A stretch of 60,960 nt of DNA from an uncultured Candidatus Saccharibacteria bacterium. GTDB lineage: Bacteria; Patescibacteriota; Minisyncoccia; Minisyncoccales; CG1-02-41-26. The stretch covers positions 1 to 60,960 of the forward strand of contig CAYGBM010000025.1 in NCBI GenBank assembly GCA_964348225.1, in the 5' to 3' direction. Under the pieces are notes generated by a model. The model did not search any database and was not told the DNA's origin. It saw nothing but the letters and a program-made list of their open reading frames with translations. How positions within the stretch are numbered: position 1 is the stretch's first letter; each line of letters opens with the position of its first letter. Shown here piece after piece: positions 1 through 60,960 of the stretch. The translations under genes and the position numbers were made by a program.

Positions 1-81
1 CAAGCGTTGTCGCATAGACGGAGCCAGTTACTCACTAATATAACCGAAACAAGCAATTTCCCCCTTCAAGAGAGGGGATTT
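1..81 (+). repeat. Cassette-boundary element copy A (long form; left part cut by window edge)
   Basis: Core GTTGTCGCATAGACGGAGCCAG at 6-27, 26-nt block at 27-52, hairpin at 59-78. Nearly identical to the copy at 6018-6136. Confidence 0.85.
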
Positions 82-82
82 A

Positions 83-91
83 TGATAGAAT
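83..91 (+). promoter_or_regulatory. Extended -10 promoter (TGaTAGAAT), ATG 7 nt downstream
   Basis: TG at 83-84, TAGAAT at 86-91, start codon at 98. This geometry predicts a leaderless mRNA. Confidence 0.5.
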
Positions 92-97
92 AAAATA

Positions 98-925
98 ATG
101 AAACCAACAATCTTTTTAATCGGTCAAAATATAAATATATATTCTGGTGACGGAAAACATCAGTTTGCGAGAACAGGTGAGATGGGTTTTTACCATCTAA
201 AGAAAGCTGGAGCAACAGGTGTGATTTTAGGGCATTCAGAAGTAAAGGATGAACCAGAAGTAGTTAATAAAAAATGGAAATCAGCTTTAGAATATAATTT
301 ATTTGATAACGTTGTTTTAGTAGGAGGAGATTGGGAAGATTTAGAAAAAGGATGGGATAAGAGCAATGAGCAAGAAATAAAAGGAATGAAAAATAAGTTC
401 AAAGACAAACTCCTAACCATATTGAGTAGCATAGATAAAGAAGCCATTGAAAAAACAGTTTTTGGCTATGAACCAAGCTGGGGAACAAGAGGAAGTGGCA
501 AAGAAGATGTTTTACCGCCTCAACCACCACAGATAGAGAATATGTGTTCGTTTATGAGAGAAATAATAGAAAAAGAGTATGGCAAAGACATATCAAGGGA
601 TATAAGGATTATTTACGGAGGCAGTTCTTCTCCTGAAAGAACAGAAGAGATTATGCCTTCAGATAATGTTGATGGTTTGATTTTAGGTTCAGCTGGTAAA
701 ACAGTGGATTGGGCTCAAAAAATAGGAGAAGGAATACAAAAAGCTATGAGAGTCAAACAATCAGTTAGGAAGGGAGTATTAGTATTTAACTGGAAGGCGT
801 ACGAATTAGAAGAGCCATATGCAGATTTCTTAAAAGTTATAAATAGTTTTGACAGTAATCTTATTGAGATTTATCTGGCTCCCATAGCAACAGAATTGCT
901 GGAGGTAAAGAATTTGTTGACGTAA
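98..925 (+). CDS. Triosephosphate-isomerase-like protein, apparently circularly permuted
   Basis: TIM motifs appear out of order: GQN..TGE..GHSE, then YEPSWGTRGSG, then IIYGGS, and the normally N-terminal FNWK...APIA segment sits at the C-terminus. Confidence 0.6.
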   Translation: MKPTIFLIGQNINIYSGDGKHQFARTGEMGFYHLKKAGATGVILGHSEVKDEPEVVNKKWKSALEYNLFDNVVLVGGDWEDLEKGWDKSNEQEIKGMKNKFKDKLLTILSSIDKEAIEKTVFGYEPSWGTRGSGKEDVLPPQPPQIENMCSFMREIIEKEYGKDISRDIRIIYGGSSSPERTEEIMPSDNVDGLILGSAGKTVDWAQKIGEGIQKAMRVKQSVRKGVLVFNWKAYELEEPYADFLKVINSFDSNLIEIYLAPIATELLEVKNLLT

Positions 926-987
926 CGTTATAGCATAGACGGAATCAGCAATTTCCCCTTTCAAGAGAGGGGATTTTGTTTTGTTTT
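924..987 (+). repeat. Cassette-boundary element copy B (short form)
   Basis: AACGTTATAGCATAGACGGAATCAGCAATTTCCCCTTTCAAGAGAGGGGATTTTGTTTTGTTTT. It starts inside the stop codon of the upstream ORF and lacks the 26-27 nt block. Confidence 0.85.
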
Positions 988-1103
988 GCCTGCCGAAGCC
1001 TTGGCGAAGGTAGGGGGTTGATTTTTAGTGGTTTTTGTTTAAGATGGTTTTAGCTATACGAGTGAGTTCTATGTGGTCATTTTGAGAGAAAGGAGAGGTA
1101 ATT

Positions 1104-1814
1104 ATGGACGAGCTAAAGGACAAAATTATCGTGGCTTTGGATGTTGACACTGAAGAGGAAGTTAAAGCTCTTGTAGAGACGCTTGGCTCCCAGGTCGGAT
1201 GTTTCAAGATCGGTTTGCAGTTAATTACTTCCATAGGGCCACCTCGAGCTATACAACTTGTCAAAGATTGCGGCGGAGAGGTGTTTTTCGATGGTAAGTT
1301 TGATGATATTCCCAATACTGTCGGCAATGCCTCCAGAGTGCTTGCAGAATTCGGTGTCAAGATGTTCAATGTCCATGCTTCTTGTGGTATTGCGGCTATG
1401 ATGGAGGCGGTCGATAACAAAGGGAATGCACTGGTTCTCGCCGTCACCGTACTGACTTCTCTTGAGGAGAATAATGCCCATTTGATATTCGGAAAGCCAA
1501 GTAAGGCAGCAGTGTTGCAGTTTGCCAGAGATGCCAAGAACGCTGGTATGGACGGGGTTATCTGCTCACCTCAAGAACTGGAACTTCTGGGTCAGCAGCC
1601 AGACCTTAAAGACTTCTTGAAGGTGACTCCTGGCGTAAGGCCCGTGTGGGCTGCCACAGGGGATCAGAGGCGGACAATGACACCTGGCGAAGCAATGAAG
1701 GCTGGAGCGACTGCACTCGTGATAGGACGTCCTGTCAGACAACCCCCAGAGGAAATTGGTGGCCCAGTGGAGGCCGTCAAACGTATACTTGATGAAATAG
1801 CAGGATACGTATAG
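1104..1814 (+). CDS. pyrF: Orotidine-5'-phosphate decarboxylase
   Basis: Motifs IVALD, KIG, DGKFDDIPNT, VTPGVRP, GDQRRTMTPGEA and LVIGRPV. A strong SD (AAAGGAGAGG) lies upstream. The gene is visibly more GC-rich than its neighbours. Confidence 0.9.
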   Translation: MDELKDKIIVALDVDTEEEVKALVETLGSQVGCFKIGLQLITSIGPPRAIQLVKDCGGEVFFDGKFDDIPNTVGNASRVLAEFGVKMFNVHASCGIAAMMEAVDNKGNALVLAVTVLTSLEENNAHLIFGKPSKAAVLQFARDAKNAGMDGVICSPQELELLGQQPDLKDFLKVTPGVRPVWAATGDQRRTMTPGEAMKAGATALVIGRPVRQPPEEIGGPVEAVKRILDEIAGYV

Positions 1815-1868
1815 CAACAATGCAATACGTTTTGCGTATCAATAACCCACTTAGGACTCATGATTCAT

Positions 1869-1904
1869 AAAGCTTGCTTAGTAAAGTATGAAAGGCAAGC
1901 TTTT
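1869..1904 (+). terminator. Intrinsic terminator after pyrF
   Basis: AAAGCTTGC / GCAAGCTTT 9-bp stem followed by TTTT. Confidence 0.7.
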
Positions 1905-1920
1905 CAATTATTCTGCCAAT

Positions 1921-2087
1921 AAACAGGTTCTCCTCCTTCGATAAATCTATCCGTCGCTACTACGTAGCTATGAAATAGCGTAGTATAGCTTCGGAAGGAC
2001 GCAGTAACGTGGTTGTATAGACGGAGCCAGTTAGTCGCTTATTATAACCACAACAAGCAATCTCTCCTTTCAAGAGAGGGGATTTTT
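1921..2087 (+). repeat. Cassette-boundary element copy C (long form with extra 82-nt palindromic insert)
   Basis: AAACAG, then an 82-nt imperfect palindrome (1927-2008), then GTGGTTGTATAGACGGAGCCAG, the 27-nt block, a hairpin and a T-run. Confidence 0.8.
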
Positions 2088-2124
2088 TAGAAAGTATAGT
2101 GAGTAGCAGGGCGGGGTAAATTTA

Positions 2125-2133
2125 TGGTATACT
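2125..2133 (+). promoter_or_regulatory. Extended -10 promoter (TGgTATACT), ATG 7 nt downstream
   Basis: TATACT at 2128-2133 and start codon at 2140. No SD is present. Confidence 0.5.
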
Positions 2134-2139
2134 GGGACA

Positions 2140-2505
2140 ATGAGAACTCAAACCAAAAACTTTGTTGAGGTTTGTATCTACGAGGTCAAGCCAGAAAAGA
2201 CTGAAGAGTTTGAACAATTAGTAGACAGAGTTGCAAAACACCACAAAAACTTTAGGGGTGTTATTGATGTTAAATATATCAAAAGAACCCACAGACCGGT
2301 TGATTTTGGAGGAGCAACAAAAGGAAAGCCCGCAATAAAGCTAACAAAGAAGCCTCAAAGCATAACCTATATTCTTTATTGGGAGCTTAAAGACGAGAAA
2401 GTTCATGCTAAAGCTACTAAGGCAGGGCTTGAGAGATTTTTTAAAGAATTTAGAAGATGCTTGATAAAACCACCGAAGATAATTTTAGGCGAAAGAATCC
2501 AATAA
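2140..2505 (+). CDS. Small hypothetical protein, possibly ABM/Dabb-like alpha+beta barrel
   Basis: 121-aa ORF between boundary elements. It weakly resembles antibiotic-biosynthesis-monooxygenase-type domains (VCIYEVKPEK..EEFEQL..; ..LYWELKDEKVH). Confidence 0.35.
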   Translation: MRTQTKNFVEVCIYEVKPEKTEEFEQLVDRVAKHHKNFRGVIDVKYIKRTHRPVDFGGATKGKPAIKLTKKPQSITYILYWELKDEKVHAKATKAGLERFFKEFRRCLIKPPKIILGERIQ

Positions 2506-2540
2506 ACAGGTTCAAAAAATCGCCAAGAAGGCGGTTTTTG
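2504..2540 (+). repeat. Minimal boundary variant (AAACAGGTT motif plus simple terminator)
   Basis: AAACAGGTTC overlaps the stop codon at 2503-2505. It is followed by a CGCC/GGCG hairpin and TTTTT. The conserved core is absent. Confidence 0.5.
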
Positions 2541-2565
2541 TGTTAAAATAGAACAGACAAACAAT

Positions 2566-3330
2566 ATGGAAAAAGTGTATTTCAAGAATTCAAAAGGAGA
2601 TAATCTGTGTGGGGTATTATCAAATCCAACCTCAAGCAAAGAGAAAGCAATTATAATAGTTTGTCACGGATTTAGCACCAGCAAAGACAGTCGGACATAT
2701 AAAAGATTAGAAGAAACTTTAAATAGCCATCAGATGTCAACCTTTCGCTTTGATTTTTTTGGTCACGGAGAGAGCGAGGGGAGGTTTGAAGATATAACAA
2801 TTTCGGAAGCAGTTGATGATATTTTAAATGCCATTTCCTTTTTAAAGAACAAAGGTTATTCCAAAATTGGTCTTTTCGGTTCAAGTTTTGGAGGTATTGC
2901 CAGCATCATAACAGCTTCAAAAACAAATGATTTGTTTATTCTTGCTTTAAAATCTCCAGTATCAAACTATCAAGAAAGAGATTTAGCAGTGAAGACGAAG
3001 GAAGAATTGAAAGATTGGAAAGAAAAGGGTTATAAATACTATGTTAGTGGAGACGGCAGAAGATTGAAACTAAATTATACCTTTTTTGAAGATTTTGAAA
3101 ATAATAATGGCTATGAAGCTGCAAAGGAAATAAAGATACCGACTTTAATAGTTCACGGAGACAAAGATGAATCTGTGCCAATTGAACAGAGCAAAAAAAC
3201 AGCAAATTTAATTGAAGATTGCAAGTTAGAGGTTGTTAAAGGGGCAGACCATAGATATTCCAATCCTAAAGATTTTGAGAAGATGTTAAGTTTAATTTCT
3301 GGTTTTTTATTAGAAAATCAGAATAGGTGA
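2566..3330 (+). CDS. Alpha/beta-fold hydrolase
   Basis: HGF oxyanion region, GHGESEG, nucleophile elbow GSSFGG, then HGDKDESVP and ADH (Ser-Asp-His order). Confidence 0.8.
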   Translation: MEKVYFKNSKGDNLCGVLSNPTSSKEKAIIIVCHGFSTSKDSRTYKRLEETLNSHQMSTFRFDFFGHGESEGRFEDITISEAVDDILNAISFLKNKGYSKIGLFGSSFGGIASIITASKTNDLFILALKSPVSNYQERDLAVKTKEELKDWKEKGYKYYVSGDGRRLKLNYTFFEDFENNNGYEAAKEIKIPTLIVHGDKDESVPIEQSKKTANLIEDCKLEVVKGADHRYSNPKDFEKMLSLISGFLLENQNR

Positions 3331-3357
3331 TATTCTAAATCACAACCCCTACTGTAA

Positions 3358-3453
3358 GACAGCCCCTAACGTTGTCGTATAGACGGAGCCACTTAGTCCC
3401 TTATTATAACCGCAACAAGCAATTTCCCTTTTCAAGAGAGGGGATTTTGTTTT
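3358..3453 (+). repeat. Cassette-boundary element copy D (long form)
   Basis: GACAGCCCCTAACGTTGTCGTATAGACGGAGCCACTTAGTCCCTTATTATAACCGCAACAAGCAATTTCCCTTTTCAAGAGAGGGGATTTTGTTTT. Confidence 0.85.
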
Positions 3454-3512
3454 GGGTATTAAATTCAATGCGTTTTGTTTGACCGTCAATAAGGGGCGTA
3501 TTATGATGTAAT

Positions 3513-4307
3513 ATGGAGCCTAAAATAGATTATATAACCGGAGATAACTTTGGTGAGTATTGGATTGTTGTGGCAGAGTTTTATCACGGTAAGTTTATGT
3601 CACCACGTTATCCAGACTTGCTGATGCAATTTCTTAAGCGACTTGGCGTTAAGAAAGTTCTTGACGCTGCCTGTGGTATTGGAGAGCCAAGTTTGGATGT
3701 TGTTGAAAAAGGATTTCCTCTTAGCTTAAGTGATGGCGATGCATCAATGTTAGGTGTTTGCCAAGCTCGTGCCAAGGAAAGAGGACTTGATATTCCTATA
3801 TTCCATTCAAAATGGATTGACTTGCCCAAGAAGACAAAAGAGATTTATGATGCTGTTTTATGTCTTGATAGTTCAATAACCTATGTTAATACTTGGGCTC
3901 AAGGAGAGCCAGCTATCAGCATTAACAGAGCACGCTACAACATACTTGAAAGCTTGAAAGCTTTTTATGATATTCTGGCCCCTGGAGGATATGTTGTGAT
4001 TGGGCTTGCCAAGTATGCTTTTGAGGATTCGGATGAATTAATTATTGACTATGGTACTCGTTTGGTTGAGGGTGTACCTGTGCATCATATATGGAAATTG
4101 AAATGGGATTTTGCGACAAAAATCAAGTCTTTCACGCTTATATTTAAGTTTGCAGGAAAGACCCACGTGAAAGAAATGTTGGGTTATATGCTTTTGCCGA
4201 ATGAGTTAAAGACATTGCTACGTAAAGCAGGTTTTCCCGATATTTCTATTCAGGAGATTGCTCCAGGAGAGTATGACAACAACTTTGTTGCGCAGAAGCT
4301 TTTATAA
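3513..4307 (+). CDS. Class I SAM-dependent methyltransferase
   Basis: Motif I VLDAACGIGEPS, post-I acidic residue, and LAPGGYVVI. Confidence 0.7.
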   Translation: MEPKIDYITGDNFGEYWIVVAEFYHGKFMSPRYPDLLMQFLKRLGVKKVLDAACGIGEPSLDVVEKGFPLSLSDGDASMLGVCQARAKERGLDIPIFHSKWIDLPKKTKEIYDAVLCLDSSITYVNTWAQGEPAISINRARYNILESLKAFYDILAPGGYVVIGLAKYAFEDSDELIIDYGTRLVEGVPVHHIWKLKWDFATKIKSFTLIFKFAGKTHVKEMLGYMLLPNELKTLLRKAGFPDISIQEIAPGEYDNNFVAQKLL

Positions 4308-4399
4308 AATAGGTTCTAACCCTTCAATGGCTTCAGGGCGAGCATTGTCTCATAGACGGAGCCAGCAATTTCCCCTTTCAAGAGAGGGGATTTTGTTTT
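4308..4399 (+). repeat. Cassette-boundary element copy E (short form)
   Basis: AAATAGGTTCTAACCC...CATTGTCTCATAGACGGAGCCAGCAATTTCCCCTTTCAAGAGAGGGGATTTTGTTTT, directly after the stop at 4305-4307. Confidence 0.85.
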
Positions 4400-4439
4400 A
4401 GATAGGGTGGTTCAAAGGTATTGAACCATTACATCGGGA

Positions 4440-4468
4440 TTGACATGTTTAAATAGTTGGTGTAAGTT
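4440..4468 (+). promoter_or_regulatory. Sigma70-type promoter (TTGACA-17-TAAGTT)
   Basis: -35 at 4440-4445 and -10 at 4463-4468. It lies in a block homologous to 6137-6181. Confidence 0.5.
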
Positions 4469-4525
4469 ATTAATGTTGGTGTAAATTGTTAGATCGTTAA
4501 GTTGAATTAGACAAAGGAGAAAAAA

Positions 4526-4741
4526 ATGGACATTCCAAAAGATAAAGGATATCCAGCTGACAGTGTGCAGTGTGACGGTTGTGGAGGACACGGATGTCAA
4601 ACGTGTAATGATAGGGGGTGGTTAACTCCACGAGACCATCCAGCGGGACGGCGATGTATGAGGTCATCCTGCAATAAACCACTTCACCCAACAGATGTTG
4701 CTGTCTATTGTTCTAATGAGTGCGCCTCAGATGACGCATAG
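4526..4741 (+). CDS. Small Cys-rich zinc-finger protein
   Basis: CDGCGGHGCQTCNDRGW is a DnaJ-like CxxCxGxG zinc-finger motif, with further Cys pairs. SD AAGGAG lies 6 nt upstream of the ATG. Confidence 0.5.
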   Translation: MDIPKDKGYPADSVQCDGCGGHGCQTCNDRGWLTPRDHPAGRRCMRSSCNKPLHPTDVAVYCSNECASDDA

Positions 4742-4806
4742 TGTCGATTCCATTACAAGACATCATTCGTCTTGGATTTCTTGGAGCATTAATTTCTCCT
4801 TGAAAT

Positions 4807-4853
4807 GAACCTCCTCTAATCAGTTAAAGTTATTGAAGGAGGTTCTTCTTTTC
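4807..4853 (+). terminator. Intrinsic terminator
   Basis: GAACCTCCT / AGGAGGTTC 9-bp stem followed by TTCTTTTC. Confidence 0.65.
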
Positions 4854-4870
4854 TAAAAGTTCTATTTCTT

Positions 4871-4947
4871 GGCGTATAGGAGCCAGTTAGTCGGTTATTA
4901 TAACCGCAACAAGCAATTTCCCCTTTCAAGAGAGGGGATTTTGTTTT
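4871..4947 (+). repeat. Cassette-boundary element copy F (long form, core shortened by 3 nt)
   Basis: GGCGTATAGGAGCCAGTTAGTCGGTTATTATAACCGCAACAAGCAATTTCCCCTTTCAAGAGAGGGGATTTTGTTTT. It contains the perfect palindrome GGTTAT-t-ATAACC. Confidence 0.85.
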
Positions 4948-4963
4948 GCTTTCAGCGGTTTTG

Positions 4964-4972
4964 TGGTAGAAT
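4964..4972 (+). promoter_or_regulatory. Extended -10 promoter (TGgTAGAAT)
   Basis: The same TGTGGTAGAAT string recurs at 9429-9439, in both cases just downstream of a boundary element. Confidence 0.45.
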
Positions 4973-4999
4973 AGGATAATACTAAGTAACTACAAAAAC

Positions 5000-5971
5000 A
5001 TGTGGAAGTGGCTCAACAAAGGAATATCTACACCAATAGCTGTAGCTATTGTATTGATATTAGTAATCATAGTAGGTAGTTTTGCCTGGTGGCAATATGG
5101 GGAAATACGGAAGGAAAAAGATGAATTTTCTTGTAGAGATGATAATGATTGTATTTATGGATGGCGAGATAAATGTATCATGAAGTGCGTAAATAGAAAT
5201 ACTCCTAAGATGGTGCCTTGCCCCTTAATTAAACCAGCTGTCTGGTCTTCTTATATTTGGGACAATATATCTTGTGAATGCGTTAATAATAAATGTGTTG
5301 AAGACAAAGAAGCATTTTGCCAAAAAGCCTGCGAAGACTTTAGAAATGATAGAGATGAAATTGCTAAATCCGCTTTTTTAGCTGAAAGATGTGGAGATAT
5401 ATTGGAGTGCGAAGGATTAGAAAAAACAGATATATGGACGACAATATGGAAAGAGTTTTTATTAAGTTCACAAAATATTTCGGAAGATTATTTTAATAGT
5501 CATATTTCTGTTGAATCTTTTGATCTTTCAGATTGGAAGCAAGGAACTTCATTTAGAATGAACTATGATATTAACATTGACTGGGCAACTATAAGATCCT
5601 GCGACCATTTTTTAATCAAAAGAAAAGGCGAAACAGACTATCTAACAAAAGACGAAATTTATTCTATTCCGACCCATGAAGGGGGACTAAAGGATAGAGT
5701 ACTGTTGAGTAATGCTTGTGGTAACTCAAAGAAGCTGAAAGAGTTTGACAAAATAATAAGTCAGAGTGAGGTAGCACCAAAACTAAAGCAATGTCACAGC
5801 AGTATAGAATGGTCATCTGAAAAAGCAGTAATATTAACCAATGAAGGCAAGTTAGTTGTTAACGCTTACGGAACAATTGATCATGATCAAAATAAATGTA
5901 AGTTCGCCTCTCTGGATTTAGAAGCAGGAGAACTTATTGAATGTAGAGATACAACATGTTGGGTTGATTAA
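5000..5971 (+). CDS. Membrane-anchored Cys-rich protein of unknown function
   Basis: N-terminal hydrophobic helix (PIAVAIVLILVIIVGSFAWW) followed by a Cys-rich region. I recognise no family. Confidence 0.5.
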   Translation: MWKWLNKGISTPIAVAIVLILVIIVGSFAWWQYGEIRKEKDEFSCRDDNDCIYGWRDKCIMKCVNRNTPKMVPCPLIKPAVWSSYIWDNISCECVNNKCVEDKEAFCQKACEDFRNDRDEIAKSAFLAERCGDILECEGLEKTDIWTTIWKEFLLSSQNISEDYFNSHISVESFDLSDWKQGTSFRMNYDINIDWATIRSCDHFLIKRKGETDYLTKDEIYSIPTHEGGLKDRVLLSNACGNSKKLKEFDKIISQSEVAPKLKQCHSSIEWSSEKAVILTNEGKLVVNAYGTIDHDQNKCKFASLDLEAGELIECRDTTCWVD

Positions 5972-6017
5972 GGATGAAGACCAAGGGATACGTTAAGGGA
6001 ATTGTGATTAACTTACG

Positions 6018-6136
6018 AAACAGGTTCTAACCCTTCGACAGACTCAGGGCAAGCGTTGTCGCATAGACGGAGCCAGTTAATCACTATTATAACCACAACA
6101 AGCAATTTCCCTTTTCAAGAGAGGGGATTTTGTTTT
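6018..6136 (+). repeat. Cassette-boundary element copy G (long form)
   Basis: AAACAGGTTCTAACCCTTCGACAGACTCAGGGCAAGC, then the core, the 27-nt block, a hairpin and TTTTGTTTT. Confidence 0.9.
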
Positions 6137-6175
6137 AGATAGAGTAGTGCTAAGGTATTGAACCGGAACATAAGC

Positions 6176-6203
6176 TTGACAGTGATGCATGGTATGATAA
6201 TAT
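6176..6203 (+). promoter_or_regulatory. Sigma70-type promoter with extended -10 (TTGACA-16-TGaTAATAT) for the TA pair
   Basis: -35 at 6176-6181, TG at 6195-6196, -10 at 6198-6203. Confidence 0.6.
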
Positions 6204-6230
6204 AGATGTAATACAAATTATTACAAAAAT

Positions 6231-6446
6231 ATGCGAGAAGTAATTAATATATCACTACCAAAAGAGTTAAATAGGTCTGTAGAAGAAATAGTAAAAAAGG
6301 GTAACTACGCTACTAAGAGCGAGTTTTTTCGCGAACTTTTGCGCCTTTGGATTGAAGGCAAAATTCTCCGAGAGTTAGCAGAAAGTCGAAAAGAACTTGC
6401 TTCTGGCAGGGGAAAAATCCTAAGATCATTGAAGGACTTACGATAA
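6231..6446 (+). CDS. Ribbon-helix-helix (CopG-like) antitoxin
   Basis: 71 aa. ISLPKEL..VEEIVKKGNYATKSEFFRELLRLW is a typical RHH pattern. It lies directly upstream of a RelE-like ORF. Confidence 0.75.
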   Translation: MREVINISLPKELNRSVEEIVKKGNYATKSEFFRELLRLWIEGKILRELAESRKELASGRGKILRSLKDLR

Positions 6447-6464
6447 TTTCATTTTCGTATTCAA

Positions 6465-6731
6465 ATGAAAATTTTATATTCGAGCAAATTCGCTCGTGAG
6501 TATCGAAAGTTACCGTTAAGAGTTAAGAGAATTGCCGAGAAGAAAGAACAAATTTTTAGAAAGAATCCTTTTGATCCAAGACTCAAAACTCACAAGTTGA
6601 AAGGAAGCCTTAAAGGGTTTTTTTCTTTTTCTATAAATCAAAAATATCGAATTATTTTTGAATTTGCTAATTCCAATATAGCTTGGTTTCATTCCGTTGG
6701 AGAACATTCGATTTATAAATTATGGGATTAA
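6465..6731 (+). CDS. RelE/YafQ/ParE-superfamily toxin
   Basis: 88 aa. The sequence DPRLKTHKLKGSLKGFFSFSINQKYRIIFEF is typical of RelE/YafQ mRNA interferases. Confidence 0.75.
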   Translation: MKILYSSKFAREYRKLPLRVKRIAEKKEQIFRKNPFDPRLKTHKLKGSLKGFFSFSINQKYRIIFEFANSNIAWFHSVGEHSIYKLWD

Positions 6732-6769
6732 GCTTCTCTTGTAAACTGTCCATCGCTGGGCAATTTTTA

Positions 6770-6829
6770 GTTGTCGCCAAACAGGTTTACCCCGTATAAA
6801 ACTTTGTTTTTATGTGGGGCGGTTTTTTG
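6770..6829 (+). repeat. Boundary variant (GTTGTCGCC plus AAACAGGTT plus a different terminator)
   Basis: GTTGTCGCCAAACAGGTTTA, followed by the CCCCGTAT/ATGTGGGG hairpin (6790-6819) and a T-run at 6823-6828. Confidence 0.55.
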
Positions 6830-6836
6830 ATAGAAT
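6828..6836 (+). promoter_or_regulatory. Extended -10 promoter (TGaTAGAAT), ATG 7 nt downstream
   Basis: TAGAAT at 6831-6836 and start codon at 6843. Confidence 0.5.
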
Positions 6837-6842
6837 TAGTAT

Positions 6843-7382
6843 ATGAAATTGCTAAAAGAAATTAATGACTATGATGTTGGTCTTGGTCCCAAAGAGAGTT
6901 TTGAAAAGAGATACCAGATAAGAAAAGCTGGCAGAGCTGTTTTGTTTAATGGAGATAAAATATCTCTACAGTATGTAGCAAAACACAAATTTCATAAACT
7001 CCCTGGCGGAGGTATAGAAGCAGGGGAAAGCATTGAGGAAGGTCTAAAAAGAGAAGTTCAAGAAGAGGCGGGATGCGATATAAATATTGGCGACCCTATT
7101 GGAATGATAATTGAATATCGTGACGAGTTTGACCAGATTCAAATATCTTATTGCTTTTTTGCTCAAGTAGAAGGTGACATTGGCGAATCAGTTTATGATG
7201 AAGGAGAAGTTGAAGAAAATTTTAGACCAATGTGGGTTACTCTTGACGAGGCGATTGATTTAATAGAAAAAGATGACACCGACGACTACCAGGGAAAGTT
7301 TATCAAAATAAGAGATTTAACTTTATTAAAGGAAGCTAAAAGGCTCTTAGAGAGTAAAACAGCCCCTAACATTGTCGCATAG
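6843..7382 (+). CDS. NUDIX hydrolase
   Basis: Nudix box GGGIEAGESIEEGLKREVQEEAGC. Confidence 0.85.
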   Translation: MKLLKEINDYDVGLGPKESFEKRYQIRKAGRAVLFNGDKISLQYVAKHKFHKLPGGGIEAGESIEEGLKREVQEEAGCDINIGDPIGMIIEYRDEFDQIQISYCFFAQVEGDIGESVYDEGEVEENFRPMWVTLDEAIDLIEKDDTDDYQGKFIKIRDLTLLKEAKRLLESKTAPNIVA

Positions 7383-7427
7383 CCGGAGTCAGCATCCAAA
7401 AACCCTTATAAAATAAGGGTTTTTGGA
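7358..7427 (+). repeat. Cassette-boundary element copy H (core variant with a different hairpin)
   Basis: AACAGCCCCTAACATTGTCGCATAGCCGGAGTCAGCA, then a 15-bp perfect hairpin. The stop codon of the NUDIX ORF (7380-7382) lies inside the core. Confidence 0.75.
7395..7427. terminator. Bidirectional hairpin between convergent genes
   Basis: TCCAAAAACCCTTAT-aaa-ATAAGGGTTTTTGGA, a 15-bp perfect stem with A/T-rich arms. Confidence 0.7.
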
Positions 7428-7522
7428 TTGAGGATAGGGTGAGGAATAAGATAGTTTATATATGTTTGTACAATTTCTACTCTTTCGAGACAATGGTCAA
7501 CAAATTTTTTTATTTAAACTGA

Positions 7523-8314
7523 CTAAAGATGCGGAAACACTGCGTTTGAAAACTCCCTGGTTAAGGAAACCCCATATTTGATATATTCAGGGAAATTATC
7601 ATTATCAACTACCATAAATTCTGTGTCAGGATTATTTTCTTGAAGATCCCTCAGTATATCAAGTTTTTGGAGTTCACTTCCTGATGAAATGCTGGCTGCG
7701 ACCAGATCCATATTCTCATTGTTTCTGACAATCGAGAAGCTTTTTATAAGTTCTTTAACATCATTAAGATCAAGGCCAGAAGGGTCCAAGCTGGAGCTCT
7801 CGGTGGTGTAGATGGAATCTTTATCGATAAACTCTTCAACCTCTTTAAGGTGTTTTGGGTCCTTTAGATCTTTTTCAACTCTGTCTTTTTGTCTGATGGT
7901 TATGAAACCGATCTTAGATTCAGGATAGAGTGCCCTTAAATTTTTAAGCAATACTTTGGTTGCAGGCCTGACATAAGTCGCTACCGGCTCTTTACTTCCA
8001 TTTTCCCATTTGGCTTCAGCGATCGTATCATCAATATCAAAAAGAATCTCGTGCTTAGAACTTGGTGTTTGAGAATGCATCCGTTTCGCTTCTTCCCAAA
8101 CCCACTTTAAAAACCTTTTTTCTGATTCAAGGCATTTTTCAATCCTTTCTTCGAACCTCTCTGGCTCAAGACCGACTTTTGGAGCCCTCTCAGCTACGTA
8201 TTCTTTATAGAAACCCCGTGCCTCTTGCTCAACACCTTCCCATATTTTTTCTATTTCTTCATGACCGGACTCTTTCTCTGGAATGTTAAACTGTGGTCCT
8301 CTTTCAATTCCCAT
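7523..8314 (-). CDS. HAD-superfamily-like hydrolase with unknown N-terminal region
   Basis: FDIDDTI (DxDxT motif I) and a late MVVDND acidic motif. A candidate -10 TATAAT lies on the minus strand at 8352-8357. Confidence 0.5.
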   Translation of the reverse strand: MGIERGPQFNIPEKESGHEEIEKIWEGVEQEARGFYKEYVAERAPKVGLEPERFEERIEKCLESEKRFLKWVWEEAKRMHSQTPSSKHEILFDIDDTIAEAKWENGSKEPVATYVRPATKVLLKNLRALYPESKIGFITIRQKDRVEKDLKDPKHLKEVEEFIDKDSIYTTESSSLDPSGLDLNDVKELIKSFSIVRNNENMDLVAASISSGSELQKLDILRDLQENNPDTEFMVVDNDNFPEYIKYGVSLTREFSNAVFPHL

Positions 8315-8550
8315 ATTTTTAACTAGTTTAAGATTTTCAATCTTTTTCTAAATTATAGTGAAAATAGCGCAAAAAGTAAAACAAGCCTCGAGCTTTTTTT
8401 GGTTAAACTTACAAGTTTTAATCTCCTTAACGCTTTCTTCTTTGTTAAGGATATTGTAGTACTTTTAAGAAGACAGTGTGTCAACGAAAACTGTGGTCAA
8501 TGGGTTACACCAAAACTCCATCTGGAATTTCTGGGGAAATACCCATCAAA

Positions 8551-8580
8551 AAGTTTCGAACGTTGTTCAGTCCCCGGAAC
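8551..8580 (+). repeat. Partial boundary-element variant I
   Basis: AAGTTTCGAACGTTGTTCAGTCCCCGGAAC matches the left part of copy J (9332-9360). No hairpin module follows. Confidence 0.65.
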
Positions 8581-8722
8581 AAAGTAGTATGTTGTGATGT
8601 TGCGAGGAGAATGCGCGACACCCTATTTTTTAGTAGCCGTTATGCGCTTATCATGATTTCGTCTGGCTCGAGCCATGATTGCGCATAACGGCTTTGAATA
8701 TATGAGCTATGTTGTTTGCATT

Positions 8723-9022
8723 TCACACACCCATTTGTATATCGTACACCATAGAAACAGCTCCGTTGCGGTGTCTAACTTCTTCTTCACAGACTACCAC
8801 ACCATTGAGAAGCCGAAAGATTTCTAAGATATTCCCTTGGATGTCTTTTGCCCCTCCTAACTTTTTTGTGACTGGCCACAAGAAGTGAGCATCGCTCCCA
8901 TCTAATGAGATCTTCACTCTGTAGAGTGCATCCAGCTTTTTTTCCTTATGGCGCGGAGCACCTGGTCCAGCCTCTTTTCTGCACGGCTCTTCAATGAGAT
9001 AAAGCCTGTATGTGAAAGCCAT
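8723..9022 (-). CDS. Hypothetical protein
   Basis: ORF with an ATG at 9022 preceded by GGAGG at 8-nt spacing. The track start at 9031 is a GTG that abuts the SD. I recognise no family. Confidence 0.5.
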   Translation of the reverse strand: MAFTYRLYLIEEPCRKEAGPGAPRHKEKKLDALYRVKISLDGSDAHFLWPVTKKLGGAKDIQGNILEIFRLLNGVVVCEEEVRHRNGAVSMVYDIQMGV

Positions 9023-9331
9023 TGTGTTCACCTCCTTTTGCTGTCAGATACATTTCTTTGGGAAAGAAATGTAGCCAGAAACAAAATACCCGCCTTAAGT
9101 AGGCGAGTATTCCAGAGCAAGCTTTTTGGTTCTTTCTCTCTAAAGCCAACCTAAGAACACGCGTCTACAAGAGACGGTCGTAGTTCCTGTGGTTGTTGTC
9201 TTAGAGTAATAATTCATAAAGCAATAAAGCAATGTTCTATATATATAACATATTTATTGCGCAGAGTCAACGGAAAATAGGGGTCAACTCTATTTTTCTA
9301 TTGTTTCAAAGAACGACAGGGCATGTTGGCC

Positions 9332-9423
9332 AGTTTCGAACGTTGTTCAGTTCCCGGAGCCACTTATTCACTATTATAACCGCAACAAGCAATTTCCCCT
9401 TTCAAGAGAGGGGATTTTGTTTT
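9332..9423 (+). repeat. Cassette-boundary element copy J (long form, variant core)
   Basis: AGTTTCGAACGTTGTTCAGTTCCCGGAGCCACTTATTCACTATTATAACCGCAACAAGCAATTTCCCCTTTCAAGAGAGGGGATTTTGTTTT. Confidence 0.85.
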
Positions 9424-9430
9424 GGATTTG

Positions 9431-9439
9431 TGGTAGAAT
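9431..9439 (+). promoter_or_regulatory. Extended -10 promoter (TGgTAGAAT)
   Basis: Lies immediately after boundary copy J and 21 nt upstream of the ATG at 9460. Confidence 0.45.
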
Positions 9440-9459
9440 GGAAGAAGAAAGCCAGACTT

Positions 9460-9939
9460 ATGAAAAAGAAAACTATTCTCATAACCATACTTAGCATCAT
9501 AATTGTTATTGTGGTTGGCGGATTTATCCTCTATTTCAGCTTGCCAGAACCTTTAAGCAGAGGACATAATGATGCACGTGTCTACTCAGCTATTAGCCAA
9601 GCAAGGACTGTAATGGTTTATCTTGAATCGTCAGAAGGTAATTACGATAGCTTTAACTGTGAGCATAAAGACATAGCAAGCATTTGTGAGGAGATTGAAT
9701 TTCGTGGAGGCGAAGCAATAATTGCCCGTGATAAAGCAAGCAGTTCTGAATCTGCTTGCATTTATTCCCTTTTGCCGTATCGTTCCAGTAAAAAGCAGGG
9801 CTTTTGGAGGAAAACAAAAGATTATTGGCTCTGTACTGATTCAAATGGTCAGAAAGGCTACACAACGATTGATCCAGGCAGCAATGGTTATTGCCTTGAA
9901 GGAGAAAGTGCGGTTTGCCCTCCGTTCGTTGAAGAGTAG
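9460..9939 (+). CDS. Membrane-anchored Cys-containing protein, possibly pilin-like
   Basis: The internal ATG at 9460 gives MKKKTILITILSIIIVIVVGGFIL (TM helix), followed by DARVYSAISQARTVMVY. The upstream part of track ORF 9232-9939 reads through repeat J. Confidence 0.55.
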   Translation: MKKKTILITILSIIIVIVVGGFILYFSLPEPLSRGHNDARVYSAISQARTVMVYLESSEGNYDSFNCEHKDIASICEEIEFRGGEAIIARDKASSSESACIYSLLPYRSSKKQGFWRKTKDYWLCTDSNGQKGYTTIDPGSNGYCLEGESAVCPPFVEE

Positions 9940-9950
9940 CAGATTGGGGT

Positions 9951-10017
9951 GCCATCCGGGGAGTCAGTCAGAACGATAATATTCTCTGAAATTCTGCCAA
10001 GGACGGCGGATTTTTTT
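9951..10017 (+). repeat. Degenerate terminal boundary element K
   Basis: GCCATCCGGGGAGTCAGTCAG resembles the copy H core CATAGCCGGAGTCAGC. It is followed by the TCTGCC/GGCGGA hairpin (9993-10010) and TTTTTTT. Confidence 0.45.
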
Positions 10018-10103
10018 GGTTGATTTCATTTTACTTTGTTTGAAGTATAATGATATCGGAGGATTAAAGGCCGATGTTTTAATTATGAGTACGATAATTA
10101 TTT

Positions 10104-10766
10104 ATGAAAAATATGAAAAAGATACTGACTATTTGTCTATTGGTTGTTTTTGTATTGGTGGCTTTTCAGATAAAAGCTGCCCCAAAGCCGCGAGGTGGAG
10201 GATTGGAAGCGCCTTCTAACCTTGAGGCCACAGCTGTCTCTTCTTCTCAGATTGATTTAAGCTGGCAAGATAACTCAAGTAAAGAGACTGGCTTTAGAAT
10301 TGAAAGAAGTCCAAATGGGCAAGATTTTTCTGAAATTGATGAGGTTGGAGCCAATGTTACCAGTTATTCTGATACTGACTTGTCTCCAAGCACCACTTAC
10401 TACTACCGGGTAAGGGCTTTTAGGCAGACTGGCCAGAAAACGACTTATTCTGACTATTCCAATACAGCACAAGCAACCACCCTTGAGGTTGCGCCAGATG
10501 CTCCAAGTAATTTAAGCGCTATAGCTTCAACCAGCGATTACGTGGCGCTTAATTGGCAGGATAATTCTGACAATGAAGACGGCTTTAGTATAGAAAGAGG
10601 CACTAATGGAATAGATTTTTGGGAGATTGCTACAACCTCAGTGGATGTTTATTGGTATTTTGATTATAATGTGACAAGTAGTGTTACCTATTATTATCAA
10701 GTCAGAGCGTTTAATGAGGTTGGGTATTCTGGATATTCAAATGTAGCCTCAACAACCGTCCCTTAG
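10104..10766 (+). CDS. Secreted or anchored protein with two fibronectin type III domains
   Basis: Signal-like N-terminus. Two repeats follow of PSNL.A.A.S...I.L.WQDNS..E.GF.IER..NG..F.EI......V..Y.D..L....TYYY.VRAF. Confidence 0.8.
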   Translation: MKNMKKILTICLLVVFVLVAFQIKAAPKPRGGGLEAPSNLEATAVSSSQIDLSWQDNSSKETGFRIERSPNGQDFSEIDEVGANVTSYSDTDLSPSTTYYYRVRAFRQTGQKTTYSDYSNTAQATTLEVAPDAPSNLSAIASTSDYVALNWQDNSDNEDGFSIERGTNGIDFWEIATTSVDVYWYFDYNVTSSVTYYYQVRAFNEVGYSGYSNVASTTVP

Positions 10767-10788
10767 TCTTTAGAGAGAAAGACGAAAT

Positions 10789-10823
10789 AAAAGAGAGTAC
10801 TTAGATACTCTCTTTTATTTTTT
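10789..10823. terminator. Bidirectional intrinsic terminator between convergent genes
   Basis: AAAAGAGAGTA / TACTCTCTTTT 11-bp stem followed by ATTTTTT. The loop overlaps the stop codon of the minus-strand gene. Confidence 0.75.
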
Positions 10824-12063
10824 GTATCATTTTTTTGATGTCTTTGTTTGTGTAGAAGTTTTGGAGAGGGAAGTTGACGATTCTTCTGGCTACCTCAACG
10901 GTGTTGGGGAATTGGGAGAGGTTAATATTATATTTTTTTTGAACCTCTTTATTCAAGATGATTGGGGTGTGCCAGATGCGGGTGGCAAAGATCCCCTTTT
11001 TTCTTAAGCTGACCACAAACTTATCTCTCGGTATATTTTTGGGCACTAAAGCGCTTAAAAAAGTGAAGTGGTTCAAACCAGAGCGATCGCTGCCATTTGA
11101 ACCAGTTGGATTTTGGACTTCAAAGCCCATTTTTTTTAATTCTTGCTGGAAGAAGGAACCGAGTTCCTTCCTTTGATTCAGGGTTGTTGCAAGGTTTTTC
11201 ACCCCGTTAGAAATCCTCTCCCGAGGCAAAGTAGACGTGGGCGGCACTTTATTTCTAACGGGGCTTAGTTGCCAAGCAAAGATGTTTAAAGATACTCTGT
11301 TTATTTTTGAGGGGCGTGGTATTTTTTCTCCTCTGATATATTTAGGAGCGATTTTCCCGGCGTATTTTTTAAACAGGAAACTGAAGCAGGGAAAGCAATT
11401 TAAAAGAGAAACAAAATCCCGCAGAGAAAAATGTGTTGGAGGCAGATCTTTCGGATTCCCGCCTGCACCGAGGCTTCGGCGGGCAGGTCGGATTTCTGGT
11501 TTCGGATTTTTAATTATTGCCATTCCTCCCCGTAAGGTAGGGAAGAGCTTATAAAGACTGAAAAGGGCTGCATCCCCAAAATTGCCTGTATAGTTGCCTT
11601 TGTATTGTACACCTAAACTGTGGGCGCAGTCCTCAATAACCTTGAGGTTGTATTTTTTTGCCACAGCTAATATTTTATCTAAATTGGCTGGCAGCCCATA
11701 GGTGTGGCAGACAACCATGGATTTAACTTCTGGATTCATTTTTTCTTCAATTTGGGCTGGGTCTATGTTAAAAGTTTCTTTTTCAATATCTAAGAAAACA
11801 GGCAAGATATTATATTCTAAAAAAAGAGGAAAGAAAATGTCGCAGATGTAAGAGGGTATCATCATTTGGGAATTTTGGAGCTGAAGTTCTTCAACAATCA
11901 GACGAAAGGCAGAGCGGCCCATATCAGTAAGATAATTCTCTTTTTCAGGAAACATTTCTTTGAGCTTTTCTCTGATATGGGAATCTGGTTTTTTTAGAAA
12001 ACAAAAAAAGAGTTTGGCTAAATTGCTGATATTAAATTTTATTTGAGGGTGAACGAAATACAT
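10801..12063 (-). CDS. DegT/DnrJ/EryC1/StrS-family aminotransferase-like protein with a long internal insertion
   Basis: Motifs IEDCAHSLG, GNFGDAALFSLYKLFP (Lys motif) and a C-terminal fold region. About 100 aa of extra sequence lies between them. Confidence 0.65.
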   Translation of the reverse strand: MYFVHPQIKFNISNLAKLFFCFLKKPDSHIREKLKEMFPEKENYLTDMGRSAFRLIVEELQLQNSQMMIPSYICDIFFPLFLEYNILPVFLDIEKETFNIDPAQIEEKMNPEVKSMVVCHTYGLPANLDKILAVAKKYNLKVIEDCAHSLGVQYKGNYTGNFGDAALFSLYKLFPTLRGGMAIIKNPKPEIRPARRSLGAGGNPKDLPPTHFSLRDFVSLLNCFPCFSFLFKKYAGKIAPKYIRGEKIPRPSKINRVSLNIFAWQLSPVRNKVPPTSTLPRERISNGVKNLATTLNQRKELGSFFQQELKKMGFEVQNPTGSNGSDRSGLNHFTFLSALVPKNIPRDKFVVSLRKKGIFATRIWHTPIILNKEVQKKYNINLSQFPNTVEVARRIVNFPLQNFYTNKDIKKMIQKIKESI

Positions 12064-12101
12064 AAATATAATACTAATCTACGAATGATACACGAATACC
12101 A

Positions 12102-12356
12102 CTAATGTAATACTCGTTTAGGGACTATATATTTCTGTCGAAAGTTAATAATTAATCCTAGATTTTTATTGTAGCTTTGTAAGTATCTTTTCATTTGATA
12201 ATAGTCCTCTTTGGTTACTATTCTTTTAGTCTTAAAGTCTACCACAACTTTGCCTTCTATTATAAAGTCGGGGATATTCCTTCCTGGCCTTTCTCCTTGA
12301 AATGACGGAGGAATAGGGTGTTCTCTTTCATATATTATTTTATTTTCTTTTAACAA
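12102..12356 (-). CDS. GxxExxY-family (PD-(D/E)xK-like) protein, possibly 5'-truncated
   Basis: The PDFIIEGKVVVDFKTKR..YYQMKRYLQ..LGLIINF pattern matches the family. The frame stays open and homologous up to 12440 but has no ATG there. Confidence 0.55.
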   Translation of the reverse strand: MLKENKIIYEREHPIPPSFQGERPGRNIPDFIIEGKVVVDFKTKRIVTKEDYYQMKRYLQSYNKNLGLIINFRQKYIVPKRVLH

Positions 12357-12585
12357 CTGCTCAAACGCATCTGCATATTGTTTCTCATTCCTAAATCGGC
12401 CTAGTTGATTATAAATCTTATAACAGAGACCATAAACTTTTTATTAGTAGCATTAGAATAAATTTGTAGATTAGTATTATTAAATAATACAAGAAAAATG
12501 CTTGAATTAAAATACGAATGGGTTTATAATATTATATTCTATTTTAAAGGGGCGCACGGACTTGCTCGTGGGTCTTTGTAAAAAT

Positions 12586-13305
12586 ATGGAGAACAAAAGA
12601 AATGTCCGCGGTTTAATTCTATGCGGTGGGCTTGGTAAAAGGTTGATGCCCTTGACCATGGAGCTGCCAAAGCCTCTGGTAGAAATTAGAAGGGGCTTTA
12701 CTATTTTAGACAAGCAGCTTTTAGACCTGAAAGAGGCTGATATAAAAAAAGCTTTTTTACTGGTTGGTTATTTGGGAGACAAAATTAAAGAAAGATACAA
12801 AGACAGGTGGAACGATATAGAGATAGGCTATTTTGCAGAGGAGCAGCCCATGGGCACACTTTGGGCCATCAAGAATGCTTTAGCAAACATAAAGCAGGAG
12901 GGTGATGTTGTGGTGCGGAACGGTGATATTGTTTCTGACTTCAGCATAAGAAAGTTTGCAGAAACCTCTAAAGCTTCTCCTTATCTCTTGACGCTTGCTG
13001 TAACTAAGATGCTTAGCCCCTACGGGGTTTTAAAGTTGGACGGTGACAAAATCACAGATTTTGTTGAAAAACCACTTTTGGACTTGTATATTAATGCTGG
13101 TATTTACTATATTAAAAAAGACGGCTTTCCTTATTTCTTTGAAAATTATTCAGAAAAGGATGTTGAAAAAACAGTTTTTCCAAAATTGACTAAAGAGGGC
13201 CGGACAGGCTATTATTATGAAGATGTTTTTTGGGAGTCAGTTGATACAATAAAAGATTTGGAAAGAGTGAGGAGAGAGTTTGAAAAAAGACAAAACCAAA
13301 ACTAA
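12586..13305 (+). CDS. Sugar-1-phosphate nucleotidylyltransferase
   Basis: GLILCGGLGKRLMPLTMELPKPLV signature. The first ATG in frame is at 12586; the track start at 12562 is not an ATG. Confidence 0.8.
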   Translation: MENKRNVRGLILCGGLGKRLMPLTMELPKPLVEIRRGFTILDKQLLDLKEADIKKAFLLVGYLGDKIKERYKDRWNDIEIGYFAEEQPMGTLWAIKNALANIKQEGDVVVRNGDIVSDFSIRKFAETSKASPYLLTLAVTKMLSPYGVLKLDGDKITDFVEKPLLDLYINAGIYYIKKDGFPYFFENYSEKDVEKTVFPKLTKEGRTGYYYEDVFWESVDTIKDLERVRREFEKRQNQN

Positions 13306-13310
13306 GTTAT

Positions 13311-14219
13311 ATGGCAAAAATTATAGTAACAGGCGGGGCTGGCTTTATAGGCTCTCACCTTGTTGACAAATTAATAGAAAGTGACCACCAGGTCGTAGTG
13401 GTTGATAATTTTTCAACAGGCAAAGAGGCGAATGTAAATCTTAAAGCAGATTTTCAAAAGATTGATATTTGCGACCTGGAAAAGCTGAAATCCTTGTTTA
13501 GGGGACAGGATTTTGTTTTTCATTTAGCTGCTCTTCCCCGCGTTCCGATTTCAGTAAAAGACCCTGTTGGAACATCCAAAGTCAATGTTTTAGGAACAAC
13601 CAGTGTTTTTAAAGCAGCCTCTGATGCTGGAGTGAAAAGAGTTATTTTTGCTTCATCTTCTGCTGTCTACGGTGAACAAAAAGAGCTTCCATTAAGAGAA
13701 GATATGAAAGCTAACCCAGTAAGCCCCTATGGTTTGCAGAAATTGGCAGGAGAACAGTTTGCAAAACTATTCACTGACCTTTACAAAATACCAATTATCT
13801 CTCTAAGATATTTCAATGTTTATGGACCCAGGATTGATTTTCACAGCGATTATAGCTTAGTTTTGGGAAAGTTCTTAAAGCAGAAAGCTGAGGGCAAGCC
13901 TTTAACAATTTACGGAGACGGGAACCAAACAAGAGGGTTTTGTTTTATTGACGATGTTATTAAAGCGAATATCTTAGCTATGGAGAGTGATAAATTGAAG
14001 GGAGGGGAGGTAATTAATATTGGCAGTGAAAAATCCCAAACAATCAATTATTTAGCTGACTTAATTGGAGGAGAAAAACAATACTTGCTTCCAAGGCCTG
14101 GAGATACCCCTCATACAAAAGCTGATATAACCAGAGCCAAGGAACTGCTTGGTTGGGTCCCGGAAGTTTCTTTTGAAGAAGGAGTAAAGAGGACCCAGGC
14201 ATGGTTTGAAAGTTTATAA
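13311..14219 (+). CDS. NAD-dependent NDP-sugar epimerase/dehydratase (SDR)
   Basis: VTGGAGFIGSHL and the catalytic YxxxK (SPYGLQKLAGE). Confidence 0.85.
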   Translation: MAKIIVTGGAGFIGSHLVDKLIESDHQVVVVDNFSTGKEANVNLKADFQKIDICDLEKLKSLFRGQDFVFHLAALPRVPISVKDPVGTSKVNVLGTTSVFKAASDAGVKRVIFASSSAVYGEQKELPLREDMKANPVSPYGLQKLAGEQFAKLFTDLYKIPIISLRYFNVYGPRIDFHSDYSLVLGKFLKQKAEGKPLTIYGDGNQTRGFCFIDDVIKANILAMESDKLKGGEVINIGSEKSQTINYLADLIGGEKQYLLPRPGDTPHTKADITRAKELLGWVPEVSFEEGVKRTQAWFESL

Positions 14220-14225
14220 AAGCAT

Positions 14226-15059
14226 ATGAAAGACAAACAATTAAAAGATTTAAAAATTGGCATTGTGGGCGTGGGAATGGTTGGTGGTGCGATAAAACGT
14301 TATTTTGAGAAGAATAAGATCGTTCCTCTCTTGTATGATAAGGGAAAAAAATTAGGATCGCCAGCAGAAATTAATCAAGCTGATCTTGTTTTTGTTTGCG
14401 TTCCAACGCCCTTTGATAAAGAAAAAGGATTTGACATATCATATGTTGAAGCTGCTTGCAGTGGTTTGCAGGGCAAGAAAATTGTAGTTATAAAATCAAC
14501 GGTTGTGCCAGGCACCACTGAAGGTTTTCAGCAAAAGTATCCCCAGCATAGATTCTTGTTTAACCCGGAGTTTTTAACCGAAGAGACTGCTGACCAGGAT
14601 ATGCGTTATCCTGACAGGCAGCTTGTTGGCTATACCAAGCAAAGCTACAGTGTTGCTGGTGATGTTATGCAGATTCTTCCCATGGCTCCTTTTGAGAAAA
14701 TTATGCCATCAACCGAGGCTGAAATGGTCAAATATTTTGGCAACACCTGGTTTGCAGCCAAGGTGGTATTCGCTAACCAAATCTATGATTTGTGCCAAAA
14801 AATGGGACTTGAATACGACAGGGTTATGGAGGCAGCAGCTGCTGATAAAAGAATCGGTAGGTCGCATCTTACGGTTATACATAAGGGATATCGTGGGTAC
14901 GGGGGGAAATGCATTCCAAAGGACATTAAGGCTTTGATTCAGTTTGCAGATTCCCAGGGCGTTGACTTGAAACTTCATAAAGCAACAGAAGAGATAAATA
15001 ACGAACTCATGAGAAAGCAGGGGATTGACGACCCAGAGAAATTTTCAAAAAGAGATTAA
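14226..15059 (+). CDS. Short nucleotide-sugar dehydrogenase (UDP-glucose/GDP-mannose dehydrogenase family)
   Basis: IGIVGVGMVGGA Rossmann motif, FNPEFLTE, and catalytic Cys in GGKCIPKD. At 277 aa it lacks the usual C-terminal domain. Confidence 0.6.
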   Translation: MKDKQLKDLKIGIVGVGMVGGAIKRYFEKNKIVPLLYDKGKKLGSPAEINQADLVFVCVPTPFDKEKGFDISYVEAACSGLQGKKIVVIKSTVVPGTTEGFQQKYPQHRFLFNPEFLTEETADQDMRYPDRQLVGYTKQSYSVAGDVMQILPMAPFEKIMPSTEAEMVKYFGNTWFAAKVVFANQIYDLCQKMGLEYDRVMEAAAADKRIGRSHLTVIHKGYRGYGGKCIPKDIKALIQFADSQGVDLKLHKATEEINNELMRKQGIDDPEKFSKRD

Positions 15060-15070
15060 AAAACCATTCT

Positions 15071-15925
15071 ATGCCCCAAAAATTAGAAGGCATTGAGAAT
15101 ATCCAGGGAAATCGGAAAAAATGTCGCCACCTGTCACTTTCAAGAAAGCTTATTACAGGTTTTTATTTTCTTCCGTTTCGCTTGGTTGATAAAATAGACA
15201 ATGCTGGTTTGTTGTTCCAGAAGATTGCCAATACAATTCGTTTCCAGGTTTTTTGGAACAAATATGTAAGGGACAATCCCGATGTCATTATTGTGCCAAG
15301 TTTTGCAAGGGTTAGGTCAAAGCAGGCCATTTGGGATATAGCTTTGAATGCTGTAAACAAAATGGGGGAGGTGGGGAAAATTCTTGAATTTGGTGCTGGC
15401 AATGGCGGTTCTTTGCTCTATTTTTGGCGGCATGTGCCAAAAACAATGCATTTGATAGGCTATGATTGTTTTGAGGGTCTTCCTGAGAAGTGGGATTCTC
15501 TGCCCGCGGGAGCAATCAAGGGATATGGAGCGCCGATTGAACTGTGGGCTGATTATCCTGAAAAACGAAAGGCGATTTTGGCTAATTTAACTCCTGGTAA
15601 ATTTCCTTCACCACCCCAAGAAAATATTTCCATAGAGGCTGGTTTATTCAGCCAAACAGTGCCCAAGCTTTTTAAGGACGGGGTGCCTGCTGATATCCGG
15701 CTTCTGCACTTTGACGCTGATATTTATATGTCAACCAGGCCTATCCTTGATATTGTGGCAGGGCCACTTAATTACAGATATTATATTTTATTTGATGAGT
15801 TTTATTCAGCCAACCACGAATTTAAAGCCTGGATGGAATTTGTGGGGGTTTACAAGGTTGACCGCTGGCGAGTGGTTGCGACTTCTGAAGACGGCTTCCA
15901 AGTATTAATTGAGCTGAATTATTAA
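15071..15925 (+). CDS. TylF/macrocin-O-methyltransferase-like SAM methyltransferase
   Basis: EFGAGNGGS motif and LLHFDADIYMST motif. Confidence 0.6.
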   Translation: MPQKLEGIENIQGNRKKCRHLSLSRKLITGFYFLPFRLVDKIDNAGLLFQKIANTIRFQVFWNKYVRDNPDVIIVPSFARVRSKQAIWDIALNAVNKMGEVGKILEFGAGNGGSLLYFWRHVPKTMHLIGYDCFEGLPEKWDSLPAGAIKGYGAPIELWADYPEKRKAILANLTPGKFPSPPQENISIEAGLFSQTVPKLFKDGVPADIRLLHFDADIYMSTRPILDIVAGPLNYRYYILFDEFYSANHEFKAWMEFVGVYKVDRWRVVATSEDGFQVLIELNY

Positions 15926-15935
15926 TCCTTTGATA

Positions 15936-17093
15936 ATGCCCAAAAAATACAAAATTCTGCATATTATTACCAGATTTATGAAGGGTGGGGGCGCAGAGAA
16001 AAACACTTATTTAACTATTAAGGGGTTAGAAAGTGAGAATTATGAAATTGATTTGGCAATAGGCGGAGATTCTGAAGTAGTTCCGGAAAAAATTAATGTC
16101 ATTAAGATAGATAGCCTGAGGGGCAAGATTAATCCTGTTGCTGAAATTAAAGCTGTACACCAGTTTTACAAGCTAATAAGAAAAAAGAAATATCATTTGG
16201 TTCACACTCACCAATCAAAGGCAGGGTGTATAGGAAGATTGGCAGCGAAGATAGCCGGTGCTCCAATAATTATTCACACCCTTCATGGCCCTCTTTTTCA
16301 CGATAATTTAAACCCCATCATAAGATGGGTTTATATATTGGTTGAGAGGTTTTTAGCAAGGTTTACTGATTGGTTTATTTCAGTGGGAGAAGACCTAAGG
16401 GATTATTATTTAAGAGCGAAAGTAGGAAAACCAGATAGATATTCTATCATTAGAAGTGGAATGGAGCTTGAAAAATTCCGTAATGCCATAAACATTTCCC
16501 AGCAAGATATAAATGAGCTTAAAAAAGATTTAGGCGTTGCCTTGAACGAACCGATTGTTGGCATGGTAGGGAGGTTGGAGCCAGATAAGGGCTGGCAAGA
16601 TGCCGTTGAGGTAGCAAGCGAGATTGCAGGGAAAAACCCTAAGGTTAAATTTTTGTTTGTTGGCAAAGGAGATTATCTTTCAGAACTTGAAAGAATGACT
16701 CATAGGCTTGGGCTTACACGCACAATAGTCTTTACTGGCTACAGAAAAGACATAGAGCAAGTAATGATGCTTTTTGACGTTTTGATTTTTACCTCAATAA
16801 GAGAAGGATTATCCCAGGTGTTGGTGCAAGGTGTTATGCTTGGCAAACCCATAGTTTCATACAATGTTTTGGGGACTCATGAGATGATAAGCGGGAATGG
16901 GTTTATTGTGCCCCTGGGAGATGTTAAAGCTATGGTGAAAAAAATTGATTATTTGCTTTCTGATTTAGAAAGGGCAAGGATAATGGGCAAGAAGGGAAAA
17001 GAACGAAATTTTGATGAATGGAGAATAGAAACAATGGTTCGGCAAATCCAAACACTGTATAACAGCCTTTTGGGTTCAAAAAACTATGATTAA
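15936..17093 (+). CDS. GT4 glycosyltransferase
   Basis: GT-B fold pattern with an E(x7)E region (REGLSQVLVQGVMLGKPIV). The ATG is at 15936. Confidence 0.8.
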   Translation: MPKKYKILHIITRFMKGGGAEKNTYLTIKGLESENYEIDLAIGGDSEVVPEKINVIKIDSLRGKINPVAEIKAVHQFYKLIRKKKYHLVHTHQSKAGCIGRLAAKIAGAPIIIHTLHGPLFHDNLNPIIRWVYILVERFLARFTDWFISVGEDLRDYYLRAKVGKPDRYSIIRSGMELEKFRNAINISQQDINELKKDLGVALNEPIVGMVGRLEPDKGWQDAVEVASEIAGKNPKVKFLFVGKGDYLSELERMTHRLGLTRTIVFTGYRKDIEQVMMLFDVLIFTSIREGLSQVLVQGVMLGKPIVSYNVLGTHEMISGNGFIVPLGDVKAMVKKIDYLLSDLERARIMGKKGKERNFDEWRIETMVRQIQTLYNSLLGSKNYD

Positions 17094-18009
17094 AAAAATA
17101 TTAGTTACAGGAAGCAGTGGCACTATTGGCACGAGATTATGCGAAAAGCTTTTGGAAAAGGGATATGAGGTTGTTGGCGTTGACAAAAAAGAGAACCGAT
17201 GGAAAAAGGATATAAACGACCTGACCTTAATTGGAGATTTAAGACAAAAAGAAATTTTTGGAAAGTTGCCCAGAGATATTGATTTGCTAGCCCACTTAGC
17301 TGCCAATGCCAGAGTTTATAACCTGGTGGTTAAGCCGAGCTTGGCTAGAGATAATTTTGAAACTACTTTCAATACTTTAGAGTTTTGTCGCAAGAACAAC
17401 ATCAAGAAGTTTATTTTTGCTAGCTCAAGAGAAATCTATGGTAATGCAGAAAGGGTGAAGCATAAAGAGGAGGATGTTCGTTTGAGTGGCTGTGAAAGCC
17501 CTTATACTGCTTCTAAAATTGGAGGTGAGGCTTTAACTCATGCTTACCAACAGTGCTATGGCATAGATTTTGTTATTATTCGTTTTTCAAATGTCTATGG
17601 AATGTATGATGATTCAGATAGGGTTATTCCTTTATTTATTAAACTTAGCGGGGAGAACAAAGACCTAACTGTATTTGGCAAAGAAAAGCTCTTAGATTTT
17701 ACTTATATTGATGATGCTGTGTCAGGAGTAATAAAAAGCATTGCTGATTTTGAAAAAGCAAAGAACGATGTCTATAATATTGCTTTTGGTAAGGGAACTA
17801 CTATTGTTGAAGTGGCAGAATTGATTAAAAAATATATGGGGAGTAGAAGTAAGATTTTAATTAAAGAGAACAGAAAGGGTGAGGTGGTTAAATTTATTGC
17901 TGATATTTCCAAGGCTAAGCATAGGTTTGGTTATAACCCTCAAACAGAGTTTGCCGCAGGAGTAAAAAAGGCTATTCAGTGGTATAGGGAAAACCTCTAT
18001 CATGAGTAA
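17086..18009 (+). CDS. NAD-dependent NDP-sugar epimerase/dehydratase (SDR)
   Basis: VTGSSGTIGTRL and YTASKIGGE. It overlaps the upstream gene by 8 nt. Confidence 0.8.
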   Translation: MIKKILVTGSSGTIGTRLCEKLLEKGYEVVGVDKKENRWKKDINDLTLIGDLRQKEIFGKLPRDIDLLAHLAANARVYNLVVKPSLARDNFETTFNTLEFCRKNNIKKFIFASSREIYGNAERVKHKEEDVRLSGCESPYTASKIGGEALTHAYQQCYGIDFVIIRFSNVYGMYDDSDRVIPLFIKLSGENKDLTVFGKEKLLDFTYIDDAVSGVIKSIADFEKAKNDVYNIAFGKGTTIVEVAELIKKYMGSRSKILIKENRKGEVVKFIADISKAKHRFGYNPQTEFAAGVKKAIQWYRENLYHE

Positions 18010-19420
18010 AGAAGATATCCTAATAATAGGAGCAGGGCCTGCTGGTATGGCAGCAGGTTTTGAGTTGCAAAAAGCAGGAAAGCGGTGCACTATCATTGAA
18101 AAGCAAGGGGCAGTTGGGGGGCTTGCCAAAACATTGCAGTATGGAGATTTCAGAACAGACATAGGCCCCCATAGGTTTTTCAGCCAAAACAAATACCTTT
18201 ATGATATGCTCAGAGACTTGCTCGGTGAGCGTTGGGGTAAGGTTGACCGGCTTACCAGATTTTTTATTGGAGGAAAATTTTTTCTTTATCCCATTGACTT
18301 CAAAGAGGCTTTGCTGAAGGTCGGCATTTACAAAGCCTCAAGGATCCTTTTTGATTATTCATTACAAAGAGGTAAGAGGGTATTTGTCAAACGACCAGCT
18401 GTTTCTTTTGAGGAGCAGGTTATCTCAGAGTTCGGCAGGACGCTTGCTGAATTAAATATGCTTAACTATACAGAAAAAATTTGGGGCCTGCCTTGTTCTC
18501 AGATTTCAACTGATTGGTTCCAGCAAAGAATCAAGGGACTTTCTCTGAAAGAGGTTATCAAAAAAATTTTTATAAAGTCAAAAGAAGGGCCCAAGACATT
18601 GGTTGACCAATTTTATTATCCTGATATTGGCACAGGATTAATCTACGAGAGAATGAAAGAGAGGATATTGACGATCGGAAGCAGAATAGAATTTAACAGC
18701 CACCCCATAAAGCTGATTTGCGCTAAGCGTAGAATAAAACAAGCTGTTCTGAGCATTGGAGGAACGCATCATATTCTTGAGCCCCAGTATATTCTCTCTT
18801 CTGTGCCCCTCACAGAGCTTGTTGGGTTATTAGAGCCAGGAGCACCTCAAGGGATATTGGAAAACTTAAAAAAACTGAGATTCAGGTCTGTTGTTGCTTT
18901 CTTTATGACCTTAAAAAAACCTTCAGTTGGGCCTGAGCAATGGATTTATTTCCCTGATAAAGAAATACCTTTTATTAGAATGACAGAGCCGAAAAACTTC
19001 AGCAAAAAAATGTCTCCAGCCAATGAAACTTCTTTACTTTTAGAGTTTTTTTGTTGGGAAAATGACAAGACTTGGAATTTTTCTGCTGGAGAGCTTTTTG
19101 AAATAGCTCTTAAATGGTTAGAAAAGCTTGGATTTGTCAAAAGAGAAGAGGTTATTAACTATTGGATTCACAAAGAAAGACACGCTTATCCTGTATATGA
19201 CTTGCAGTATAGAGAAAATAGGGAAGCTGTTATGAATTATTTAAGGCAGTTTGTGAATCTCCAGCTCATTGGCAGGGCAGGCAGTTTTCGTTACAACAAC
19301 CAGGACCATGCTTTGGAGATGGGAATATTGGCTGCCCGTAATATTATAGAGGGCAATAAATACGACATTGAGCAAGTGGGTTCAGAGCAAAAATATTTTG
19401 AAAGAGGCTACATTAGATAA
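18002..19420 (+). CDS. FAD-dependent oxidoreductase (amine-oxidase/phytoene-desaturase-like)
   Basis: The N-terminal ILIIGAGPAGMAAGFEL..IIEK dinucleotide-binding motif. Confidence 0.7.
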   Translation: MSKEDILIIGAGPAGMAAGFELQKAGKRCTIIEKQGAVGGLAKTLQYGDFRTDIGPHRFFSQNKYLYDMLRDLLGERWGKVDRLTRFFIGGKFFLYPIDFKEALLKVGIYKASRILFDYSLQRGKRVFVKRPAVSFEEQVISEFGRTLAELNMLNYTEKIWGLPCSQISTDWFQQRIKGLSLKEVIKKIFIKSKEGPKTLVDQFYYPDIGTGLIYERMKERILTIGSRIEFNSHPIKLICAKRRIKQAVLSIGGTHHILEPQYILSSVPLTELVGLLEPGAPQGILENLKKLRFRSVVAFFMTLKKPSVGPEQWIYFPDKEIPFIRMTEPKNFSKKMSPANETSLLLEFFCWENDKTWNFSAGELFEIALKWLEKLGFVKREEVINYWIHKERHAYPVYDLQYRENREAVMNYLRQFVNLQLIGRAGSFRYNNQDHALEMGILAARNIIEGNKYDIEQVGSEQKYFERGYIR

Positions 19421-19470
19421 ATTAAAAATTAAGAATTAAAAATTAAAAATTATTTCTACAACAAAAATTC

Positions 19471-19893
19471 ATGCAAATTATTAAAACTTTGAACGGGTTC
19501 TTGCAGATTAACAGCATAAAGCTGTTCTTGAGGTATGTTGTTTTTGCAGGTATTGCTACCCTTGTTGATTTGGGACTTTTATATTTGTTAACAGAGTTTT
19601 TAGACGTTTGGTATTTTTATTCAGCAGCTATTGCTTATCTTTGTGGGATGCTCACTAATTTTTCGTTGAATAAATATTTAAACTTTAGGAATAAAAGCAA
19701 AAAAATAATCCCCCAATTTGGGCTATTTGCTATTGTTGCTTTGGTTGGGTTGGGATTGAATCAGCTTATTTTATATCTTTTGGTGGAATTTGCCGCGATT
19801 CAGTATATGGCAGCGAAAATCATTGCTATTTTCATTGTGATGTTTTGGAGTTTTTTGGGGCACAAAAAACTCACTTTTAAACTATTAAGCTAA
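19471..19893 (+). CDS. GtrA-family membrane protein
   Basis: 140 aa with 4 TM segments, LRYVVFAGIATLVDLGLLYLL, and a C-terminal W.F.GHKKLTF. Confidence 0.7.
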   Translation: MQIIKTLNGFLQINSIKLFLRYVVFAGIATLVDLGLLYLLTEFLDVWYFYSAAIAYLCGMLTNFSLNKYLNFRNKSKKIIPQFGLFAIVALVGLGLNQLILYLLVEFAAIQYMAAKIIAIFIVMFWSFLGHKKLTFKLLS

Positions 19894-19906
19894 CTTTTTT
19901 ATTGAA

Positions 19907-21346
19907 TTACTCTTTTCTAAGCCAAAGATGGATGTAGAGGCTAGGGGAGTAATTTTTTTTTAATATAGTGTTGGTTTTAGTATATTCCTGATTGTCCAAA
20001 TAGATTACCTTTGGTCTTTGGGTGGTTATAACGTGAGCTATATATTCGTCTATTTCTTTTAGCGGTTTGCCGAGTATTGCAGAGCAGGTGTCTTGGAGAA
20101 ACCAACAGTAGTCAGCATCTTTTCTAAAGATTGGATGATACATAGGTTTGAAACTCCAGACTTTGTCTGTGGGGACTGTGTTTTGCAAGATATATCTTTG
20201 GGCCAAGTTGTTTTCTGGAATATGGAAGATCCACTTGAAATAGTTAGCTGTGGCCAATAAAAAGAGAAGAGAACAAAAGACAAGAATCACCGCGATTTTC
20301 TGCTTATTCAATAAAAGGGCAGCAAAGATTAAAGAAAGCGGTAAAAAGGCAATGAGATAGGGGGCGCCCAAGAATCTTTTGAAATAGATTGGCAAAGATA
20401 AGATGTACAAAAACTGGAATAGAGCTAAAAAGAATAGTTTTCCTCTCAGGGTAATCTCCGGTTTCTTGGTTCTTAATCTTTTTATTGCCTTGCAAAGGTA
20501 ATAGAGGAGAGTTACAGGAATAAGCAGCCAAACAAGGGGGTTTCTGATAAATAGTCCCACTAATGAGAACCGCCCCCACCAACCTCCCCCGGGCACAGGC
20601 CATATTTTGTTGACAGTAAAGTTGAAAAACCAATAGGTTGATAAAAGATTTTTTGTGAGCAAGCTGAGATAGTAAGGAGAGATAATAAGCAAGAATCCAC
20701 CTGCAAAATAGAGAAGTCTTCTGAACCTTTTTTTGAGGAATAGAATATCATAAAGAATTAACATTACCAGAGGAATGAGCAGAAACAGGGCTTTTTGGAG
20801 GAACAAGAAGCTTAATCCCATAGCCATTCCTGACAAAAGCAAAACCAAGCTTTGTTCCCCCTGCTTGCTTTGTTCCCTCTGTTTATTGTTTGGCTTTAGA
20901 GAAACAAAGTATAGGTAAATACCAATCAAAGAGCAAAGAAACATTACAGAGTCTGGTCTTGTTTGAATACTTGACCAAATAAAGGGCTGGGCGCTGCCAA
21001 TCAAAAAGAGATACAACAAAACTGCTTTTTTATCAAAACCTGCTTTCTTCACTATTTTATATAAAAAGAACAGGCTCAAGAAGTGGATGAGCATCTGGCT
21101 GAAGCGAGCCAGCATAATGGTTTCTCTGCCTTTAATTAAAAACAAAGATAGAAAATAATAATAAAAACTGTGATGGTGTTCAAAAAAATCTTGATAGGGC
21201 TCATAACCTTGTTTAACCAGCCAAGCAGCGTGCAGGGCTTCAGTATCATCGCCAATCAGGGCTATGCGGAAAACAGAAACAGCTTGAAGCACAAAAAAAA
21301 TACCAACCAATATAATCAATATTTTTTGAAGGCTTATTTTTATCAT
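19907..21346 (-). CDS. GT-C (ArnT/PMT-like, GT39/GT83-type) membrane glycosyltransferase
   Basis: Polytopic membrane protein with an acidic first-loop motif (GDDTEALH) and typical size. Confidence 0.6.
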   Translation of the reverse strand: MIKISLQKILIILVGIFFVLQAVSVFRIALIGDDTEALHAAWLVKQGYEPYQDFFEHHHSFYYYFLSLFLIKGRETIMLARFSQMLIHFLSLFFLYKIVKKAGFDKKAVLLYLFLIGSAQPFIWSSIQTRPDSVMFLCSLIGIYLYFVSLKPNNKQREQSKQGEQSLVLLLSGMAMGLSFLFLQKALFLLIPLVMLILYDILFLKKRFRRLLYFAGGFLLIISPYYLSLLTKNLLSTYWFFNFTVNKIWPVPGGGWWGRFSLVGLFIRNPLVWLLIPVTLLYYLCKAIKRLRTKKPEITLRGKLFFLALFQFLYILSLPIYFKRFLGAPYLIAFLPLSLIFAALLLNKQKIAVILVFCSLLFLLATANYFKWIFHIPENNLAQRYILQNTVPTDKVWSFKPMYHPIFRKDADYCWFLQDTCSAILGKPLKEIDEYIAHVITTQRPKVIYLDNQEYTKTNTILKKNYSPSLYIHLWLRKE

Positions 21347-21455
21347 TCTTCAATTATACTGAAAAGATAAATTGGCGCAAATGAATAATATTGCTGAAGA
21401 AAATTGATTTATGGGAATGCAAGTGATACAATATTAAGTATAATGAGACAATGAT

Positions 21456-21827
21456 ATGTTGCAGACTTTTTTGCTTTTGGCAGTGGCTACTGTAACAACT
21501 GCCAGTGCCCAGCTTTGTTTCAAGAGGGGAATGCTTAAGATAGGGGAGTTAGACTTTTCTCCTTCTAATATTGTTTCCTTGATTGTTCGAGCCATCCACA
21601 GCGGCTGGCTCATAGGCGGGGTATTGTTGATGATAGTGAGTTTCCTATTGTGGCTTTTTATTCTCTCTCGTTTGCAAATAAACATTGCTTATCCCATAAC
21701 CATTGGTCTTCAGACAGTTTTAATTGCAGTTGCTTCTTGGTTTTTATTTAAAGAGTACTTAGCTTTTTACCAAGTTTTAGGGATTGCTATTGTAATTTTG
21801 GGAATTTTCCTTATATTAAAATCTTAA
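21456..21827 (+). CDS. Small EamA/SMR-like transporter (ArnE/ArnF-like flippase subunit candidate)
   Basis: 123 aa with 4 TM segments. It sits next to GT-C and polyprenol-P GT2 genes. A TATAAT lies at 21439-21444. Confidence 0.5.
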   Translation: MLQTFLLLAVATVTTASAQLCFKRGMLKIGELDFSPSNIVSLIVRAIHSGWLIGGVLLMIVSFLLWLFILSRLQINIAYPITIGLQTVLIAVASWFLFKEYLAFYQVLGIAIVILGIFLILKS

Positions 21828-21836
21828 CGAGCATGT

Positions 21837-22889
21837 ATGAGCAAAAAAGTTCTTATAACCGGCTCAGCTGGTTTAATCGGCTCTGAGGCGGTAAAATTTT
21901 TTTGTGAAAGAGGTTTTGAAGTTATAGGTATTGACAATGATATGCGTCAATATTTTTTTGGCAGAGAAGCTAGCACTCAGTGGAACAGAAAACTGCTTGA
22001 AGAAAAGTTTAGTAATTATAAGCATTTTGATATAGATGTCAGGGATAATGAGAAAATAGAGAAAATATTTCAAGATAACAAGTTTGATTTAATTATTCAT
22101 GCAGCCGCCCAGCCCTCTCATGATTGGGCAGCCAAAGAGCCTATTACTGATTTTACTGTTAATGCCAACGGCACCCTTGTTTTACTGGAAATGTGCCGAA
22201 AATACTGCAAAGAAGCAGTTTTTATTTTCACCTCAACCAACAAGGTTTATGGCGACAGGCCCAATACTCTTCCTTTAATAGAGCTTGATTCGCGGTATGA
22301 ATTGCCTCAAAATCATCAATATTACAAAGGCATTGATGAGTCAATGAGCATTGACAAAAGCACCCACAGCCTTTTTGGTGTTTCCAAAATAGCTTCTGAT
22401 GTGATGGTTCAGGAATACGGAAAGTATTTTGGTTTGAAAACAGTAAGCTTCCGAGGAGGCTGTTTGACAGGGCCTGCTCATTCAGGCGCCCAGCTTCATG
22501 GCTTCCTATCCTATCTGGTTAAATGTATTGCCAGTGGCAGGGACTACACTATTTTTGGATACAAAGGCAAACAGGTAAGGGATAATATTCATTCCAGCGA
22601 CTTGATTAATGCTTTTTATCATTTTTATTTAAATCCTCAGCAAGGTGAAGTTTATAATATGGGAGGTAGCAGGCACTCCAATATTTCTATGCTGGAGGCT
22701 ATCAAGAAGATTGAAAAGGTTCTCAACAAAAAAGCTAAATGGAAGTATCGTGCTGAACCCAGGGTTGGCGACCATATCTGGTATATTTCTGATGTTTCAA
22801 AATTCAAATCCCATTACCCGGACTGGGGTTTTAAATACAGCATAGATGAGATTATTGAAGATATTTGCCGCCACGGCCACTTTGAGTAG
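21837..22889 (+). CDS. NDP-sugar epimerase, CDP-paratose-2-epimerase-like SDR
   Basis: [27 protein letters not shown] and GKQVRD. Confidence 0.7.
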
Positions 22890-22900
22890 GTAAAATTATT

Positions 22901-24316
22901 ATGGAAAAAAAGGAATATTTTGAAAAAGGGGCAAAAGACAGGGATAAGTTTAGAAGCCGTTTTAAATATTTTTATAACAACATAGACAGGCTCACTTGTC
23001 TTTTGGTGCCAGAGGAAAGCCGCGTTTTAGAGGTTGGGTGCAGCACAGGGAGTTTGTGCTGGAAGTTAAAAAAAGAAAAGAAATGTTCTGTTAGAGGAAT
23101 TGATTTTTCAAAGAAATCTATCAGAATTGCGAAAGAGAAATATCCTGAAATTTCTTTTGAGGTAGACGATGTTGAAGATTTAAAAGAAAGGGGAACGTAT
23201 GATTATATAATAATGCAGAACCTTCTTATTTACTTGAATGACATATACAATGCATTGCTTAATTTGAAGGAAATAACCCATAGCAAGAGCAAGCTCTTGA
23301 TTTATTATTACAATTATCTTTGGGAGCCTGTGGTTAAACTTCTGCAAAGGCTAAAAGTTGCGCCTTACATCCCAAACTTAAACTGGCTTAACAATAGCGA
23401 TATCAGGAACTTTTTAGACATTACAGGTTTTGAAGTAATTAAGAAAGGAGAGAGCTTAATTTTCCCATTTTATATTCCTTTTCTCTCAACCTTGCTAAAC
23501 AGATATGTTGCCAGGCTTCCTTTGTTGAGAAACCTTTGCTTTGTAAAATATGTTGTTGCCAAACCCAGAGAGATTGAAAAGCAGTACAAGAGCCTTTATT
23601 CTGTCTCAGTAATTTTGCCAGTTAGAAACGAGAAGGGAAATTTAGAATCTGCCATAAAGCGCATTCCTGAGATGGGAAACAACACAGAAATAATTTTTGT
23701 TGAGAACAACTCAACAGACGGCACCTTAGAGGAGTTAAAAAAACTCATACCCAAGTATGGGTCAGAAAAAGATGTAAAGTTTATCTCTTTGAAAACAAGG
23801 GGTAAGGCTGAGGCAGTATGGGCTGGCTTTGATAAAGCAAGAGGGGATGTGCTGATGATTCTGGACGGTGATTTAACTGTTATGCCTGAAGACTTGCCCA
23901 AATTCTACAAACTGATAGCTCAGGGACATGGTGAGTTTGTTAATGGTTCTCGTCTTGTTTATCCAATGGAAGAGAGAGCCATGAGATTCTTGAATGTTCT
24001 TGGCAACAAGATATTTAGCTGGCTTTTTACTTATCTTTTGGGCCAGAGAATAAAAGACACGCTTTGTGGCACAAAAGTAATTTTTAAAAAAGATTATTTA
24101 AAATTAAAAAAAATCCGCTCTATGTTTGGCGATTTTGACAGATACGGCGATTTTGAATTATTGTTTGGAGCCTCAGCCCTTAACTTAAAGATTGTTGAGA
24201 TGCCCGTAAGGTATCAAGAAAGGATTTATGGAGAAACTCATATGAAAAGGTTCAGCATTGGCTGGTTGTTGTTTAAGATGTGTTTTGTTTGTGCAAAGCA
24301 CATAAAGTTTGTTTAG
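22901..24316 (+). CDS. Fusion of a class I SAM methyltransferase (N-terminal) and a GT2 glycosyltransferase (C-terminal)
   Basis: VLEVGCSTGSL motif I. The C-terminal half has SVILPVRNE.., NNSTDGT and ILDGDLT (DxD). Confidence 0.75.
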   Translation: MEKKEYFEKGAKDRDKFRSRFKYFYNNIDRLTCLLVPEESRVLEVGCSTGSLCWKLKKEKKCSVRGIDFSKKSIRIAKEKYPEISFEVDDVEDLKERGTYDYIIMQNLLIYLNDIYNALLNLKEITHSKSKLLIYYYNYLWEPVVKLLQRLKVAPYIPNLNWLNNSDIRNFLDITGFEVIKKGESLIFPFYIPFLSTLLNRYVARLPLLRNLCFVKYVVAKPREIEKQYKSLYSVSVILPVRNEKGNLESAIKRIPEMGNNTEIIFVENNSTDGTLEELKKLIPKYGSEKDVKFISLKTRGKAEAVWAGFDKARGDVLMILDGDLTVMPEDLPKFYKLIAQGHGEFVNGSRLVYPMEERAMRFLNVLGNKIFSWLFTYLLGQRIKDTLCGTKVIFKKDYLKLKKIRSMFGDFDRYGDFELLFGASALNLKIVEMPVRYQERIYGETHMKRFSIGWLLFKMCFVCAKHIKFV

Positions 24317-24320
24317 GTTT

Positions 24321-24965
24321 ATGAAACTTTATATTCCTCCAAAGAGAAATATTCAAAAGCCTGACAAGGACGACCCGGTTTTTCGGCATTATTTTCCTTT
24401 GGTCGGGTATATCCACAAAAAAAGACTATTCAACACCCTTAAACTTTTAGAAGGTAGAAATCATTACCAAAGAATTTTAGATGTTGGCTATGGAAGCGGT
24501 ATTCTATTCCCTGAATTATCAAGCAGGGCTAAACAGGTTTATGGCTTGGAAGTTCACGAAAAAGAAAGCCTGGTTTCTCGAATGTTAGAAAAAGAGGGTG
24601 TTGCCAATGTTTTTTTAAAGCGGGGGACTATTTTAGAAATGCCCTTCAAAGACAGTTATTTCGATGCTGTTGTTTCTGTAAGCACCTTAGAACACATCAA
24701 GGATTTGGACAGAGCTATTTGCGAGATAAAAAGAATTTTAAAACCAGCAGGGAGAGTTGTTCTTTCGTTCCCTGTAAGAAATGCTGCCACTGATTTTTGT
24801 TTCAGATTGTTGGGATACAAGCCAAGAGAAATTCATCCTTCCAGCCATTCAGATATTATTGCTGCAGCAAAAAGACACTTCAAAATTGAAGAGATACTTA
24901 AATTCCCTAATTTTTCCAATATTGATTACTCGCTTTATTGTTCAATAAAATGCAGAAGAGCTTGA
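24321..24965 (+). CDS. Class I SAM-dependent methyltransferase
   Basis: ILDVGYGSGILF motif I and LKPAGRVVL. The ATG at 24321 lies 5 nt after the upstream stop. Confidence 0.75.
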   Translation: MKLYIPPKRNIQKPDKDDPVFRHYFPLVGYIHKKRLFNTLKLLEGRNHYQRILDVGYGSGILFPELSSRAKQVYGLEVHEKESLVSRMLEKEGVANVFLKRGTILEMPFKDSYFDAVVSVSTLEHIKDLDRAICEIKRILKPAGRVVLSFPVRNAATDFCFRLLGYKPREIHPSSHSDIIAAAKRHFKIEEILKFPNFSNIDYSLYCSIKCRRA

Positions 24966-26578
24966 GCATTTTTTTAAAAAAGCATCTACCTCTAATATTG
25001 ATTCTCGTTTTCTATCTCAGCTTATCTTTTTATAATTTTTTTCAGCAGGGTTTAGTAAACTGGGATGAAGCTTATTTTGTTGTTGCAACCCACACTTTTT
25101 CTGATATATTCAAAACTTTCTTTACAGAACCTACTTTGCTTTTCTCCTCTGCTTATTATTCAAATTTGGCAGTAAACTACGGCAATGTTTACACAGCTGG
25201 CAGGCCCTTTTATATATTACTAGCTGGCATTATTGATACGATTTGGAGAAGCGAATATTCCACTCGGCTGCTCAGTATTTTAGCTGGATGTTTGGTGCTT
25301 TTTTTCTTTTATAAAATTCTTGCTTTCTACTCGGTTAAAAAAGAGGTAAAAATCGCTTCGTCTTTGACGCTTGCTATCTCTCCCTTGTTTTTGATTTATT
25401 CTCGTTTAGGACTTTCTCAGATTTTATCGGCTCTGTTGCTTTTAATCAGCCTATTCTATCTTTTAAAATTTAAAGAATATCCGAAAAGAAAATATTTAAT
25501 AGCCCTTGCTCTTTTTACCTCCTTTTTGCTGATGAGCCATTACAACACCTTTCTTTTAGTGGCGATCTTAGTTTTGTACAGTATTGCCTTGCTTTACCAA
25601 AAGAGAGTTAAAGCCAAAGAGTACCTTTTTTATTTTTTATTCGTTTTTATCTTGCCTTTGCTTTGGGAAATTGTTACCCAGATTGGCGTTAGGTTGGCTG
25701 GCCGTTTTAATTTTCCAACTGACAGAATATTTTCTTACAGCGGAGAAATTCTTAATCAATTCAGGATAGGGGGCAGTGCTGATGTGCCAAGTGTTTTGAA
25801 GATTGGGGGTGTGAGTTTTTTAGGGATTAGCCAGCCGTTCTATTATTTGAAATTATTGTTTTTTTCAGAAACTTTTATTATTGCGATTTTATTTATTGTT
25901 GGGCTTTTGTTTGTTTTAAGAAGAATTAAACGATCAGAATACAATATCCTTTTTGTTTTAGGACTTTGCATTTTTGCAGTATTTTCTTTATTGATTCACG
26001 CGAAATATCCCAGAAATATTATTGCGGGATTGCCCCTTATTTATCTGCTGACAGCTTTTGGGATGGAGAAGATAAGCAGATTATTATTTAAAGAAAAGCG
26101 AAGAAAAAGAATCCTGCTTTTGGCTTTATTCTTTGTTGTTGTTTTGGGGTTAAACCTCAATAGCTATTTTGATATTTTCAACCTAAAAACTAATTTCCGT
26201 CAAGCTGCTGATTTCCTGAGCACTACCTATCAGGGTGAGGAAATTCGGATTTTTTGCTCCTCTGCCCCTATTTGGCGGGTTTATTTAGAAGGTTATAGAA
26301 TTGAGCCCATAACGACATTTTCTCTTGAAGATGGTTTATATCAGGCTAAAATTAAAACAATAGTAATTGAAGACTATTTCACAGAGGTAGAAGGTCAGGG
26401 GACATATTTCAAAGACCATTCCAAAGAGTTGTTAAAAAGCTACAAAACCAATATCTTTAATGTTGAGCCTATTGTTTTAGACTTTACTTACAGAGAAAAG
26501 GATTTTATGGAAAGTTTATTTGAGAAAAATACGCCTGAAAGCAAAATAAATATTTATGAGATAACAGGAAATCTATGA
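24950..26578 (+). CDS. GT-C (ArnT/PMT-like) membrane glycosyltransferase
   Basis: Polytopic membrane protein with an NWDEAYF first-loop motif. The ATG is at 24950. Confidence 0.6.
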   Translation: MQKSLSIFLKKHLPLILILVFYLSLSFYNFFQQGLVNWDEAYFVVATHTFSDIFKTFFTEPTLLFSSAYYSNLAVNYGNVYTAGRPFYILLAGIIDTIWRSEYSTRLLSILAGCLVLFFFYKILAFYSVKKEVKIASSLTLAISPLFLIYSRLGLSQILSALLLLISLFYLLKFKEYPKRKYLIALALFTSFLLMSHYNTFLLVAILVLYSIALLYQKRVKAKEYLFYFLFVFILPLLWEIVTQIGVRLAGRFNFPTDRIFSYSGEILNQFRIGGSADVPSVLKIGGVSFLGISQPFYYLKLLFFSETFIIAILFIVGLLFVLRRIKRSEYNILFVLGLCIFAVFSLLIHAKYPRNIIAGLPLIYLLTAFGMEKISRLLFKEKRRKRILLLALFFVVVLGLNLNSYFDIFNLKTNFRQAADFLSTTYQGEEIRIFCSSAPIWRVYLEGYRIEPITTFSLEDGLYQAKIKTIVIEDYFTEVEGQGTYFKDHSKELLKSYKTNIFNVEPIVLDFTYREKDFMESLFEKNTPESKINIYEITGNL

Positions 26579-27276
26579 AGCTTTCAATTATTGTGCCTGT
26601 TTACAATGAGAAAGATACGATTTTAGAAGTTCTAAAGAGAATTGAACGTGTTGAGTTGCCCAGCATTGAAAAAGAAATTGTCATTGTTGATGATGGCTCT
26701 TCTGATGGAACGAGAGAAATTTTGTTAAGGCTTCAGAATCAATACAAAGTGATTTTCCAAGACAAGAATTATGGAAAGGGGCTTGCTGTTCGTGAGGGGT
26801 TGAAGCTGGCAAGCGGGGAGATTATCCTAATCCAAGACGCTGATTTGGAATACGACCCAAGAGATTATCCAAAGTTGTTAAAACCTATTTTAGCAAGACA
26901 AGCCAATGTTGTTTATGGTTCTCGAATTTTAGGCGAAAAACTTGATGCTGACAAGGGAAGAGCGGGTTGGATTTACTATTTAGGAGGAAGATTTTTGAGC
27001 TTTCTAACCAATCTTTTGTATGGCACAAAAATTACTGATGAACCAACCGGCTATAAAGTTTTTAAGGCCGAAGTTATAAAAAACCTAGCTCTTAAATGTC
27101 AAAGGTTTGAATTTTGTCCTGAGGTTACAGCAAAAATAGCCAAAAAGAAAATTAAAATATTTGAGGTGCCAATAAGCTATCACCCCCGCCACAAAAAACA
27201 AGGCAAGAAAATAAACTTTAAAGATGCCTTAGTGGCAATTTGGACATTGATTAAATATCGCTTTTTAAAACAATGA
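26575..27276 (+). CDS. GT2 polyprenol-phosphate glycosyltransferase-like enzyme
   Basis: LSIIVPVYNE, DDGSSDGT and QDADLEYDP. An ATGA overlap joins it to the upstream gene. Confidence 0.85.
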   Translation: MKLSIIVPVYNEKDTILEVLKRIERVELPSIEKEIVIVDDGSSDGTREILLRLQNQYKVIFQDKNYGKGLAVREGLKLASGEIILIQDADLEYDPRDYPKLLKPILARQANVVYGSRILGEKLDADKGRAGWIYYLGGRFLSFLTNLLYGTKITDEPTGYKVFKAEVIKNLALKCQRFEFCPEVTAKIAKKKIKIFEVPISYHPRHKKQGKKINFKDALVAIWTLIKYRFLKQ

Positions 27277-28589
27277 AGGGGTTTTTTAAAACCAATAAAG
27301 TCTTAATTATCGTTCTCCTCTTAGCCTTAGTTATAAGGCTTGTTTATCTTTTTGTTTTCCAGCCCCCCTTGATTTGGGTTGATTCATCTGACTATGACCA
27401 GTTGGCTTTAAATTTAGCCAATGGTTATGGATATAGCAGCCAGTCTGGAATACCTTATGCTTTCCGAGAGCCTGGTTATTCTTTATTTTTTCTAGCCCCC
27501 TTGTATTTTGTTTTTGGGCACAGTATCTTAGTTGTTCAGCTTTTTCAGATATTTTTGAGTTTAGGTATTGCTCTTTTGATTTTTTATTTGGCTAAAAAAT
27601 ATTTTTCAAAGAAGATAGCTCTTCTGTCTGTTGCTTTTTTTGCTTTTTACCCACCTTTTATTGCTTACTCAGCTGAGGTCTTAACCGAAATCCCAGCGAT
27701 TTTTCTGTTGATTTTGGGTGTTTTTTTGATTATCCAAAGCCTTAAAAAGAAATCCCTTAAGTTTTCTGTTTTAACCGGAATAGTATTGGGGATGCTGGCT
27801 TTGACTCGTTTTGTTTTTGTGTTTTTGCCGCTTTTTTTGCTAGCGATGTCTTTGATTTTGCGTAATTGGCGTGGGTATGCCAAGCATTTTGCAGTTGCTT
27901 TTGTTTTGTCTATCTTGGTGCTTTTTCCTTGGTTTCTGAGGAATTATTTAGCCTTTGATGCTTTTGTTTTTGGCAGGATTGGCAGTGGCAGGATGTTGTG
28001 GGCTGGCAGTTATATTCCCTGGCAAGGAGAACACAAATTTCACATTTACACTTGGCCAAACCAATTAATGAGAGGGTTGAGCCCTATTGAAACTGACAGG
28101 GAATTTAGCCGACTGGCTGTTGAAAACATTAAAAAAGAACCCTTTGGAACTCTTATGGTTTGGATGAGGAAACCAGCTAGATTATTTTTGAAAAGTGAAT
28201 TTGATGAAGTAATAACAAGAGAAAACAGCCTTGCTGCCTTTTTCCAGCAGCAGTCTTTTTTAAGCCCCCGATTAGTCAGAGGGGTGATGGGAGGGATAAA
28301 TGTTCTTATTTTGTTATTCGGTTTGTTGGGTGTTTTTCCTGCTCTGAAAAAGAACCGTTTTGCTGCTACCTTGTTTTTCATTCTTATATTCTATCTTTTT
28401 ATTTTTTATCTCCCTGCTATTCCAGACGCTCGTTACAAACTACCTATCGTGCCATATCTAATGATTTTTTCCTCCACAGGACTTTGTTATTTATTCAGTC
28501 GCATTGGAGATAGGAAAGCGAGTTTTTTTGAAAAGAAAGAGGAAGAGAGAGCAAGAAACAATGTAAGATCTTTAGGGAATTATCTGTAA
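27273..28589 (+). CDS. GT-C (ArnT/PMT-like) membrane glycosyltransferase
   Basis: Polytopic membrane protein with VDSSDYDQLALNLANGYGY loop 1. An ATGA overlap joins it to the upstream gene. Confidence 0.65.
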   Translation: MKGFFKTNKVLIIVLLLALVIRLVYLFVFQPPLIWVDSSDYDQLALNLANGYGYSSQSGIPYAFREPGYSLFFLAPLYFVFGHSILVVQLFQIFLSLGIALLIFYLAKKYFSKKIALLSVAFFAFYPPFIAYSAEVLTEIPAIFLLILGVFLIIQSLKKKSLKFSVLTGIVLGMLALTRFVFVFLPLFLLAMSLILRNWRGYAKHFAVAFVLSILVLFPWFLRNYLAFDAFVFGRIGSGRMLWAGSYIPWQGEHKFHIYTWPNQLMRGLSPIETDREFSRLAVENIKKEPFGTLMVWMRKPARLFLKSEFDEVITRENSLAAFFQQQSFLSPRLVRGVMGGINVLILLFGLLGVFPALKKNRFAATLFFILIFYLFIFYLPAIPDARYKLPIVPYLMIFSSTGLCYLFSRIGDRKASFFEKKEEERARNNVRSLGNYL

Positions 28590-28616
28590 AAGAAGATATG
28601 TCTTCTTGTTTTTTTT
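28590..28616 (+). terminator. Intrinsic terminator
   Basis: AAGAAGA-tatg-TCTTCTT stem followed by GTTTTTTTT. Confidence 0.7.
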
Positions 28617-28657
28617 CGCAAAAAATGTTATGAATTATTTATTATGTCACTTGTGTT

Positions 28658-30355
28658 ATGATTAGGCCTCATGGAGATAAATTGGTAAATAGAGCCTTGT
28701 CTCTTTCAGGAAAAGAAGGAGTTTTAAACAGGCTGGACAGTTTCAAAAAGATATTCTTAAACGAGGAAGAAGCAAAGGATGTAAAAAACATAGCTCATGG
28801 CGTTTTTTCACCCCTAAGAGGGTTTCTAAGAAAGGAAGATTTTGAGAGAGTGCTTTCTGAGATGAGGTTGGCTGACGGTATGGTTTGGCCAATCCCTATT
28901 GTCTTGGATGTTGAAGATGAAGAGTATGAGCACATAAAGAATTCAAGCGAGATTATCCTTTTTGGTGCGAAAAAAACCCCTGTTGCTGTTTTAACTGATA
29001 TCCAGATTTATTCTTTTGATAAAGACCTTTTTGCTGGAAGTGTTTTTGGCACGAAAGACAGGAGTCATCCCGGAGTGGCTGACGTTTATAAAATGGGAAA
29101 TTATTTAGTGGGTGGGGAGATTGGACTTCTTGAAGGCTCAAGAGAACCTTTCCCAAATTATAATTTTATTCCTCAGGAAACAAGACAGATGTTTAAAGAA
29201 AGAGGATGGAACAGGATAGTTGCTTTTCAAACAAGGAATGTTCCTCATCGAGGGCACGAATTTTTACAAAAAAGAGCTCTTGAAGAAACAGATGGTTTGT
29301 TCGTGCAGCCGGTAGTAGGGGAGAAGAAATTAGCAGATTTTAAAGATGAATATATTTTAGCAACCTACGAGACTTTAATTGACAGGTATTATCCAAGAAA
29401 TAAGGTATTTTTAGGGGTTCTTCCCTTAAAGATGCGATACGCGGGGCCAAGGGAGGCGGTTTTACACGCTTTAATAAGGAAAAATTTTGGCTGCACTCAT
29501 TTTATTGTAGGCAGGGATCATGCAGGGGTTGGCAGCTATTATCCTGCTTTCGCCGCCCAGGAAATATTTGACAACTTCTCAAAAGAAGAAATCGGCATTG
29601 AAATTCTTAAATTCTCAGAAGTGGTTTATTGTCCTAGTTGCCAGAAGCACATTTTTTTGGGAGAATGCCAGCACAAGCACATAATTTCTTTTAGCGGCAC
29701 AAGATTCAGAAAAAACTTAGAAGAAAAAGAGGACCCCCCTCCTTATATTGTGCGGCCAGAAGTTTATAATCTACTTTCTCAAAGTTATAACTCCTTAGTT
29801 GACAATATTTATAAGAACCCAAAAAACAAAAAACAAAAAGGTTTCGTCGTTTGGATTACCGGTCTTTCCAAGTCAGGAAAAACCACAATAGGTGATAAGG
29901 TCTTTGAGGTTCTCAAACAAAGAGGCATTAAAACAGAACGTTTAGATGGCGACATTATCCGTCAGAACCTAAGCCGAGACCTTGGATTTTCCAAGGAAGA
30001 TAGAGACGAAAATATAAGACGGATTGGCTTTATCTCTAGTTTGTTAAGTAGAAACGATATAGGGGTGGTTGCTTCATTTATTTCACCTTACAGAGAAGAA
30101 AGAAGAGGGGTAAAAGAAAGGGTTAAAAATTTTATTGAAGTATTTTGCAACTGCCCCTTAGAAGTATGTGAGAACAGGGACGAAAAGGGGCTTTACCGCA
30201 AAGCAAGACAAGGAGAAATTCAGAACTTCACCGGAATTTCTGACCCCTATGAGTTTCCTGAAGAGCCTGAGGTTGAATTAAAAACCGATATAGAATCAGT
30301 TGAAGAAAGCGTCAAAAAGGTAATTCAATACCTGGAAAGGAATAATTTTGTATAA
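28658..30355 (+). CDS. Bifunctional sulfate adenylyltransferase / adenylylsulfate kinase (PAPS synthase)
   Basis: Sulfurylase motifs QTRNVPHRGHE and GRDHAG. The C-terminal APS kinase P-loop is ITGLSKSGKTT. Confidence 0.9.
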   Translation: MIRPHGDKLVNRALSLSGKEGVLNRLDSFKKIFLNEEEAKDVKNIAHGVFSPLRGFLRKEDFERVLSEMRLADGMVWPIPIVLDVEDEEYEHIKNSSEIILFGAKKTPVAVLTDIQIYSFDKDLFAGSVFGTKDRSHPGVADVYKMGNYLVGGEIGLLEGSREPFPNYNFIPQETRQMFKERGWNRIVAFQTRNVPHRGHEFLQKRALEETDGLFVQPVVGEKKLADFKDEYILATYETLIDRYYPRNKVFLGVLPLKMRYAGPREAVLHALIRKNFGCTHFIVGRDHAGVGSYYPAFAAQEIFDNFSKEEIGIEILKFSEVVYCPSCQKHIFLGECQHKHIISFSGTRFRKNLEEKEDPPPYIVRPEVYNLLSQSYNSLVDNIYKNPKNKKQKGFVVWITGLSKSGKTTIGDKVFEVLKQRGIKTERLDGDIIRQNLSRDLGFSKEDRDENIRRIGFISSLLSRNDIGVVASFISPYREERRGVKERVKNFIEVFCNCPLEVCENRDEKGLYRKARQGEIQNFTGISDPYEFPEEPEVELKTDIESVEESVKKVIQYLERNNFV

Positions 30356-30374
30356 GCGCTAAATATAAAAGATT

Positions 30375-31193
30375 ATGTTCAAAGGAGAACTTAGAGATGT
30401 TCTTGGTTTAGCTAAAAAGGCAGGAGAAGAGACTTTAAAGGTTTATAAAAACGAGGTTAAGGGCTTTCAGAAAGAAGATAGGTCACCGGTAACCAAAGCC
30501 GATCTTGTTTCCCAGAGAATTATTTTGGATGGTTTGAAAAAATACAGCTATGGTGTTCTTGCTGAAGAAGCCGAAGATAGTCTTTTGCGATTGCAAAAGG
30601 AAAGGGTCTGGATGATTGACCCATTGGACGGAACCAAGGATTTTTTAGCGAAAACCGGAGAATTTTCCATCATGGTTGGATTAGCCCATCGCGGAAAGCC
30701 GGTTTTGGGCGTGGTTTACCAGCCTCTCGGAGATAAAATTTACTTTGCAGTAAAAGGAGAGGGAGCTTTTGTAAAAGAAAGCGGCAAACCCTCGAAGAAA
30801 TTAACTGTTTCTAATGTTGCCAATTTCTCTGATGCTCGCTTCCTTCTTAGTAGATTTCATTTTGGTGAATCAGAAAAGGAATTTACAGAGAAGAACAAAA
30901 TAAAAAATATTCTTCAAATAGGTAGCTTGGGCTTGAAGGCAGGAATGATTGCTAAAGGAAAAGCTGAGGCAATGTTTAATTTTAGCGATAAAACAAAGCA
31001 GTGGGATACGTGTGCTGCAGAAGTGATTCTTAGAGAAGCGGGCGGGGAAATTACAGACTCAAGAGGAGAGAAATTTGTTTATAATCGCAAAGAAGTGAGA
31101 AATCTCAATGGGGTTGTAGCAACTAATGGAAAAATCCACCAGCAGATAATTAGAAGAGTAAGTTACTTGTATCGGAATTTCAATAACAATTGA
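30375..31193 (+). CDS. cysQ: 3'(2'),5'-bisphosphate nucleotidase (inositol-monophosphatase family)
   Basis: EEAED, WMIDPLDGTKDF and WDTCAAEVILREAGG. It is adjacent to the PAPS synthase gene. Confidence 0.8.
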   Translation: MFKGELRDVLGLAKKAGEETLKVYKNEVKGFQKEDRSPVTKADLVSQRIILDGLKKYSYGVLAEEAEDSLLRLQKERVWMIDPLDGTKDFLAKTGEFSIMVGLAHRGKPVLGVVYQPLGDKIYFAVKGEGAFVKESGKPSKKLTVSNVANFSDARFLLSRFHFGESEKEFTEKNKIKNILQIGSLGLKAGMIAKGKAEAMFNFSDKTKQWDTCAAEVILREAGGEITDSRGEKFVYNRKEVRNLNGVVATNGKIHQQIIRRVSYLYRNFNNN

Positions 31194-31383
31194 AATTCCG
31201 ATACATCAAGGAGGGGTCGGGAGGAAAGAATTTCCTCCCGTATCGGAAAACAGCGAGCCCGCCAGCGAGACGTTAGAAACCGAGGGTTTCTAAAGAACAT
31301 AGCTCGCGAGCGGAGCGAGCGAGTATGTTCTCTGTCCTACAAAAACAATAGGCCTGTTGGTCTGTCGGTATCAGATACCGACA
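31169..31383 (+). other. Cluster of five strong hairpins in the cysQ-wzx spacer
   Basis: Stems at 31169-31204 (16 bp), 31218-31240 (10 bp), 31273-31293 (9 bp), 31294-31331 (8+6 bp) and 31363-31383 (9 bp). None has a T-run. Confidence 0.7.
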
Positions 31384-31390
31384 AACTTTT

Positions 31391-32887
31391 ATGGTTAAAA
31401 AATATCTTAAAAAGTATGTCTTTCCGATTATCTTCCGTCCTCAAGAGATATTTTTCAAAAACCTAGGATTAAAACAAACCATTCTTAAGAATACATCTTG
31501 GTTGGCAATTTCTGAAATTATTACCAGTGTTTTGAAGTTCTTTTTATTTGTTTATATTGCTCGCATCTTAGGGGCTACTGGTTATGGTAAGTTTGGGTTC
31601 TCGCTGGCTTTTGTTGGTTTGTTTAGTATATTGGCTGATTTGGGTGTGACTAAAATTATTAATCGTGAATTTGCTAAAGACAAAGAAAAAGAAAGGGATT
31701 TCCCTGCCATTCTTTCTTTAAAGCTTCTTTTAAGCTTATTAACAATATTTTTAATTTTTGTTTTCTCTTTTTTCGTTACTCAAGAACCAGCTATTAGAAA
31801 GATTATTTGGGTGCTTGGGATTTTTGTTTTAAGTGAATATTTTTTAAAGACATTCGCTGTGTTTTTTCGCAGCCGGCAGCGGATGGAATATCAGGCTTTT
31901 TCAGATATTTTCAAAGTGATACTGATTACCGGCCTTGGGCTTCTTGTTCTTTTTTTTGTTCCTTCCCTTAAAAACCTAACCTTAAGCTACCTTTTTGCCG
32001 GTTTGTTTTCCTTGATGCTCGTGGCTGCTATTTTCCATTTCAAGGTTTTTTCTCTTAAGCCTGTTTTTGACAAATCAATCTGGCTTAATTATTTAACAAT
32101 GTCTTGGCCCTTAGTTTTTATGGCGGTTTTGGGCAAGATTTACGTTAATATCGATTCCATTACAATGGGTTATCTGGGTCAGATTACCCAAACAGGTTGG
32201 TACAATGCCGCCCAAAGGATTTCTGTAATAGCAGTAGTGCCAGCAGGTCTTGTTTCAATGAGCTTTTTCCCTGCCCTCAGCAAACTTTTCAAAGAGTCAA
32301 AGGAGAGATTCCAAAGGGCCTGCAATTTTTTTATTGAAAGTATGATTTTCTTAGCAGCCCCGCTTTTGGTAGGGGGAATAGTGTTAGCCGTTAAAATAAT
32401 AGATTTTATTTACGACCCCAGCTTTTTCCCTGCCATCCTTGCTTTTCAGATTTTACTTGCTGGTCATGTGGTTCAATTTTTAGCCAGCCCTTTTAGCCAT
32501 ACATTGTTAATTGCCAACCATCAAAAGAAACTTTTTTTCATTGCGCTTTTCTCTACGCTCTTAAACGTGGTTTTAAATCTAATTCTTATTCCTAAATACT
32601 CTCTTTACGGCGCTGCCATTGCCACCTTTTCTGCTTTTATGTTGAATCTTTTTTTGGTTATCATTATTAGCCTAAGGTATACTAAAATCAAACCTTTTAA
32701 TTCCGGTTTGATTCCTCCTCTTTTCGCTGCTGTGTTTTCTGCCCTCTTAATGGGTTTTGTTATTTCTCAAGTCAAGATTCTCAATCTCCATGTTATTTAC
32801 AGCATCCTGATTGGTGCTTGCATTTATGTTAGTTGCTTTTTAATCTTTAAAATCTTAGGAAAGCGTGTTATGCTAAAAAAGCCTTAA
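31391..32887 (+). CDS. wzx: Wzx-like oligosaccharide flippase (MOP/PST family)
   Basis: 498 aa with about 12-14 TM segments and the typical polysaccharide-biosynthesis-protein architecture. Confidence 0.75.
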   Translation: MVKKYLKKYVFPIIFRPQEIFFKNLGLKQTILKNTSWLAISEIITSVLKFFLFVYIARILGATGYGKFGFSLAFVGLFSILADLGVTKIINREFAKDKEKERDFPAILSLKLLLSLLTIFLIFVFSFFVTQEPAIRKIIWVLGIFVLSEYFLKTFAVFFRSRQRMEYQAFSDIFKVILITGLGLLVLFFVPSLKNLTLSYLFAGLFSLMLVAAIFHFKVFSLKPVFDKSIWLNYLTMSWPLVFMAVLGKIYVNIDSITMGYLGQITQTGWYNAAQRISVIAVVPAGLVSMSFFPALSKLFKESKERFQRACNFFIESMIFLAAPLLVGGIVLAVKIIDFIYDPSFFPAILAFQILLAGHVVQFLASPFSHTLLIANHQKKLFFIALFSTLLNVVLNLILIPKYSLYGAAIATFSAFMLNLFLVIIISLRYTKIKPFNSGLIPPLFAAVFSALLMGFVISQVKILNLHVIYSILIGACIYVSCFLIFKILGKRVMLKKP

Positions 32888-32917
32888 TTATAAGCAAAAC
32901 TTCTTTTTCTGAGAACT

Positions 32918-34528
32918 GTGCTCAAGGTCTTTTCTGAAAATATAAACTTTTTTTTAGACTTGATAAGAATTATCACCAGTGAGATATTTGGCTTTTTGCG
33001 TTTTTTTGGATTTAAGAACCCCAACTTAAAAAGATTGTTTAAGCTGGAAGAAAGAGCAGAAGCAAAGAGATTATTGATTGTTAGTTTAACGAATACAAAC
33101 TTCAGCATAAATATAGAGTCTTTATTTGCTAAATATTTTAACCTAGAAGGATATAAGGTTTTTTTTCTGACAAATTTCAAATACAAGAAAGCGGTAAAGA
33201 CATTTCGGGCGATAGAGGGAAAGACTATTTATCATCATTTTATTTATCTTAAAAAAGGAATTAAATCCCTATTTAAAAGATTGCCGGTGGTTAGCGACCC
33301 TCAAGGTGTTAAAAATTTTTGCTACAAAAATATAAATATCGGAATTGGAGTTTACAGCACCTTATCCAGAAAATTAAGATTGGGAAAACTTGACTTTTCT
33401 GATAAAAAAACAAAAAGGTTAGCAAATAGATATCTACGAAGGTCAGCTGTTTATCTGGAAGCAGCAAAAGAGATACTTGGCAGAACAAAACCTGACTTAA
33501 TTTTAGCTTTGGAAAAAGGATACATGGGGCACAGTGAAATTTTTAATTTAGCTGTGGAGCAAGGCATTGACTTTATTCAATGGTGTGGCTGCCAAGAGGT
33601 AAATGCCCTAATATTTAAAAGATATAATAAGCAAAATAAGAGAGAGCCCCCATTTTCGGTTTCTTCAAAAACCTGGAATAGATTTTTGAGCCTTCCTTGG
33701 AATGAGAAATATCGAAAAGAGGTGTACGAAGCTTTTGACAGGGGATACTTAAAACAAGATTGGTTTTGGTATAAGGATCTGTCGGGAATCTCCAAGTTTA
33801 TCAGCAAAGAAGAACTCATTAAAAAATATAATCTCAATCCTGAAAAGAAGATAGCGATTTTATTCTCTCATGTACTCTGGGATGCAAATTTATTTTATGG
33901 TAAAGATTTATTTGAGCAGGGCTTTGAAGAATGGTTAATTGAGAGCATCAAAGTGATGGTAAAGAATAAGAATATTAATTGGTTGATTAAAATCCACCAG
34001 GCTAATAAAATAAAGTTTTTTTTAGAAAAGACGAAAGATGAGTATCGAGAAAATAAGGCAATAAAAGAAAATTTTGGAGAAATTCCAGAAAATATAAAAA
34101 TTATTTATCCAGAAGATGAGATAAATCCTTATTCTTTGTTCAAAATAATCGATTATGGTATTACGGTTAGAGGTACTATCGGGACCGAATTGCCTTGTTT
34201 GGGATTGCCGGTGTTGACTGCTGGCACAGGTCGTTATTCAGGCAGGGGGTTTACCATCGATTCTTCTCAGAAATCAGAATACCTGGAAAAATTGGCTCAT
34301 TTAGAAGATTTTCCAAAACTGAAAGAAGAGCAAATAAGATTAGCTATATTGCACACTTATATTCTTTTTAAATTAAGGCCTTTAAAGTTTTCAAGCTTTG
34401 AAGACAAGCGCTCGAGCAAAGGCAACGATATTGGCATAAACATTGAAAGCCCAGAACAAGGAGAAGATTTTCTGAGGTTTGTTAATTGGGCAAGTAAAAC
34501 AAAAGAAGAAGATTTTTTAATAACTTAA
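32918..34528 (+). CDS. Putative capsule-type glycosyltransferase (KpsS/KpsC-like?); candidate nonulosonic-acid transferase
   Basis: Weak resemblance to capsule polysaccharide biosynthesis proteins, plus its position next to neuC. It has a non-ATG start. The assignment is tentative. Confidence 0.3.
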   Translation: MLKVFSENINFFLDLIRIITSEIFGFLRFFGFKNPNLKRLFKLEERAEAKRLLIVSLTNTNFSINIESLFAKYFNLEGYKVFFLTNFKYKKAVKTFRAIEGKTIYHHFIYLKKGIKSLFKRLPVVSDPQGVKNFCYKNINIGIGVYSTLSRKLRLGKLDFSDKKTKRLANRYLRRSAVYLEAAKEILGRTKPDLILALEKGYMGHSEIFNLAVEQGIDFIQWCGCQEVNALIFKRYNKQNKREPPFSVSSKTWNRFLSLPWNEKYRKEVYEAFDRGYLKQDWFWYKDLSGISKFISKEELIKKYNLNPEKKIAILFSHVLWDANLFYGKDLFEQGFEEWLIESIKVMVKNKNINWLIKIHQANKIKFFLEKTKDEYRENKAIKENFGEIPENIKIIYPEDEINPYSLFKIIDYGITVRGTIGTELPCLGLPVLTAGTGRYSGRGFTIDSSQKSEYLEKLAHLEDFPKLKEEQIRLAILHTYILFKLRPLKFSSFEDKRSSKGNDIGINIESPEQGEDFLRFVNWASKTKEEDFLIT

Positions 34529-34532
34529 AAAT

Positions 34533-35675
34533 ATGAGGAAAATTTGCGTAATCTCTGGTAAAAGAGGGGGGTTTAATGCCCTAATACCGACAATGCGGCT
34601 GATTGAAAAGGACGCTAAGCTTAAGCTTCAGCTTGTTTTAACTGATATGCATTTGAGCAGGCAGTTTGGCTACACTATCCGTGAGGCTGAGAAATGGTTT
34701 AAGGTTGCAGAAACAATTCCCCTAGGACAAAAAGATGACTCTCCGCAAAGCAGAACAGAGGCCTTGGGCGAAGCCTTGAAAAAGATGGCTGGAACTTTTG
34801 CTATCTTGGAGCCAGATATTGTTTTGCTGTTAGGGGACAGAAGCGAAACAGTGGTGGCTGCTTTTGCTGCTTTGCAGTTGAGAATTCCGATAGCCCATAT
34901 CCAAGGCGGTGAGATTTCAGGCAATATAGATGGCATTCAAAGGCATGCTATTACTAAATTAGCCCATTTGCATTTTACGGAAACAAGGAAAGCAGCTGAA
35001 AGGGTAATAATGCTGGGCGAGGAGAAATGGAGAGTATTTTTTACAGGAGCGCCCTATGTTGATTTTATTAAGCAAAAGCTTTATTCTTCACCAGATGTTG
35101 TTCAGCAAAAATTTAATTTGCAACCAAAAGAGAAATTTCTGCTTTGCTTGCAGCATCCAGTAACCACTGAACCGGAAAAGTCATATCAACAAATGAAAGA
35201 AACAATCAAAGCCTTAAGAGCATTTCCTTACCGTTCTATTTTAGTTTATCCTTGCTCTGACCAGGGCTATCAGGGTATTGTTTCAGTTATTGAACAAGCA
35301 AGAGCAGAGAAGAAGTTCTCAATTTATAAAAATATTCCAGCCCCTGATTTTCTGGGCTTGGAGAACTTGGCTTCAGCCTTGGTTGGTAATTCAAGCGCTG
35401 GCATTTACGAGGCGCCTTATTTGCATCTGCCAGCTGTTAATATTGGCAAACGTCAACAGGGCAGGGAAAGAGAAAACAACGTTATTGATGTGCCTCACGA
35501 GGCGGCAGCAATCATCAAAGCGATTGAAAGGATAATCTCTTCTGCTCAATTCAAAAAGCAATTGAAGCAGTTAAAATATATTTACGGCAGAGGTGATGCT
35601 TGCTCCAAGATTGTTAAGGCTTTAAAAGAAGTAAAGCTGGACAACAAGCTTTTTGAGAAAAAATTGACTTTTTGA
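34533..35675 (+). CDS. neuC: Hydrolysing UDP-HexNAc 2-epimerase (NeuC/LegG family)
   Basis: GKRGGFNALIP, LLGDRSETVVAAFAA, IAHIQGGEISGNIDGIQRHAITKLAHLHF. Confidence 0.85.
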   Translation: MRKICVISGKRGGFNALIPTMRLIEKDAKLKLQLVLTDMHLSRQFGYTIREAEKWFKVAETIPLGQKDDSPQSRTEALGEALKKMAGTFAILEPDIVLLLGDRSETVVAAFAALQLRIPIAHIQGGEISGNIDGIQRHAITKLAHLHFTETRKAAERVIMLGEEKWRVFFTGAPYVDFIKQKLYSSPDVVQQKFNLQPKEKFLLCLQHPVTTEPEKSYQQMKETIKALRAFPYRSILVYPCSDQGYQGIVSVIEQARAEKKFSIYKNIPAPDFLGLENLASALVGNSSAGIYEAPYLHLPAVNIGKRQQGRERENNVIDVPHEAAAIIKAIERIISSAQFKKQLKQLKYIYGRGDACSKIVKALKEVKLDNKLFEKKLTF

Positions 35676-35706
35676 ACATCTTGTTTTATATTAATAAACA
35701 CAAGTA

Positions 35707-36666
35707 ATGAAATTAACAAGAAATATGAAAAAGCATCTAAAGGCATTGGTTACTGGAGGAAGCGGATTTATTGGGAGCCATCTTACAGAGAGGTTAATCA
35801 AAGAGGGGTGGTCGGTGTCTGTTCTTGACCAAGCTGATTTTCCTGAAAAGAAACTGCTATCTGAGATTAACCATATAAAACAGGACTTGAAAGATTTTGA
35901 TAAGGTAAAAGAAGCAATAGAGGAGCTCCGACCCGATTATATTTTCCACTTAGCAGCTATTCCAGCAGTATGGCGTTCAATCAAAGATCCCTTAGCCACG
36001 ATAAACAATAATGTGTTAAGCACCCTCAATGTCCTGGAGGCGGTGAGGCAGGTTGGAGGGGTGAAAAGAGTGGTTTTGGTTTCTTCTGCTGCTGTTTATG
36101 GAGCAAGAGGCGAAAATACAAATGAAGCGCTTGCTGAATTACGACAAACTAACATCTTGAATCCCTATGCTCTTTCTAAGAAATGGCTGGAGGATTTGGG
36201 CAAGCTGTGGGCTTCAAAAGAGATTTGGCAGGCGGTACCGAATGTTTCCCTTCGCTACTTTAATGTTTACGGACCCCGCCAACCAAGAGAAGCGGGCTAT
36301 GCCACCTGCATTGAAAGGTTTCTTTATTTCTGGCGGAACAAACAGCCCTTCACAATCGTGCCAGACGGCAATCAAAGAAGGGATTTTATCAGCGTGTTTG
36401 ATGTGGTTGAAGCCACCATTAGAGCCGCTCTTTCAAACAAAGTGGAAAATGGCGACATCTTCAATATTGGCAGTGGCAAAAATTACAGCGTCTTGGAAGT
36501 GGCTGATATTATCGGGGGCAAGGATTATCCCAAGGTTTTTATTGAAAAAAGGCCGGGAGAAGCCAGGAGTGTTTTAGCTGATATCAGCAAAGCTAGACGG
36601 GTTTTGGGCTGGCAACCGAAGATCCCACTGGAACAGGGCTTGGAGCAGCTCAAATCTAAAAGATAG
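35707..36666 (+). CDS. NAD-dependent NDP-sugar epimerase/dehydratase (SDR)
   Basis: VTGGSGFIGSHL and YALSKKWLE. Confidence 0.8.
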   Translation: MKLTRNMKKHLKALVTGGSGFIGSHLTERLIKEGWSVSVLDQADFPEKKLLSEINHIKQDLKDFDKVKEAIEELRPDYIFHLAAIPAVWRSIKDPLATINNNVLSTLNVLEAVRQVGGVKRVVLVSSAAVYGARGENTNEALAELRQTNILNPYALSKKWLEDLGKLWASKEIWQAVPNVSLRYFNVYGPRQPREAGYATCIERFLYFWRNKQPFTIVPDGNQRRDFISVFDVVEATIRAALSNKVENGDIFNIGSGKNYSVLEVADIIGGKDYPKVFIEKRPGEARSVLADISKARRVLGWQPKIPLEQGLEQLKSKR

Positions 36667-36674
36667 GTCAGACT

Positions 36675-37736
36675 ATGGGAACTAAAAAAACAGTTAATCT
36701 TGCGGGGAGAGAGGTTGGCTATGGCCAGCCTATTTATATTGTAGCTGAAGGCGGGGTTACCAACTTTGGTTCTCTTGATATAGCCAAAAGACAGGCAATT
36801 GAAGCTCGAAGAGTTGAGGCTGACGTGATTAAATATCAGGCGGCTGTTGTGTCCGATTTGGTCAGTAAAAAAGTAAGCAAGCGTTTAGTTAAAGAGCTGG
36901 GATATGATTGGTATCAAAGACTGGCTTACAAGCATATGAGTTTTGCTCAACTGAGAGAACTTTTTGATTTTTGCTCTCGCTTGGAAATGCCTATTTTTGC
37001 GTGTCCTCACGATGAGAAAAGTTTGAATTTTTTAACAGACGAGCTCAAGATGCCCTTTATCAAGGTTGGCTCTGGGGAGGCTCACAATTTTGAATTTTTA
37101 AAAAAAGTAGCTCAAAAGCAAAGACCAGTGATTATAGCTTTTGGCATGCAAAGCGAAAAAGAGATATTAGAAGCAATCAAGGTTTTAAGAGAAGAGGGGG
37201 CTTTGGGTATTATTGCTTTGCATTGTGTTACAATTTATCCAACACCAGCTAAAATAGCTAATCTTAGTCGGATGATTAGGCTGCAGAATATTTTAGATGT
37301 ACCAGTTGGCATTTCTGACCACACTGTTGGCTGGCATATTCCTTTGGCAGCAGCAGCCTTGGGAGCGAGGGTAATTGAAAAACATTTTACTTTTGACAAG
37401 AGCGATTTGAGGTCTTTGGATAATGCGGGTGCTCTCTTACCCAATGAATTTGCTAAGATGGTTTCTCAAATAAGGGAGATTGAGAAGGCAATGAGTAATT
37501 TGTCTGAGGAAGAATTTCTAAGAATTATCCAGCGAAGCCGGCATTGGGCCGGACAGAGCTTAATTGCCAAAGAAGATATTCCTCCTGGCGCTTTTATAAC
37601 CGCTGATGTTGTTTGTTATAAAAGGCCATTGAAAGGCGGCTTGGAGCCTGACCAACTTGGTTTAATTTTGGGCAAAAAAGCAAAGAAGCTAATTGAGAAG
37701 GATGAGCAAATCACCTTTGATTATCTGGAGGGATAA
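36675..37736 (+). CDS. neuB: Nonulosonic acid synthase (NeuB/LegI/PseI family)
   Basis: IYIVAEGG, IKVGSGE, VGISDHTVG, VIEKHFTFDKS and a C-terminal SAF domain. The usual NH in the AE.G.NH.G motif reads NF here. Confidence 0.8.
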   Translation: MGTKKTVNLAGREVGYGQPIYIVAEGGVTNFGSLDIAKRQAIEARRVEADVIKYQAAVVSDLVSKKVSKRLVKELGYDWYQRLAYKHMSFAQLRELFDFCSRLEMPIFACPHDEKSLNFLTDELKMPFIKVGSGEAHNFEFLKKVAQKQRPVIIAFGMQSEKEILEAIKVLREEGALGIIALHCVTIYPTPAKIANLSRMIRLQNILDVPVGISDHTVGWHIPLAAAALGARVIEKHFTFDKSDLRSLDNAGALLPNEFAKMVSQIREIEKAMSNLSEEEFLRIIQRSRHWAGQSLIAKEDIPPGAFITADVVCYKRPLKGGLEPDQLGLILGKKAKKLIEKDEQITFDYLEG

Positions 37737-37783
37737 TTTATTAGACCAAAAGAGGATTCTTGTCTGTTGGCAAAAAGCAAAAT

Positions 37784-39829
37784 ATGAATGCAAGCTCTTC
37801 AAAAACAATTATCTATCTATGTGATTTAACCCATATTTTTCACAATCAGGGAGCTTTAAACGGCATCCCTCTGGGCATTGGCTGTATTTCGTCTTTCTTG
37901 AACAAAAGCCTCGGCAACGTCGAGGTGAATTTGTTTAAGTTCCCGCAAGACCTTAATAGAGCCCTGAAACAGCAGATCCCTGATATTATTGGCTTTAGCA
38001 ATTATGTTTGGAACTTGCATTTAAGCTATAAGTTTGCTGAAGAGATAAAGAAGATTAAGAAAGAAACAGTGGTAGTTTTTGGTGGCCCAAATTATCCGCG
38101 CGATAAACGAGCAAGAGAGGAATTTCTCAATGATTTCTCAGCCATTGATTTTTATGTAAAAAAGGAAGGAGAAAAGGCATTTGCCATTTTAGTTGAACAT
38201 TTGATTAAAAACAACCTATCAGTTGAGAAAGTTAAAGCCAGTAATTTGCAGAGTGTTGATTTTTTGAGCAATAATAGACTAGTAGAAACCACGCTTCTGC
38301 CAAGAATAAAGAGCCTGGGAGAGATTCGTTCGCCCTATGTTTTGGGCCTCTTAGATGAGTTTTTAGATAGAGGCATGATTCCCTTGATTCAAACAGACAG
38401 GGGATGTCCTTTTAGCTGCGCTTATTGTTGTGAAGGCGAACCTTACTATTGTTTAAGAGCAGTAAGGCCTACAGAGCAGATTAAAGAAGAAATAGAGTAT
38501 ATTGCCCGTTGGGCAGAGAAGCTCCATGGTTTATTCATTGCTAATTCAAATTTTGGCATGTATCCCGAGGATTTAGAAACAGCCAGAGAGATAGCTAAGG
38601 TGAAGAGAGAAACCGGCTGGCCTGATTATATCAATGTAGCTACTGGAAAAGAAAACAAAGAGTTGGTTGTAGAGGTTACTGATGTGTTAGAGGGTATGTT
38701 GAGGGTTAGTGCCTCAGTGCAATCAACCGATGAGGAGGTATTAGCCAGCATTAAAAGAAGAAATGTTCCCATGGAAGTTATTGCTCGGATGGCTGAGAAA
38801 TCAAAGATAATCGGTAGCAATACCTATTCAGAGGTCATTATCGCTTTGCCCCAAGACAGCAAAGCCAAGTTTCTTAAAAGCGTTCAAGATGTGATTGAGT
38901 TTGGCTTGAACTATGTTCTGGTTTACACCTTAATGCTTTTGAGTGGTTCTGAGCTTGATACGGAAAAAGTCCGTGAGCAATATGGTATTGTTTCAAAATA
39001 TCGGGTGCCACCGAGATGCTTTGGCAAATATACTGTTTTCGGTAAAGAGTTTAGTATTGGTGAAGTTGAAAAAGTCGCTGTTGCTAACACCACGTTAAGT
39101 TTTAAAGATTATTTAACCTGTCGAGTGTTTTTTCTGGTTGTGAATTTATTCTACAACCATGGTATTTTTGAAGAATTAGTTTTTCTGCTGAAACGAAACG
39201 GCATTTCTATTTTTCAGTGGCTGCGGGAAATTTTTAAGCTCATTGTCAAAGGCAGCGACTATCCCAGAATAAAAGAATTATTCAGCGATTTTCTTAGAGA
39301 AACAAAAGAGGAGCTTTGGGATTCTAAAGAGGAGCTTTTGGCTTTTCTGTCTGAAAAAAGCAACATTGAAAAATACATAAAAGGCGAGCTGGGGAGCAAT
39401 TTAGCTTATAAGTATCAGGTGTTGGCATTGGTCAGATACAGCCGGCCTCTACATGAGATTGCTTTCCGGGCAGCTGAAAAGCTTATTTTCTCCAAAACAC
39501 AGGTGTCAGATAGGCAGCTTTTAAGAGAATTTTTAAAAGAACTGAAAAAATTCAACATTGCTAAGAAAGAGGATCCGTTTGATTTCAAGAGAAGCGAGGT
39601 TTTAGAATTCAATTTTGATTTCATTCGGTTCGGGCAGTTGATGAGTTCAGGTTTCTCGATAAACGATTCAAAAGCAAAGACAAGTATTAGGTTTTCCCAC
39701 AATAAAGAGCAAAAAGAGAATTTGGAAAGATACTTAAGATTATACGGTGATGATGTTGTGGGCATTTCTCTTATTCTTTCAAAAATATATATTAAAAAAA
39801 TATTCAGAGAAGCAGCAAAAATCCCTTGA
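37784..39829 (+). CDS. B12-binding-domain radical SAM enzyme
   Basis: An N-terminal cobalamin-binding-like domain (..VVVFGGPNYP) and the radical SAM motif CPFSCAYC. Confidence 0.8.
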   Translation: MNASSSKTIIYLCDLTHIFHNQGALNGIPLGIGCISSFLNKSLGNVEVNLFKFPQDLNRALKQQIPDIIGFSNYVWNLHLSYKFAEEIKKIKKETVVVFGGPNYPRDKRAREEFLNDFSAIDFYVKKEGEKAFAILVEHLIKNNLSVEKVKASNLQSVDFLSNNRLVETTLLPRIKSLGEIRSPYVLGLLDEFLDRGMIPLIQTDRGCPFSCAYCCEGEPYYCLRAVRPTEQIKEEIEYIARWAEKLHGLFIANSNFGMYPEDLETAREIAKVKRETGWPDYINVATGKENKELVVEVTDVLEGMLRVSASVQSTDEEVLASIKRRNVPMEVIARMAEKSKIIGSNTYSEVIIALPQDSKAKFLKSVQDVIEFGLNYVLVYTLMLLSGSELDTEKVREQYGIVSKYRVPPRCFGKYTVFGKEFSIGEVEKVAVANTTLSFKDYLTCRVFFLVVNLFYNHGIFEELVFLLKRNGISIFQWLREIFKLIVKGSDYPRIKELFSDFLRETKEELWDSKEELLAFLSEKSNIEKYIKGELGSNLAYKYQVLALVRYSRPLHEIAFRAAEKLIFSKTQVSDRQLLREFLKELKKFNIAKKEDPFDFKRSEVLEFNFDFIRFGQLMSSGFSINDSKAKTSIRFSHNKEQKENLERYLRLYGDDVVGISLILSKIYIKKIFREAAKIP

Positions 39830-39880
39830 TTTCCAAGCTCAATTGTTTTAGTATTGAAATTGAACTATCAACTGTTGCTT

Positions 39881-41308
39881 ATGAAAAAAATTCTTTGTTT
39901 AATCCCAGCCAAAGGGGAGTCAGGTGAGATTGAAAAAAAGAATATCACCCCTATTTCGGGTAGGCCAATGATAGAGTATGCTTTTGATGCGGTTAAGAAA
40001 AGCCGTCTCGTTAATCGTATTGTTTTAAGCACTGATGACGAAGAAATTGCAGAAATTGCCAGAAAAAACGGCATAGAAGTGCCTTTTAAAAGACCAGAAG
40101 AATTAGCCACTGACCAAACACCAATGATTCCGGTTTTAAAGCATGCCTTAAACACCTTGAAGGAAAAAGAGGGGTATTGGCCTGATTTTGTTTTGCTCGT
40201 TCAGCCCAACTCGCCCCTTATTAGACCAGAGCAGATTGACCAGGCATTACAAACATTAATGGAAAAAGAGGTGGATTCAGTGGAAACAGTAACTGAAGTG
40301 CCCACTATCTTTCATCCTTATAGCATACGTTATATTAGCCAGCAGGGCTACACCCAGTTTTTAATGCCAGCAGAAAGGGAAAAGTATGCCTTGGAGGGCG
40401 GAAAAAAACCTAGGTTTTATGCTATCGGCAACCTCTTTGCTTTCAAACCAGAAAATATTTTTGAAACAGATACTATCCAGGGGCGGATTTCGTTCCCTAT
40501 TGTTATAGATAGAAAAAGCGCTTTTGGCGTTAAAGATCCCTTAGATCATTTCTTTGCTGAGCATTTCTTTGAGAACTTTAAAGACAAGATAGACCACTCA
40601 AAAGAAGTGATTTCTCAAGCAGTAAAAAAATACAGAAATATTGCGGTTGCCTGTTCTTTTGGCAAAGATAGTATGGCTACGGTTCATTTAGCAAGGGAAG
40701 TAGCCCCCAACATACCGGTTTTTTGTATAACAACAACCTATAAACCCCAAGAGACGCTTAGTTATGCTGTTCAAATGAATAAGGAAATGAATTTGAACAT
40801 AACTGCTTATATTGTAAGTAAAGAGGTACCTGTTGTTTTCAAACAAGCAGGCGTTAAAACAGTGCTTTTGGATAGCGAGGAATTTGATAGGGCTCTTTCT
40901 TCATGCGAAAAAGAACACGGCAAGATGCTTTACGAGGTTAACCCTGATTTTTGCTGCGAGCTCTTGAAGGTAAACCCAACAAAAGAAGCGGTTAAAAACC
41001 TTGATGCTTGGATTGCAGGTTTAAGAAGAGACGAGGGCTATTCCCGTCGCAGTTATCAAGAGATTGAAACTCAAGGAGATTTGGTTAAGATAAACCCAAT
41101 CTTGGAGTGGTCAGAGCTTGATGTTTGGCGGTATTTGGCTCTTTATAATATTCCAGCAAACCCTCTTTATCAAAAGGGTTATCGCAGTTTAGGGTGTGCT
41201 CCCTGCAGTAAAATTATCAGTGATGAGCAGCCCGAAAGAGCTGGCAGATGGCAAAATACAAGCAAGTGTGGAGGAGAGTGTGGTATTCACACTAAAAGGT
41301 TGAAATAA
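39881..41308 (+). CDS. Fusion of an acylneuraminate-cytidylyltransferase-like domain and an APS/PAPS reductase (CysH-type, Fe-S) domain
   Basis: The N-terminal half is paralogous to 43493-44221. The C-terminal half has SFGKDS, CCELLKVNP, WIAGLRRDEG, GYRSLGCAPCS and ECGIH. Confidence 0.8.
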   Translation: MKKILCLIPAKGESGEIEKKNITPISGRPMIEYAFDAVKKSRLVNRIVLSTDDEEIAEIARKNGIEVPFKRPEELATDQTPMIPVLKHALNTLKEKEGYWPDFVLLVQPNSPLIRPEQIDQALQTLMEKEVDSVETVTEVPTIFHPYSIRYISQQGYTQFLMPAEREKYALEGGKKPRFYAIGNLFAFKPENIFETDTIQGRISFPIVIDRKSAFGVKDPLDHFFAEHFFENFKDKIDHSKEVISQAVKKYRNIAVACSFGKDSMATVHLAREVAPNIPVFCITTTYKPQETLSYAVQMNKEMNLNITAYIVSKEVPVVFKQAGVKTVLLDSEEFDRALSSCEKEHGKMLYEVNPDFCCELLKVNPTKEAVKNLDAWIAGLRRDEGYSRRSYQEIETQGDLVKINPILEWSELDVWRYLALYNIPANPLYQKGYRSLGCAPCSKIISDEQPERAGRWQNTSKCGGECGIHTKRLK

Positions 41309-41336
41309 GCTAAGCGGTACATAAAACAAAAATAGT

Positions 41337-42464
41337 ATGAAAAAAATCCTTATTTTAGGAATTGACGGCTACCTTGGCTGGGCCTTAGCGAATTATTTAA
41401 AAGAAAGGGGCTATGAAGTTTTTGGCATGGATAATTTTTTGAGAAGAAAAATGGTGAAAGAGATCGGCAGCCATTCAGCTGTGCCTATTTTAAGCCCGGA
41501 AGAGAGGCAGAAGTATATTCCTTTTGAGGTCGGGGATATGCTTGATTATCAAAAAGTTGAGGATGTTTTGCAGAGATTTCGACCAGATGCCATTGTTCAT
41601 TTTGCAGAACAGCCAGCTGCCCCTTATTCAATGATAGACGTTCAACATGCTGTTTTTACCCAGAAAAATAATGTTTTAGGGACATTAAATCTTCTTTGGG
41701 CGATGAAAGAGATTTGTCCCGACGCCCATTTGATTAAGCTAGGAACCATGGGCGAGTACGGAACACCCAACATAGATATCTCCGAAGGTTTTTTTGAAAT
41801 AGAGTTTAGGGGAAGAAAAGACAGATTGCCTTTTCCCAAGCAGGCAGGGAGCTGGTATCATCAGACAAAGGTACACGATTCAAACAATATCTTATTTGCC
41901 TGCAGAATCTGGGGGTTGAGGTCAACCGATATTAACCAAGGTCCTGTTTATGGAAGCAAAACCGATGAAATGAAAGAAGATTGGCAGAGAACCCGTTTTG
42001 ACTTTGACCAGTCCTTTGGAACCGCCTTAAACAGATTTTGCAGCCAGGCAGTAATTGGCTTTCCTTTGACCCCTTATGGCAGGGGCGGCCAAATCAGAGG
42101 TTATATCAATATTAACGATTCCATGCAAGCAATCCGCTTGATTATTGACAATCCCCCCAAGCAAGGGGAATACAGGGTATTTAATCAATGGATAGAAAAG
42201 TTCAGCATCAACCAGTTAGCTGAGATTGTCAAACAGGCAGCAGAGAAAATCGGATTAAAAGTTACTATTCAAGCGCTTAATAATCCAAGGAAAGAGGCTG
42301 AGGAACATTATTATAACCCTGACAATCAAGGGCTTTTTCGCTTGGGCTTGAAACCGCGGGGCTTAAAAGAAGTTGTCCCCCAGACTATAAAGGACTTAAT
42401 AAAATTTAAAGATAGGATTGAGGCAAAAAAAGACTTCATTAAACCAACCATTAAGTGGGCATAA
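41337..42464 (+). CDS. sqdB: UDP-sulfoquinovose synthase
   Basis: Near full-length match to SqdB/SQD1 signatures: GIDGYLGW, HFAEQPAAPYSMID, KLGTMGEYGTPNIDI, PFPKQAGSWYHQTKVHDS, FGTALNRFC, NNPRKEAEEHYYNP. Confidence 0.85.
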   Translation: MKKILILGIDGYLGWALANYLKERGYEVFGMDNFLRRKMVKEIGSHSAVPILSPEERQKYIPFEVGDMLDYQKVEDVLQRFRPDAIVHFAEQPAAPYSMIDVQHAVFTQKNNVLGTLNLLWAMKEICPDAHLIKLGTMGEYGTPNIDISEGFFEIEFRGRKDRLPFPKQAGSWYHQTKVHDSNNILFACRIWGLRSTDINQGPVYGSKTDEMKEDWQRTRFDFDQSFGTALNRFCSQAVIGFPLTPYGRGGQIRGYININDSMQAIRLIIDNPPKQGEYRVFNQWIEKFSINQLAEIVKQAAEKIGLKVTIQALNNPRKEAEEHYYNPDNQGLFRLGLKPRGLKEVVPQTIKDLIKFKDRIEAKKDFIKPTIKWA

Positions 42465-42481
42465 GAGGAGTCAAATAGAAA

Positions 42482-43435
42482 ATGACAGCTAAATGTTATC
42501 TTTGCTTAGGTGAAAACCTAAAACTAATCAGAGATAGATTAAGGCATAATATAAAAAGGAATGTTTGGCAGTGTCTTGGCTGCGGTTTGGTTTTTTTAGA
42601 GCCAGGGCAAGAGAATTTAAAAGAATTCTACACAGAGGACTATCGCAAACTTCATAGTCCGGTTGTAGGTAAGGCCCTTTCAGCCAAGGAGATTTTTGAT
42701 ATTTACTTACCCTTTCAACAGAACCGTCTAAACGAAATTCAGCATCTTTTAAATCCGAAAAAGAAGGTTTTAGATATTGGGTGTTCAACCGGTCATTTTC
42801 TTTATTCAATCAAGAAATGTGTCGGAGAGGTTGTTGGGGTTGAGCTAAACCAAGAACATGCTGATTTTTGCAACAATAATTTGGGGATTAAAGTTTACAC
42901 TCAACCCATTGAGGAGGTGAATTTGCCAAAGGGTTACTTTGATTTAGTTTCAATTTTACAAACATTAGAACATATCGAAAACCCTGTTTCGTTTTTGAGA
43001 AAGGTTGGTGAATTTCTCAAGCCAGATGGTACTCTTTATTTGGAGGTGCCAAACGTAGACGATGCTTTAAGAACCATTTTCGGTATTTCTGCTTTTGACG
43101 ATTTCGACTTTAGACAACCGCATCTATTTTATTTTTCAAAAAATACCCTTTCTTCAATAGCTGGAAAGGCTGGCTTTGAGGGGGTAGTTAAGGGCACTGC
43201 CTATCCAAATATTATTAATCAGCTTCACTGGATTTTTCTTCAGAAACCCCAGAATTCAGCAAGCGATATGTTTGGCGATATCCGACTGCCTTTTGCTGCA
43301 GATGTTCCAGGGGAGACAAAATCAGAATTCCTCAGTCTGTTTAGAAAATTCAATAAAGAGTACCGGCAGCTTCTTAAAAATAATTTTTTAGGTCATGCTA
43401 TTCTATTTTTGGGCAAGAAGAGATTAAGAGCATAG
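42482..43435 (+). CDS. Class I SAM methyltransferase with N-terminal zinc ribbon
   Basis: CYLC...CLGC ribbon and VLDIGCSTGHFL motif I. Confidence 0.75.
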   Translation: MTAKCYLCLGENLKLIRDRLRHNIKRNVWQCLGCGLVFLEPGQENLKEFYTEDYRKLHSPVVGKALSAKEIFDIYLPFQQNRLNEIQHLLNPKKKVLDIGCSTGHFLYSIKKCVGEVVGVELNQEHADFCNNNLGIKVYTQPIEEVNLPKGYFDLVSILQTLEHIENPVSFLRKVGEFLKPDGTLYLEVPNVDDALRTIFGISAFDDFDFRQPHLFYFSKNTLSSIAGKAGFEGVVKGTAYPNIINQLHWIFLQKPQNSASDMFGDIRLPFAADVPGETKSEFLSLFRKFNKEYRQLLKNNFLGHAILFLGKKRLRA

Positions 43436-43492
43436 TCGCTCGTTATCGCTCGCGAACGATGAAGGCTTGAGGCTTAAAGACCTCAGTGAAAA

Positions 43493-44221
43493 ATGAAAAA
43501 TGCAAAGTATAAAAAAAATTATAAAATTCTCTGTTTAATTCCAGCCAGAGGGGGTTCTAAGCGGCTACCCAAGAAAAACATTCTTCTCCTTGGGGGACGC
43601 CCAATGCTCGAGTATGTTTGCAGGGCAGCCAAACAGAGTAGCTTGGTTAACCGTATTGTGCTGTCAACCGATGATGACGAAATTGCTCAAGTAGGCCGAA
43701 AGAATGGCATTGAGGTGCCTTTCAAGAGACCTTCAGAGTTAGCCCAAGACACAACGCCAACAGTACCGGTTTTGAGGCATGCCCTTACTTTTCTAAAAGA
43801 GAAAGAAGGCTACTGGCCTGATTTTGTTTTGATGCTTCCCCCAACCGCCCCTTTTGTTAAAACAGAGCAAATTGATAAAGCCCTCCGAGTGTTGATTGAC
43901 AAAGGAGTGGATTCGGTAGAAACACTAATTGAAGTGCCAACTATTTTTCACCCTTACAATGAACGTTATATTGACGAGAAAGGCTTTACTCACTTTCTTA
44001 TGCCGAAAGAGAGGGCCGAGCATAGCATTGAAAGCGGCAAGCGGCCCAAAATTTATGCCTTGGGCAACCTTTTTGCTTTCAAGCCAGAAAATCTTTTTGA
44101 AACTAACACCATCCAAGGCAAAACCTCTCTATCTATAATTATAGATAGAGAGACCGCTTGGGACATAGACGATACCCTTGATTTATTTATTGCCCAATGT
44201 TTACTAGAAAGAAAGACCTAA
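43493..44221 (+). CDS. neuA: Acylneuraminate (nonulosonate) cytidylyltransferase
   Basis: IPARGGSKRLPKKN, GRPMLEY, STDDDEI, and the overall CMP-NeuAc-synthetase pattern. Confidence 0.85.
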   Translation: MKNAKYKKNYKILCLIPARGGSKRLPKKNILLLGGRPMLEYVCRAAKQSSLVNRIVLSTDDDEIAQVGRKNGIEVPFKRPSELAQDTTPTVPVLRHALTFLKEKEGYWPDFVLMLPPTAPFVKTEQIDKALRVLIDKGVDSVETLIEVPTIFHPYNERYIDEKGFTHFLMPKERAEHSIESGKRPKIYALGNLFAFKPENLFETNTIQGKTSLSIIIDRETAWDIDDTLDLFIAQCLLERKT

Positions 44222-44260
44222 ACAAGAAGGGCAAGGAAAAGCGGCAATTGCATTTCCTTT

Positions 44261-45262
44261 ATGTTTTTAGAAATATATAATAAATTCTTAAGAGATAGAT
44301 TTGATTTAGTTATTGAGGAAGAGAATGAACATTACATAAAAAAAGGAAAATTAATAGAGAGGAAAAAGGGATTTGAAATCCCCATTTATAACTATATACC
44401 AAGATTTTCCATAGACGACTACTGTGAGAGCTTTGGACTGCAGTGGGATAGATTTAAGAACCTCCAACATGATAGTAAAACCGGATATTCTCACTCATAC
44501 AACAGAATAGTCCAAAATACAGAATGGATTTTAGGCAAGTTGGCGGGCAAGTCCATTTTAGAGTGTGGTTGTGGGCCGGGCAGATTTACAGAAATATTCA
44601 TTGAGAATCAGGCAGAGGTTGTTTCGGTTGATATGAGCCGGGCTGTAGATATCAACCTTGAAAACTGCGGAAAAAAAAAGAATTTACTGTTATTGCAATC
44701 TGATATTACTAAGATGCCCTTTTTTTATGGAAAATTTGACTTCGTATTCTGTTATGGTGTGTTACAACATACTCCAAATCCGGAAGAGACGTTTAAGGTA
44801 TTAGTCAAATATCTAAAGCCTGGTGGAAGAATAAGTGTGGACATTTATAGGAAGCAATTTCTTCCAACCTGCTGGACTACTCCAAAATATCTTTGGCGCC
44901 CCATAACAAAGCGAATGAAAAAAGAAACTTTATTGAAAATAATAGAATGGTACATCCCTAAATATCTTTATTTTGACACCTTCATTAAAAAGATTCCTAA
45001 AATTGGTTGTGTGATTGCTGGGTTAATACCTATACCTTGTTGGAACTATATTGACTTGGGCTATTCTAGGAAGGGGAGGATTCGCCATGCCATCTTGGAT
45101 ACATTTGATGCTTTAAGCTCTGAATACGATATTCCAAAAACAAAAAAAGAAATAGAACAATGGTTTAGTGATAGTCCAGAGCTCCAGGATATCAAGGTGT
45201 TTTATGGGAGTAATGGGATCGTTGGTAATGCCAAAAAAAAGTTAAAATCTAGAGAACATTGA
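44261..45262 (+). CDS. Class I SAM-dependent methyltransferase
   Basis: ILECGCGPGRFT motif I and LKPGGRISV. Confidence 0.7.
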   Translation: MFLEIYNKFLRDRFDLVIEEENEHYIKKGKLIERKKGFEIPIYNYIPRFSIDDYCESFGLQWDRFKNLQHDSKTGYSHSYNRIVQNTEWILGKLAGKSILECGCGPGRFTEIFIENQAEVVSVDMSRAVDINLENCGKKKNLLLLQSDITKMPFFYGKFDFVFCYGVLQHTPNPEETFKVLVKYLKPGGRISVDIYRKQFLPTCWTTPKYLWRPITKRMKKETLLKIIEWYIPKYLYFDTFIKKIPKIGCVIAGLIPIPCWNYIDLGYSRKGRIRHAILDTFDALSSEYDIPKTKKEIEQWFSDSPELQDIKVFYGSNGIVGNAKKKLKSREH

Positions 45263-45270
45263 AGAAGATT

Positions 45271-46170
45271 ATGGAAAAAGAAATTTCAAAATGCATTTTG
45301 TGCGACAGCCAGCCAGCAGACCTTAAAGAGGTGTTATCTTTCGAAGAATTAAAAGAGATTTGGAAATACACAAAAATTGAGATAGAAAAACATCTTCCCC
45401 CTTCTATTTTTCTGCTAAAAGAATGTTCGTCATGCGCTTTGCAATTTTTTGACCCTCAGATAAGCGGAGATGACGATTTTTATTCTTTATCCCCAATAAG
45501 GAATTATCAGTTCAGCTGGGACTATAAGGTGATTTCAAGATATATTTTAAAGCACAGATTGGAATCTCTTTTAGATTATGGTTGCGGAGAAGGTTTTTTC
45601 TTGAAAATACTTCCCGAAGAAATCTTTAGGGTGGGCATAGATTTTAATGTAAAACCCCAGAAAAAAGAAAACCTCCGATTAATTAAGAGCAATTTATTAG
45701 ACTTTGAGCCAGGCAGGCAATTCGAGGCGGTGATCTCGGTTCAGGTTTTAGAACATCTGACTGATCCTAAAAGGCATTTAAGAAAAATGATAGAGTCTTT
45801 AAAAGAAGGCGGCTATTTATTTCTTTCAGTTCCCAACAGAAACGGGGTTTTAAGGCTAATAGAAAACAAAGGAAAACCCCTAGATTTTCCGCCCCATCAT
45901 TTGACTCGTTGGTCGAAAAAAACAATGCAGAAAATCTCGGAAATTTATCATTTAAAGATTATTACTGTCATTGAAGAGCCTTTAAGCTACCATCATTTTA
46001 GATGGGCAATGCATACTTTCATTGGCACTCGTTATATGGACAGTGGTTTCAAAAATAAGATTTTAGGGAAAATTCTTCTTTTAAAACAGGAGGTATCACT
46101 TCCTATTTCTTATCCACGGTTTAAAGATTCAGTTAAGGGCCATAGTATTTTGGCTGTTTTTCAGAAGTAA
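45271..46170 (+). CDS. Class I SAM methyltransferase with N-terminal zinc ribbon
   Basis: CILC...CSSC ribbon and LLDYGCGEGFF. The ATG is at 45271. Confidence 0.7.
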   Translation: MEKEISKCILCDSQPADLKEVLSFEELKEIWKYTKIEIEKHLPPSIFLLKECSSCALQFFDPQISGDDDFYSLSPIRNYQFSWDYKVISRYILKHRLESLLDYGCGEGFFLKILPEEIFRVGIDFNVKPQKKENLRLIKSNLLDFEPGRQFEAVISVQVLEHLTDPKRHLRKMIESLKEGGYLFLSVPNRNGVLRLIENKGKPLDFPPHHLTRWSKKTMQKISEIYHLKIITVIEEPLSYHHFRWAMHTFIGTRYMDSGFKNKILGKILLLKQEVSLPISYPRFKDSVKGHSILAVFQK

Positions 46171-46183
46171 ACGGAGAAATTAA

Positions 46184-47401
46184 ATGGAAGAAATAAAAGT
46201 AAGCCATATAAATCCAACCGATATTAAAGGAGGGGCTTCTCTAGCAGGTTACAGGCTCCACAAAGATTTTTTAAAATACCCAGAGATTGATTCGGTTTTA
46301 TTTGTTCATAAAAAACACACTCGAGATAAAGAAGTGTTGCAGTTTTCTAATTTCTTTTTCAGACAGATTGAGAGAGTTTTGAACAAAATAGGCTACCTGA
46401 CGGGACTGCAATATCTTTTCAGCGTCAATTGGCTGTCACTCTTTTTTCGAAAAAGGTTTTATCAGACAGATGTCTTTATTATCAGAATGCTCCATGGTGG
46501 TTATTTGCCCTTTTGGCTACCCTGGCTTTTGAGCAAAATAGCCCCAGTTATTTGGCGATTTCCTGATATGTGGGCTTTTACCGGCCATTGCTCTTATTCA
46601 TACGATTGCCAGAAGTTTAAGGAAGTTTGCAGAGAATGTCCCCGTTTATCTGATTATCCAGGTTTGCTTAGAGACACAACCTCTTTTCTTTTTCGCCTGA
46701 AAAAATTCTTTTATCAAAAATCTAACCTTTATATAGTTTCTCCTTCGAAATGGCTGCTTGGCAATATAAAGCAAAGCCCTATTTTTAAAAATGCTCAAGC
46801 CTTTCGTATCCCAACAGGGGTAGATACTGCAATTTTTAAGCCAGAAAGAAAGAATAAAAGGCCAACTGTAATTGCGGTTTCTGCTGCATCGCAAAACAAA
46901 AGAAAGGGCGGTGAGCTTTTTCCAAAGATTCTTTCAAGCCTCAACAAGGTTTTGAAAGAAAAAAATCTATCCTTAGACTTCTACTGGGTTGGCGAAAAAA
47001 CCTTATCTTTTCCTTCTTTTTCCAGCATAAACCATATCTTTTTAGGTTTTTTACACGAAAGAGAGTTAGCAGAATATTATGCCAGAGCTCATCTTCATAT
47101 TCTGCCCACCTTAGCTGATAATTTGCCCAATACTTTGTTGGAAAGTTTAGCTTCAGGCACTCCAGCAGTTACCTTTGATGTTGGTGGCTGTAAGGACGTG
47201 ATTAAGCATTTAAAAACTGGATACTTGGCAAAGCCCCGAGATATTGATGATTTTATAAGGGGCATTATTTCTTTATTAGATAACCAGCAGAGATTGACTG
47301 AGATGGGTAAAGAAGGCAGGAAATTAATTGTTGAAAATTTCACTCTTCAGCACCAAACCCAGCGCTATTTAAAACTAATAGAAAACATCTTAAATCTTTA
47401 A
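46184..47401 (+). CDS. GT4 glycosyltransferase
   Basis: The C-terminal DNLPNTLLESLASGTPAVTFDVGG region. Confidence 0.8.
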   Translation: MEEIKVSHINPTDIKGGASLAGYRLHKDFLKYPEIDSVLFVHKKHTRDKEVLQFSNFFFRQIERVLNKIGYLTGLQYLFSVNWLSLFFRKRFYQTDVFIIRMLHGGYLPFWLPWLLSKIAPVIWRFPDMWAFTGHCSYSYDCQKFKEVCRECPRLSDYPGLLRDTTSFLFRLKKFFYQKSNLYIVSPSKWLLGNIKQSPIFKNAQAFRIPTGVDTAIFKPERKNKRPTVIAVSAASQNKRKGGELFPKILSSLNKVLKEKNLSLDFYWVGEKTLSFPSFSSINHIFLGFLHERELAEYYARAHLHILPTLADNLPNTLLESLASGTPAVTFDVGGCKDVIKHLKTGYLAKPRDIDDFIRGIISLLDNQQRLTEMGKEGRKLIVENFTLQHQTQRYLKLIENILNL

Positions 47402-47418
47402 TCTTATAACTTATAACT

Positions 47419-48207
47419 ATGTTCAAGGGAGGGCTTAGGAAAAAGGGAATTTATAAAACCTCGTTACCGGGCAAACCTCTTATCACGGTGGTAACCGTTG
47501 TTTTGAATAACAAAAGATACATAGAAGATGCTATTTCAAGTGTTCTCGGGCAAACATATGATAATGTTGAGTACATTGTTATTGATGGCGGGTCAACCGA
47601 CGGAACGTTGGATGTAATTAAAAAATATGGAGAAAAAATTGACTATTGGATAAGCAGTAAGGATAAAGGAATTTATGATGCTATGAATAAGGGAACAGAA
47701 TTGGCAAGAGGGGACTGGATTCATCTTCTGAATTCTGATGATTATTATTTTTCCTCTGATGTCTTGGAAAAGGCAGTTGGGCATCTTGACAATTCCGGAG
47801 ATAATTTCTATTATTTTACCTTGATACATCAGTTTCCAAGCCAGAAAAAAAAGACCTATAAATACCCCTTTAATTTTTTGGGTTATCTCCGTCTCTATTA
47901 TTCTGCTTATCTTCCGCATCCCACTTTGTTTGTTATGAAAAAGCAGTATGAGGAAATCGGGCCTTATGACTTAAACTTTAAGATTGCCGCTGACCATGAT
48001 ATGATATTGAGATTATGCAAAAAATACCGCCCCTGTTTTGTTGATATACCGCTTTCTGTAATGAGAATCAGAGGCTACAGTAGCAAAGACCTCCCTAAAA
48101 CCTTTGAAGATTTCAGAAGAGTGACGGTTAAAAATGGTTTGAACCATCTTTTGGCTGGTTTAATCCTTAAATTCAAGGTCTTCAAATATAAATTAACCAA
48201 AAACTAA
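47419..48207 (+). CDS. GT2 glycosyltransferase
   Basis: ITVVTVVLNN, VIDGGSTDGT and LNSDD. Confidence 0.8.
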   Translation: MFKGGLRKKGIYKTSLPGKPLITVVTVVLNNKRYIEDAISSVLGQTYDNVEYIVIDGGSTDGTLDVIKKYGEKIDYWISSKDKGIYDAMNKGTELARGDWIHLLNSDDYYFSSDVLEKAVGHLDNSGDNFYYFTLIHQFPSQKKKTYKYPFNFLGYLRLYYSAYLPHPTLFVMKKQYEEIGPYDLNFKIAADHDMILRLCKKYRPCFVDIPLSVMRIRGYSSKDLPKTFEDFRRVTVKNGLNHLLAGLILKFKVFKYKLTKN

Positions 48208-48208
48208 T

Positions 48209-49072
48209 ATGTATCTTTTCTTACATATACCCAAGGCAGCGGGTACAACATTCACTTCTCTTTTGAGAAGAAATTTTAAAGAAAGGTTCGTTCCTATTTA
48301 TGGTCTTAAAAAAACAGGTTTTTTTAGTGACTCGGAAGTTAAAACATTGGCTACTTTTTTTCCTCAAGCTCAATGTATAGCTACTCATAAATTTGCTTGC
48401 CCTATTCCACAGCCAGAAAATACTGACATAAGGTACAAACTCATAACATTCTTGAGGGACCCTGTTGACAGAGCTTTGTCGCATTATTTGTTTCACAGAA
48501 AGCGGGATAAGTTAGGCATTATAAAAAAAGAGCTTGCTCGTTTGCCCTTTGAAGAATATTTTGAGAAGTTGAGAGAGAAATGCCACAAAGATGCTCAAGG
48601 AGAATGGTCTTATTTATGTAATATGCAAGCTTACATTTTGGACAGGAATTATAATATAGAGGAAGCTAAAAAAAGAATCAAGAATGAGTTTTTCTTTGCG
48701 GGGGTGAGTGAGAGGTTCGATGAATGTCTTCTTCTTTTAAAAAAGAGATTCAAAAAAGATGGGATAGACCTGAAAATAAATTATTTCATGAAAAATGTAG
48801 GGGGTGGAAGAAAGAATTCCAAGGAATTTTTAGCCCCAAAAGTTTACGACAAGGTTCTCGAATCCAACCGATTAGATAAAGATCTCCATGATTTTGTTAA
48901 TCAACTTTTGGACGAGGAGATAAAAGGCTACGGTAATCAATTTTATACTGATTTAGCAAGCTTCAAAAAAGAGCAGAAACGGCTTAGTTCTTTCACTGGT
49001 TCAGCGGAATTATTAAGTAAATTTTTACGTTATCAAAATAAGCTGGTTAATAAATGGCTTGCTCGCTTTTAA
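48209..49072 (+). CDS. PAPS-dependent sulfotransferase (Sulfotransfer_2-like)
   Basis: 5'-PSB-like FLHIPKAAGTTF and 3'-PB-like FLRDPVDRALSHY. Confidence 0.7.
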   Translation: MYLFLHIPKAAGTTFTSLLRRNFKERFVPIYGLKKTGFFSDSEVKTLATFFPQAQCIATHKFACPIPQPENTDIRYKLITFLRDPVDRALSHYLFHRKRDKLGIIKKELARLPFEEYFEKLREKCHKDAQGEWSYLCNMQAYILDRNYNIEEAKKRIKNEFFFAGVSERFDECLLLLKKRFKKDGIDLKINYFMKNVGGGRKNSKEFLAPKVYDKVLESNRLDKDLHDFVNQLLDEEIKGYGNQFYTDLASFKKEQKRLSSFTGSAELLSKFLRYQNKLVNKWLARF

Positions 49073-50043
49073 CTTCTCGGGAAATTATGGGTGGAGAATA
49101 TCAATGTTCCTTATGTGGTTCAGAAAAAATTGAAGAAATAGGTACCATCCAGAGACCGTTTAATCTATTTAAATGTAATAAGTGCCAGCTTTTTTTTATT
49201 CTGCCCCGGCCCAAACAAGAGGAGTTGAAAATGGCTTACAAGGGCTTTAATAGTGATATAGGAAAGCTTAAGCCCCGAGAGGCTGAACGGATTTCAGTCA
49301 GGTACTATAAGATTATTAAAAGCTATTGCCCTGAAGCAAAGAAAATTTTGGAAATTGGCTGCTCCACTGGTCATATCCTTTACGGCTTAAAGCAATATGG
49401 TTATGAGATACAGGGGACAGATTTATCGTCAAGGGCATGTCAGCTTGCTCAAGAATATTATGGTGTTAAAGTTCACGATGCAGAATTTCCTCCACCCGAA
49501 AGCCAAGATTCCTTTGATGTTATAATTATGAGCCATTTGATAGAACACGTTCCCGAACCAAAGGCTTTTATTACTAAAGCTACAAAGTTTTTAAAACCAA
49601 ACGGAATTTTAATTATTTCAACGCCAAATTCAAAGTCGTTGGGCTTCAGGATCTTTAGGGGGCATTATCCGGTTATTAATCCTCCTTTTCATCTTAATTT
49701 TTTCAACAAAAAAACCCTATCCTTTTTGACTGCTGACCGATATCAAATTAAGGAAGTTAAAAGCCACAGTACTGATTCTTTAGGACGCAATCCCTTTTTT
49801 CATGATGCTGCGGTTGGGTTTTTGAATTTTTTTAGAAATGTTCTGGGAAAAAAAAGAAAATTGTGGACTGTTGTCAACCAACAAAATTCTAGCAGAAAAG
49901 AAAAAAAAGCTTCCAAAAGCATTCTTTTGAGATGCCGCAAGTACTCAAGGAAAATTTTACAAGTTCTTTTTTCTCCTTTCTTTCTTTTACTTGATAAGTT
50001 TGGGTGGGGAGAGAATATTACTTTGGTTGGAGGGAGAACATAG
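49054..50043 (+). CDS. Class I SAM methyltransferase with N-terminal zinc ribbon
   Basis: CSLC...CNKC ribbon and ILEIGCSTGHIL. An alternative start at 49087 is possible. Confidence 0.7.
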   Translation: MACSLLTSREIMGGEYQCSLCGSEKIEEIGTIQRPFNLFKCNKCQLFFILPRPKQEELKMAYKGFNSDIGKLKPREAERISVRYYKIIKSYCPEAKKILEIGCSTGHILYGLKQYGYEIQGTDLSSRACQLAQEYYGVKVHDAEFPPPESQDSFDVIIMSHLIEHVPEPKAFITKATKFLKPNGILIISTPNSKSLGFRIFRGHYPVINPPFHLNFFNKKTLSFLTADRYQIKEVKSHSTDSLGRNPFFHDAAVGFLNFFRNVLGKKRKLWTVVNQQNSSRKEKKASKSILLRCRKYSRKILQVLFSPFFLLLDKFGWGENITLVGGRT

Positions 50044-50050
50044 CCGCTCG

Positions 50051-51241
50051 CTATCGCTCGCGAGCCTTGATTAAAGATTGATGTATTTTTACTAACTTGG
50101 GAAAGTATTTTTCTTCCAGAAACTTCTCTTTGACATTATTTAAGCAGTTGATTTTCATTTTTATAATTTTTAAGGGATCCTTTAGGGCCTGGTTTAATGT
50201 TTTTTCAAATTCCTTGAGGTTTTTTACCAAGTAGCCGGTGAAATCATTCTTAACAATATCCTTGACCCCTTCTATGTCAAAAGCTATTATTGGCAAGCCT
50301 TGGGATTGGGCTTCAACTAGAGCTCCGGGCGATCCCTCAAAGGTGGATTTGGTGTTAAAATGAAAATAGAGATGGGCTTCTCTAAATTTATTGACCAATT
50401 CTTTCTTTGTAATCCAACCGGTAAGCTGAACCTGATTGGGGCAGGATTTTTGAAGCTCATCTAAATCTTTATCTTTTCCTCTTACTCCGATAAATTCCAT
50501 AACAGAGTTTTTATTTAAAAAAAGCACCCTTTTTAACATTGCTATTACCTCTGATTTGTTTTTAATTTTTTCTATCCTGCCAGCAAACATCATTTTTAAC
50601 GTTCCTTTAAAATCCCTTTCCAATAGTTGAGGGTCAGAAATCGTATCTTTGGGCATGCTGTTTGGTATGTAGAGAATTTTTTCTTTTTTTACAAAGAGGA
50701 ATTTGGCAACCCTTTTTTCTTCGCTGTGGTTTTGGACTGAAACAAAAGTGGCTAAGTTGAGGGTTATTCTTAGTCCAATTAAATAATGGTATAAGGTATA
50801 AAGAATGGCTTTTGGGGTGAAGCTGGGACCGCCCCCCCAATAATGCATTATAAATTTTTGACGTTTTAAGAACAAAACAGGAGTGATAAAATCGTACATA
50901 AAAAGATAGTAGCTGTCCAGATGCCAGATAGTTTTTTCTTGGGCTTTAAATTTAATAACCTCTTTCAAAAGAGACAGGGAAATTTCCAATGGAAAGGGCA
51001 ATTTTAAAGAAACAGGAAAGAATTTCACTTTAAAACCTTTTTGGTGTTGCATCTCAATTACTTTTTTGAACTTTTTGCTCAGAACCCAAAGTTCGTGCTT
51101 GAAATTCAAGCTTTCAGGACCTTTCTTTTCAAACTTTCTGATTTTTTCTATAAAGCGGACACAATAGTGGTCAAGATTATGGTAATCACCGCCCATAAAA
51201 TCTTCAATATTATGGGCTAAAATATGGATTATTTTGGGCAT
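50051..51241 (-). CDS. GT4 glycosyltransferase
   Basis: FEGSPGALVEAQSQGLPIIAFDIEG region. Confidence 0.7.
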   Translation of the reverse strand: MPKIIHILAHNIEDFMGGDYHNLDHYCVRFIEKIRKFEKKGPESLNFKHELWVLSKKFKKVIEMQHQKGFKVKFFPVSLKLPFPLEISLSLLKEVIKFKAQEKTIWHLDSYYLFMYDFITPVLFLKRQKFIMHYWGGGPSFTPKAILYTLYHYLIGLRITLNLATFVSVQNHSEEKRVAKFLFVKKEKILYIPNSMPKDTISDPQLLERDFKGTLKMMFAGRIEKIKNKSEVIAMLKRVLFLNKNSVMEFIGVRGKDKDLDELQKSCPNQVQLTGWITKKELVNKFREAHLYFHFNTKSTFEGSPGALVEAQSQGLPIIAFDIEGVKDIVKNDFTGYLVKNLKEFEKTLNQALKDPLKIIKMKINCLNNVKEKFLEEKYFPKLVKIHQSLIKARER

Positions 51242-51334
51242 TTTTGCTAAATTGATTTATACTAAATTCTAACCCTTTACCTGGTTTTATTCAATGCTTA
51301 TCTCTATATTTTTTGATATAATTGATTAAAGAGT

Positions 51335-52453
51335 ATGAAAATAGCTCTCATTTATTTAGGCAGAAGGGGCGGGGGTCCTGTTTATAGCTTAGAAGTTGCA
51401 AAGAGACTCACAAAAAAATCAGAACTGCTAAATATTGTTTCTGAACAAATAGACAATCTAAGATACTGGGGAAAAGCAGACCTCTCTCTTTTGAAAATAT
51501 CAACCTATAAAAGCGCTTTTGGATTGTTTTTTTCTTTTTTTAATTTCAAGAAGTTCTTTTTTCTTTACCGTCAAATTAAGAAGTTCTCACCCGATGTTAT
51601 CTATTATCCCTTTTTTCATTTTTGGGACCCCATAATCAATTTTCTTTTTCCTAAAATCCCCAAGGTTTTTACCTTGCATGATCCTGTTTTGCATCAGGGT
51701 GAAAGAAATTCCTTTGTGCAGTTTTTGCAAAACCGGACTGTTAAGCAATCAAACCGTATAATTGTTCTAAGCAAAGCTTTCAAGAGAACTGTTGCTCAGC
51801 AGGGAATAGCTTTAGAGTATATTGACTACATTCCCCATGGAGTTTTTTGTTATTATTCTGACGTTGAAAGAAGCAGAGCTTTTACCAAAGCTCAAGAGAC
51901 ACAGGACAGGAACAGGGTCAACATTCTCTTTTTTGGCAGGATTTTAGAATACAAGGGCTTGGGCGTTCTTTTGCGAGCTTTTCCTTTAATCAAAAAAGAG
52001 GTTCAAAGAGCCAGGCTCTTTATAGTGGGCAGTGGTGATTTGGGCCCTTATCAGGATATTTTGAAAGAGATTGGAGAGGCAGATATTGAAATAGAAAACA
52101 GATGGATAGCCGACGAAGAAATAGGCAGTTATTTTGCCAGAGCTCATTTAGCAGTTTGTCCTTATATTGAAGCTTCCCAATCAGGCCTTATTCCATTAGC
52201 CTATGTTTTTAAAGTGCCGGTTGTTGCAACTCATGTTGGAGGGTTAAAAGAGCAGGTAGAGCATGGAAGAACCGGCTTGCTTGTGCCACCAAACGACCCT
52301 CTAAAGTTCGCTAGAGCCTGCATTGAAATCTTAAAAGATTCGGAAAAAAGGAAATGGATGGGTGAGCAAGGCTTTAATAAGGCTCAACGAGAATGGAACT
52401 GGGACATGATTACAGAAAAAGTTTTAGAAAGCCTGAGAAAGGCTACCCATTAA
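51335..52453 (+). CDS. GT4 glycosyltransferase
   Basis: EASQSGLIPLAYVFKVPVVATHVGG region. Confidence 0.8.
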   Translation: MKIALIYLGRRGGGPVYSLEVAKRLTKKSELLNIVSEQIDNLRYWGKADLSLLKISTYKSAFGLFFSFFNFKKFFFLYRQIKKFSPDVIYYPFFHFWDPIINFLFPKIPKVFTLHDPVLHQGERNSFVQFLQNRTVKQSNRIIVLSKAFKRTVAQQGIALEYIDYIPHGVFCYYSDVERSRAFTKAQETQDRNRVNILFFGRILEYKGLGVLLRAFPLIKKEVQRARLFIVGSGDLGPYQDILKEIGEADIEIENRWIADEEIGSYFARAHLAVCPYIEASQSGLIPLAYVFKVPVVATHVGGLKEQVEHGRTGLLVPPNDPLKFARACIEILKDSEKRKWMGEQGFNKAQREWNWDMITEKVLESLRKATH

Positions 52454-52465
52454 CTATTAAAAAGC

Positions 52466-54445
52466 ATGTGTGGTATAGTCGGTATCTGGGATTTCAAAAA
52501 TAAAATAGAGCCTGAATTGTTAAAAAGTATGCGCGACACCTTAAAGCATCGGGGCCCAGATGATTCAGGACTTTTTATTGATGAAAAAGCAAATATAGGA
52601 TTAGGCCACAGAAGATTGTCTATTCTTGATTTGTCAGAGAGGGGACACCAGCCAATGAGAAATGAAGATGGAAACTTATGGATAACTTACAACGGCGAGG
52701 TTTACAATTTCCAAGCAATAAAAAAAGAGCTTGAGCAGAAACGATATAATTTCTCAAGCAGCTCTGATACAGAAGTTGTTTTGAAAAGCTTTGAAGAGTG
52801 GGGGATTGAGGGAGTGAAAAAATTCAGAGGTATGTTTGCTTATGCTTTGTGGGATAAGAGGAATCAAAGATTGACTCTGGTTAGAGATAGAACAGGCATT
52901 AAGCCATTGTATTATTATTTTGACGGCAGCTTGTTTATCTTTGCTTCAGAACTCAAAGCTATTTTAAAGCATAAGCTGGTGAAAAAAGAGTTGAACCTTG
53001 AAGCTCTTTATCTTTTTTTAGAGCTCAGCTATATTCCAGCCCCTCATTCAATCTTCAAGGATATTAAGAAAATAGAACCTGGGCATTGTTTAGTTTTAGA
53101 TGGTCAAAAAAGAATAACAAAAACAAAATACTGGGATGTTTTCGATTTTTATTTAAAGCAAAAAGGCAAAAACAAGATAGGGGAGCAGTTTGGAAAAAAC
53201 GAAGAAGAAATCACCCAAGAATTAGAGGCAATCTTACAAGAATCCTTTAAATTAAGAATGGTTTCTGATGTGGAGGTCGGGCATTTTTTAAGCGGTGGTA
53301 TTGATTCTTCAACCGTGGCGGCTTTGCTGACGAAGAAATTGGGCTTGAGCAATCTGAAAACTTTTACTATTGGTTTTCAAGAGGCAAAATATAATGAAGC
53401 CCCTTTTGCTAAAAGGGTCGCTGAATATTTAGGCACTGAACATCACGAATTATATTGCACCCAGAAACAAGCCATGGAGATTGTGCCCAGTATTGCTGAC
53501 ATTTACGATGAACCATTCGGCGACAGCTCCTCGGTGCCTACCTATTTGGTATCTCGTTTTACCAGGAATCTTGTGAAGGTTTCCTTGTCAGCTGATGGAG
53601 GAGACGAAACATTTTGCGGTTATGACAGGTACTGGCTGATTGATGCACTTTTCCAAAAATTTCAAAGAACCCCTAAATTTTTATTAAAAGGAGGTTTAAA
53701 TGTTTTTAAGATACTGTCTCCTGAAGTGCTATCTTTTCTTTACAAGAACCTCGGCTTCTTTTTACCAGAGCAGCTAATTACAAAAAAGAAAATTCATAAA
53801 CTAAAGCGGAAAATTGCCAAACTTAAGGAAATAGTTAAAAATCCCAAAGACCTAATCTCTTTTTATAAACTGCTGGGCTTTGGCTTCTGGAAAACCCCAG
53901 AGCTTTCTGACTTGCTGCTCAATTTCCCCCTCCCATCAAATATTTTGGTGTGGGGGCTTGAACAAGCATCAAGAATTGGCCATTTGGATAATTTAACCAA
54001 AATGCAAGCCATTGATTATAAAACCTATTTAGCAGATGATATCTTAGTAAAGGTTGATAGAGCCAGTATGGCAGTTGGCTTGGAAGGAAGAGACCCCCTT
54101 TTAGATCATAAAATAATAGAATACGTTGCCTCTTTGCCTGTTGGTTTGAAGTACAAGCAGGGAACCTCAAAATATATTTTGAGAAAGATTTTATATAAAT
54201 ATATTCCAAAGGAGCTTTTAGAAAGACCCAAACAAGGCTTTAGCATCCCTTTAGAGGACTGGTTAAGAGGGGATTTAAGGTTTTTAATTGATAGGTATTT
54301 AGACAAAGAAAGAATAAAAAAACAAGGAATTTTCAATTGGCAAGTTATTGAAGAAGAAAAAAAGAAATTTCTGGAAAAAGGCATTGACTATGCCGATCAC
54401 CTCTGGCTTTTAATCACATTTGAAATGTGGCACGAAAAGTGGTAG
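52466..54445 (+). CDS. asnB: Asparagine synthase (glutamine-hydrolysing) family amidotransferase
   Basis: N-terminal MCGI nucleophile and the SGGIDSS PP-loop. Confidence 0.9.
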
Positions 54446-54459
54446 ATTTAAATCATCCT

Positions 54460-55548
54460 ATGAAAAAAGCTTTAATTACAGGGATTACAGGGCAAGACGG
54501 TTCGTATCTGGCTGAGTTTTTGTTAGAGAAGAGCTATCAGGTTCACGGGATTAAACGTCGCGCCTCTTCTTTTAATACCGAGAGGATTGATCATTTATAC
54601 CAAGACCCTCATGATAAAGATAGAAAATTGATTCTGCATTACGGAGATATGACCGATGCTACCAACTTGATAAGAATTGTTCAGAAAGTGCAGCCAGATG
54701 AGATTTACAACTTAGCGGCGCAGAGCCATGTTCAGGTTTCTTTTGAAAAACCCGAATATACATCAAACACCGATGCTTTGGGGACTTTGAGGTTATTGGA
54801 GGCTATCCGTATTCTTGGCTTGCGAAACAAAACAAAATTTTATCAAGCATCAACCAGCGAATTATTTTCTGGAAGGCCCGGCGAGGCTTCCCAAAACGAG
54901 AAAACACCATTTTATCCTCGCAGCCCCTATGCAGTGGCTAAATTATATGCTTATTGGATAACCGTTAACTATCGGGAGGCTTATAATATTTTCGCTTGCA
55001 ACGGTATAATCTTTAATCATGAAAGTCCCCGGAGGGGAGAAACCTTTGTTACTAGAAAGATTACCCGGGCAGTTGCTAGAATTAAACTGGGGTTGCAGGA
55101 TAAGTTATATTTGGGCAATCTAAGTGCCAAAAGGGATTGGGGGCACAGTAAAGATTGTGTCAGAGCTATGTGGTTAATGCTCCAGCAGCCAGAACCCGAT
55201 GATTATGTGATAGCAACGGGAGAGCAGCATTCCGTGAGAGAGTTTTGTGAGCTTGCTTTCAAGGAGGTAGGGATTAACCTTAACTGGCAAGGCAAAGGAA
55301 GGGAAGAGAGGGGAATAGATGCGAAAACAAACAGGGTTTTGGTTGAAGTTGACCCTAGGTACTTTCGTCCAACCGAGGTTGAGTCCTTATTGGGTGATTT
55401 TGGCAAGGCCAAAGAAAAACTTGGCTGGCAGCCAAAGATAAGTTTTCAAGAATTAGTTAAGGGAATGGTTCAATCGGATTTAAAAGAAGCCGAAAGAAAG
55501 GCTCATCTGAAGAAAGGGGGCTTTGAGGTGCAAAACCGTTTTGAATAA
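54460..55548 (+). CDS. gmd: GDP-mannose 4,6-dehydratase
   Basis: [49 protein letters not shown]. The ATG is at 54460. Confidence 0.9.
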
Positions 55549-55551
55549 TAA

Positions 55552-56508
<957 letters not shown>

Positions 56509-56527
56509 CTCCTTCCAGAGAAACCTT

Positions 56528-57838
56528 TTACTCTTTTCTGAAGAAAAGGTAAAAGGTTTTTAATAATATTCCAAGGTCCAAGAGAAAGGACCTGTTTTTA
56601 ATATAGTAAAGGTCGTATTGGACTTTCTCTCTGCTGTCTTCTAATGTTCTGGTGTACCTGAACTTTATCTGCGCCCAGCCGGTAAAACCAGGTCTTACCA
56701 TATGACGTAAATGATAGAAGGGAATTTCTTTTTCAAGCTTTTTTACAAATTCTGGTCTTTCAGGTCGTGGTCCTACCATGGAAAGTTCTCCCTTGAGAGT
56801 ATTAAGCATTTGGGCAGTTTCGTCTAGGTGTAACCTTCGTAAGATCCTTCCAATTCTCGTTACTCTGGGGTCTTTTTCTTTTGCCCAAACAGCCTCTCCC
56901 TTTTCAGCTCCCACCTTCATTGACCTGAATTTAATTAACCAGAAAATTTTCTTGTCTTTTCCCATTCTTTGCTGCTTGTAAAAAACTGGACCTTTATCTT
57001 CGAGCTTGATGATAATAGAAAAAATCAACCAGAAAGGAGAAACGATTGCAATAATCAAGCTTGCCAAAATAATATCACCAATTCTTTTTGCTTGATCAAA
57101 AACAGTTTTTTCCCCCTCCCTTAAATTTTCTAAGAACCAACCTTTGTCTATAAAATCAATAGGAATTTTTTGGAGTATCCTTTCATAAAACTGGGCTAGG
57201 TCCACAAAATTTATTCTCAAAGGCAAACATTTATAAAGGCTTTTGGTTAATCTTGGGTTTCCATTAAGTTCGCTTGCAATAACCAAAGTTTCGATTTTGT
57301 TTTTTTCTATCTGAGAGAAAATATTTTTACCTGGGTCCAAAAACTTAACCACTTTATAGCCTAACTGGGGATTAGCTTTAATTTCTTTAGCTATTTTTTT
57401 AACCAGACTGCCCTTTCCCAAAAAGGCTAAATTTCGTAGATATAAAGAGGAGAAAAGGAAATAAAAAAGCCTTCGCCAAGATAGGGCAAAAACAGCGAAT
57501 ATGACAATATTTAAAAAGAGATTTGTTTTGGGAGTAATACCAAAGAGAGGAACAAGATAGAAAAAGATTAGCCCAATAATTAAACAAGTTAAAAAGCATT
57601 GTCCCGCCCTAATGAAAAAGGCTATTTTCGGCCGGATTAAATTTAGATCATAAAGCCCAAATACGTAGAAAAAGATGAGCCAAGCAAGGTATAGTATGGA
57701 AAAGGGAAGCAAATGTTGCTGGAGAATCTGCCAGCTAAAACGTCCCCAGAACCCGATTCTCACTGTTATTAGTAAAGCTAAAAAAGCTAAGATGATGTCT
57801 CCAAAAAACAATACAGCTTGTCTGATTTTTCTTTTCAT
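56528..57838 (-). CDS. Polyprenyl-phosphate glycosyl-1-phosphate transferase (bacterial sugar transferase family)
   Basis: PVFYKQQRMGKDKKIFWLIKFRSM, RVTRIGRILRRLHLDE and LSMVGPRPERPEF. Confidence 0.85.
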   Translation of the reverse strand: MKRKIRQAVLFFGDIILAFLALLITVRIGFWGRFSWQILQQHLLPFSILYLAWLIFFYVFGLYDLNLIRPKIAFFIRAGQCFLTCLIIGLIFFYLVPLFGITPKTNLFLNIVIFAVFALSWRRLFYFLFSSLYLRNLAFLGKGSLVKKIAKEIKANPQLGYKVVKFLDPGKNIFSQIEKNKIETLVIASELNGNPRLTKSLYKCLPLRINFVDLAQFYERILQKIPIDFIDKGWFLENLREGEKTVFDQAKRIGDIILASLIIAIVSPFWLIFSIIIKLEDKGPVFYKQQRMGKDKKIFWLIKFRSMKVGAEKGEAVWAKEKDPRVTRIGRILRRLHLDETAQMLNTLKGELSMVGPRPERPEFVKKLEKEIPFYHLRHMVRPGFTGWAQIKFRYTRTLEDSREKVQYDLYYIKNRSFLLDLGILLKTFYLFFRKE

Positions 57839-57915
57839 AAAGTTATTTTAGCTGAAAAAGCCTGAAAAGCCAAGCCTGCCCTTGCTTTTTCGTCCAAAAA
57901 TATTAAGATAATCTA

Positions 57916-60399
57916 ATGGGTAAAAAATCAAGCGAGAAAAAACAAAGAAGAGAACAGCAGGAACAAGGTATTGAAAATGGATCTGAGCAGCATAAGTCAA
58001 CCCTGGAGCGCGTCCTTGTAGAAATTATCCGTTTTGCAACCTATTGCGCTTTATTTACACCTCTTTTTCTGAGTGTTAAGTTCTATTTCCCGTTTGTTGG
58101 TCCAAAGAGTCTGTATTTAATGGGTGGTTGCCAGATCGTTTTTTTTGCTTGGCTGATCTTGGCAATTTATTTTAAAAAGTATAGGCCCAAGCTGAATGTT
58201 GTCCTTTTGGCCTTGGTTTTCTTCTTGTTTGTTATGCTGTTGAGTTCGGTTTTTGGCATAGACTTCTCACGGTCTTTCTGGTCAAAGTATGAAAGGATGA
58301 CAGGGCTTTTAGTGTGGCTTCATTTGTTTGGTTTCTTTTTGGCAGTTTCTTGCACGTTTAAAAAAGAGTCAGACTGGAAAAAGATTTTCACTGTCTCTAT
58401 TTTTGTTTCCGTTTTGGTATCTATAAATTCCCTGCTGGAAAGACAAGGCATTGAACCTTTTGTTTTCTCGCCTCGGGGCGGAGCTACCTTGGGCAACAGC
58501 TCCTTTCTTGGCACCTACTTGATGTTCAATGTCTTTTTGGCGTTGTATCTTTTTTTCCGTGGCCTTCAATTGAAAAGACTTGACTGGAAGTCATTGGTAT
58601 TTAAAGCAATACCCTTACTTGCTGTTTTTTTGGGGATTTTAGCTATGTATTATGAAAAAAGTCAAGCTGCTTTGCTTTCAACGTTAGGAGGGTTCGTCCT
58701 TATATTTTTACTTTGGTTAAGTTTCAAGTTCAGGTACAAAATAGGCCGAGTTTTTGGAAAAGTTCTTTTAGCTTTTTCTGTGCTTCTTGTAATTGCGGTT
58801 TTTATTATGCTTTTTCAGCCAGAAAGCTTTGTTCATCAAAAGTTTGCTAGCTTAGTTACCAGAGCCCGTTTTGTAAACTGGAACACGGCTTGGCAGGGTT
58901 TTTTAGAACATAAATGGCTCGGCTGGGGTCCGGAGAACTATACCGTTGCTTTTACCAAGTTTTTTAACCCCTGTTTATTTATACCTGAGGACTGCGGAGG
59001 AGAAATCTGGTTTGACAGGTCTCACAACATTGTGTTTGATACCTTAGTGACAACAGGCATCTTGGGCTTTATTAGTTATCTTGGCTTGTTCGCTGTTCTG
59101 TTTTATCTTTTGGGGAGAAAATATTTTAAAGAAAAAACAATTGATTTTTGGACATTTGCTTTCTTCGCTACCATTCCCATAGCCTATTTTATTCAAAACC
59201 TTACTGTTTTTGATATGGCGACAAGCCTAATGATGTTTACTTTAACCCTAGGGTTCGTAGGGTTTTTAGCCTCCCTTGGCAAAGAAAAAGCTATGGAAAG
59301 GAAATTTGTACTTAAACATAGGTGGCCCATTCCTGCAATAGCTGTTATTTTTGCTCTTATGTTTTTTGAATTTGTTATTCAGCCTTTCAGGGCAGATGCC
59401 TTGGTGATTAAAGCTTTAAGTTCCCTGGAAAGTCCCACCAGAGTTGAGCTTTACAACAAAACATTGGAGACCTCTCCTTTGGGAAAATACCAAATAAGAG
59501 AATTCTTTGCCCAGCATACTCACGATTTTATACTTAATAATTTTCAAAAGATGCCAAAAGAGGATATTGTTAAGGAATTAGATTTTGTAGCTGAAACCTT
59601 GAAACAAAGCAAAAAGGAATCCCCCCTAGACTATAGGTCTGTTCTTAAATTAGCCCATGTTTACAATATTTTCGGTCTTATTGATCAAAGCCAGCTGGCT
59701 TTAGCTGAAAAATACGGCCAAGAATCAATTGAGCTTTCACCAGTCAATCAGCAGGGCTATTGGGCGCTAGCCCAAACCAAGGTTTATCAGGGAGATTTTG
59801 AGGCAGCCCTTTCTTTAGCTAAAAAAGCAATTGAGTTTGAACCGAGATGGCTGCAGTCTCATAAAATAGCTATTAGAATTGCCCAACGTTTTGGCGAGGA
59901 AGAAAAAGCAAAAGAGGTTGCTGAAAATGCTCTTGCTGTGGCCTTGGAACAAATTGCCTTGTATCCCAAGGAGTTAGTAGATTATCAAAGCAGATATCAA
60001 TCAGCTGTTGAATTTGCTGAAATAGCTGGAAATGAGGAAAAGATGAAAGAAACTGCAAGTTCCGCCCTTGAACTTGCCTTAAAACAAATTGATAATAGCC
60101 CAGAAACAGTACGGTTTTATCAATTGGCATTTTGGTTTGGTGAGAGGATTGGTAATGAAGAAAAACTAAAACAAGCAGTTCAAGAGATGCTCACTTCTCT
60201 TTTGGAGCAAATAGAACTTTACCCAGAAAGGTTAGGGCTTTACCAGGAAGCTGTGAAAATGGCTCAGAAATTGGGAGATGCCGAGCAAGCCATAGAGATT
60301 GCCAGAAAAGCGATAAATTTCAACGCCGACTGGATAGAGCATTTTAAGGATATCTTGGGAGGTTCTGCGACCACGGACTCTAACGGGCTTGACAACTGA
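57916..60399 (+). CDS. O-antigen ligase/polymerase-like (Wzy_C) membrane protein with C-terminal TPR-like repeats
   Basis: A polytopic N-terminal part with RSHNIVFDTLVTTGILG, followed by about 330 aa of helical repeats. Confidence 0.65.
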   Translation: MGKKSSEKKQRREQQEQGIENGSEQHKSTLERVLVEIIRFATYCALFTPLFLSVKFYFPFVGPKSLYLMGGCQIVFFAWLILAIYFKKYRPKLNVVLLALVFFLFVMLLSSVFGIDFSRSFWSKYERMTGLLVWLHLFGFFLAVSCTFKKESDWKKIFTVSIFVSVLVSINSLLERQGIEPFVFSPRGGATLGNSSFLGTYLMFNVFLALYLFFRGLQLKRLDWKSLVFKAIPLLAVFLGILAMYYEKSQAALLSTLGGFVLIFLLWLSFKFRYKIGRVFGKVLLAFSVLLVIAVFIMLFQPESFVHQKFASLVTRARFVNWNTAWQGFLEHKWLGWGPENYTVAFTKFFNPCLFIPEDCGGEIWFDRSHNIVFDTLVTTGILGFISYLGLFAVLFYLLGRKYFKEKTIDFWTFAFFATIPIAYFIQNLTVFDMATSLMMFTLTLGFVGFLASLGKEKAMERKFVLKHRWPIPAIAVIFALMFFEFVIQPFRADALVIKALSSLESPTRVELYNKTLETSPLGKYQIREFFAQHTHDFILNNFQKMPKEDIVKELDFVAETLKQSKKESPLDYRSVLKLAHVYNIFGLIDQSQLALAEKYGQESIELSPVNQQGYWALAQTKVYQGDFEAALSLAKKAIEFEPRWLQSHKIAIRIAQRFGEEEKAKEVAENALAVALEQIALYPKELVDYQSRYQSAVEFAEIAGNEEKMKETASSALELALKQIDNSPETVRFYQLAFWFGERIGNEEKLKQAVQEMLTSLLEQIELYPERLGLYQEAVKMAQKLGDAEQAIEIARKAINFNADWIEHFKDILGGSATTDSNGLDN

Positions 60400-60460
60400 G
60401 CCTTTATTTGCTAATATTAGAACCGTGAGGAATTACTCCAATTCGTAAATAGTCGGCAAA

Positions 60461-60491
60461 AAACCTCTTTCCAGAGGTTTTTTGCTTTTTT
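60461..60491 (+). terminator. Intrinsic terminator
   Basis: AAACCTCT-ttcc-AGAGGTTT stem followed by TTTGCTTTTTT. Confidence 0.8.
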
Positions 60492-60495
60492 CTCG

Positions 60496-60524
60496 TTGAC
60501 TATATCTTTTTGAAAGAGTACAAT
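60496..60524 (+). promoter_or_regulatory. Sigma70-type promoter (TTGACT-17-TACAAT) upstream of murB
   Basis: -35 at 60496-60501 and -10 at 60519-60524. Confidence 0.6.
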
Positions 60525-60637
60525 AAAACTGGGTCAGGAGCGTCCTCACAAAAGACTTAGAATTGGAGGCACAACCTCCTGGCCTATGCGGCTCGCCTGT
60601 TTATCTTAGGGGCGGGGCGCATAGGTAAATCCCAAAA

Positions 60638-60960
60638 ATGCAGATAGTTAAAAGAATCAAGAAAAATATTTCACTAAAAGAGCACACGACCTTCAAAATA
60701 GGGGGGCAAGCTAAATATTTTTTTGAGGCAGAAACCAAAGAAGAGGTGATTGAAACTGTTAAATGGGCAAAAGAGAACAATGTTCCTTTTTTTATTTTGG
60801 GTGGGGGAAGCAATTTGCTGGTTGTAGATAAAGGGTTTGAGGGAATAGTAATAAAAATTAAAAATTCAAAATTAAAAATTCAAAATTACAATTTAAAATT
60901 TAAAATTATTGAGTGTGGGGCTGGGGTGAAATTAGCTGATTTGGTGAAGCTTTCGGAAAA
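60638..60960 (+). CDS. murB: UDP-N-acetylenolpyruvoylglucosamine reductase, 5' part (runs off the window)
   Basis: My translation: MQIVKRIKKNISLKEHTTFKIGGQAKYFFEA..VPFFILGGGSNLLVVDKGFEGIVI, which is the MurB N-terminal FAD-domain pattern. It is absent from the ORF track because no stop codon lies in the window. Confidence 0.8.
   Translation, partial: MQIVKRIKKNISLKEHTTFKIGGQAKYFFEAETKEEVIETVKWAKENNVPFFILGGGSNLLVVDKGFEGIVIKIKNSKLKIQNYNLKFKIIECGAGVKLADLVKLSE

Follow-up and report, generated by a model that had tools for sequence, protein, structure and literature searches.

What separates the genes at one end of this contig? The window we analyzed (60,960 bp, the entire contig) comes from a candidate-phyla (Parcubacteria) bacterium, and in its first 10 kb, one conserved element recurs between short genes. 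A sequence-only reading had described this region as integron-like but not a textbook integron, and had left two alternatives: a very divergent integron, or a distinct cassette-shuffling platform.

A localized array of single-gene units

Using repeat finding, pattern scans, and profile searches, we found nine full and four partial copies of the element within positions 1-10,017. All of them are intergenic or overlap the ends of ORFs. This is far more than expected by chance: YATAGACGGAGCCA occurs 7 times with at most two mismatches (0.29 expected), and the 19-mer from the terminator occurs 8 times with at most three mismatches (0.16 expected). Profile searches of the remaining 51 kb of the window (10-61 kb) gave no copies at E ≤ 1. 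That part has few intergenic gaps, and those gaps carry other terminators. The sequence-only reading had given the same counts, had placed every copy between ORFs, and had noticed two stop codons inside the element (TAA at 923-925, and at 7380-7382 the TAG that ends the NUDIX ORF); all of this was correct. The genes of the array are:

98-925, + strand: TIM-like
1104-1814, + strand: pyrF (OMP decarboxylase)
2140-2505, + strand: unknown, 121 aa
2566-3330, + strand: alpha/beta hydrolase
3513-4307, + strand: SAM methyltransferase
4526-4741, + strand: Cys-rich, 71 aa
5000-5971, + strand: unknown, 323 aa
6231-6446, + strand: RHH antitoxin
6465-6731, + strand: RelE/YafQ-like toxin
6843-7382, + strand: NUDIX
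7523-8314, - strand: inside the array, no family match
8723-9031, - strand: inside the array, no family match
9460-9939, + strand: last cassette gene, 159 aa, N-terminal membrane helix, no family match

The GC3 of the plus-strand cassette genes from 98 to 7382 is 0.26-0.47, versus 0.37 ± 0.03 outside the array, a wide spread that is consistent with foreign content. Import need not apply to all units, since pyrF is conserved in CPR bacteria (65-74% identity).

The copies of the element, all on the + strand, are:

1-81: copy 1, truncated at the start of the contig; the left half reaches 20, the centre is predicted at 20|21 (G|GAGCCA), a variant right arm extends to about 45, and the hairpin of the terminator is at 61-77. 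A complete version, including the upstream AAACAGGTTCTAAC module, is at L001:1150-1272
924-987 (recovered as 931-980): copy 2, left half only, with GGAATCAG at 941; the right arm is absent and the T1 terminator is at 954-973; contains the stop (923-925) of the TIM-like ORF
1921-2090: copy 3, AAACAGGTTC module from 1921, hairpin insert of ~70 nt, and left half; site and terminator part from 2004, with its centre at 2023|2024 and the right arm TTAGTCGCTTATTATAAC ending at 2049; terminator at 2063-2082
2504-2545: partial copy (relic), AAACAGGTTC module joined directly to a T2-type terminator (CGCCAAGAAGGCGG and a T-run)
3356-3453: copy 4, left half and right arm (ending at 3411) around the centre 3385|3386; T1 terminator at 3424-3444
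4307-4399: copy 5, module A from 4307 and 21-nt hairpin insert; remainder from 4338; left half with its anchor at 4358; the right arm has been deleted; T1 terminator at 4371-4390
4869-4947: copy 6, left half eroded, with its anchor at 4879; intact right arm; T1 terminator at 4919-4938, followed by a TGGTAGAAT promoter
6018-6136: copy 7, module A from 6018 and 21-nt hairpin insert; remainder from 6049; left half and right arm (ending at 6094) around the centre 6069|6070; T1 terminator at 6107-6127
6779-6829: partial copy (relic), AAACAGGTTT module and a different terminator (6790-6819), with a TGATAGAAT promoter 6 nt ahead of the NUDIX ATG
7356-7427: copy 8, left half (anchor 7385; to 7392) overlapping the end of the NUDIX ORF; no right arm; unrelated terminator to 7427
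8547-8578: partial copy (relic), GTTTCGAAC-type left half alone, between two minus-strand genes
9330-9423: copy 9, left half of the GTTTCGAAC type and right arm (ending at 9381) around the centre 9356|9357; T1 terminator at 9395-9414, followed by a TGGTAGAAT promoter
9951-10,017: weak partial copy, very degenerate and below profile significance; GGAGTCAG at 9960; terminator 9993-10,010; the right-hand end of the array

As recovered by the searches, copies 3, 4, 5, 6, 7, and 9 end at 2088, 3451, 4397, 4945, 6134, and 9421, and the relic that starts at 2504 ends at 2540. Position 1 falls within a copy of the element. Since the window is a whole contig, sequence to its left exists only in other assemblies. 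In sister contigs, the array continues for at least 2 kb and has three additional units there; overall, the array is at least 12 kb long and has at least 16 units. The sequence-only reading had seen no recombinase in the window and had expected one to the left. The former is right. As for the latter, the recovered 2 kb contains neither intI nor another recombinase, so that the search for a large serine recombinase (LSR) or any other recombinase was negative across 63 kb, including the 61-kb contig. We also looked for presence/absence differences between related assemblies and saw no cassette-level polymorphism: every sister contig is collinear with the window.

Architecture of the element

The conserved core of the element is GGTTCTAAC-N16 | GAGCCAG-N8/9-TATTATAAC (~50 bp). 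The element is probably a composite of an LSR-type attachment site of ~50 bp, an intrinsic terminator directly 3' of it, and, in most copies, a promoter. Terminator hairpins are present in the copies, much as the earlier description had it, though copy 8 and the relics at 2504-2545 and 6779-6829 use other types of terminator. Of the 11 plus-strand genes, 7 have an extended -10 promoter (TGnTAnAAT) at a distance of 6-32 nt upstream, which agrees with the claim that most cassettes carry their own promoter. Genes downstream of these promoters are often leaderless. Altogether, the description of the region as a localized array is supported, with one conserved element bounding self-expressed units of one gene each. 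A conserved AAC|GTT junction, which had also been proposed, is not: relatives have AAC-(G/A)TCGTCC, and related sequences do not break there.

The element is modular. The C module is absent from copies 2, 5, and 8, and copies 3, 5, and 7 contain an inserted hairpin of 21-70 nt. Within and between samples, several types of left half are combined, with or without the right arm, with T1, T2, or other terminators. Many of the sites in the window are eroded: the left-arm motif is lost, 21-70 nt are inserted, or the right arm is missing.

A probable counterpart of the site within large serine recombinase genes

The link to LSRs came from scanning metagenomes for the right-arm pattern. The 14 loci that we found are nearly all arrays or LSR genes. 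They include related arrays in other samples, which adjoin Hachiman, restriction-modification, and toxin-antitoxin genes, as well as four contigs with an antisense match inside an ORF. This ORF encodes a 539-amino-acid LSR with the domains Resolvase, Recombinase, and Zn_ribbon_recom, whose nearest solved relative is the catalytic domain of TP901-1 integrase. In assemblies from the same sample as the window, the pattern occurs only in the array and in one other contig (with an IS3 transposase and a toxin-antitoxin pair), and none of these samples yielded a cognate LSR.

As a check, we built a profile from six copies in the window only, leaving out the terminator, and compared it to 92.6 kb of loci, including five that were picked purely by LSR protein homology and two pyrF controls. 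The profile matched only at the 3' ends of LSR genes, in antisense (E = 1.5e-5 for L043, 9.9e-5 for L038, and 0.0039 for L033), with weak matches at the same position in L037 and L035. The gene-borne site is GGTTATAATA-N29-TATTATAACC, with perfect 10-bp inverted arms. The arms co-vary between lineages: both are GGTTATAATA in L025, which has two LSR genes in tandem, and both are GTTC.GATA in L035.

Conversely, the reverse complements of array sites read as C-terminal tails of LSRs. The one from L024c reads VIIVINWLPTVDDVRTRIEEHSGHIYVPDV and matches the tail of P0131, an intact LSR (E = 2e-6), and those of L021 and L028 give similar LSR-like tails. In every copy, the homology to LSR genes ends 0-5 codons from the outer edge of the right arm, which looks like selection for a complete site and not like random deletion. 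We consider it likely that the array core is the antisense image of a dyad-symmetric site within the last ~50 codons of a widespread family of LSR genes.

Probable integration at tRNA-Asn-type genes and the spacing of the arms

Natural variants of the LSR genes have their breakpoints exactly at this site, and these point to a target. The LSR genes of L035 and L037 are 87.6% identical over 1,497 nt, and the similarity collapses directly after GACTGGCTCC. Among 120 LSR homologues, members of 496-517 amino acids diverge exactly after "NWL" into RGQDSNL, RRQDSNP, or RGEDSNL, and these tails are the antisense reading of the T-arm and acceptor end of a tRNA. The L038 junction lies 8 nt past a tRNA-Lys gene, within a tRNA-Asn-like 3' fragment; the 3' end of E. 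coli tRNA-Asn is GGTTCGAGTCC..GGAGCCA. The family of LSRs that bears this site thus appears to integrate into the 3' end of tRNA-Asn-type genes. A tRNA-Asn gene would be expected at one end of the array, and we saw none there.

The arm motif of every array site is 16 nt away from the centre, as it is in the gene-borne sites; in the tRNA-derived halves, this distance is 11 nt. In LSR sites, the motif for the zinc-ribbon domain is at positions 16-24 in attP and 11-19 in attB (PMC3783163). Our spacings fit this rule, so the array sites look like attP-like LSR sites. Judged by arm spacing, both of their halves would probably be of the attP type.

Comparison to known systems

As in the large serine integrase systems of the A118/LI, Bxb1, phiC31, and TP901-1 type, the sites here have dyad-symmetric arms around a central dinucleotide (40-50 bp), attP halves have their arm motif 5 bp further from the centre than attB halves do, integration yields hybrid sites, and the recombinase has Resolvase, Recombinase, and Zn-ribbon domains. 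Unlike in those systems, the recombinase gene contains attP in the 3' part of its coding sequence, and the tail of the LSR is thereby replaced upon recombination. Also, attP-like sites are arrayed here as direct repeats, on units that consist of a single gene and lack a recombinase, and each is fused to a terminator and promoter.

In SSV-type archaeal tyrosine integrases, attP is inside the int gene and matches the 3' part of a tRNA, and int is split upon integration. Both systems embed an attachment site that matches a tRNA 3' part in the integrase ORF and partition the gene on integration. But SSV integrases are archaeal and of the tyrosine type, while these LSRs are bacterial and of the serine superfamily; here just the last ~50 codons are exchanged, and fragments that encode the tail recur at every cassette. 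Composite islands of the staphylococcal cassette chromosome (SCC) have tandem units between direct repeats of the site of a serine recombinase (CcrAB or CcrC) at one chromosomal target; pseudo-SCC elements lack ccr, and many units lack their own recombinase. The array shares this layout, with many recombinase-less units. It differs in its target (a tRNA-Asn-type end instead of rlmH), in its units (single genes of 0.5-1.5 kb with a built-in terminator and promoter), and in the attP-type spacing of its sites. In tRNA-linked islands with tandem att repeats (integrative-element accretion, CIMEs, or tycheposon-type arrays), repeats that resemble tRNA 3' ends separate cargo modules, and recombinase-less modules occur. 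The array likewise has such repeats between cargo modules in a variable island, but its repeats are a 5-bp-expanded attP mimic of the tRNA end instead of copies of it, and its units are far smaller and uniformly equipped for expression.

Alternative explanations

A divergent integron would have unusual attC sites and an IntI-type tyrosine integrase beyond the contig start. Like sedentary chromosomal integrons, the array is localized, its genes are short, unrelated, and mostly co-oriented and include a toxin-antitoxin pair, and one homogeneous site follows each gene, with ORF ends running into it. But the long imperfect hairpin of attC is absent on both strands (the stem of the terminator is all that folds; z-scores are about 0 to -2.8), and there are no RYYYAAC/GTTRRRY pairs (R''/R' boxes) across 13 intergenic regions. 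Furthermore, the genes have their own promoters and terminators, three more units instead of intI lie to the left, and the element is homologous to the sites of a serine, not a tyrosine, recombinase. The integron is effectively refuted, so the suggested affinity to integrons falls, while "not a textbook integron" stands.

We also doubt, nearly as strongly, that the element is a functional RNA, that is, a conserved 3'-UTR with a tRNA-like or sRNA element that affects mRNA stability or acts in trans. It is transcribed with each mRNA, upstream of the terminator, and its left half resembles the 3' half of a tRNA; yet Rfam has no match to it, either at the gathering score or at E ≤ 1, neither a conserved fold nor consistent covariation is seen beyond the terminator, and its pattern of conservation fits dyad arms and LSR coding on the opposite strand. 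It is also unlikely that the element is a generic lineage-specific terminator or a dispersed repeat of the REP/BOX kind. The element is modular, as BOX elements are, and always includes a terminator, and it might look clustered merely because the other 51 kb, which has few intergenic gaps, is one long operon-like cluster. Against this, the gaps elsewhere in the window use other terminators, the terminator 19-mer has single chance matches only in 185,579 species genomes, and nearly all of the 14 metagenome loci with the right-arm pattern are arrays or LSR genes. We looked for terminal inverted repeats and target duplications in the copies and saw none. The earlier view of the element as recombination-site-like, and not a generic terminator, is supported.

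A less likely explanation than the stack of cassettes favored below, though a possible one, is that the sites are inert leftovers of successive integrations of LSR elements, or of recombination between such elements, whose recombinase genes were deleted. No cassette would be mobile individually, now or in recent times, and the repeats would persist or spread only by homologous recombination or gene conversion and as suppliers of terminators and promoters. The lost left-arm motifs, the insertions, and the missing right arms argue for relics. Copies 5 and 7 are similar well past the site and as far as the next -35 box (about 4434 in copy 5), no LSR is nearby, the sister contigs are collinear, and LSRs do not recombine attP with attP (PMC3783163). 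But the constant end of the LSR homology at the right-arm edge looks unlike random deletion, identical combinations of site and terminator are kept across different samples and lineages, and 16 decayed elements are unlikely to have left one gene in each of 16 units.

A proposed stack of recombinase-less cassettes

We favor the explanation that the array is a stack of recombinase-less, individually expressed cassettes, each with an attP-like LSR site, in a variable island of Parcubacteria. The "cassette-shuffling platform" was the nearer of the two original alternatives, given the attP-like LSR site; the shuffling itself has no counterpart in the sister contigs, which are all collinear.

For the assembly of the array and the present mobility of its cassettes, we infer the following. 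Recombination at a tRNA-Asn-type end would swap the LSR's own C-terminal tail, and the cassettes may have been brought in or rearranged by such an LSR, either acting in trans or since lost. Because canonical LSRs recombine only attP with attB, simple serial integration would not leave an array of attP sites, so any route of assembly is conjectural. One possible route is that multi-cassette circles were joined via homologous site and terminator modules and then integrated once. As many of the sites in the window are eroded, the array is probably largely sedentary today, and homologous recombination between the repeats of 60-130 bp may now contribute to the mosaic in which left halves, right arms, and terminators are combined.

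A localized array of gene units

The sequence-only reading had counted nine full and four partial copies of one element between the short genes at positions 1-10,017, and none in the other 51 kb. Repeat finding, two pattern scans, and two profile searches recovered nine full or near-full copies and four partial copies in this region, and neither the pattern scans nor the profile searches found any copies in the other 51 kb. In the window, the two pattern scans gave 7 matches (versus 0.29 expected from shuffles) and 8 matches (versus 0.16). The copies lie between ORFs or overlap the ends of ORFs, and the two stop codons that had been reported to lie inside the element do so. The few gaps between genes in the rest of the window contain terminators that are unrelated to the element's.

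The window comprises the complete contig of 60,960 bp, which begins within a copy of the element. Overlapping contigs from sister assemblies (L001, L002, L018, and L020) prolong the array by at least 2 kb to the left, in the order methyltransferase, element, pyrophosphatase, element, PRAI, element, and TIM-like gene. In total, there are 16 or more units, and each comprises one gene or a few, an attP-like site for a large serine recombinase (LSR), a terminator, and a promoter. The array is localized, and the GC3 of its genes ranges widely (0.26-0.47, versus 0.37 +/- 0.03 in the rest of the window). The host is a bacterium of the candidate phyla (Patescibacteria), as the best homologs of the flanking genes are labelled Parcubacteria or Nealsonbacteria. 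One of the array's genes, pyrF, is conserved in candidate-phyla bacteria (CPR).

All contigs found for this comparison are apparently from the same population as the window, and all are collinear with it. Exact-protein look-ups of the cassette genes returned nothing, or contigs from the same population only. The DegT gene that flanks the array has no relatives above 59% identity, so a comparison of synteny through DegT was uninformative. No LSR-type sites were found in the contexts of pyrF homologs or in the pyrFE region of loci L039-L042. An identical pyrF protein (P0244) is encoded in L039 and in L040-L042, with pyrE always following it, and two quite different gene sets lie downstream of pyrFE in different samples (L039 versus L040-L042). 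This points to a variable region beside pyrFE in another CPR lineage.

The remainder of the contig is a single large surface-glycan cluster. This ~48-kb cluster (12,562-60,399), which is large for a CPR genome, is for a sulfated, sialic-acid-like surface glycan. It encodes ATP sulfurylase/APS kinase, a PAPS reductase-like protein, a sulfotransferase, NeuB, CMP-transferases, many methyltransferases and glycosyltransferases, a Wzy-like ligase, and a flippase. Two of the cluster's genes have the short repeat CATAG(T/C)CGCTCG(T/C)TATCGCTCG right after their stop codons (43,430-43,460 and 50,040-50,060). An AT-rich tandem motif, AATTAAAAATT(C/A)A(A/G)AATT, is present at 19,419-19,452 and at 60,855-60,902; one copy is at a gene end and the other is inside the start of a murB-like ORF at the end of the contig. 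The otherwise tight cluster has a 198-bp gap at 31,193-31,391 with several G+C-rich inverted repeats (such as GGAGGAAAGAATTTCCTCC and GCTCGCGAGCGGAGCGAGCGAG); this region may have a regulatory role or form a structured RNA.

Anatomy of the element

The element is built from modules, in this order:

Module 1: AAACAGGTTCTAAC, often right at the stop codon of the upstream gene
Module 2 (optional): a hairpin insert of 21-70 nt
Module 3: a block that ends with GGAGCCAG
Module 4 (optional): the block TTAGTCGCTTATTATAAC
Module 5: a terminator, usually type T1 (TCCCCTTTCAAGAGAGGGGA and a T-run), sometimes type T2 (CGCCAA.AAGGCGG and a T-run) or another
Module 6 (common): TGnTAnAAT, 6-32 nt ahead of the next ATG

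Across samples, the core could be aligned without gaps as GGTTCTAAC-GTCGTCC-CGTACCC-GGAGCCAG-(TTAGTCGC)-TTATTATAAC. The AAC|GTT junction, which had been described as conserved, is not conserved in this alignment.

The sequence-only reading had also proposed that each element ends in a terminator and that most cassettes have their own promoters. We agree on both points: each gene has its terminator, and 7 of 11 genes follow an extended -10 box (from a consensus scan only). Because of its own terminator and promoter module, each gene is a self-contained transcription unit. Several cassette genes (at 98, 3513, and 6843 in the window, and in loci L021 and L023) start 5-8 nt past the -10 box, which implies that their mRNAs are probably leaderless. 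Other cassette genes, for example the one at 4526 and pyrF at 1104, are instead equipped with a clear Shine-Dalgarno sequence.

Comparison to integrons and other repeats

The suggested affinity to integrons did not hold for any of the features that we compared (the hairpin, the boxes, IntI/attI, and promoterless cassettes). As had been suspected, the canonical attC hairpin (R''-L''/L'-R') is absent: when we folded four copies as DNA, on both strands, pairing was limited to the terminator stem and the small inserted hairpin, with energies near those of shuffles. Among 13 intergenic regions, neither strand had any pair of R'' (RYYYAAC) and R' (GTTRRRY) boxes 40-160 nt apart. Consistent with the earlier reading, no ORF of the 61-kb contig has a recombinase domain. 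Nor is there a recombinase, IntI included, in the 2 kb to the left that the sister contigs cover; the true end of the array is beyond their reach. Promoterless cassettes that are driven from Pc are contradicted by the terminators and by the extended -10 boxes (7/11 genes, by the consensus scan).

We also considered several other identities. No Rfam 15 family had a match at its gathering score in the window or in nine related loci, and at E <= 1, the only two matches were eukaryotic and at the level of chance. ARAGORN found no tRNA in the window, in sister contig L020, or in the related loci; the contig starts inside a copy of the element, and the sister contigs reach just 2 kb further. In L033 and L035, the tRNA-like 3' fragments fall short of complete tRNA genes. 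Aligned copies, inspected by eye, had no matching arms, terminal repeats, or duplications, so we dropped Xer/dif-like, IS200/605-like, IS91-like, and MITE ends. A dispersed REP/BOX/MITE repeat is contradicted by the zero copies in 51 kb, the few loci in collection scans, and the lack of TIR/TSD on inspection.

Relatives of the element lie within serine recombinase genes

Scanning one genome per species for the T1 19-mer gave single chance matches only. When metagenome contigs were searched for the GGAGCCA..TATTATAAC block, 14 loci emerged, some of which are from the window's own population. Five loci from other samples (L019, L021, L023, L024, and L026) have the same architecture as the window, with Hachiman, restriction-modification, GH3, NUDIX, ITPase-like, and toxin-antitoxin genes as neighbors. 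L028/L029, from the window's own samples, contain two further copies that adjoin an IS3 transposase and a Panacea-type toxin-antitoxin (TA) pair. Viral contigs contained neither the element nor a close relative of the LSR.

In 4 of the 14 matches, the block is antisense within an ORF, which encodes a 539-aa LSR with Resolvase, Recombinase, and Zn_ribbon_recom domains. (A groEL-like gene with chance matches, which we considered for L022, L025, L027, and L030, was rejected because the translation is an LSR instead.) At the match, the sense strand of the LSR gene reads GGTTATAATA-N29-TATTATAACC and encodes ..K-VIIVSNWL-PTPTGIIT.., ~50 codons ahead of the stop. The LSR family is large and is found in several phyla. 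An open frame and codon-like substitutions in the element had suggested forward-strand coding or a read-through peptide, but the LSR tail frame on the opposite strand is a better explanation: AGA/CGA, ACC/ACT, and GAC/GAT substitutions are synonymous in that frame.

As a pattern-free check, we built a profile from six window copies only, with the terminator left out, and compared it to 92.6 kb of sequence: five loci that were fetched purely by LSR protein homology and two control loci with pyrF. The sole matches were antisense at the 3' ends of LSR genes (E = 1.5e-5, 9.9e-5, and 0.0039, and two weaker matches at the same place).

Some of these LSR genes have other features. In L025 (3100-6910), a 578-aa LSR is encoded just upstream of the 539-aa LSR, which is reminiscent of ccrA/ccrB pairs; LexA/S24-like and SAVED-domain genes come next. 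In L025, L022, and L027, the coding sequence has a 6-bp hairpin (CTGCTC..GAGCAG) beside the right arm of the site (for instance, at L025:6735-6758), with a compensatory change in L022 (CCGCTC..GAGCGG). The hairpin's position is that of the terminator in array copies. In the LSR at L027:4168-5709 (minus strand), ~1.3 kb interrupts the tail after ..SLREQ, and the remaining part (QLHFIKQFYKANARHSAVAV) continues at 4227-4168, apparently because of an insertion into the sequence that codes for the tail.

The array sites resemble attP

The array sites read GGTTCTAA-N16|N16-TTATAACC, so that inverted arm motifs flank a central dinucleotide within ~40-50 bp. The sites within LSR genes have inverted arms (10/10), and both arms change together between lineages.

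Natural recombinants of the LSR genes break at the center of the site. Homologs of 496-517 aa keep the family's sequence up to NWL and continue with RGQDSNL, RRQDSNP, or RGEDSNL, which are antisense readings of the T-arm and acceptor end of a tRNA. Over 1,497 nt, the LSR genes of L035, with a full tail, and L037, with a tRNA tail, share 87.6% identity; directly past GACTGGCTCC, they are unrelated. In L038, the junction is 8 nt past a tRNA-Lys gene, within the fragment AGTTCGAGTCCTATTCCCGGAGCCA. Because the tRNA-Asn of E. coli ends with GGTTCGAGTCC..GGAGCCA, the target of the LSR is a tRNA-Asn-type 3' end.

In serine integrases, the arm (ZD) motif is 5 bp nearer to the center in attB than in attP half-sites (PMC3783163). 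Here, the arm motif GGTTxxAA (in the orientation of the cassettes) is 16 nt from the predicted center G|GAGCCA in the gene-borne sites (L025, L027, and L035) and in the array sites, versus 11 nt in the tRNA-derived halves (L033, L037, and L038). The left spacing is 16 nt in all array sites, and the right block, if present, is at 16-17 nt. By arm spacing, both halves of the array sites are predicted to be attP-type.

Also, array sites can be read as LSR tails in reverse complement: WLPTVDDVRTRIEEHSGHIYVPDV from L024c matches the tail of an intact LSR (P0131, E = 2e-6); L021 gives KVIIRSNWLRIVDDVRTKI; and L028a gives a complete tail of 44 aa through to the stop codon. In every copy, homology to the LSR gene ends 0-5 codons from the outer edge of the right arm. 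As judged from their sequences, the array sites have the features of LSR attachment sites.

The design of the array is found again in other Parcubacteria. L035 has radC, an attB-type (11+11) site, a terminator, a TGCTATAAT promoter, a gene, and a AAACAGGTTCTAACC relic, in that order; L026 has radC, an attP-type site, a TA pair, and a relic of the left half. L025 has a left-half relic 3 kb downstream of the LSR, beyond convergent cargo genes. The arrangement in L035 (Parcubacteria DG_72) is unexpected: an intact attP-type site in the LSR gene (11,474-11,528) and an attB-type site (18,638-18,680) are 7 kb apart on the same strand, and one would expect a unidirectional integrase to delete the intervening segment.

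How the array might have formed

We propose that the units of the array are cassettes without a recombinase, and that the LSR-type sites served for their entry or rearrangement. Interior attP-type sites would require an extra step, since the standard LSR reaction is between attP and attB only. One possibility is that multi-cassette circles are joined by homologous recombination and then integrate a single time; another is an enzyme with less directionality, such as those of the Ccr or TnpX kind. The main competing explanation treats the sites as fossils, now kept for their terminator and promoter and spread by homologous recombination. Many of the window's sites are eroded, and neither the window nor the sister contigs (from an incomplete genome) encode a cognate LSR; LSRs with a nearly identical right half are found in other samples. 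We consider the fossil explanation to be possible but doubtful.

A stronger form of our proposal, which we view as improbable, is a serine-recombinase analog of the integron (a "serine integron"). The LSR would carry a capture site inside its own last ~50 codons, and a captured circle (site, terminator, promoter, and ORF) would insert beside the recombinase gene. Each insert would give the LSR a new C-terminal tail, encoded antisense in the flank of the cassette's site. Ready-to-express cassettes would accumulate, and the recombinase for the window's array would be beyond the contig or act in trans.

If the units are recombinase-less cassettes, the array would work like SCC composites, which are tandem serine-recombinase islands, and in a similar fashion to tRNA-linked arrays of att repeats. 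Its likeness to a sedentary integron is superficial. The LSR family shares with the SSV-type integrases of archaea an attP within the integrase gene. In the (non-exhaustive) literature that we searched, we found no account of an LSR whose coding tail includes its attP, nor of single-gene expression units in attP-type arrays.

Implications

What seemed to be an odd integron can be replaced by a concrete and testable interpretation, namely an array with putative serine-recombinase attachment sites. These are related to a widespread LSR family, from several phyla, whose genes have attP within the coding tail and whose targets are tRNA-Asn-type ends. The geometry of site, tail, and tRNA end (16 nt versus 11 nt) neatly exemplifies the attP/attB spacing rule in natural sequences, and new pairs of integrases and sites for genome engineering could come from it. 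If the array's sites are fossils, then the array still documents the accumulation of accessory genes in small, streamlined genomes. If the cassettes are mobilized via these sites, then candidate-phyla bacteria would have a second and mechanistically unrelated route to integron-like stockpiling of genes, in which each cassette brings its own terminator and promoter.

Follow-up and report, generated by a model that had tools for sequence, protein, structure and literature searches.

A circularly permuted triosephosphate isomerase in a repeat-bounded gene array of a Saccharibacteria genome

Can a triosephosphate isomerase (TIM) be encoded in nature with its barrel strands in rotated order, and if so, what rearranged the gene? 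TIM is the textbook example of the (β/α)8 barrel, and studies of catalysis, folding, and barrel evolution use it as a standard model. The question is raised by an open reading frame at positions 98-925 (+ strand; ATG start, 275 amino acids, and a TAA stop) of a 60,960-nucleotide stretch of DNA (hereafter, the window) from an uncultured Candidatus Saccharibacteria bacterium. The original prediction, made from the letters of the window, held that this gene carries the TIM motifs in rotated order, that it is encoded as a cassette, and that it might have been permuted when the cassette, as a circular intermediate, opened again at a new point. With a probability of about 0.82, we read the gene (pTIM) as a permuted TIM that has kept its chemistry and serves as an accessory paralogue, with a permutation that would be ancient and a capture in the present array that would have come later.

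Our profile searches revealed that the Pfam TIM family (PF00121) matched residues 20-204 of pTIM at profile positions 65-236 of 245 (100.1 bits; gathering cut-off, 20.1), and the NCBIfam TIM equivalogs covered the same part at scores far under their cut-offs (49.2 against 130.6 for TIGR00419 and 60.4 against 293 for NF000722). The best PDB match by phmmer was the Thermotoga TIM 1b9b, with residues 9-200 of pTIM on chain residues 57-238 and a weak second stretch of 2.8 bits in which residues 224-274 fell on chain residues 3-55, NWK on NWK. As they stand, the Pfam and PDB sequence matches cover canonical residues ~57-240 only. An HMM built from 30 canonical TIMs of related genomes likewise matched pTIM in its native order at HMM positions 70-235 only, and a doubled pTIM sequence gave one hmmsearch match in which HMM positions 5-235 ran on residues 228-475, crossing the junction. 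When the two parts were aligned separately by hhalign, as the original prediction had suggested, residues 2-213 in native order aligned to canonical residues 60-254 (score, 220), and the C-terminal 60 amino acids alone aligned to canonical residues 1-53 in the NWK register (pairwise P 0.003, weak by itself). Moving residues 216-275 to the front produced an end-to-end alignment of 243 columns over canonical residues 1-254 and raised the score from 220 to 239.

An AlphaFold2 model of pTIM, computed from an input alignment of 18 sequences (A1; pLDDT 89.7, pTM 0.89), contained eight β/α units in the order β3-β8, β1, β2, as given by a predictor that has met many TIM structures. The modeled strands β3 (5-9), β4 (41-44), β5 (72-75), β6 (121-124), β7 (170-173), and β8 (193-196) were followed by α8 (203-220), β1 (226-231), α1 (241-249), β2 (256-261), and α2 (264-274). 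The top structural matches of the model by Foldseek and VIA-align were TIMs only, and VIA-align superposed model residues 1-214 on TIM chain residues 56-250 with a Z of about 20 and an rmsd of 2.1-2.5 Å over 191-202 aligned residues. This superposition and the order of the elements in the model place the cut in the α2/β3 turn, which would lie on the barrel face opposite the active site. In terms of the DNA, positions 98-742 (+) encode residues 1-215, the units from β3/α3 to β8/α8, which correspond to canonical TIM residues ~56-250 (Pfam, VIA-align, hhalign) and include T26 (173-175), H46 (233-235), E48 (239-241), and E125 (470-472), as well as the YGGS and loop-8 LGSAG motifs. Positions 743-772 (+) encode residues 216-225, a variable linker from the old C-terminus (α8) to the old N-terminus (β1) that was recognized by its indel-rich columns and by the model, in which helix 203-220 and then strand 226-231 lie around it. 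Positions 773-922 (+) encode residues 226-275, the transplanted β1-α1-β2-α2 segment with N231 (788-790) and K233 (794-796), as delimited by the model, hhalign, and conservation. The reading frame therefore encodes a complete TIM barrel in rotated order. All motifs quoted in the original prediction are present, and the permutation that it proposed is borne out by Pfam, hhalign, and the model. Running from β3 to α8, through a short linker, and then through β1-α1-β2-α2, the chain would most likely fold into a normal closed (β/α)8 barrel.

A word-based search yielded 66 clusters of full-length pTIM homologues (36-83% identity), and these clusters together with the genomic loci made up a conservation set of 79 sequences. 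The termini are common to all 79 relatives, which start within a few residues of one point and share the same end. Seven residues, R25, H46, E48, E125, W128, N231, and K233, were invariant in 79/79, among them the Lys of NWK (K233), the His of GHSE (H46), and the Glu of YEP (E125), whose presence had already been noted from the letters; T26 was invariant in the 18-sequence alignment. According to hhalign, N231 is equivalent to Asn11, K233 to Lys13, H46 to His95, E48 to Glu97, E125 to Glu165, and T26 to Thr75 of loop 3. Several traits set the family apart: R25 precedes the loop-3 Thr where canonical TIM has an aromatic residue, lid loop 6 carries one extra residue (Arg131 in 71 of 79) and a four-residue insert with W128 kept, loop 8 reads G-S and not G-G (LGSAG versus canonical VGGAS) with YGGS of loop 7 retained, and a 12-residue insert stands before α5. 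The strong constraint on the catalytic machinery and the phosphate-binding loops argues for an active isomerase, and pTIM very probably keeps the enediol(ate)-type aldose-ketose isomerization of a small phosphorylated sugar. In the proposed mechanism, E125 would serve as the base and H46, N231, and K233 as electrophiles, with loops 6-8 holding the phosphate.

Homodimer prediction gave pTIM a score of 0.86 and the best of three controls 0.00, on a measure whose mark was reached by 20 of 30 solved homomers and 1 of 23 solved monomers, although this pass may partly reflect the predictor's memory of solved TIM dimers. The dimer runs shared at least 96% of their contacts, with a partner pLDDT of at least 91. 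In the dimer model, the tightest contacts are those that T26 makes across the interface with N231, K233, H46, and E48 of the partner chain, which is the canonical TIM arrangement. These contacts are indirect evidence that the transplanted N231 and K233 would sit beside H46 and E48. The protein most likely forms a TIM-type homodimer in which loop 3 reaches the active site of the partner.

The source genome (981 kb in 50 contigs, 97% complete) also has a canonical tpiA elsewhere, a gene that the original prediction had suggested looking for: a full-length TIM at C33:3747-4499, which scored 300 bits and passed TIGR00419 with 179.9 bits. The permuted form was absent from all 40 nearest genomes, most of which carry a canonical TIM. 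Because a canonical tpiA is present in the same genome and the nearest relatives have no permuted gene, pTIM is regarded as an accessory paralogue. Among species-representative genomes, bacterial carriers were found in Paceibacterota and other Patescibacteria (Saccharibacteria, Peregrinibacteria, Peribacteria, Roizmanbacteria, and Beckwithbacteria) and archaeal carriers in DPANN-type lineages (Aenigmatarchaeota, Woesearchaeota, and others), and the spread over Patescibacteria and DPANN archaea is patchy. In the family tree, archaeal copies fell in at least three places, the family as a whole stood on a long branch, and the protein of 98-925 belonged to a tight 28-member clade of Paceibacterota-like sequences. 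For the CPR, Jaffe et al. report an archaeal-type TIM subclade only. Canonical and permuted TIMs occurred together in three of five further genomes (G055, G056, and G058); an archaeal MAG (G057), which may be incomplete, had the permuted form only, and a complete Beckwithbacteria genome had the permuted form and an archaeal-type TIM-like gene.

The neighbors of pTIM in other genomes were partly glycolytic. Among the searched genome contigs, four of the six Saccharibacteria loci (L039, L042, L044, and L049) had canonical tpiA directly upstream of pTIM with a gap of at most 5 nt, and pgk followed tpiA-pTIM in L044 and L049, the two loci long enough to show it. Other neighbors included HAD phosphatases (L043 and L048), a PfkB kinase with PFOR (PfkB at L034), a CDGSH protein, and MscL. 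Some loci adjoined tRNA genes, namely those for tRNA-His (L035), tRNA-Ser (L075), and tRNA-Leu (L069 and L070). A partial tRNA copy was also seen in L069.

In the present genome, the gene stands between two copies of a boundary repeat, and the tight boundary elements on both sides that had been described beforehand were recovered. The upstream copy is a long form at 1-81 (+) with a terminator-like hairpin at 61-77. The downstream copy is a short form at 923-987 (+), whose first bases are the TAA stop codon and whose hairpin at 954-973 is followed by a T run; both were delimited by repeat families D1-D5, alignment A2, and the terminator scan. The window begins inside the array, which runs off the contig. 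A motif and distance scan located an extended -10-like box, TGATAGAAT, at 83-91 (+), 6 nt before the ATG and with no Shine-Dalgarno sequence, and since the Shine-Dalgarno sequence is absent, the pTIM mRNA is probably leaderless and starts at 98. The same -10/start layout lies ahead of the reading frames at 2140 and 6843, each unit having its own extended -10 box. Our searches found about 10 copies of the boundary repeat in the first 10 kb and 13 in the genome (C25, C49, C45, and C48), none in the 38 genomes of the same family, and none at the pTIM loci of relatives. The right part of the repeat is a terminator-like hairpin, its only stable hairpin, and a scan of this stretch gave 31 terminator-like sites versus 7.3 expected. 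The left 50 nt had no significant fold in three long copies on either strand (z 0.2-0.6 versus shuffled sequences).

The array consists of co-oriented unrelated single-gene units with the same element after each, an RHH-RelE toxin-antitoxin pair included. A second assembly of the same DNA (L067) extends 826 nt further to the left and adds one more unit, encoding a TrpF-like barrel, and the unit that follows pTIM on the right encodes a true PyrF equivalog. A 31-nt "insert" in L067 was rejected as a variant, as it is an NN scaffolding duplicate. An Rfam scan of positions 1-12000 returned chance-level matches only, the window held no tRNA gene, no tRNA of the genome convincingly matched the repeat, and the GC content of the array was no different from that of the remaining window. 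A 13-nt match to the repeat downstream of tRNA-Gln on C15 is probably due to chance. The sole tyrosine recombinase found in the genome, which is 97% complete, was Xer-like and encoded on contig C41, away from the array. Among the pTIM loci of relatives scanned for flanking repeats, L035 (66% identity) was bounded by 75-nt direct repeats, the first of which abuts the tRNA-His gene, and 12 others had none. The description of pTIM as encoded in a cassette is fair for this locus, but the unit is very unlikely to be an integron cassette.

The permutation itself extends well beyond these loci. When 1.84 billion representatives were searched with the profile in a word-free mode, 25 matches reached E ≤1e-30, and the best 150 were inspected. 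Many of these 150 covered the whole permuted profile (positions ~20-269) unbroken, both in stand-alone and in fused proteins, and no canonical-order protein among them outscored the permuted ones. P0082 and P0087 were stand-alone permuted TIMs nearer to canonical TIM. Many permuted TIM domains lay inside proteins of 750 to >4000 amino acids (fused proteins included P0080, P0083, P0121, P0086, and P0075), with PGK, enolase, an aldolase-like domain, and PGM as their Pfam partners; in another fused relative, P0068, the N-terminal 183 amino acids had no Pfam match. A shared-word search for longer or fused homologues found none, which reflects a limit of that method, since the word-free profile search did yield fused forms. 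Tandem-duplicated versions, which the original prediction had proposed to seek, do exist alongside the fused forms: two canonical TIM domains are joined in tandem in P0081, and P0075 contains extra partial copies. Both represent states predicted by a route of duplication, fusion, and trimming. A tree was computed from 63 re-permuted and 57 canonical sequences. All permuted sequences fell on one side of a branch (SH-aLRT 96), and the Patescibacteria/DPANN family came out as a clade of its own on a long stem (support, 100%), in a quick search whose canonical sample was biased to the best profile matches and whose re-permutation alignment effects may favor a single origin. Judged from these comparisons, pTIM appears to belong to a stand-alone, divergent Patescibacteria/DPANN branch within a larger group of permuted TIMs, in which the members that have diverged less are fused to glycolytic enzymes.

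The termini common to the 79 relatives, the repeat-free contexts of most of them, and the single side of the tree indicate that the permutation long predates the cassette; it appears to be ancient. The permutation would most plausibly have arisen by tandem duplication, followed by fusion and then by loss of the outer parts. The capture in this genome would have come later, and the gene would now stand there as a unit by itself that has its own -10 box and terminator and is bracketed by copies of the genome-specific repeat. The alternative contained in the original prediction, a local permutation in which the cassette came out as a circle and was opened again elsewhere, draws on the direct repeats that tightly bound the gene here and in L035. 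It is contradicted by the identical termini of the 79 relatives across many phyla, by the 12 scanned loci that have no flanking repeats, L035 being the one that does, by the absence of the flanking repeat from the 38 same-family genomes, and by the grouping of all sampled permuted TIMs, fused multi-enzyme forms included, into one. Moreover, an opening inside the reading frame would need a new start and a new stop exactly at the α2/β3 turn. As the permutation is common to the whole family and to fused forms elsewhere, the cassette cannot have made it, and we give the circular route practically no credence. An integron gene cassette, moved by an IntI-type integrase acting on attC, would account for the co-oriented unrelated single-gene units, the RHH-RelE pair among them, each with the same trailing element, and the integrase could be encoded in the missing part, as the array continues past the contig end. 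However, neither strand of the 50-nt non-terminator part of the repeat folded significantly (z about 0), the only tyrosine recombinase is Xer-like and on another contig, and the units have their own -10 boxes and terminators, all of which makes an integron origin of the unit very unlikely, if less so than the circular route. The preferred reading remains an old permutation followed by capture.

The function of pTIM can be argued in more than one direction. Triose phosphates are indicated by the position right after tpiA, with pgk downstream, in Saccharibacteria and by the permuted TIMs of lower divergence that are joined to PGK and enolase, and we would give nearly even odds that DHAP and GAP have stayed the main substrates. 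A shifted substrate is indicated by the presence of a canonical TIM as well in genomes of ~1 Mb, by the long stem branch, and by the arginines peculiar to the family in loop 3 and the lid, and it is quite conceivable, with somewhat lower odds, that pTIM acts on a related phosphosugar. A rival account shares the permutation and differs in function: the Patescibacteria/DPANN branch would no longer act mainly on triose phosphates. It would isomerize some other phosphorylated sugar, for instance a pentulose or tetrulose phosphate or a doubly anionic compound, and would persist as an accessory enzyme for salvage. A changed substrate is argued by the scores below the NCBIfam TIM equivalog cut-offs, by the long stem of the family, by the new invariants R25 and R131 and the changed loops 6 and 8, all of which lie in the substrate-binding region, and by the coexistence with a canonical TIM in very small genomes, a pairing seen in the source genome, G055, G056, and G058, as well as at four of the six Saccharibacteria loci, where the canonical gene lies directly upstream. 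Some neighbors, a HAD phosphatase (two loci) or a PfkB sugar kinase (one locus), would also suit such a role, and Brucella and Mycobacterium have known TIM paralogues that act on tetrulose phosphates. Several observations speak against this account. The family keeps every catalytic residue, YGGS, and the loop-3 Thr without exception; the same four Saccharibacteria loci put pTIM right after tpiA (two with pgk downstream); PGK and enolase occur as fusion partners of permuted TIMs that have diverged less; and the archaeal MAG G057, though possibly incomplete, has the permuted form only. We consider this account a tentative one that deserves attention without being the favored choice. A bolder version, in which a neofunctionalized phosphosugar isomerase with invariant loop-3 and lid arginines moves among episymbiotic archaea and bacteria as a leaderless unit of one gene that is expressed from its own signals and lands in repeat-bounded, often tRNA-adjacent cassette arrays through non-integron recombination, seems to us unlikely. 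That pTIM is a non-catalytic pseudoenzyme, or an artefact of assembly or ORF calling, has nothing but the unusual topology in its favor; none of the catalytic residues varies in 79 sequences, the fold is modeled with confidence, and the independent assembly L067 has the gene with a match of 99.9-100%, the NN scaffolding duplicate being the sole difference. This is highly improbable, and the original prediction likewise held that the gene is not an artefact of assembly or ORF calling. An active, permuted phosphosugar isomerase remains the preferred reading.

Our literature search found no paper describing a permuted triosephosphate isomerase. The naming sources label pTIM-type proteins as plain triose-phosphate isomerase, and the rearrangement is unmarked in the protein libraries and genome records searched. 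A conserved natural permutant with every catalytic residue would be a ready-made experiment on how chain connectivity relates to barrel folding and lid dynamics, and the permuted group together with P0075 and P0081 would provide direct examples of the states expected from duplication, fusion, and trimming. For ultra-small symbionts, it flags a second, horizontally exchanged central-carbon enzyme that is annotated as plain TIM. To this, the present locus would add the cassette context, the status as a paralogue, and the link to the fused forms.

Compared with canonical TpiA (EC 5.3.1.1, PF00121; 1b9b of T. maritima, 1btm/2btm of Geobacillus, and the genome's own C33 copy), pTIM shares the bacterial/eukaryotic-type barrel at 25-28% identity over 190-200 superposed residues, the catalytic Asn, Lys, His, Glu, and Glu, the YGGS of loop 7, the loop-3 Thr, and the predicted dimer geometry, whereas it differs in the order β3-α8 then β1-α2, the longer loop 6, R25, the G-S loop 8, the insert before α5, and its sub-equivalog score. 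The fused permuted TIM domains have the same cut as pTIM, starting near β3 and ending after α2, and fall on the same side of the tree, but they are nearer to canonical TIM, with Pfam scores of 167-267 bits versus 100 for stand-alone pTIM. The array resembles integron cassettes in its co-oriented unrelated single-gene units, its one recurring element, and the toxin-antitoxin unit inside it, whereas its element lacks an attC-like fold, the genome yielded no IntI gene, and each unit has a promoter-like box and a terminator. Natural permutations of (β/α)8 barrels are otherwise represented by transaldolase relative to the class I aldolases and by the GH70 glucansucrases relative to the GH13 α-amylases, in which a complete barrel begins at a different strand and for which duplication, fusion, and trimming is the accepted route. 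Unlike pTIM, these cases belong to other barrel superfamilies; in both, as in pTIM, the complete barrel is kept.

The gene for the circularly permuted triosephosphate isomerase (permuted TIM; 98-925, plus strand) lies in a stretch of the window (1-10017) in which approximately ten single-gene units, all in the same orientation, form an array. After each unit, an element of 35-85 nt with a terminator hairpin at its end recurs. Thirteen copies of this element were found in the window's own genome, including copies on three other contigs (C49, C45, and C48), and a repeat search across 38 genomes from this genome's family detected no copy. Among the other units are an RHH-RelE toxin-antitoxin pair (6231-6731), PyrF, an alpha/beta hydrolase, a methyltransferase, and a NUDIX hydrolase. 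A second assembly of the same DNA extends leftwards past window position 1, and there the unit preceding the permuted TIM (L067:145-807) encodes a TrpF-like barrel of the phosphoribosylanthranilate isomerase family that scored below the equivalog cut-offs. With the permuted TIM and PyrF, this makes three neighbouring units whose products are phosphate-binding (beta/alpha)8 barrels. The array is followed by a sugar-nucleotide/polysaccharide gene cluster (10800-17100) comprising a DegT-type aminotransferase, a nucleotidyl transferase, an epimerase/dehydratase, a UDP-glucose dehydrogenase, a TylF-like methyltransferase, and a GT4 glycosyltransferase.

Three array units carry an extended -10 box (TGnTAnnnT; 83-91, 2125-2133, and 6828-6836) 6 nt upstream of the ATG, and no Shine-Dalgarno sequence precedes the start codon in these three units. 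This spacing, together with the missing ribosome-binding site, suggests that the three units are transcribed as leaderless mRNAs. An identical layout precedes the permuted TIM genes at two loci from other genomes (L035 and L075). At the former, in a Patescibacteria MAG (L035:7845-9735), a tRNA-His gene is followed by the permuted TIM as the first unit, bounded by a 75-nt repeat present in three copies, the left end of which resembles the 3' end of tRNA-His. This arrangement has the appearance of successive site-specific insertions at a tRNA gene. In an Aenigmatarchaeota genome (L036), the opening 109 nt of the permuted TIM gene occur twice (7121-7229 and 7999-8107): the extra copy lies 878 nt upstream at 94% identity, and two minus-strand ORFs of 135 aa each separate the pair, a pattern suggestive of an insertion with a long target duplication.

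At four Saccharibacteria loci (L039, L042, L044, and L049), the permuted paralogue adjoins a canonical tpiA, either overlapping it or separated by at most 5 nt, and pgk comes next in L044 and L049. This adjacency may be left over from a tandem duplication, or it may indicate that both proteins cooperate. In the complete Beckwithbacteria genome CP011210, the sole other TIM-like gene (L064:517-1161) encodes a 214-aa archaeal-type homologue bearing the motifs NHAE and FEDPKLIGG, which we take to be unusual replacements of the usual archaeal-type motifs. Two proteins from the profile search for relatives combine several TIM segments: P0081 (640 aa) consists of two fused complete canonical TIM domains, each closest to the other, and P0075 (1189 aa) joins a permuted TIM to extra partial TIM pieces and part of a phosphoglucomutase. 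Both resemble stages in permutation by duplication.

Follow-up and report, generated by a model that had tools for sequence, protein, structure and literature searches.

A glycan locus in a reduced-genome bacterium with dedicated sulfur-activation genes and a predicted sulfonated nonulosonic acid

Gene content of the locus

The window, which is the whole 60,960-nt stretch of DNA that was analysed, contains a single co-directional array of genes on the + strand (28658-50043), with intergenic gaps of at most 58 nt, except for 198 nt ahead of the flippase gene. The nearest homologues bear the names Candidatus Paceibacterales, Nealsonbacteria or Patescibacteria, which fits the reduced-genome host assumed in an earlier sequence-only reading of this DNA. 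The five sulfur genes named in that reading were all found at their coordinates on the + strand with their key motifs.

The first of them encodes a fused ATP sulfurylase/APS kinase (Sat-CysC, 28658-30355) with PUA_2, ATP-sulfurylase and APS_kinase domains, which makes APS and PAPS. Both enzyme parts scored above the cut-offs of their models (TIGR00339, 409 against 323; TIGR00455, 233 against 139), and homologues with 57-67% identity number in the thousands, some of them named Patescibacteria or Nealsonbacteria. It is followed by a CysQ-like 3'(2'),5'-bisphosphate nucleotidase (30375-31193; Inositol_P, 182 bits), a putative PAP remover whose top NCBIfam match was CysQ (TIGR01331, 194 bits, below the cut-off of 229). 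The gene at 39881-41308 encodes a fusion of a PseF-like cytidylyltransferase (N-terminal CTP_transf_3) and an Fe-S-type APS/PAPS reductase, CysH (C-terminal PAPS_reduct). Its homologues are full length at 475 aa, which supports 39881 (ATG) as its start codon. The CysH half passed NF002537 (187, cut-off 154) and carries the Fe-S motif CC...CxxC (DFCCELL, GCAPCS) and the catalytic ECGIH. The cytidylyltransferase half is paralogous (63% identity) to the separate enzyme at 43493-44221 and has a degenerate P-loop. Only three further protein clusters were found with this fusion, one of them named Paceibacterales.

SqdB (41337-42464), of the UDP-sulfoquinovose synthase family, matched NF041015 over its full length (555 bits, below the cut-off of 575) and Arabidopsis SQD1 (PDB 1qrr) with E = 4e-127 and about 57% identity. 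The catalytic motifs GTMGEYG (Thr145) and YHxxK (Tyr182/His183/Lys186) are kept, and the protein is canonical at all conserved positions. The substitutions specific to a dedicated NulO-linked SqdB clade were absent from the window SqdB, and nothing in its sequence indicates that it would use UDP-GlcNAc. The fifth sulfur gene encodes a PAPS-dependent sulfotransferase (48209-49072; Sulfotransfer_2, 33.6, and Sulfotransfer_1, 26.6, both above 22), putatively for O- or N-sulfation of a glycan, with the 5'-phosphosulfate loop PKAAGTT and the 3'-phosphate motif RDPvdRalS (patterns PKxxGTT and RDPxxR..S).

Between and around these genes lie a Wzx-type flippase (31391-32887; Polysacc_synt, 124 bits), a soluble protein of 536 aa whose family is uncharacterised (32918-34528), and a NeuC-type hydrolysing nucleotide-sugar 2-epimerase (34533-35675; TIGR03568, 376 against 236), which is about 37% identical to LegG (5zlr). 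A GalE-like SDR epimerase or reductase (35707-36666; Epimerase, 184 bits; GalE TIGR01179, 173, below the cut-off of 262) and a NeuB-family nonulosonic acid (NulO) synthase (36675-37736; NeuB and SAF domains) come next. They are followed by a KedN5-like enzyme with B12-binding and Radical_SAM domains (37760-39829; NF033712, 146 bits, below cut-off), which is probably a sugar-acting C-methyltransferase. Downstream of SqdB are a SAM-dependent methyltransferase (42482-43435; Methyltransf_23/11) and a CTP_transf_3 cytidylyltransferase with an intact IPARGGSKR P-loop (43493-44221; PseF TIGR03584, 148, below the cut-off of 206), a probable CMP-NulO synthetase. A pair of SAM methyltransferases (44261-45262 and 45259-46170; Methyltransf_11/23/31), a GT4 (46184-47401; Glycos_transf_1) and a GT2 glycosyltransferase (47419-48207; Glycos_transf_2) precede the sulfotransferase, and another SAM methyltransferase (49054-50043; Methyltransf_23/11/12) ends the array.

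Recurrence of the sulfate-activation genes

Parts of the sulfur gene set recur in other loci of glycan type: CysQ, Sat/CysC and a sulfotransferase occur together in L172, L171 has three sulfotransferases around Sat/CysC, and L173 pairs CysQ with Sat/CysC. The CysQ-like gene lies immediately 5' of Sat/CysC in both L172 and L173. CysH adjoins SqdB also in L085, L010, L013, L019 and L074. Since the CysH-SqdB adjacency and the grouping of Sat/CysC, CysQ and sulfotransferase both recur in other loci, the two-branch logic of the earlier reading, in which SqdB receives sulfite, a sulfotransferase draws on PAPS and CysQ clears the PAP, was upheld. The locus context also bears out its view that the sulfate-activation genes stand in a glycan rather than an assimilatory setting. 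That reading had called such surface chemistry unusual for a reduced-genome bacterium, a description that is only partly apt: Patescibacteria glycan loci commonly carry the PAPS module.

A nonulosonic acid cassette around SqdB

Both SqdB and CysH lie within a NulO cassette comprising the NeuC-like 2-epimerase, the GalE-like SDR, the NeuB-like synthase, the B12 radical-SAM enzyme and the two cytidylyltransferases. Two Paceibacterales-type relatives (L001 and L003) keep the module NeuC-dehydrogenase-B12-rSAM-CTP::CysH-SqdB-CTP-NeuB. Their counterparts of the cytidylyltransferase at 43493-44221 are 71-74% identical and lie directly 3' of SqdB, and their radical-SAM enzymes are 63-64% identical to that of the window, against 36-38% in L092 and L066. 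The methyltransferase at 42482-43435 is kept beside the cassette in relatives (56% identical in L001), and homologues of the SDR adjoin SqdB both in the cassette loci and in many loci of the canonical SqdB type.

SqdB and sulfite-supply genes are interleaved among NulO genes in L085, L023 and L091-L096. In L023 the gene order is SqdB-NeuB-NeuC-CTP, with nothing in between. The Falkowbacteria locus L085 has CysH-CysD-CysN-SqdB between the cytidylyltransferase and NeuB in a single operon that lacks an APS kinase. In L173, CysH-CTP-NeuB-like genes are present but SqdB is missing from the surrounding 10 kb, which counts against a linked pathway. The cassette contains neither an aminotransferase nor an acetyltransferase, so the pathway is not of the Leg or Pse type.

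Co-occurrence of a NeuB clade with SqdB

In a neighbour-joining tree, the window NeuB belonged to a clade (bootstrap 99/100) of 12 loci: the window, L001, L003, L085, L018 (Syntrophaceae), L023 (Deltaproteobacteria) and L091-L096. SqdB was present in 11 of these 12 loci, compared to one of the 76 NeuB sequences outside the clade, and the twelfth, SqdB-less locus is a 3.4-kb stub. The clade loci come from several phyla and range in GC content from 0.35 to 0.70. Metagenomes were also searched with the window NeuB alone, and the retrieved neighbourhoods were then checked for SqdB, which was found in 5/6 clade loci and 0/73 others (p = 2.7e-7, Fisher's exact test; p = 5.8e-7 for loci of at least 8 kb only), p-values that overstate the association because the clade loci are phylogenetically non-independent. 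All five informative metagenome loci with NeuB at 42% identity or more had SqdB together with NeuC, SDR and cytidylyltransferase in a co-directional cassette. The window NeuC groups with the NeuCs of other SqdB-linked cassettes, and the NeuC tree mirrors the NeuB pattern. The NeuB/NeuC clade co-occurs strictly with SqdB across lineages. The SqdBs tied to it belong to at least three distinct SqdB lineages, which indicates that NeuB and NeuC remained unchanged as their SqdB partner was repeatedly brought in anew or exchanged.

The window NeuB reached the equivalog cut-off of neither NeuB nor PseI. Every catalytic and metal-binding residue is kept in the clade, and its pocket carries the specific changes N29T/S, F112H, F288W and I82R; position 29 is Asn in all 76 NeuBs outside. 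In NmNeuB, F112 and F288 line the active site (PMC6795526).

Candidate transferases

No SqdX/SqdD/Agl16-type transferase was identifiable in the window, and none of its glycosyltransferases passed a specific family model, the GT4 and the GT2 having generic NCBIfam matches only. The GT4 is 34% identical to a GT4 upstream of SqdB in L088. The soluble protein at 32918-34528 had no Pfam or NCBIfam match of its own; its family comprises 3277 representative homologues, and 14 of 30 homologues matched PF05159 Capsule_synth (best E = 2e-7). A profile of the protein reached only E = 0.64 against KpsC (6mgb). The gene sits upstream of NeuC, in a slot held by a TagF-like protein in L085, L003 and L095, and one TagF-like protein is the sole transferase of the compact cassettes L023 and L085. 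From its position and distant matches, we regard the protein as a weak candidate for a CMP-ulosonic-acid transferase, remotely KpsC/KpsS-like.

Proposed pathway and alternatives

We favour, with a little more confidence than doubt, a route from APS via sulfite to a UDP-6-sulfo sugar and then, through NeuC and NeuB, to a CMP-9-deoxy-9-sulfo-nonulosonic acid, with a separate PAPS-dependent O-sulfation. The CysH domain would reduce APS, possibly PAPS, to sulfite, and SqdB would attach it at C6 of a UDP-hexose. The resulting UDP-6-deoxy-6-sulfo sugar would be mainly an intermediate, akin to the 4,6-dehydratase product of the legionaminic and pseudaminic pathways, rather than an end-point donor. 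The SDR may re-configure it, and the NeuC-like enzyme would free the 6-sulfo-aldohexose from the nucleotide. The specialised NeuB would condense this with PEP to a 9-deoxy-9-sulfo-nonulosonic acid. The cytidylyltransferase at 43493-44221 would activate it with CMP, the radical-SAM enzyme and the SAM methyltransferases may add further methyl groups, and the candidate transferase at 32918-34528 would load it onto the Wzx-flipped glycan. The step order, the stereochemistry, the choice of UDP-Glc or UDP-GlcNAc as substrate and the product chemistry are all predictions from gene neighbourhood and sequence. In the other branch, the APS-kinase domain would supply PAPS, the sulfotransferase would put a sulfate ester on the glycan, and CysQ would remove the PAP. 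As part of this reading as a whole, and with the same modest confidence, the locus would have a private sulfur-activation branch that forks at APS into sulfonate and sulfate ester.

The proposed route resembles those to legionaminic, pseudaminic and sialic acids (LegB-C-H-G-I-F, PseB-C-H-G-I-F and NeuC-NeuB-NeuA) in the alteration of a nucleotide sugar at C6 by an SDR of 4,6-dehydratase type, NeuC/LegG release, NeuB-family condensation with PEP and CMP activation by a CTP_transf_3 enzyme. The window differs in having SqdB in the dehydratase's place, so C6 (C9 of the NulO) would bear a sulfonate instead of a methyl group. It also differs in lacking an aminotransferase and an N-acetyltransferase in the cassette, in its separate NeuB clade with a changed pocket and scores below both cut-offs, and in having CysH (in L085 also CysDN) built into the operon. 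Animal NANS and Bacteroides Kdn-9-P synthase, which make Neu5Ac-9-phosphate and Kdn-9-phosphate, are NeuB-fold enzymes that join PEP to a hexose with an anion at C6. Their phosphate ester is later removed, whereas the C-S sulfonate of the window would stay in the product. Counting against the sulfonated NulO, the NeuC and LegG substrates known to us are all 2-acetamido sugars; UDP-sulfoquinovose bears a 2-OH, and we know of no precedent for a glycal-type NeuC mechanism on it.

The earlier reading had the sulfonate end as a sulfoquinovose unit. In that form the claim is not supported: the earlier reading overlooked that SqdB and CysH belong to a cassette with NeuC, NeuB and cytidylyltransferase genes, and that the CysH domain shares one polypeptide with a cytidylyltransferase. 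As the main alternative, UDP-sulfoquinovose may still be a direct glycosyl donor for a residue in the glycan, with an ordinary Neu5Ac-like NulO made separately by a co-inherited cluster, which we consider possible but doubtful. NeuC, NeuB and a cytidylyltransferase alone constitute a full route from UDP-GlcNAc to CMP-Neu5Ac, so the gene content is also compatible with two independent sugars. The window NeuC exceeds the NeuC equivalog cut-off, the window SqdB looks canonical, and a generic GT4 and GT2, which might take UDP-sulfoquinovose as a direct donor, lie downstream, the GT4 with its homologue beside SqdB in L088. The Agl3/Agl16 system of the Sulfolobus N-glycan is a precedent for glycan sulfoquinovose (PMC4388408). 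Like Agl3 and the SQD1/SqdB of the SqdX (SQDG) system, the window SqdB is of the UDP-sulfoquinovose synthase type, a clear homologue with intact catalytic residues and sulfite as the expected sulfur donor, but its linkage to NulO genes and a dedicated CysH is not known from either system. Two independent sugars would leave unexplained the near-constant SqdB of the NeuB/NeuC clade across that GC range and through swaps of SqdB lineage, the interleaving of SqdB and sulfite-supply genes with NulO genes, the sub-threshold NeuB with its altered pocket, and the lone TagF-like transferase of L023 and L085.

A supply of UDP-sulfoquinovose for the membrane sulfolipid SQDG, with the position in a glycan locus incidental, is improbable. 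Most of the 79 SqdB loci from reference genomes lack nearby NulO genes, and the window GT4 is of SqdX's family; against this, its match is generic, and SqdB lies inside a Wzx/Wzy-type glycan operon and a conserved NulO cassette. Patescibacteria, to our knowledge, generally lack lipid biosynthesis, which also counts against it.

That Sat, CysC, CysH and CysQ are an ordinary assimilatory set for cysteine, in a glycan locus by chance, is very improbable. The closest stand-alone CysH homologues do stand in assimilatory or unrelated contexts (NIR_SIR and PALP nearby in L009), but scanned window ORFs of at least 100 aa contained neither domain, in agreement with the earlier statement that the window encodes neither a sulfite reductase nor a cysteine synthase. 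In addition, CysH forms one protein with a cytidylyltransferase and is the immediate neighbour of SqdB, and the sulfate-activation genes recur within relatives' glycan loci. The enzymes and chemistry are those of assimilatory sulfate reduction (Sat/CysDN, CysC, CysH, CysQ) up to sulfite and PAPS, and CysH has both its Fe-S motif and the cysteine of its C-terminal ECGxH, but in this glycan-synthesis context the sulfur would end up in a sulfonate and a sulfate ester, not in sulfide.

In the literature searched, no paper connected SqdB-type sulfonation with NulO synthesis. The sulfonated nonulosonic acid is indicated as the product by a NeuB clade that is nearly always found with SqdB in unrelated organisms. 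Set beside other genomes, the locus suggests that the sulfite is destined, beyond a plain sulfoquinovose unit, for a never-described, sialic-acid-like nine-carbon sugar.

Organization of the glycan locus

The window was almost wholly occupied by one large glycan locus, in which the genes from 28658 to 50043 formed a tight co-directional array on the + strand. The earlier sequence-only reading had described a sulfur-activation branch inside this locus, and all of its gene calls were borne out: a fused ATP sulfurylase/APS kinase (28658–30355), a putative CysQ (30375–31193), a protein with a C-terminal CysH domain (39881–41308), a predicted SqdB (41337–42464) and a sulfotransferase-like protein (48209–49072). 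However, that reading overlooked a set of nonulosonic acid (NulO) genes around CysH and SqdB. All on the + strand, this set comprised a NeuC-type hydrolysing 2-epimerase (34533–35675), a GalE-like SDR (35707–36666) included by position, a NeuB-family synthase (36675–37736), a B12 radical-SAM enzyme (37760–39829) and a second cytidylyltransferase (43493–44221). The nearest homologues were named Candidatus Paceibacterales, Nealsonbacteria or Patescibacteria, consistent with the proposed origin from a reduced-genome bacterium.

A separate module lay upstream (18002–28589). It encoded an FAD oxidoreductase that weakly matched UDP-galactopyranose mutase, a GtrA protein, three membrane glycosyltransferases of the PMT/PMT_2 type (19907–21346 on the − strand, 24938–26578 and 27273–28589) and two AglJ-like polyprenyl-phosphate GT2s, of which one had a fused methyltransferase. 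This module resembles a system for protein or polymer glycosylation that depends on a lipid carrier. At the other end of the locus, an 827-aa Wzy_C (O-antigen-ligase-like) protein was encoded at 57916–60399, and a similar 837-aa Wzy_C + TPR protein was found in related Patescibacteria (L173, 5908–8421). The locus also contained an AsnB-type glutamine amidotransferase (52466–54445), which could amidate a sugar carboxylate; another was found beside the sulfotransferases of the comparison locus L171.

SqdB is linked to one clade of NeuB

Loci were retrieved in two independent ways, by SqdB and by NeuB, and were viewed with 10-kb flanks. The SqdB query yielded 79 reference-genome loci, most of them without NulO genes. 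Three loci had NulO genes. A Deltaproteobacteria locus (L023) had the order SqdB-NeuB-NeuC-CTP (cytidylyltransferase) with no intervening gene, a Syntrophaceae locus (L018) had two SqdB copies flanking the NulO genes, and a Falkowbacteria locus (L085) had the order TagF-like - NeuC - MT - CTP - CysH - CysD - CysN - SqdB - NeuB. The query with the window NeuB yielded 80 metagenome loci. Where NeuB identity was at least 42%, an SqdB-family gene lay within a NeuC/SDR/SqdB/NeuB/CTP cassette in 5/5 informative loci, compared with 0/73 of the loci with more distant NeuBs (Fisher's exact test, p = 2.7e-7, or p = 5.8e-7 at loci of at least 8 kb, the loci not being independent samples).

In a tree of 88 NeuB sequences, the NeuBs of all these cassettes, those from the SqdB-retrieved loci included, fell into one clade (bootstrap 99/100). 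SqdB was present in 11 of the 12 loci of this clade, and the remaining one was a 3.4-kb stub in which NeuB began at nucleotide 135. Outside the clade, SqdB was near only one of 76 NeuB sequences. The clade loci ranged from 0.35 to 0.70 in GC content, and the NeuC tree showed the same pattern as the NeuB tree. The association was thus asymmetric: SqdB usually occurred without a clade NeuB, but a clade NeuB practically never occurred without SqdB, as expected if SqdB provides the precursor for a specialised NeuB.

A D-2-hydroxyacid dehydrogenase gene was found beside the SqdB-linked cassette in two Paceibacterales-type relatives (L001, 6939–7925; L003, 2944–3921), in the Syntrophaceae locus (L018, 2304–3260) and in L097 (from about 279). 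No homologue was detectable in the window, where the SDR and NeuB occupied the corresponding place just after NeuC.

NeuC and NeuB

The window NeuC scored above the cut-off of TIGR03568 (375.9 > 235.9) and matched LegG (5zlr) at E = 5e-56, suggesting that it is a member of the hydrolysing UDP-GlcNAc 2-epimerase family (NeuC/LegG). NeuB had NeuB and SAF domains, and E25, K53, Q55, K129, E134, H215, E234, H236 and R314 (numbering of the reference NmNeuB throughout) were present. It scored below both TIGR03569 (250 vs 399.65) and TIGR03586 (208 vs 340.25), and was therefore filed neither as NeuB proper nor as PseI. The clade NeuBs of L085 and L023 were likewise under both cut-offs.

We compared the residues of the 12 clade NeuBs with those of the 76 other NeuBs. 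Every catalytic and metal-binding residue was kept in the clade (E25, K53, Q55, K129, S132, E134, Y186, S213, H215, E234, H236, D247 and R314), and five other positions set the clade apart. At N29, the clade had T or S and the others had Asn (76/76). F112 was replaced by His in 12/12 clade members and was mostly F, Y or W elsewhere, and at F288 all 12 had Trp, with the others variable (L, I, F and N commonest). Arg occupied the I82 position in 11/11 clade sequences aligned at this column (one gap), where the others were hydrophobic, and His occupied the otherwise variable Y220 position in 12/12. In NmNeuB, F112 and F288 have been listed as residues that line the active site (PMC6795526). If the pathway proposed below is right, clade members should not carry the annotation 'N-acetylneuraminate synthase'.

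SqdB

SqdB scored 555.2 bits with NF041015 (cut-off, 575), covering model positions 1–383 of 384, and aligned end to end with Arabidopsis SQD1 (1qrr; E = 4e-127, ~57% identity). Its GxxGxxG NAD site was GIDGYLG, the motifs GTMGEYG and SWYHQTK were present, and Thr145, Tyr182, His183 and Lys186 (SQD1 numbering) were kept. The roles of the SQD1 catalytic residues have been described, and the SqdB mechanism is of the 4,6-dehydratase type, with a 5,6-ene trapped by sulfite (PMC4388408). The window SqdB is a predicted member of the UDP-sulfoquinovose synthase family; UDP-Glc and UDP-GlcNAc as its substrates were not distinguishable from sequence. Pro at the SQD1 Arg101 position was considered as a notable trait and proved uninformative, as Pro was found in every prokaryotic sequence of the set.

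The NulO-associated SqdBs belonged to at least three SqdB lineages: some formed a dedicated clade, others fell in a Paceibacterales clade, and the rest were scattered through the main bacterial clade. No specificity residues were common to all of them. The substitutions R36K, S47P, R229S and D231H were confined to the dedicated clade, and the window SqdB was canonical, with none of these.

A GalE-like SDR, 28–34% identical to that of the window (35707–36666), lay immediately 3' of SqdB in many canonical loci without NulO genes (L035, L039, L033, L057, L052 and others). This suggests that SqdB and the SDR form a general two-gene unit, and since the SDR trails SqdB in so many NulO-free loci, it probably goes with SqdB and not with the NulO genes. 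SqdB-like genes also occurred in 14 IMG/VR contigs, none of which (0/14) had NeuB. One of them, a 45-kb phage-like contig with HNH and an SU10-type capsid protein (L010/L174, UViG_3300033149_003380), encoded a 215-aa CysH directly upstream of SqdB (the pair at 9393–11146), surrounded by genes for glycosyltransferases, DegT and methyltransferases. The SqdB of this contig was 67% identical to the window SqdB and was the nearest outside the close-relative, Paceibacterales-type group.

A CysH fusion as a probable sulfite source

The protein encoded at 39881–41308 had a PseF-like cytidylyltransferase domain in its N-terminal half and CysH in its C-terminal half. The CysH domain, predicted to be a thioredoxin-dependent APS/PAPS reductase, matched PF01507 (149 bits) and NF002537 (187 > 154) and had ECGIH, the catalytic ECG[LI]H motif, at its C-terminus; with the APS reductase model TIGR02055 it scored 142 against a cut-off of 235. 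It contained the CC...CxxC [4Fe-4S] motif, as DFCCELL and GCAPCS, which marks APS-preferring reductases, and the Falkowbacteria operon (L085) combined CysDN and CysH without an APS kinase. The Fe-S motif and this operon favour APS over PAPS as the predicted substrate. The CysH domain was also considered as part of a clade dedicated to sulfonate synthesis; this was rejected, as its nearest stand-alone homologues (P0004 and P0008) were in unrelated or assimilatory contexts.

A search of 5.8 billion sequences gave only three further protein clusters with the cytidylyltransferase-CysH fusion. The contigs of two of these (L001 and L003) carried NeuC - dehydrogenase - B12-rSAM - CTP::CysH - SqdB - CTP - NeuB as one module. 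The fused (39881–40600) and free (43493–44221) cytidylyltransferases of the window were 63% identical paralogues, neither of which reached the PseF equivalog cut-off. The free copy, a CTP_transf_3 protein, had an intact IPARGGSK(R/G) P-loop, IPARGGSKRLPKKN, and the fused copy had a degenerate one, IPAKGESGEIEKKN (IPAKGESGE in the window). The fused copies of the homologues P0001 and P0002 had GNSEK, and that of P0003 was canonical. By sequence comparison, the fused domain is a recent paralogue of the free cytidylyltransferase, and it may be non-catalytic by now.

Other arrangements of CysH were also seen. Four homologues of 607–675 aa (P0029, P0031, P0035 and P0047) had CysH fused to PALP (PF00291), which may be another sulfite hand-over, e.g., to a cysteate- or cysteine-synthase-type enzyme. 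In a locus of groundwater Patescibacteria (L173, 15232–17636), genes for an Fe-S-type CysH, a cytidylyltransferase and a divergent NeuB-like protein lay in this order downstream of CysQ-Sat/CysC, with no SqdB within 10 kb.

A predicted pathway to a sulfonated nonulosonic acid

We consider it somewhat probable that the conserved SqdB-NeuC-NeuB-cytidylyltransferase cassette makes an undescribed class of sugar, a C-sulfonated nonulosonic acid of the 9-deoxy-9-sulfo-Kdn or -Neu5Ac type. The cassette is spread over Patescibacteria, contigs labelled Syntrophaceae or Deltaproteobacteria and high-GC environmental contigs, and in genome-reduced Patescibacteria it is accompanied by genes that would supply sulfite from sulfate (Sat or CysDN with CysH). 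In the proposed pathway, the fused CysH would deliver sulfite to SqdB as the entry step, NeuC would release a free 6-sulfo-aldohexose, NeuB would condense this with PEP, and the cytidylyltransferase would activate the product as its CMP derivative. Known 6-deoxy-NulO pathways have LegB or PseB at the entry step, whereas the cassette has SqdB at that place. Since no aminotransferase or acetyltransferase was found in the cassette, the predicted product is a 9-deoxy-9-sulfo-nonulosonic acid with OH or NHAc at C5.

A glycan containing sulfoquinovose and a separate, ordinary NulO is possible though doubtful. NeuC, NeuB and a cytidylyltransferase alone suffice for CMP-Neu5Ac, GT4 and GT2 glycosyltransferases that might use UDP-SQ were present, and the window SqdB bore no sign of UDP-GlcNAc use. 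The NeuC/LegG substrates described so far have a 2-acetamido group. The locus glycosyltransferases had only generic GT4 and GT2 matches in NCBIfam, with no SqdX- or Agl16-level match among them (47 and 31 bits vs a cut-off of 575 for the Agl16 model), and a sulfolipid (SQDG) reading is unlikely. Plain assimilation is also unlikely; as the sequence-only reading had stated, the window lacked sulfite reductase and cysteine synthase, domains of neither being found in any scanned window ORF.

For the transfer of a CMP-activated sulfonated NulO, a weak candidate CMP-ulosonate transferase was encoded at 32918–34528. This soluble protein belonged to a large uncharacterised family, of which 14/30 homologues matched the KpsC/KpsS Capsule_synth family (CMP-Kdo transferases). 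Its AlphaFold2 single-sequence model was unusable (mean pLDDT 35). Ten of the 12 clade loci instead encoded a TagF-like protein, another putative transferase, which in several of them lay just upstream of NeuC; it was absent from the window by tblastn and a custom HMM.

A predicted sulfate-ester branch

The APS kinase, the sulfotransferase and CysQ would form a second, sulfate-ester branch. The protein encoded at 28658–30355 was a PUA_2/ATP-sulfurylase/APS-kinase fusion (TIGR00339, 409 > 323; TIGR00455, 233 > 139) that scored 525 against the cut-off of 669 of the bifunctional model NF004040. The Inositol_P family protein at 30375–31193 had CysQ (TIGR01331) as its best NCBIfam match without reaching the cut-off (194 vs 229), and we infer a CysQ-like PAP phosphatase from the Inositol_P fold and the conserved adjacency to Sat/CysC. 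The protein at 48209–49072 matched PF03567 (33.6 > 22) and PF00685 (26.6 > 22) and contained PKAAGTT and RDPVDRALS, which we take to be the 5'-PSB and 3'-PB PAPS-binding motifs of a sulfotransferase.

Similar genes were found in the glycan-type loci of relatives: CysQ-Sat/CysC-sulfotransferase in L172, three sulfotransferases flanking Sat/CysC in L171, and CysQ-Sat/CysC in L173. The predicted sulfoquinovose and sulfate esters had been read as an unusual surface chemistry; for the PAPS/sulfate-ester part this does not hold, as that branch is common in such loci. Two Sat/CysC homologues, P0243 (945 aa) and P0297 (809 aa), were fused to GT4 glycosyltransferase or UDP-glucose dehydrogenase domains, a further connection in relatives between making PAPS and making glycans.

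Implications

In the full texts searched, we found no paper joining sulfoquinovose, SqdB or sulfonation to the pathways of nonulosonic acid, sialic acid synthase, NeuB or 2-epimerase, and nothing relevant on sulfation in CPR. New here would be a form of NulO biosynthesis that SqdB enters and that includes its own supply of sulfite, whose predicted product belongs to a new sugar class. The SqdB-linked NeuB clade is now delimited as a distinct group. If the proposed pathway is true, it would add to microbial surfaces a new sialic-acid-like sugar whose C-S sulfonate gives a permanent charge without phosphate, and would give UDP-sulfoquinovose-type intermediates a second fate beside their use in sulfolipid and in the N-glycan of Sulfolobus. 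The pathway would also explain the retention of sulfate activation and APS reduction by episymbiotic Patescibacteria with reduced genomes when no sulfite reductase or cysteine synthase lies nearby. Speculatively, the likely role of such a sugar would be in surface chemistry for host attachment or phage evasion.

Follow-up and report, generated by a model that had tools for sequence, protein, structure and literature searches.

A NeuA-like domain fused to a CysH-type APS/PAPS reductase beside an SqdB-family gene in a glycan locus of an uncultured Saccharibacteria bacterium

The stretch of DNA analysed here (the window, 60,960 nucleotides) comes from an uncultured Candidatus Saccharibacteria bacterium, a member of the CPR with a tiny genome. 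It encodes a NeuA-like pseudo-cytidylyltransferase domain fused to a CysH-type APS/PAPS reductase (Table 1). This fusion is genuine and very rare. In the reading we hold to be probable, although well short of certain, the CysH half is a dedicated supplier of sulfite for UDP-sulfoquinovose, and the dead NeuA half is a module for docking, dimerisation or the sensing of a ligand.

Table 1. Positions of the fusion gene, its domains and motifs, and neighbouring genes, counted from the first letter of the window
Feature	Position	Strand	Basis
Sat-CysC, bifunctional ATP sulfurylase and APS kinase, putative APS/PAPS source	28658-30355	+	Pfam PUA_2, ATP-sulfurylase, APS_kinase
CysQ-like 3'(2'),5'-bisphosphate nucleotidase, putative PAP removal	30375-31193	+	Pfam Inositol_P
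NeuC-type hydrolysing UDP-GlcNAc 2-epimerase	34533-35675	+	TIGR03568, 376 bits vs 236
NeuB-family nonulosonic acid synthase, divergent	36675-37736	+	Pfam NeuB, SAF
B12-binding radical-SAM methyltransferase, directly upstream of fusion	37760-39829	+	Pfam, NCBIfam
Fusion gene (475 aa), NeuA-like pseudo-cytidylyltransferase and CysH-type APS/PAPS reductase	39881-41308	+	ORF, Pfam, NCBIfam, orthologues P0001-P0003
N-terminal NeuA-like domain, residues 1-235, free-NeuA paralogue, catalytically degenerate (predicted)	39881-40585	+	63% identity, residue losses
Degenerate P-loop PAKGESGEIEKKN, residues 9-21, three acidic residues inserted	39905-39943	+	Alignment to free NeuAs, NmCSS
G216-V217-K218 in place of Mg2+-binding D-x-D (NmCSS D209/D211)	40526-40534	+	Alignment
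C-terminal CysH domain	40586-41308	+	Pfam, NCBIfam, alignment to PDB 7lhr and 2goy
PP-loop SFGKDS, residues 259-264	40655-40672	+	Aligned with 7lhr, 2goy
CC, residues 358-359	40952-40957	+	Aligned with 7lhr, 2goy
CxxC, residues 439-442	41195-41206	+	Aligned with 7lhr, 2goy
ECGIH, residues 466-470	41276-41290	+	Aligned with ECGLH of 7lhr, 2goy
UDP-sulfoquinovose synthase (SqdB/SQD1/Agl3 family), proposed sulfite consumer	41337-42464	+	SQD1 and NF041015 matches
Free NeuA-type nonulosonate cytidylyltransferase, P-loop and DxD intact	43493-44221	+	Pfam CTP_transf_3
Sulfotransferase, putative second consumer of activated sulfate (PAPS)	48209-49072	+	Pfam Sulfotransfer_2, Sulfotransfer_1

The fusion gene

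The open reading frame runs on the plus strand to position 41308 and starts at a TTG (39854) or an ATG (39881), the latter matching the N-termini of the orthologues. Both domains claimed for it in a preliminary description are present. CTP_transf_3 (PF02348) covers residues 6-138 (E 5.9e-23; 82 bits, cutoff 22.6) and PAPS_reduct (PF01507) residues 253-444 (E 1.4e-43; 149 bits, cutoff 22.5). The fusion scores 187.4 bits with NF002537 (phosphoadenylyl-sulfate reductase), above the NCBIfam cutoff of 154, and the best equivalog match of its NeuA half, TIGR03584 PseF, stays at 126 bits, under a cutoff of 205.7.

Three orthologues (P0001, P0002 and P0003; 71-77% identical), all independently assembled, are collinear with the window across the junction, where the linker FAEHxFENFKDKIEHSKE is conserved and the ORF and orthologue alignment contain neither stop nor frameshift. 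An artefact of assembly or gene calling (an overlooked stop, a frameshift, two genes joined into a chimera) is thereby effectively refuted as the origin of the gene: assemblies of different samples, from ENA, from NCBI and several from Logan, contain the uninterrupted ORF and conserved linker, and the sequences flanking the junction both have low dN/dS. One of the fusion relatives is a Paceibacterales (CPR) MAG. Searches of 5.8 billion proteins, of 1.84 billion representatives, and of GTDB genomes and JGI metagenomes brought up no second family with both domains, and the literature searched holds no description of a cytidylyltransferase-CysH fusion; the initial impression that none had been described thus survives these searches.

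The reductase half

The signature of an Fe-S APS reductase, read earlier from the sequence, is complete when aligned to the solved, thioredoxin-dependent APS/PAPS reductases of M. tuberculosis (7lhr) and P. aeruginosa (2goy): SFGKDS, CC, CxxC and ECGIH are all there. Cysteines C358, C359, C439 and C442 occupy the [4Fe-4S] ligand positions, a pattern typical of APS-reducing enzymes. The four fusions show no variation in these motifs, which are conserved to at least 90% over 64 sequences, and AF2 models the domain with pLDDT of ~97. With both solved enzymes the fusion has in common the PAPS_reduct fold, the PP-loop, CC...CxxC, the Arg-loop and the catalytic Cys of the C-terminal ECG[IL]H. It differs from CysH of this type by the additional 235-residue N-terminal NeuA-like domain and by its place in a glycan locus beside SqdB, not in a cys operon. 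Being motif-complete, the C-terminal half is predicted to be a working thioredoxin-type, Fe-S-containing APS/PAPS reductase. A proposed action on a nucleotide-activated sulfo-sugar left no sign, as the CysH half resembles ordinary stand-alone CysH proteins (53-58% identity) and has the same motifs.

The NeuA-like half

The N-terminal half and the free NeuA of the window align without gaps, with 144 identities in 228 positions (63%; BLASTP, E 2e-110). Their close paralogy had been proposed from shared stretches, and LVNRIVLSTDD, RKNGIEVPFKRP, KEKEGYWPDF, VDSVET and PTIFHPY all appear in the alignment; the described change of the P-loop (IPARGGSKRLPKKN versus IPAKGESGEIEKKN) is likewise as stated, the inserts in the window's loop being three Glu.

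We number NeuA residues by their positions in the N. meningitidis enzyme (NmCSS; alignment 27% identical). The fused domain of the window shows R12K, K16G, D209G and D211K and keeps K21, so that, scored against the free NeuA (R12, K16, K21, D209 and D211 all kept), it is without Arg12, Lys16 and both Mg2+-binding Asp. Retained are A11, S15, N22, R71 and P105 (cytosine/ribose positions) and Q104. It has the CTP_transf_3 fold of the CMP-nonulosonate synthetases (NeuA/CSS and PseF; 1eyr, 6ifd, 9ftb), and is set apart from them by the loss of these four residues and by its CysH partner; we predict that it is catalytically dead.

The losses are unevenly distributed. The window, P0001 and P0002 have G216 and K218 (numbering of the fusion) in place of the two Mg2+ Asp, whereas P0003, the window's free NeuA and the outgroups keep D/D. 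The N-domain of P0003 retains R12, K16, D209 and D211, i.e. a complete active site. The idea of a non-catalytic NeuA half therefore fits the window, with its P-loop and Mg2+ Asp lost, but not the whole family, and the dead domain would be the outcome of later, lineage-specific decay. The ancestral fusion may have been a bifunctional enzyme.

Against the orthologues, dN/dS of the window's N-domain is 0.085-0.112, and the N-domain range of 0.08-0.12 equals that of the C-domain and of free NeuAs; all these values are only rough because dS is saturated. Such low ratios indicate purifying selection about as strong as on the CysH half. Since catalytic residues were lost and selection was nevertheless maintained, the domain is most likely a non-catalytic module. 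The same selection could also mean that it still makes a CMP-sugar despite its substitutions, in a fully bifunctional enzyme, and K21, N22, R71, Q104 and P105 are retained and the active site of P0003 is complete. We regard this as very unlikely. D209G and D211K abolish both metal ligands, and in NmCSS the D209A mutant is inactive and kcat of D211A falls 15,000-fold (PMC2901514). Further, K16 is gone, three Glu are inserted in the P-loop, and every genome with a visible flank has a free, intact NeuA paralogue 2 kb downstream.

The surrounding locus

The fusion belongs to a run of glycan genes on one strand, ~40 kb long, together with Sat-CysC (NF003166, 479 bits vs 387; TIGR00455, 233 bits vs 139), the CysQ-like gene (TIGR01331, 194 bits, under the cutoff of 229) and the sulfotransferase. 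The sulfate-activation genes, ~10 kb upstream of the fusion, had gone unmentioned in the preliminary description. NeuB reaches 250 bits with TIGR03569 (cutoff 400), and the best NCBIfam match of the free NeuA is PseF (148 bits, under cutoff). The synteny of fusion, SqdB, NeuA and NeuB, with NeuC and the radical-SAM gene, is maintained in L001 and L003, and the latter gene immediately precedes the fusion also in L007.

The product of the SqdB gene aligns over its full length (residues 1-374, 427 bits) with Arabidopsis SQD1 (1qrr) and scores slightly under the NF041015 cutoff of 575 bits (555 in the window, 565 in L001). Its KLGTMGEYG and YHQTK form the [ST]MG...Yx3K pattern, TMG and YxxxK being the fingerprint of SQD1/Agl3 (PMC8987622). 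Of the residues essential in Agl3, H95, M145, Y182 and K186 are kept; the position of R101 is taken by Pro, as in 114 of the 120 nearest homologues, many of them named UDP-sulfoquinovose synthase at source. This Pro distinguishes the window's subfamily from Agl3 and counts against the reading in which the locus makes UDP-sulfoquinovose.

An independent pairing of the two functions is found in L019, where a stand-alone CysH overlaps the start of an SqdB 67% identical to that of the window. This CysH is 42% identical to the fusion's, with the same CC/CxxC/ECGIH motifs, and the CysH half of the fusion differs from it by an insertion of ~35 aa. The module consists of CysH-SqdB-GT2, without NeuABC genes.

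Where does the sulfite go?

Of the three ideas put forward for the fusion, sulfite supply to the neighbouring SqdB agrees most closely with the context (Sat-CysC, CysQ-like, SqdB and the L019 pair). The genes for the whole of this route are present; that sulfite flows to SqdB, that it is physically channelled and that the NeuA half is a scaffold or sensor we infer. It is odd, if channelling to SqdB is the purpose, that CysH is fused to a paralogue of NeuA and not to SqdB. Also counting against this destination, the nearest unfused CysH relatives have no SqdB linkage; they adjoin sulfite reductase or TauE genes, or lie in unrelated contexts.

These neighbourhoods would suit an ordinary assimilatory CysH, whose sulfite is reduced to sulfide for cysteine and which was fused by chance to a superfluous copy of NeuA and stands beside SqdB by coincidence; NCBI annotates P0002 simply as phosphoadenylyl-sulfate reductase. 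This explanation is unlikely in our opinion, because the scanned ORFs of the window (61 kb of the genome visible) include neither sulfite reductase nor cysteine synthase, and because the gene is embedded in the glycan array, keeps its place beside the radical-SAM gene and SqdB in L001 and L003, and has a counterpart in the CysH-SqdB pair of L019. To our knowledge, sulfur assimilation is generally absent from CPR bacteria.

Another possibility, of Rosetta-stone type, is that SqdB, NeuC, NeuB and NeuA constitute one pathway to a C9-sulfonated nonulosonic acid and that the fusion serves this single product. UDP-6-sulfo-6-deoxy-hexosamine would pass through hydrolysing 2-epimerase, PEP condensation and CMP activation. 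SqdB is indeed nested between fusion and NeuA/NeuB in the window, L001 and L003, the fused NeuA domain of P0003 looks active, as might befit a truly bifunctional ancestor, and NeuB and NeuA fall under the Neu5Ac and Pse equivalog cutoffs. Y179, F192, F193 and K142, contacts of NmCSS to the glycerol chain and N-acetyl group of Neu5Ac, differ in 7/7 clade members, a mapping of the sugar pocket that is uncertain at just 27% identity. Within the literature searched, sulfoquinovose and nonulosonic acids never occur in the same paper. We nonetheless consider this pathway quite improbable. Firstly, NeuC, NeuB and NeuA suffice for a nonulosonate without SqdB, and the NeuABC genes are missing from the L019 module. 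Secondly, the full-length SQD1 match and the fingerprint favour UDP-glucose as substrate of SqdB. Thirdly, the glycal mechanism of NeuC-type epimerases requires a 2-acetamido sugar.

Proposed role of the fusion

In the sulfite-supply model that we favour, Sat-CysC would activate sulfate, the CysH half would convert APS or PAPS to free sulfite, and the SQD1-type synthase would combine sulfite with UDP-glucose into UDP-sulfoquinovose destined for a surface glycan. PAPS might additionally feed the sulfotransferase, with the CysQ-like enzyme clearing PAP. The NeuA-like half might dimerise or dock the reductase, for example with the free NeuA, which is conceivable because NeuA-type enzymes are obligate dimers. 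The AF2 model of the fusion, with pLDDT <50 at residues 139-183 and 209-229, gives no confident information on inter-domain and dimer arrangement. Alternatively, this half may act as a sensor by binding a cytidine nucleotide or CMP-sugar.

Plant SQD1 offers a precedent for partner-delivered sulfite, as it was reported to purify in complex with Fd-GOGAT (as cited in PMC4388408). In contrast to that pair, the putative supplier here is an APS/PAPS reductase encoded by the adjoining gene. CysH-PALP fusions (P0029-31, P0035, P0047-48, P0126) and CysH-hexapeptide transferase fusions (P0026, P0034) fall into the same CysH clade (43-50% identical); their partners differ from that of the NeuA-CysH fusion, none having a cytidylyltransferase domain. 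The fusion of one CysH subfamily to second enzymes suggests dedicated use of sulfite.

The fused reading frame

The frame was described preliminarily as a NeuA-like cytidylyltransferase joined to an APS reductase, and the domain searches confirm such a fusion. It is one plus-strand ORF that starts at 39854 (TTG) or 39881 (ATG) and ends at 41308; the N-termini of orthologues agree with the ATG start. Pfam places CTP_transf_3 at residues 6-138 (E 5.9e-23) and PAPS_reduct at residues 253-444 (E 1.4e-43) of this ORF, and with the NCBIfam model NF002537 (phosphoadenylyl-sulfate reductase) it reaches 187 bits, above the cutoff of 154. The close paralogy seen between the N-terminal half and the free NeuA amounts to 144 identities in 228 gap-free positions (63%, BLASTP E 2e-110), and every identical stretch quoted at first reading was recovered. 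The reported Fe-S APS reductase signature is likewise present: SFGKDS (259-264), CC (358-359), CxxC (439-442) and ECGIH (466-470) line up with their counterparts in the APS reductase structures 7lhr and 2goy.

Three orthologues were found, namely P0001 (77% identical), P0002 (76-77%, varying with the alignment) and P0003 (71%). Their sources differ in assembly and sample (ENA ERZ26661968 and Logan SRR22302367; NCBI GCA_046760405.1 and three Logan runs; Logan SRR22388290). Each is an unbroken two-domain ORF that runs through the domain junction, a conserved segment FAEHxFENFKDKIEHSKE free of indels, and the suspicion of a frameshift or assembly join at this place is thereby dispelled. With independent assemblies carrying an uninterrupted ORF and an indel-free conserved linker, an artefact of assembly or gene calling has a practically negligible probability. 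By the Nei-Gojobori method, dN/dS lies at 0.08-0.12 in the N-domain and at 0.07-0.10 in the C-domain, values that are rough because dS exceeds 1.2 and is saturated. As dN/dS is low on both sides of the junction, both halves are under selection.

Rarity of the architecture

In a search of 5.8 billion proteins, PF02348 and PF01507 are combined only in P0001-P0003. An exhaustive HMMER scan of 1.84 billion representatives at 50% identity gave no two-domain relative among the matches listed, and its top match (291 bits) covered the CysH half alone. Among 185,579 GTDB species genomes the sole fusion match is the MAG JBHIEB010000005.1 from Paceibacterales (equivalent to Minisyncoccales, phylum Minisyncoccota, within CPR/Patescibacteria). 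A scan of JGI metagenomes gave 432 relatives; in every one the match is confined to the NeuA half and does not exceed 49% identity. Thus neither further members nor distant families of the same architecture were found in GTDB genomes, JGI metagenomes or the representatives. The literature searched holds no prior description of such a fusion (none was known at first reading), nor of a sulfoquinovose or UDP-sulfoquinovose synthase tied to nonulosonic or sialic acid, to APS reductase or to Patescibacteria. The fusion combines known parts into a new domain architecture, which is restricted to one small CPR clade; its predicted role in sulfo-glycan synthesis is plausible.

The long matches in the representative scan were considered as further fusions, but on inspection have other architectures: tandem PAPS_reduct, tandem NeuA, NeuA-2-Hacid_dh, CysH-PALP, intein-containing CysH and CysH-hexapeptide proteins. 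The representative search yielded a tandem double PAPS_reduct protein (P0141), a tandem double NeuA (P0143) and two CysH homologues interrupted by LAGLIDADG inteins (P0139 and P0160). Fusions of a NeuA-like cytidylyltransferase with a D-2-hydroxyacid dehydrogenase exist elsewhere (P0210, P0226). In P0029-P0031, P0035, P0047, P0048 and P0126 (607-675 aa), CysH of the same subfamily is joined, in either order, to a PLP-dependent PALP domain; these could be fusions of APS reductase with a cysteate- or cysteine-synthase-like enzyme, another dedicated use of sulfite.

The CysH half and its SqdB neighbor

The C-terminal half shares 53-58% identity with many CysH proteins that stand alone (260-285 aa) and keeps every CysH motif checked. 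In the AF2 model it has pLDDT of about 97 (82 for the whole fusion). Judged by sequence, it is a member of the CysH family with all testable defining features present; the only chemistry they would indicate is reduction of a sulfonucleotide to sulfite, and nothing suggests otherwise.

The gene directly downstream encodes an SqdB-family enzyme of the SQD1 type. It matches Arabidopsis SQD1 over the full length (427 bits) and has the TMG and YxxxK fingerprint; its NF041015 score (555 bits) lies marginally below the curated equivalog cutoff of 575. The position of Arg101, which is essential in Sulfolobus Agl3 and present in plant SQD1, is occupied by Pro in this protein, as in a large bacterial and archaeal SqdB subfamily. 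We considered this replacement as a sign of altered substrate and rejected it, since Pro is the subfamily norm (114 of the 120 nearest homologues). The Pro-type subfamily as a whole may handle sulfite or sugar differently from the characterized enzymes.

Outside the fusion clade, the nearest SqdB is P0271 on contig L019, 67% identical to that of the window. It is preceded by a stand-alone CysH of 215 aa that overlaps its start, and followed by a GT2 gene. The pairing of CysH with SqdB therefore recurs without a NeuA domain, in L019 only among the contexts examined. The L019 CysH is 42% identical to the CysH half of the window and has the same CC, CxxC and ECGIH motifs. The contig also encodes an SU10-type phage major capsid protein, an HNH protein, several GT2 enzymes and a DegT aminotransferase; this sulfo-sugar module may be phage-borne. 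A general link of the CysH clade with SqdB was considered and dropped: the nearest unfused CysH proteins (P0004, P0006, P0008) lie in unrelated contexts or beside sulfite reductase or TauE genes.

Decay of the NeuA-like active site

Residues of published role were located in the NeuA-like half through an alignment to NmCSS, the N. meningitidis enzyme. In NmCSS, Arg12 and Lys21 contact the nucleotide while Asp209 and Asp211 hold the catalytic Mg2+; D209A has unmeasurable activity, and in D211A kcat falls 15,000-fold (PMC2901514).

Residues of fused and free NeuA copies at NmCSS positions
Copy	R12	K16	K21	D209	D211
Window, fused	K	G	K	G	K
P0001, fused	K	E	R	G	K
P0002, fused	R	E	R	G	K
P0003, fused	R	K	K	D	D
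Window, free	R	K	K	D	D
L001 and L003, free	R	K	K	D	N

The scoring of catalytic Arg and Lys against a characterized enzyme that had been proposed thus separates the fused copy of the window from its free twin. The suggestion of a non-catalytic NeuA-like half is supported for the window copy, in which both Mg2+ ligands, R12 and K16 are replaced, but does not extend to P0003, whose active-site residues are complete. Three Glu residues have furthermore been inserted into the P-loop of the window copy. Among catalytic positions, D209G alone is shared by the whole degenerate trio (window, P0001, P0002) while all remaining clade members and outgroups are fixed for a different residue. Positions associated with cytidine and sugar (A11, S15, N22, R71, Q104, P105) are kept in the fused domain.

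Because its catalytic residues are lost, the N-domain of the window is very probably inactive as a cytidylyltransferase. With both metal ligands gone, it is very unlikely that the fusion still works as a bifunctional enzyme. The domain is nonetheless conserved as strongly, by dN/dS, as the catalytic domains are, a pattern typical of a pseudoenzyme domain that still serves a non-catalytic function. It has the fold and ancestry of NeuA but, on these residues, is not to be classed as a functional CMP-nonulosonate synthetase.

A neighbor-joining tree unites the seven clade sequences in 200 of 200 bootstraps, the degenerate trio in 184 and the three free copies in 193. Placement of the P0003 N-domain is ambiguous (with fused copies in 121, with free copies in 78), and the P0003 contig stops just past the fusion gene. 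By these comparisons the NeuA duplication arose inside the lineage of this clade, and the decay postdates the P0003 split.

CMP-sialate synthetases are obligate dimers. The AF2 model folds the domains themselves, with pLDDT under 50 in the dimerization sub-domain (139-183) and at residues 209-229. At the position of NmCSS Gln104, the free NeuAs of the window, L001 and L003 have P, H or T, and all four fused copies have Gln; these enzymes probably act on a sugar other than Neu5Ac.

The glycan locus

The fusion is embedded in a long same-strand array of glycan genes.

Features of the glycan locus and of related contigs (window coordinates unless a contig is named)
Feature	Coordinates	Remarks
UDP-glucose/GDP-mannose dehydrogenase homologue	14226-15059	277 aa; partial N-domain, no C-terminal domain
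ORF	15071-15925	284 aa; no Pfam match
PMT/PMT_2-type (GT-C) membrane glycosyltransferase	19907-21346	minus strand
PMT/PMT_2-type (GT-C) membrane glycosyltransferase	24938-26578	
PMT/PMT_2-type (GT-C) membrane glycosyltransferase	27273-28589	
Sat-CysC fusion (ATP sulfurylase and APS kinase)	28658-30355	upstream, same array
CysQ-like phosphatase	30375-31193	upstream, same array
Wzx-type flippase		after CysQ-like gene
ORF	32918-34528	536 aa; no Pfam or NCBIfam match
NeuC-type hydrolyzing 2-epimerase		after flippase; TIGR03568 376 bits, cutoff 236
SDR; divergent NeuB		after NeuC-type gene
B12-binding radical-SAM methyltransferase	37760-39829	after NeuC-type gene; 689 aa, KedN5-like
NeuA-CysH fusion	39881-41308	plus strand
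SqdB-type gene	41337-42464	
Free NeuA	43493-44221	downstream of fusion
Class I methyltransferases; glycosyltransferases		downstream of fusion
Sulfotransferase	48209-49072	downstream of fusion
2-Hydroxyacid dehydrogenase, L001	6939-7925	PGDH-like
2-Hydroxyacid dehydrogenase, L003	2944-3921	PGDH-like
2-Hydroxyacid dehydrogenase, L007	42-1007	PGDH-like
Free NeuA, L001	12610-13341	
Free NeuA, L003	10230-10970	
CysH-SqdB contig, L019 (JGI 3300033149 Ga0366834_1001586)	1-12258	

With Sat-CysC, the CysH half and SqdB co-located, all steps from sulfate through APS/PAPS and sulfite to a sulfonated sugar are encoded together, along with a PAPS-using sulfotransferase. Since Sat-CysC, the CysQ-like phosphatase and the sulfotransferase are all in the locus, the glycan is probably both O-sulfated and C-sulfonated. 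The core NeuC - (2-hydroxyacid dehydrogenase) - radical-SAM methyltransferase - fusion - SqdB - NeuA - NeuB is kept in the orthologue contigs L001 and L003. No sulfite reductase or cysteine synthase occurs among the scanned ORFs of the window. As far as the 61 kb of the window show, this locus context and the conservation of synteny make it unlikely that the CysH half is an ordinary assimilatory reductase, fused by chance.

Some other genes deserve mention. A complete sulfate-activation set within a glycan locus (28658-31193, 48209-49072) is unusual for a CPR genome. The radical-SAM gene lies directly 5´ of the fusion in all four genomes and suggests C-methylation of one of the sugars. Between NeuC and this gene the window has SDR and NeuB, where L001, L003 and L007 have the 2-hydroxyacid dehydrogenase; the latter hints at hydroxyacyl (e.g. 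glyceroyl) decoration of the nonulosonate. The three GT-C enzymes suggest glycan transfer to protein or lipid outside the membrane, and the short dehydrogenase homologue may be a truncated or split gene. ORF 32918-34528 was compared with a BFO_1060-type candidate transferase at the equivalent site of L001 and shows no similarity to it.

Proposed role of the fusion

The model we favor, with moderate confidence, is that the CysH half serves as sulfite source for SqdB, with the NeuA-like half as a non-catalytic module or sensor. Sat-CysC would supply APS and PAPS, the CysH half would set sulfite free, and SqdB would turn it into UDP-sulfoquinovose for the glycan. The NeuA-like domain might act in dimerization or docking, or might sense a cytidine nucleotide or CMP-sugar. 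PMC4388408 cites a plant precedent for protein-assisted delivery of sulfite to SQD1.

A bolder and rather improbable alternative is that one pathway of the locus leads to a hitherto unknown nonulosonic acid that is C-sulfonated (9-deoxy-9-sulfo). On this doubtful route the SqdB-type enzyme would attach sulfite from CysH to a UDP-hexosamine, the resulting sugar would be turned into a sulfo-nonulosonate through NeuC and NeuB, and NeuA would activate it. The fusion would then be, again with low probability, the Rosetta-stone vestige of one common pathway. The scheme fits with the position of SqdB, nested between the fusion and NeuA/NeuB, with the NeuA domain of P0003, which looks active, and with scores below cutoff for NeuB and NeuA; however, SqdB closely matches SQD1, a UDP-glucose user, NeuC/NeuB/NeuA are self-sufficient, and the L019 module is free of NeuABC.

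Taken together, sulfite supply to SqdB by the CysH half would be a concrete example of an APS/PAPS reductase drawn from sulfur assimilation into dedicated sulfite generation for sulfo-sugar synthesis, in a reduced-genome CPR bacterium that devotes about 40 kb to a sulfated, sulfonated and methylated surface glycan. The clade appears to hold a pseudoenzyme in the making, one fused NeuA (P0003) looking active and three lacking the metal site while still selected, and such a series lends itself to study of the ways in which dead enzyme domains gain new uses. A pseudo-NeuA/CysH fusion within an all-in-one sulfo-glycan locus of CPR is noteworthy, and would change the field only if the sulfo-nonulosonate reading is true: were SqdB and NeuABC biochemically linked, a new class of sulfonated nonulosonic acids would be indicated.
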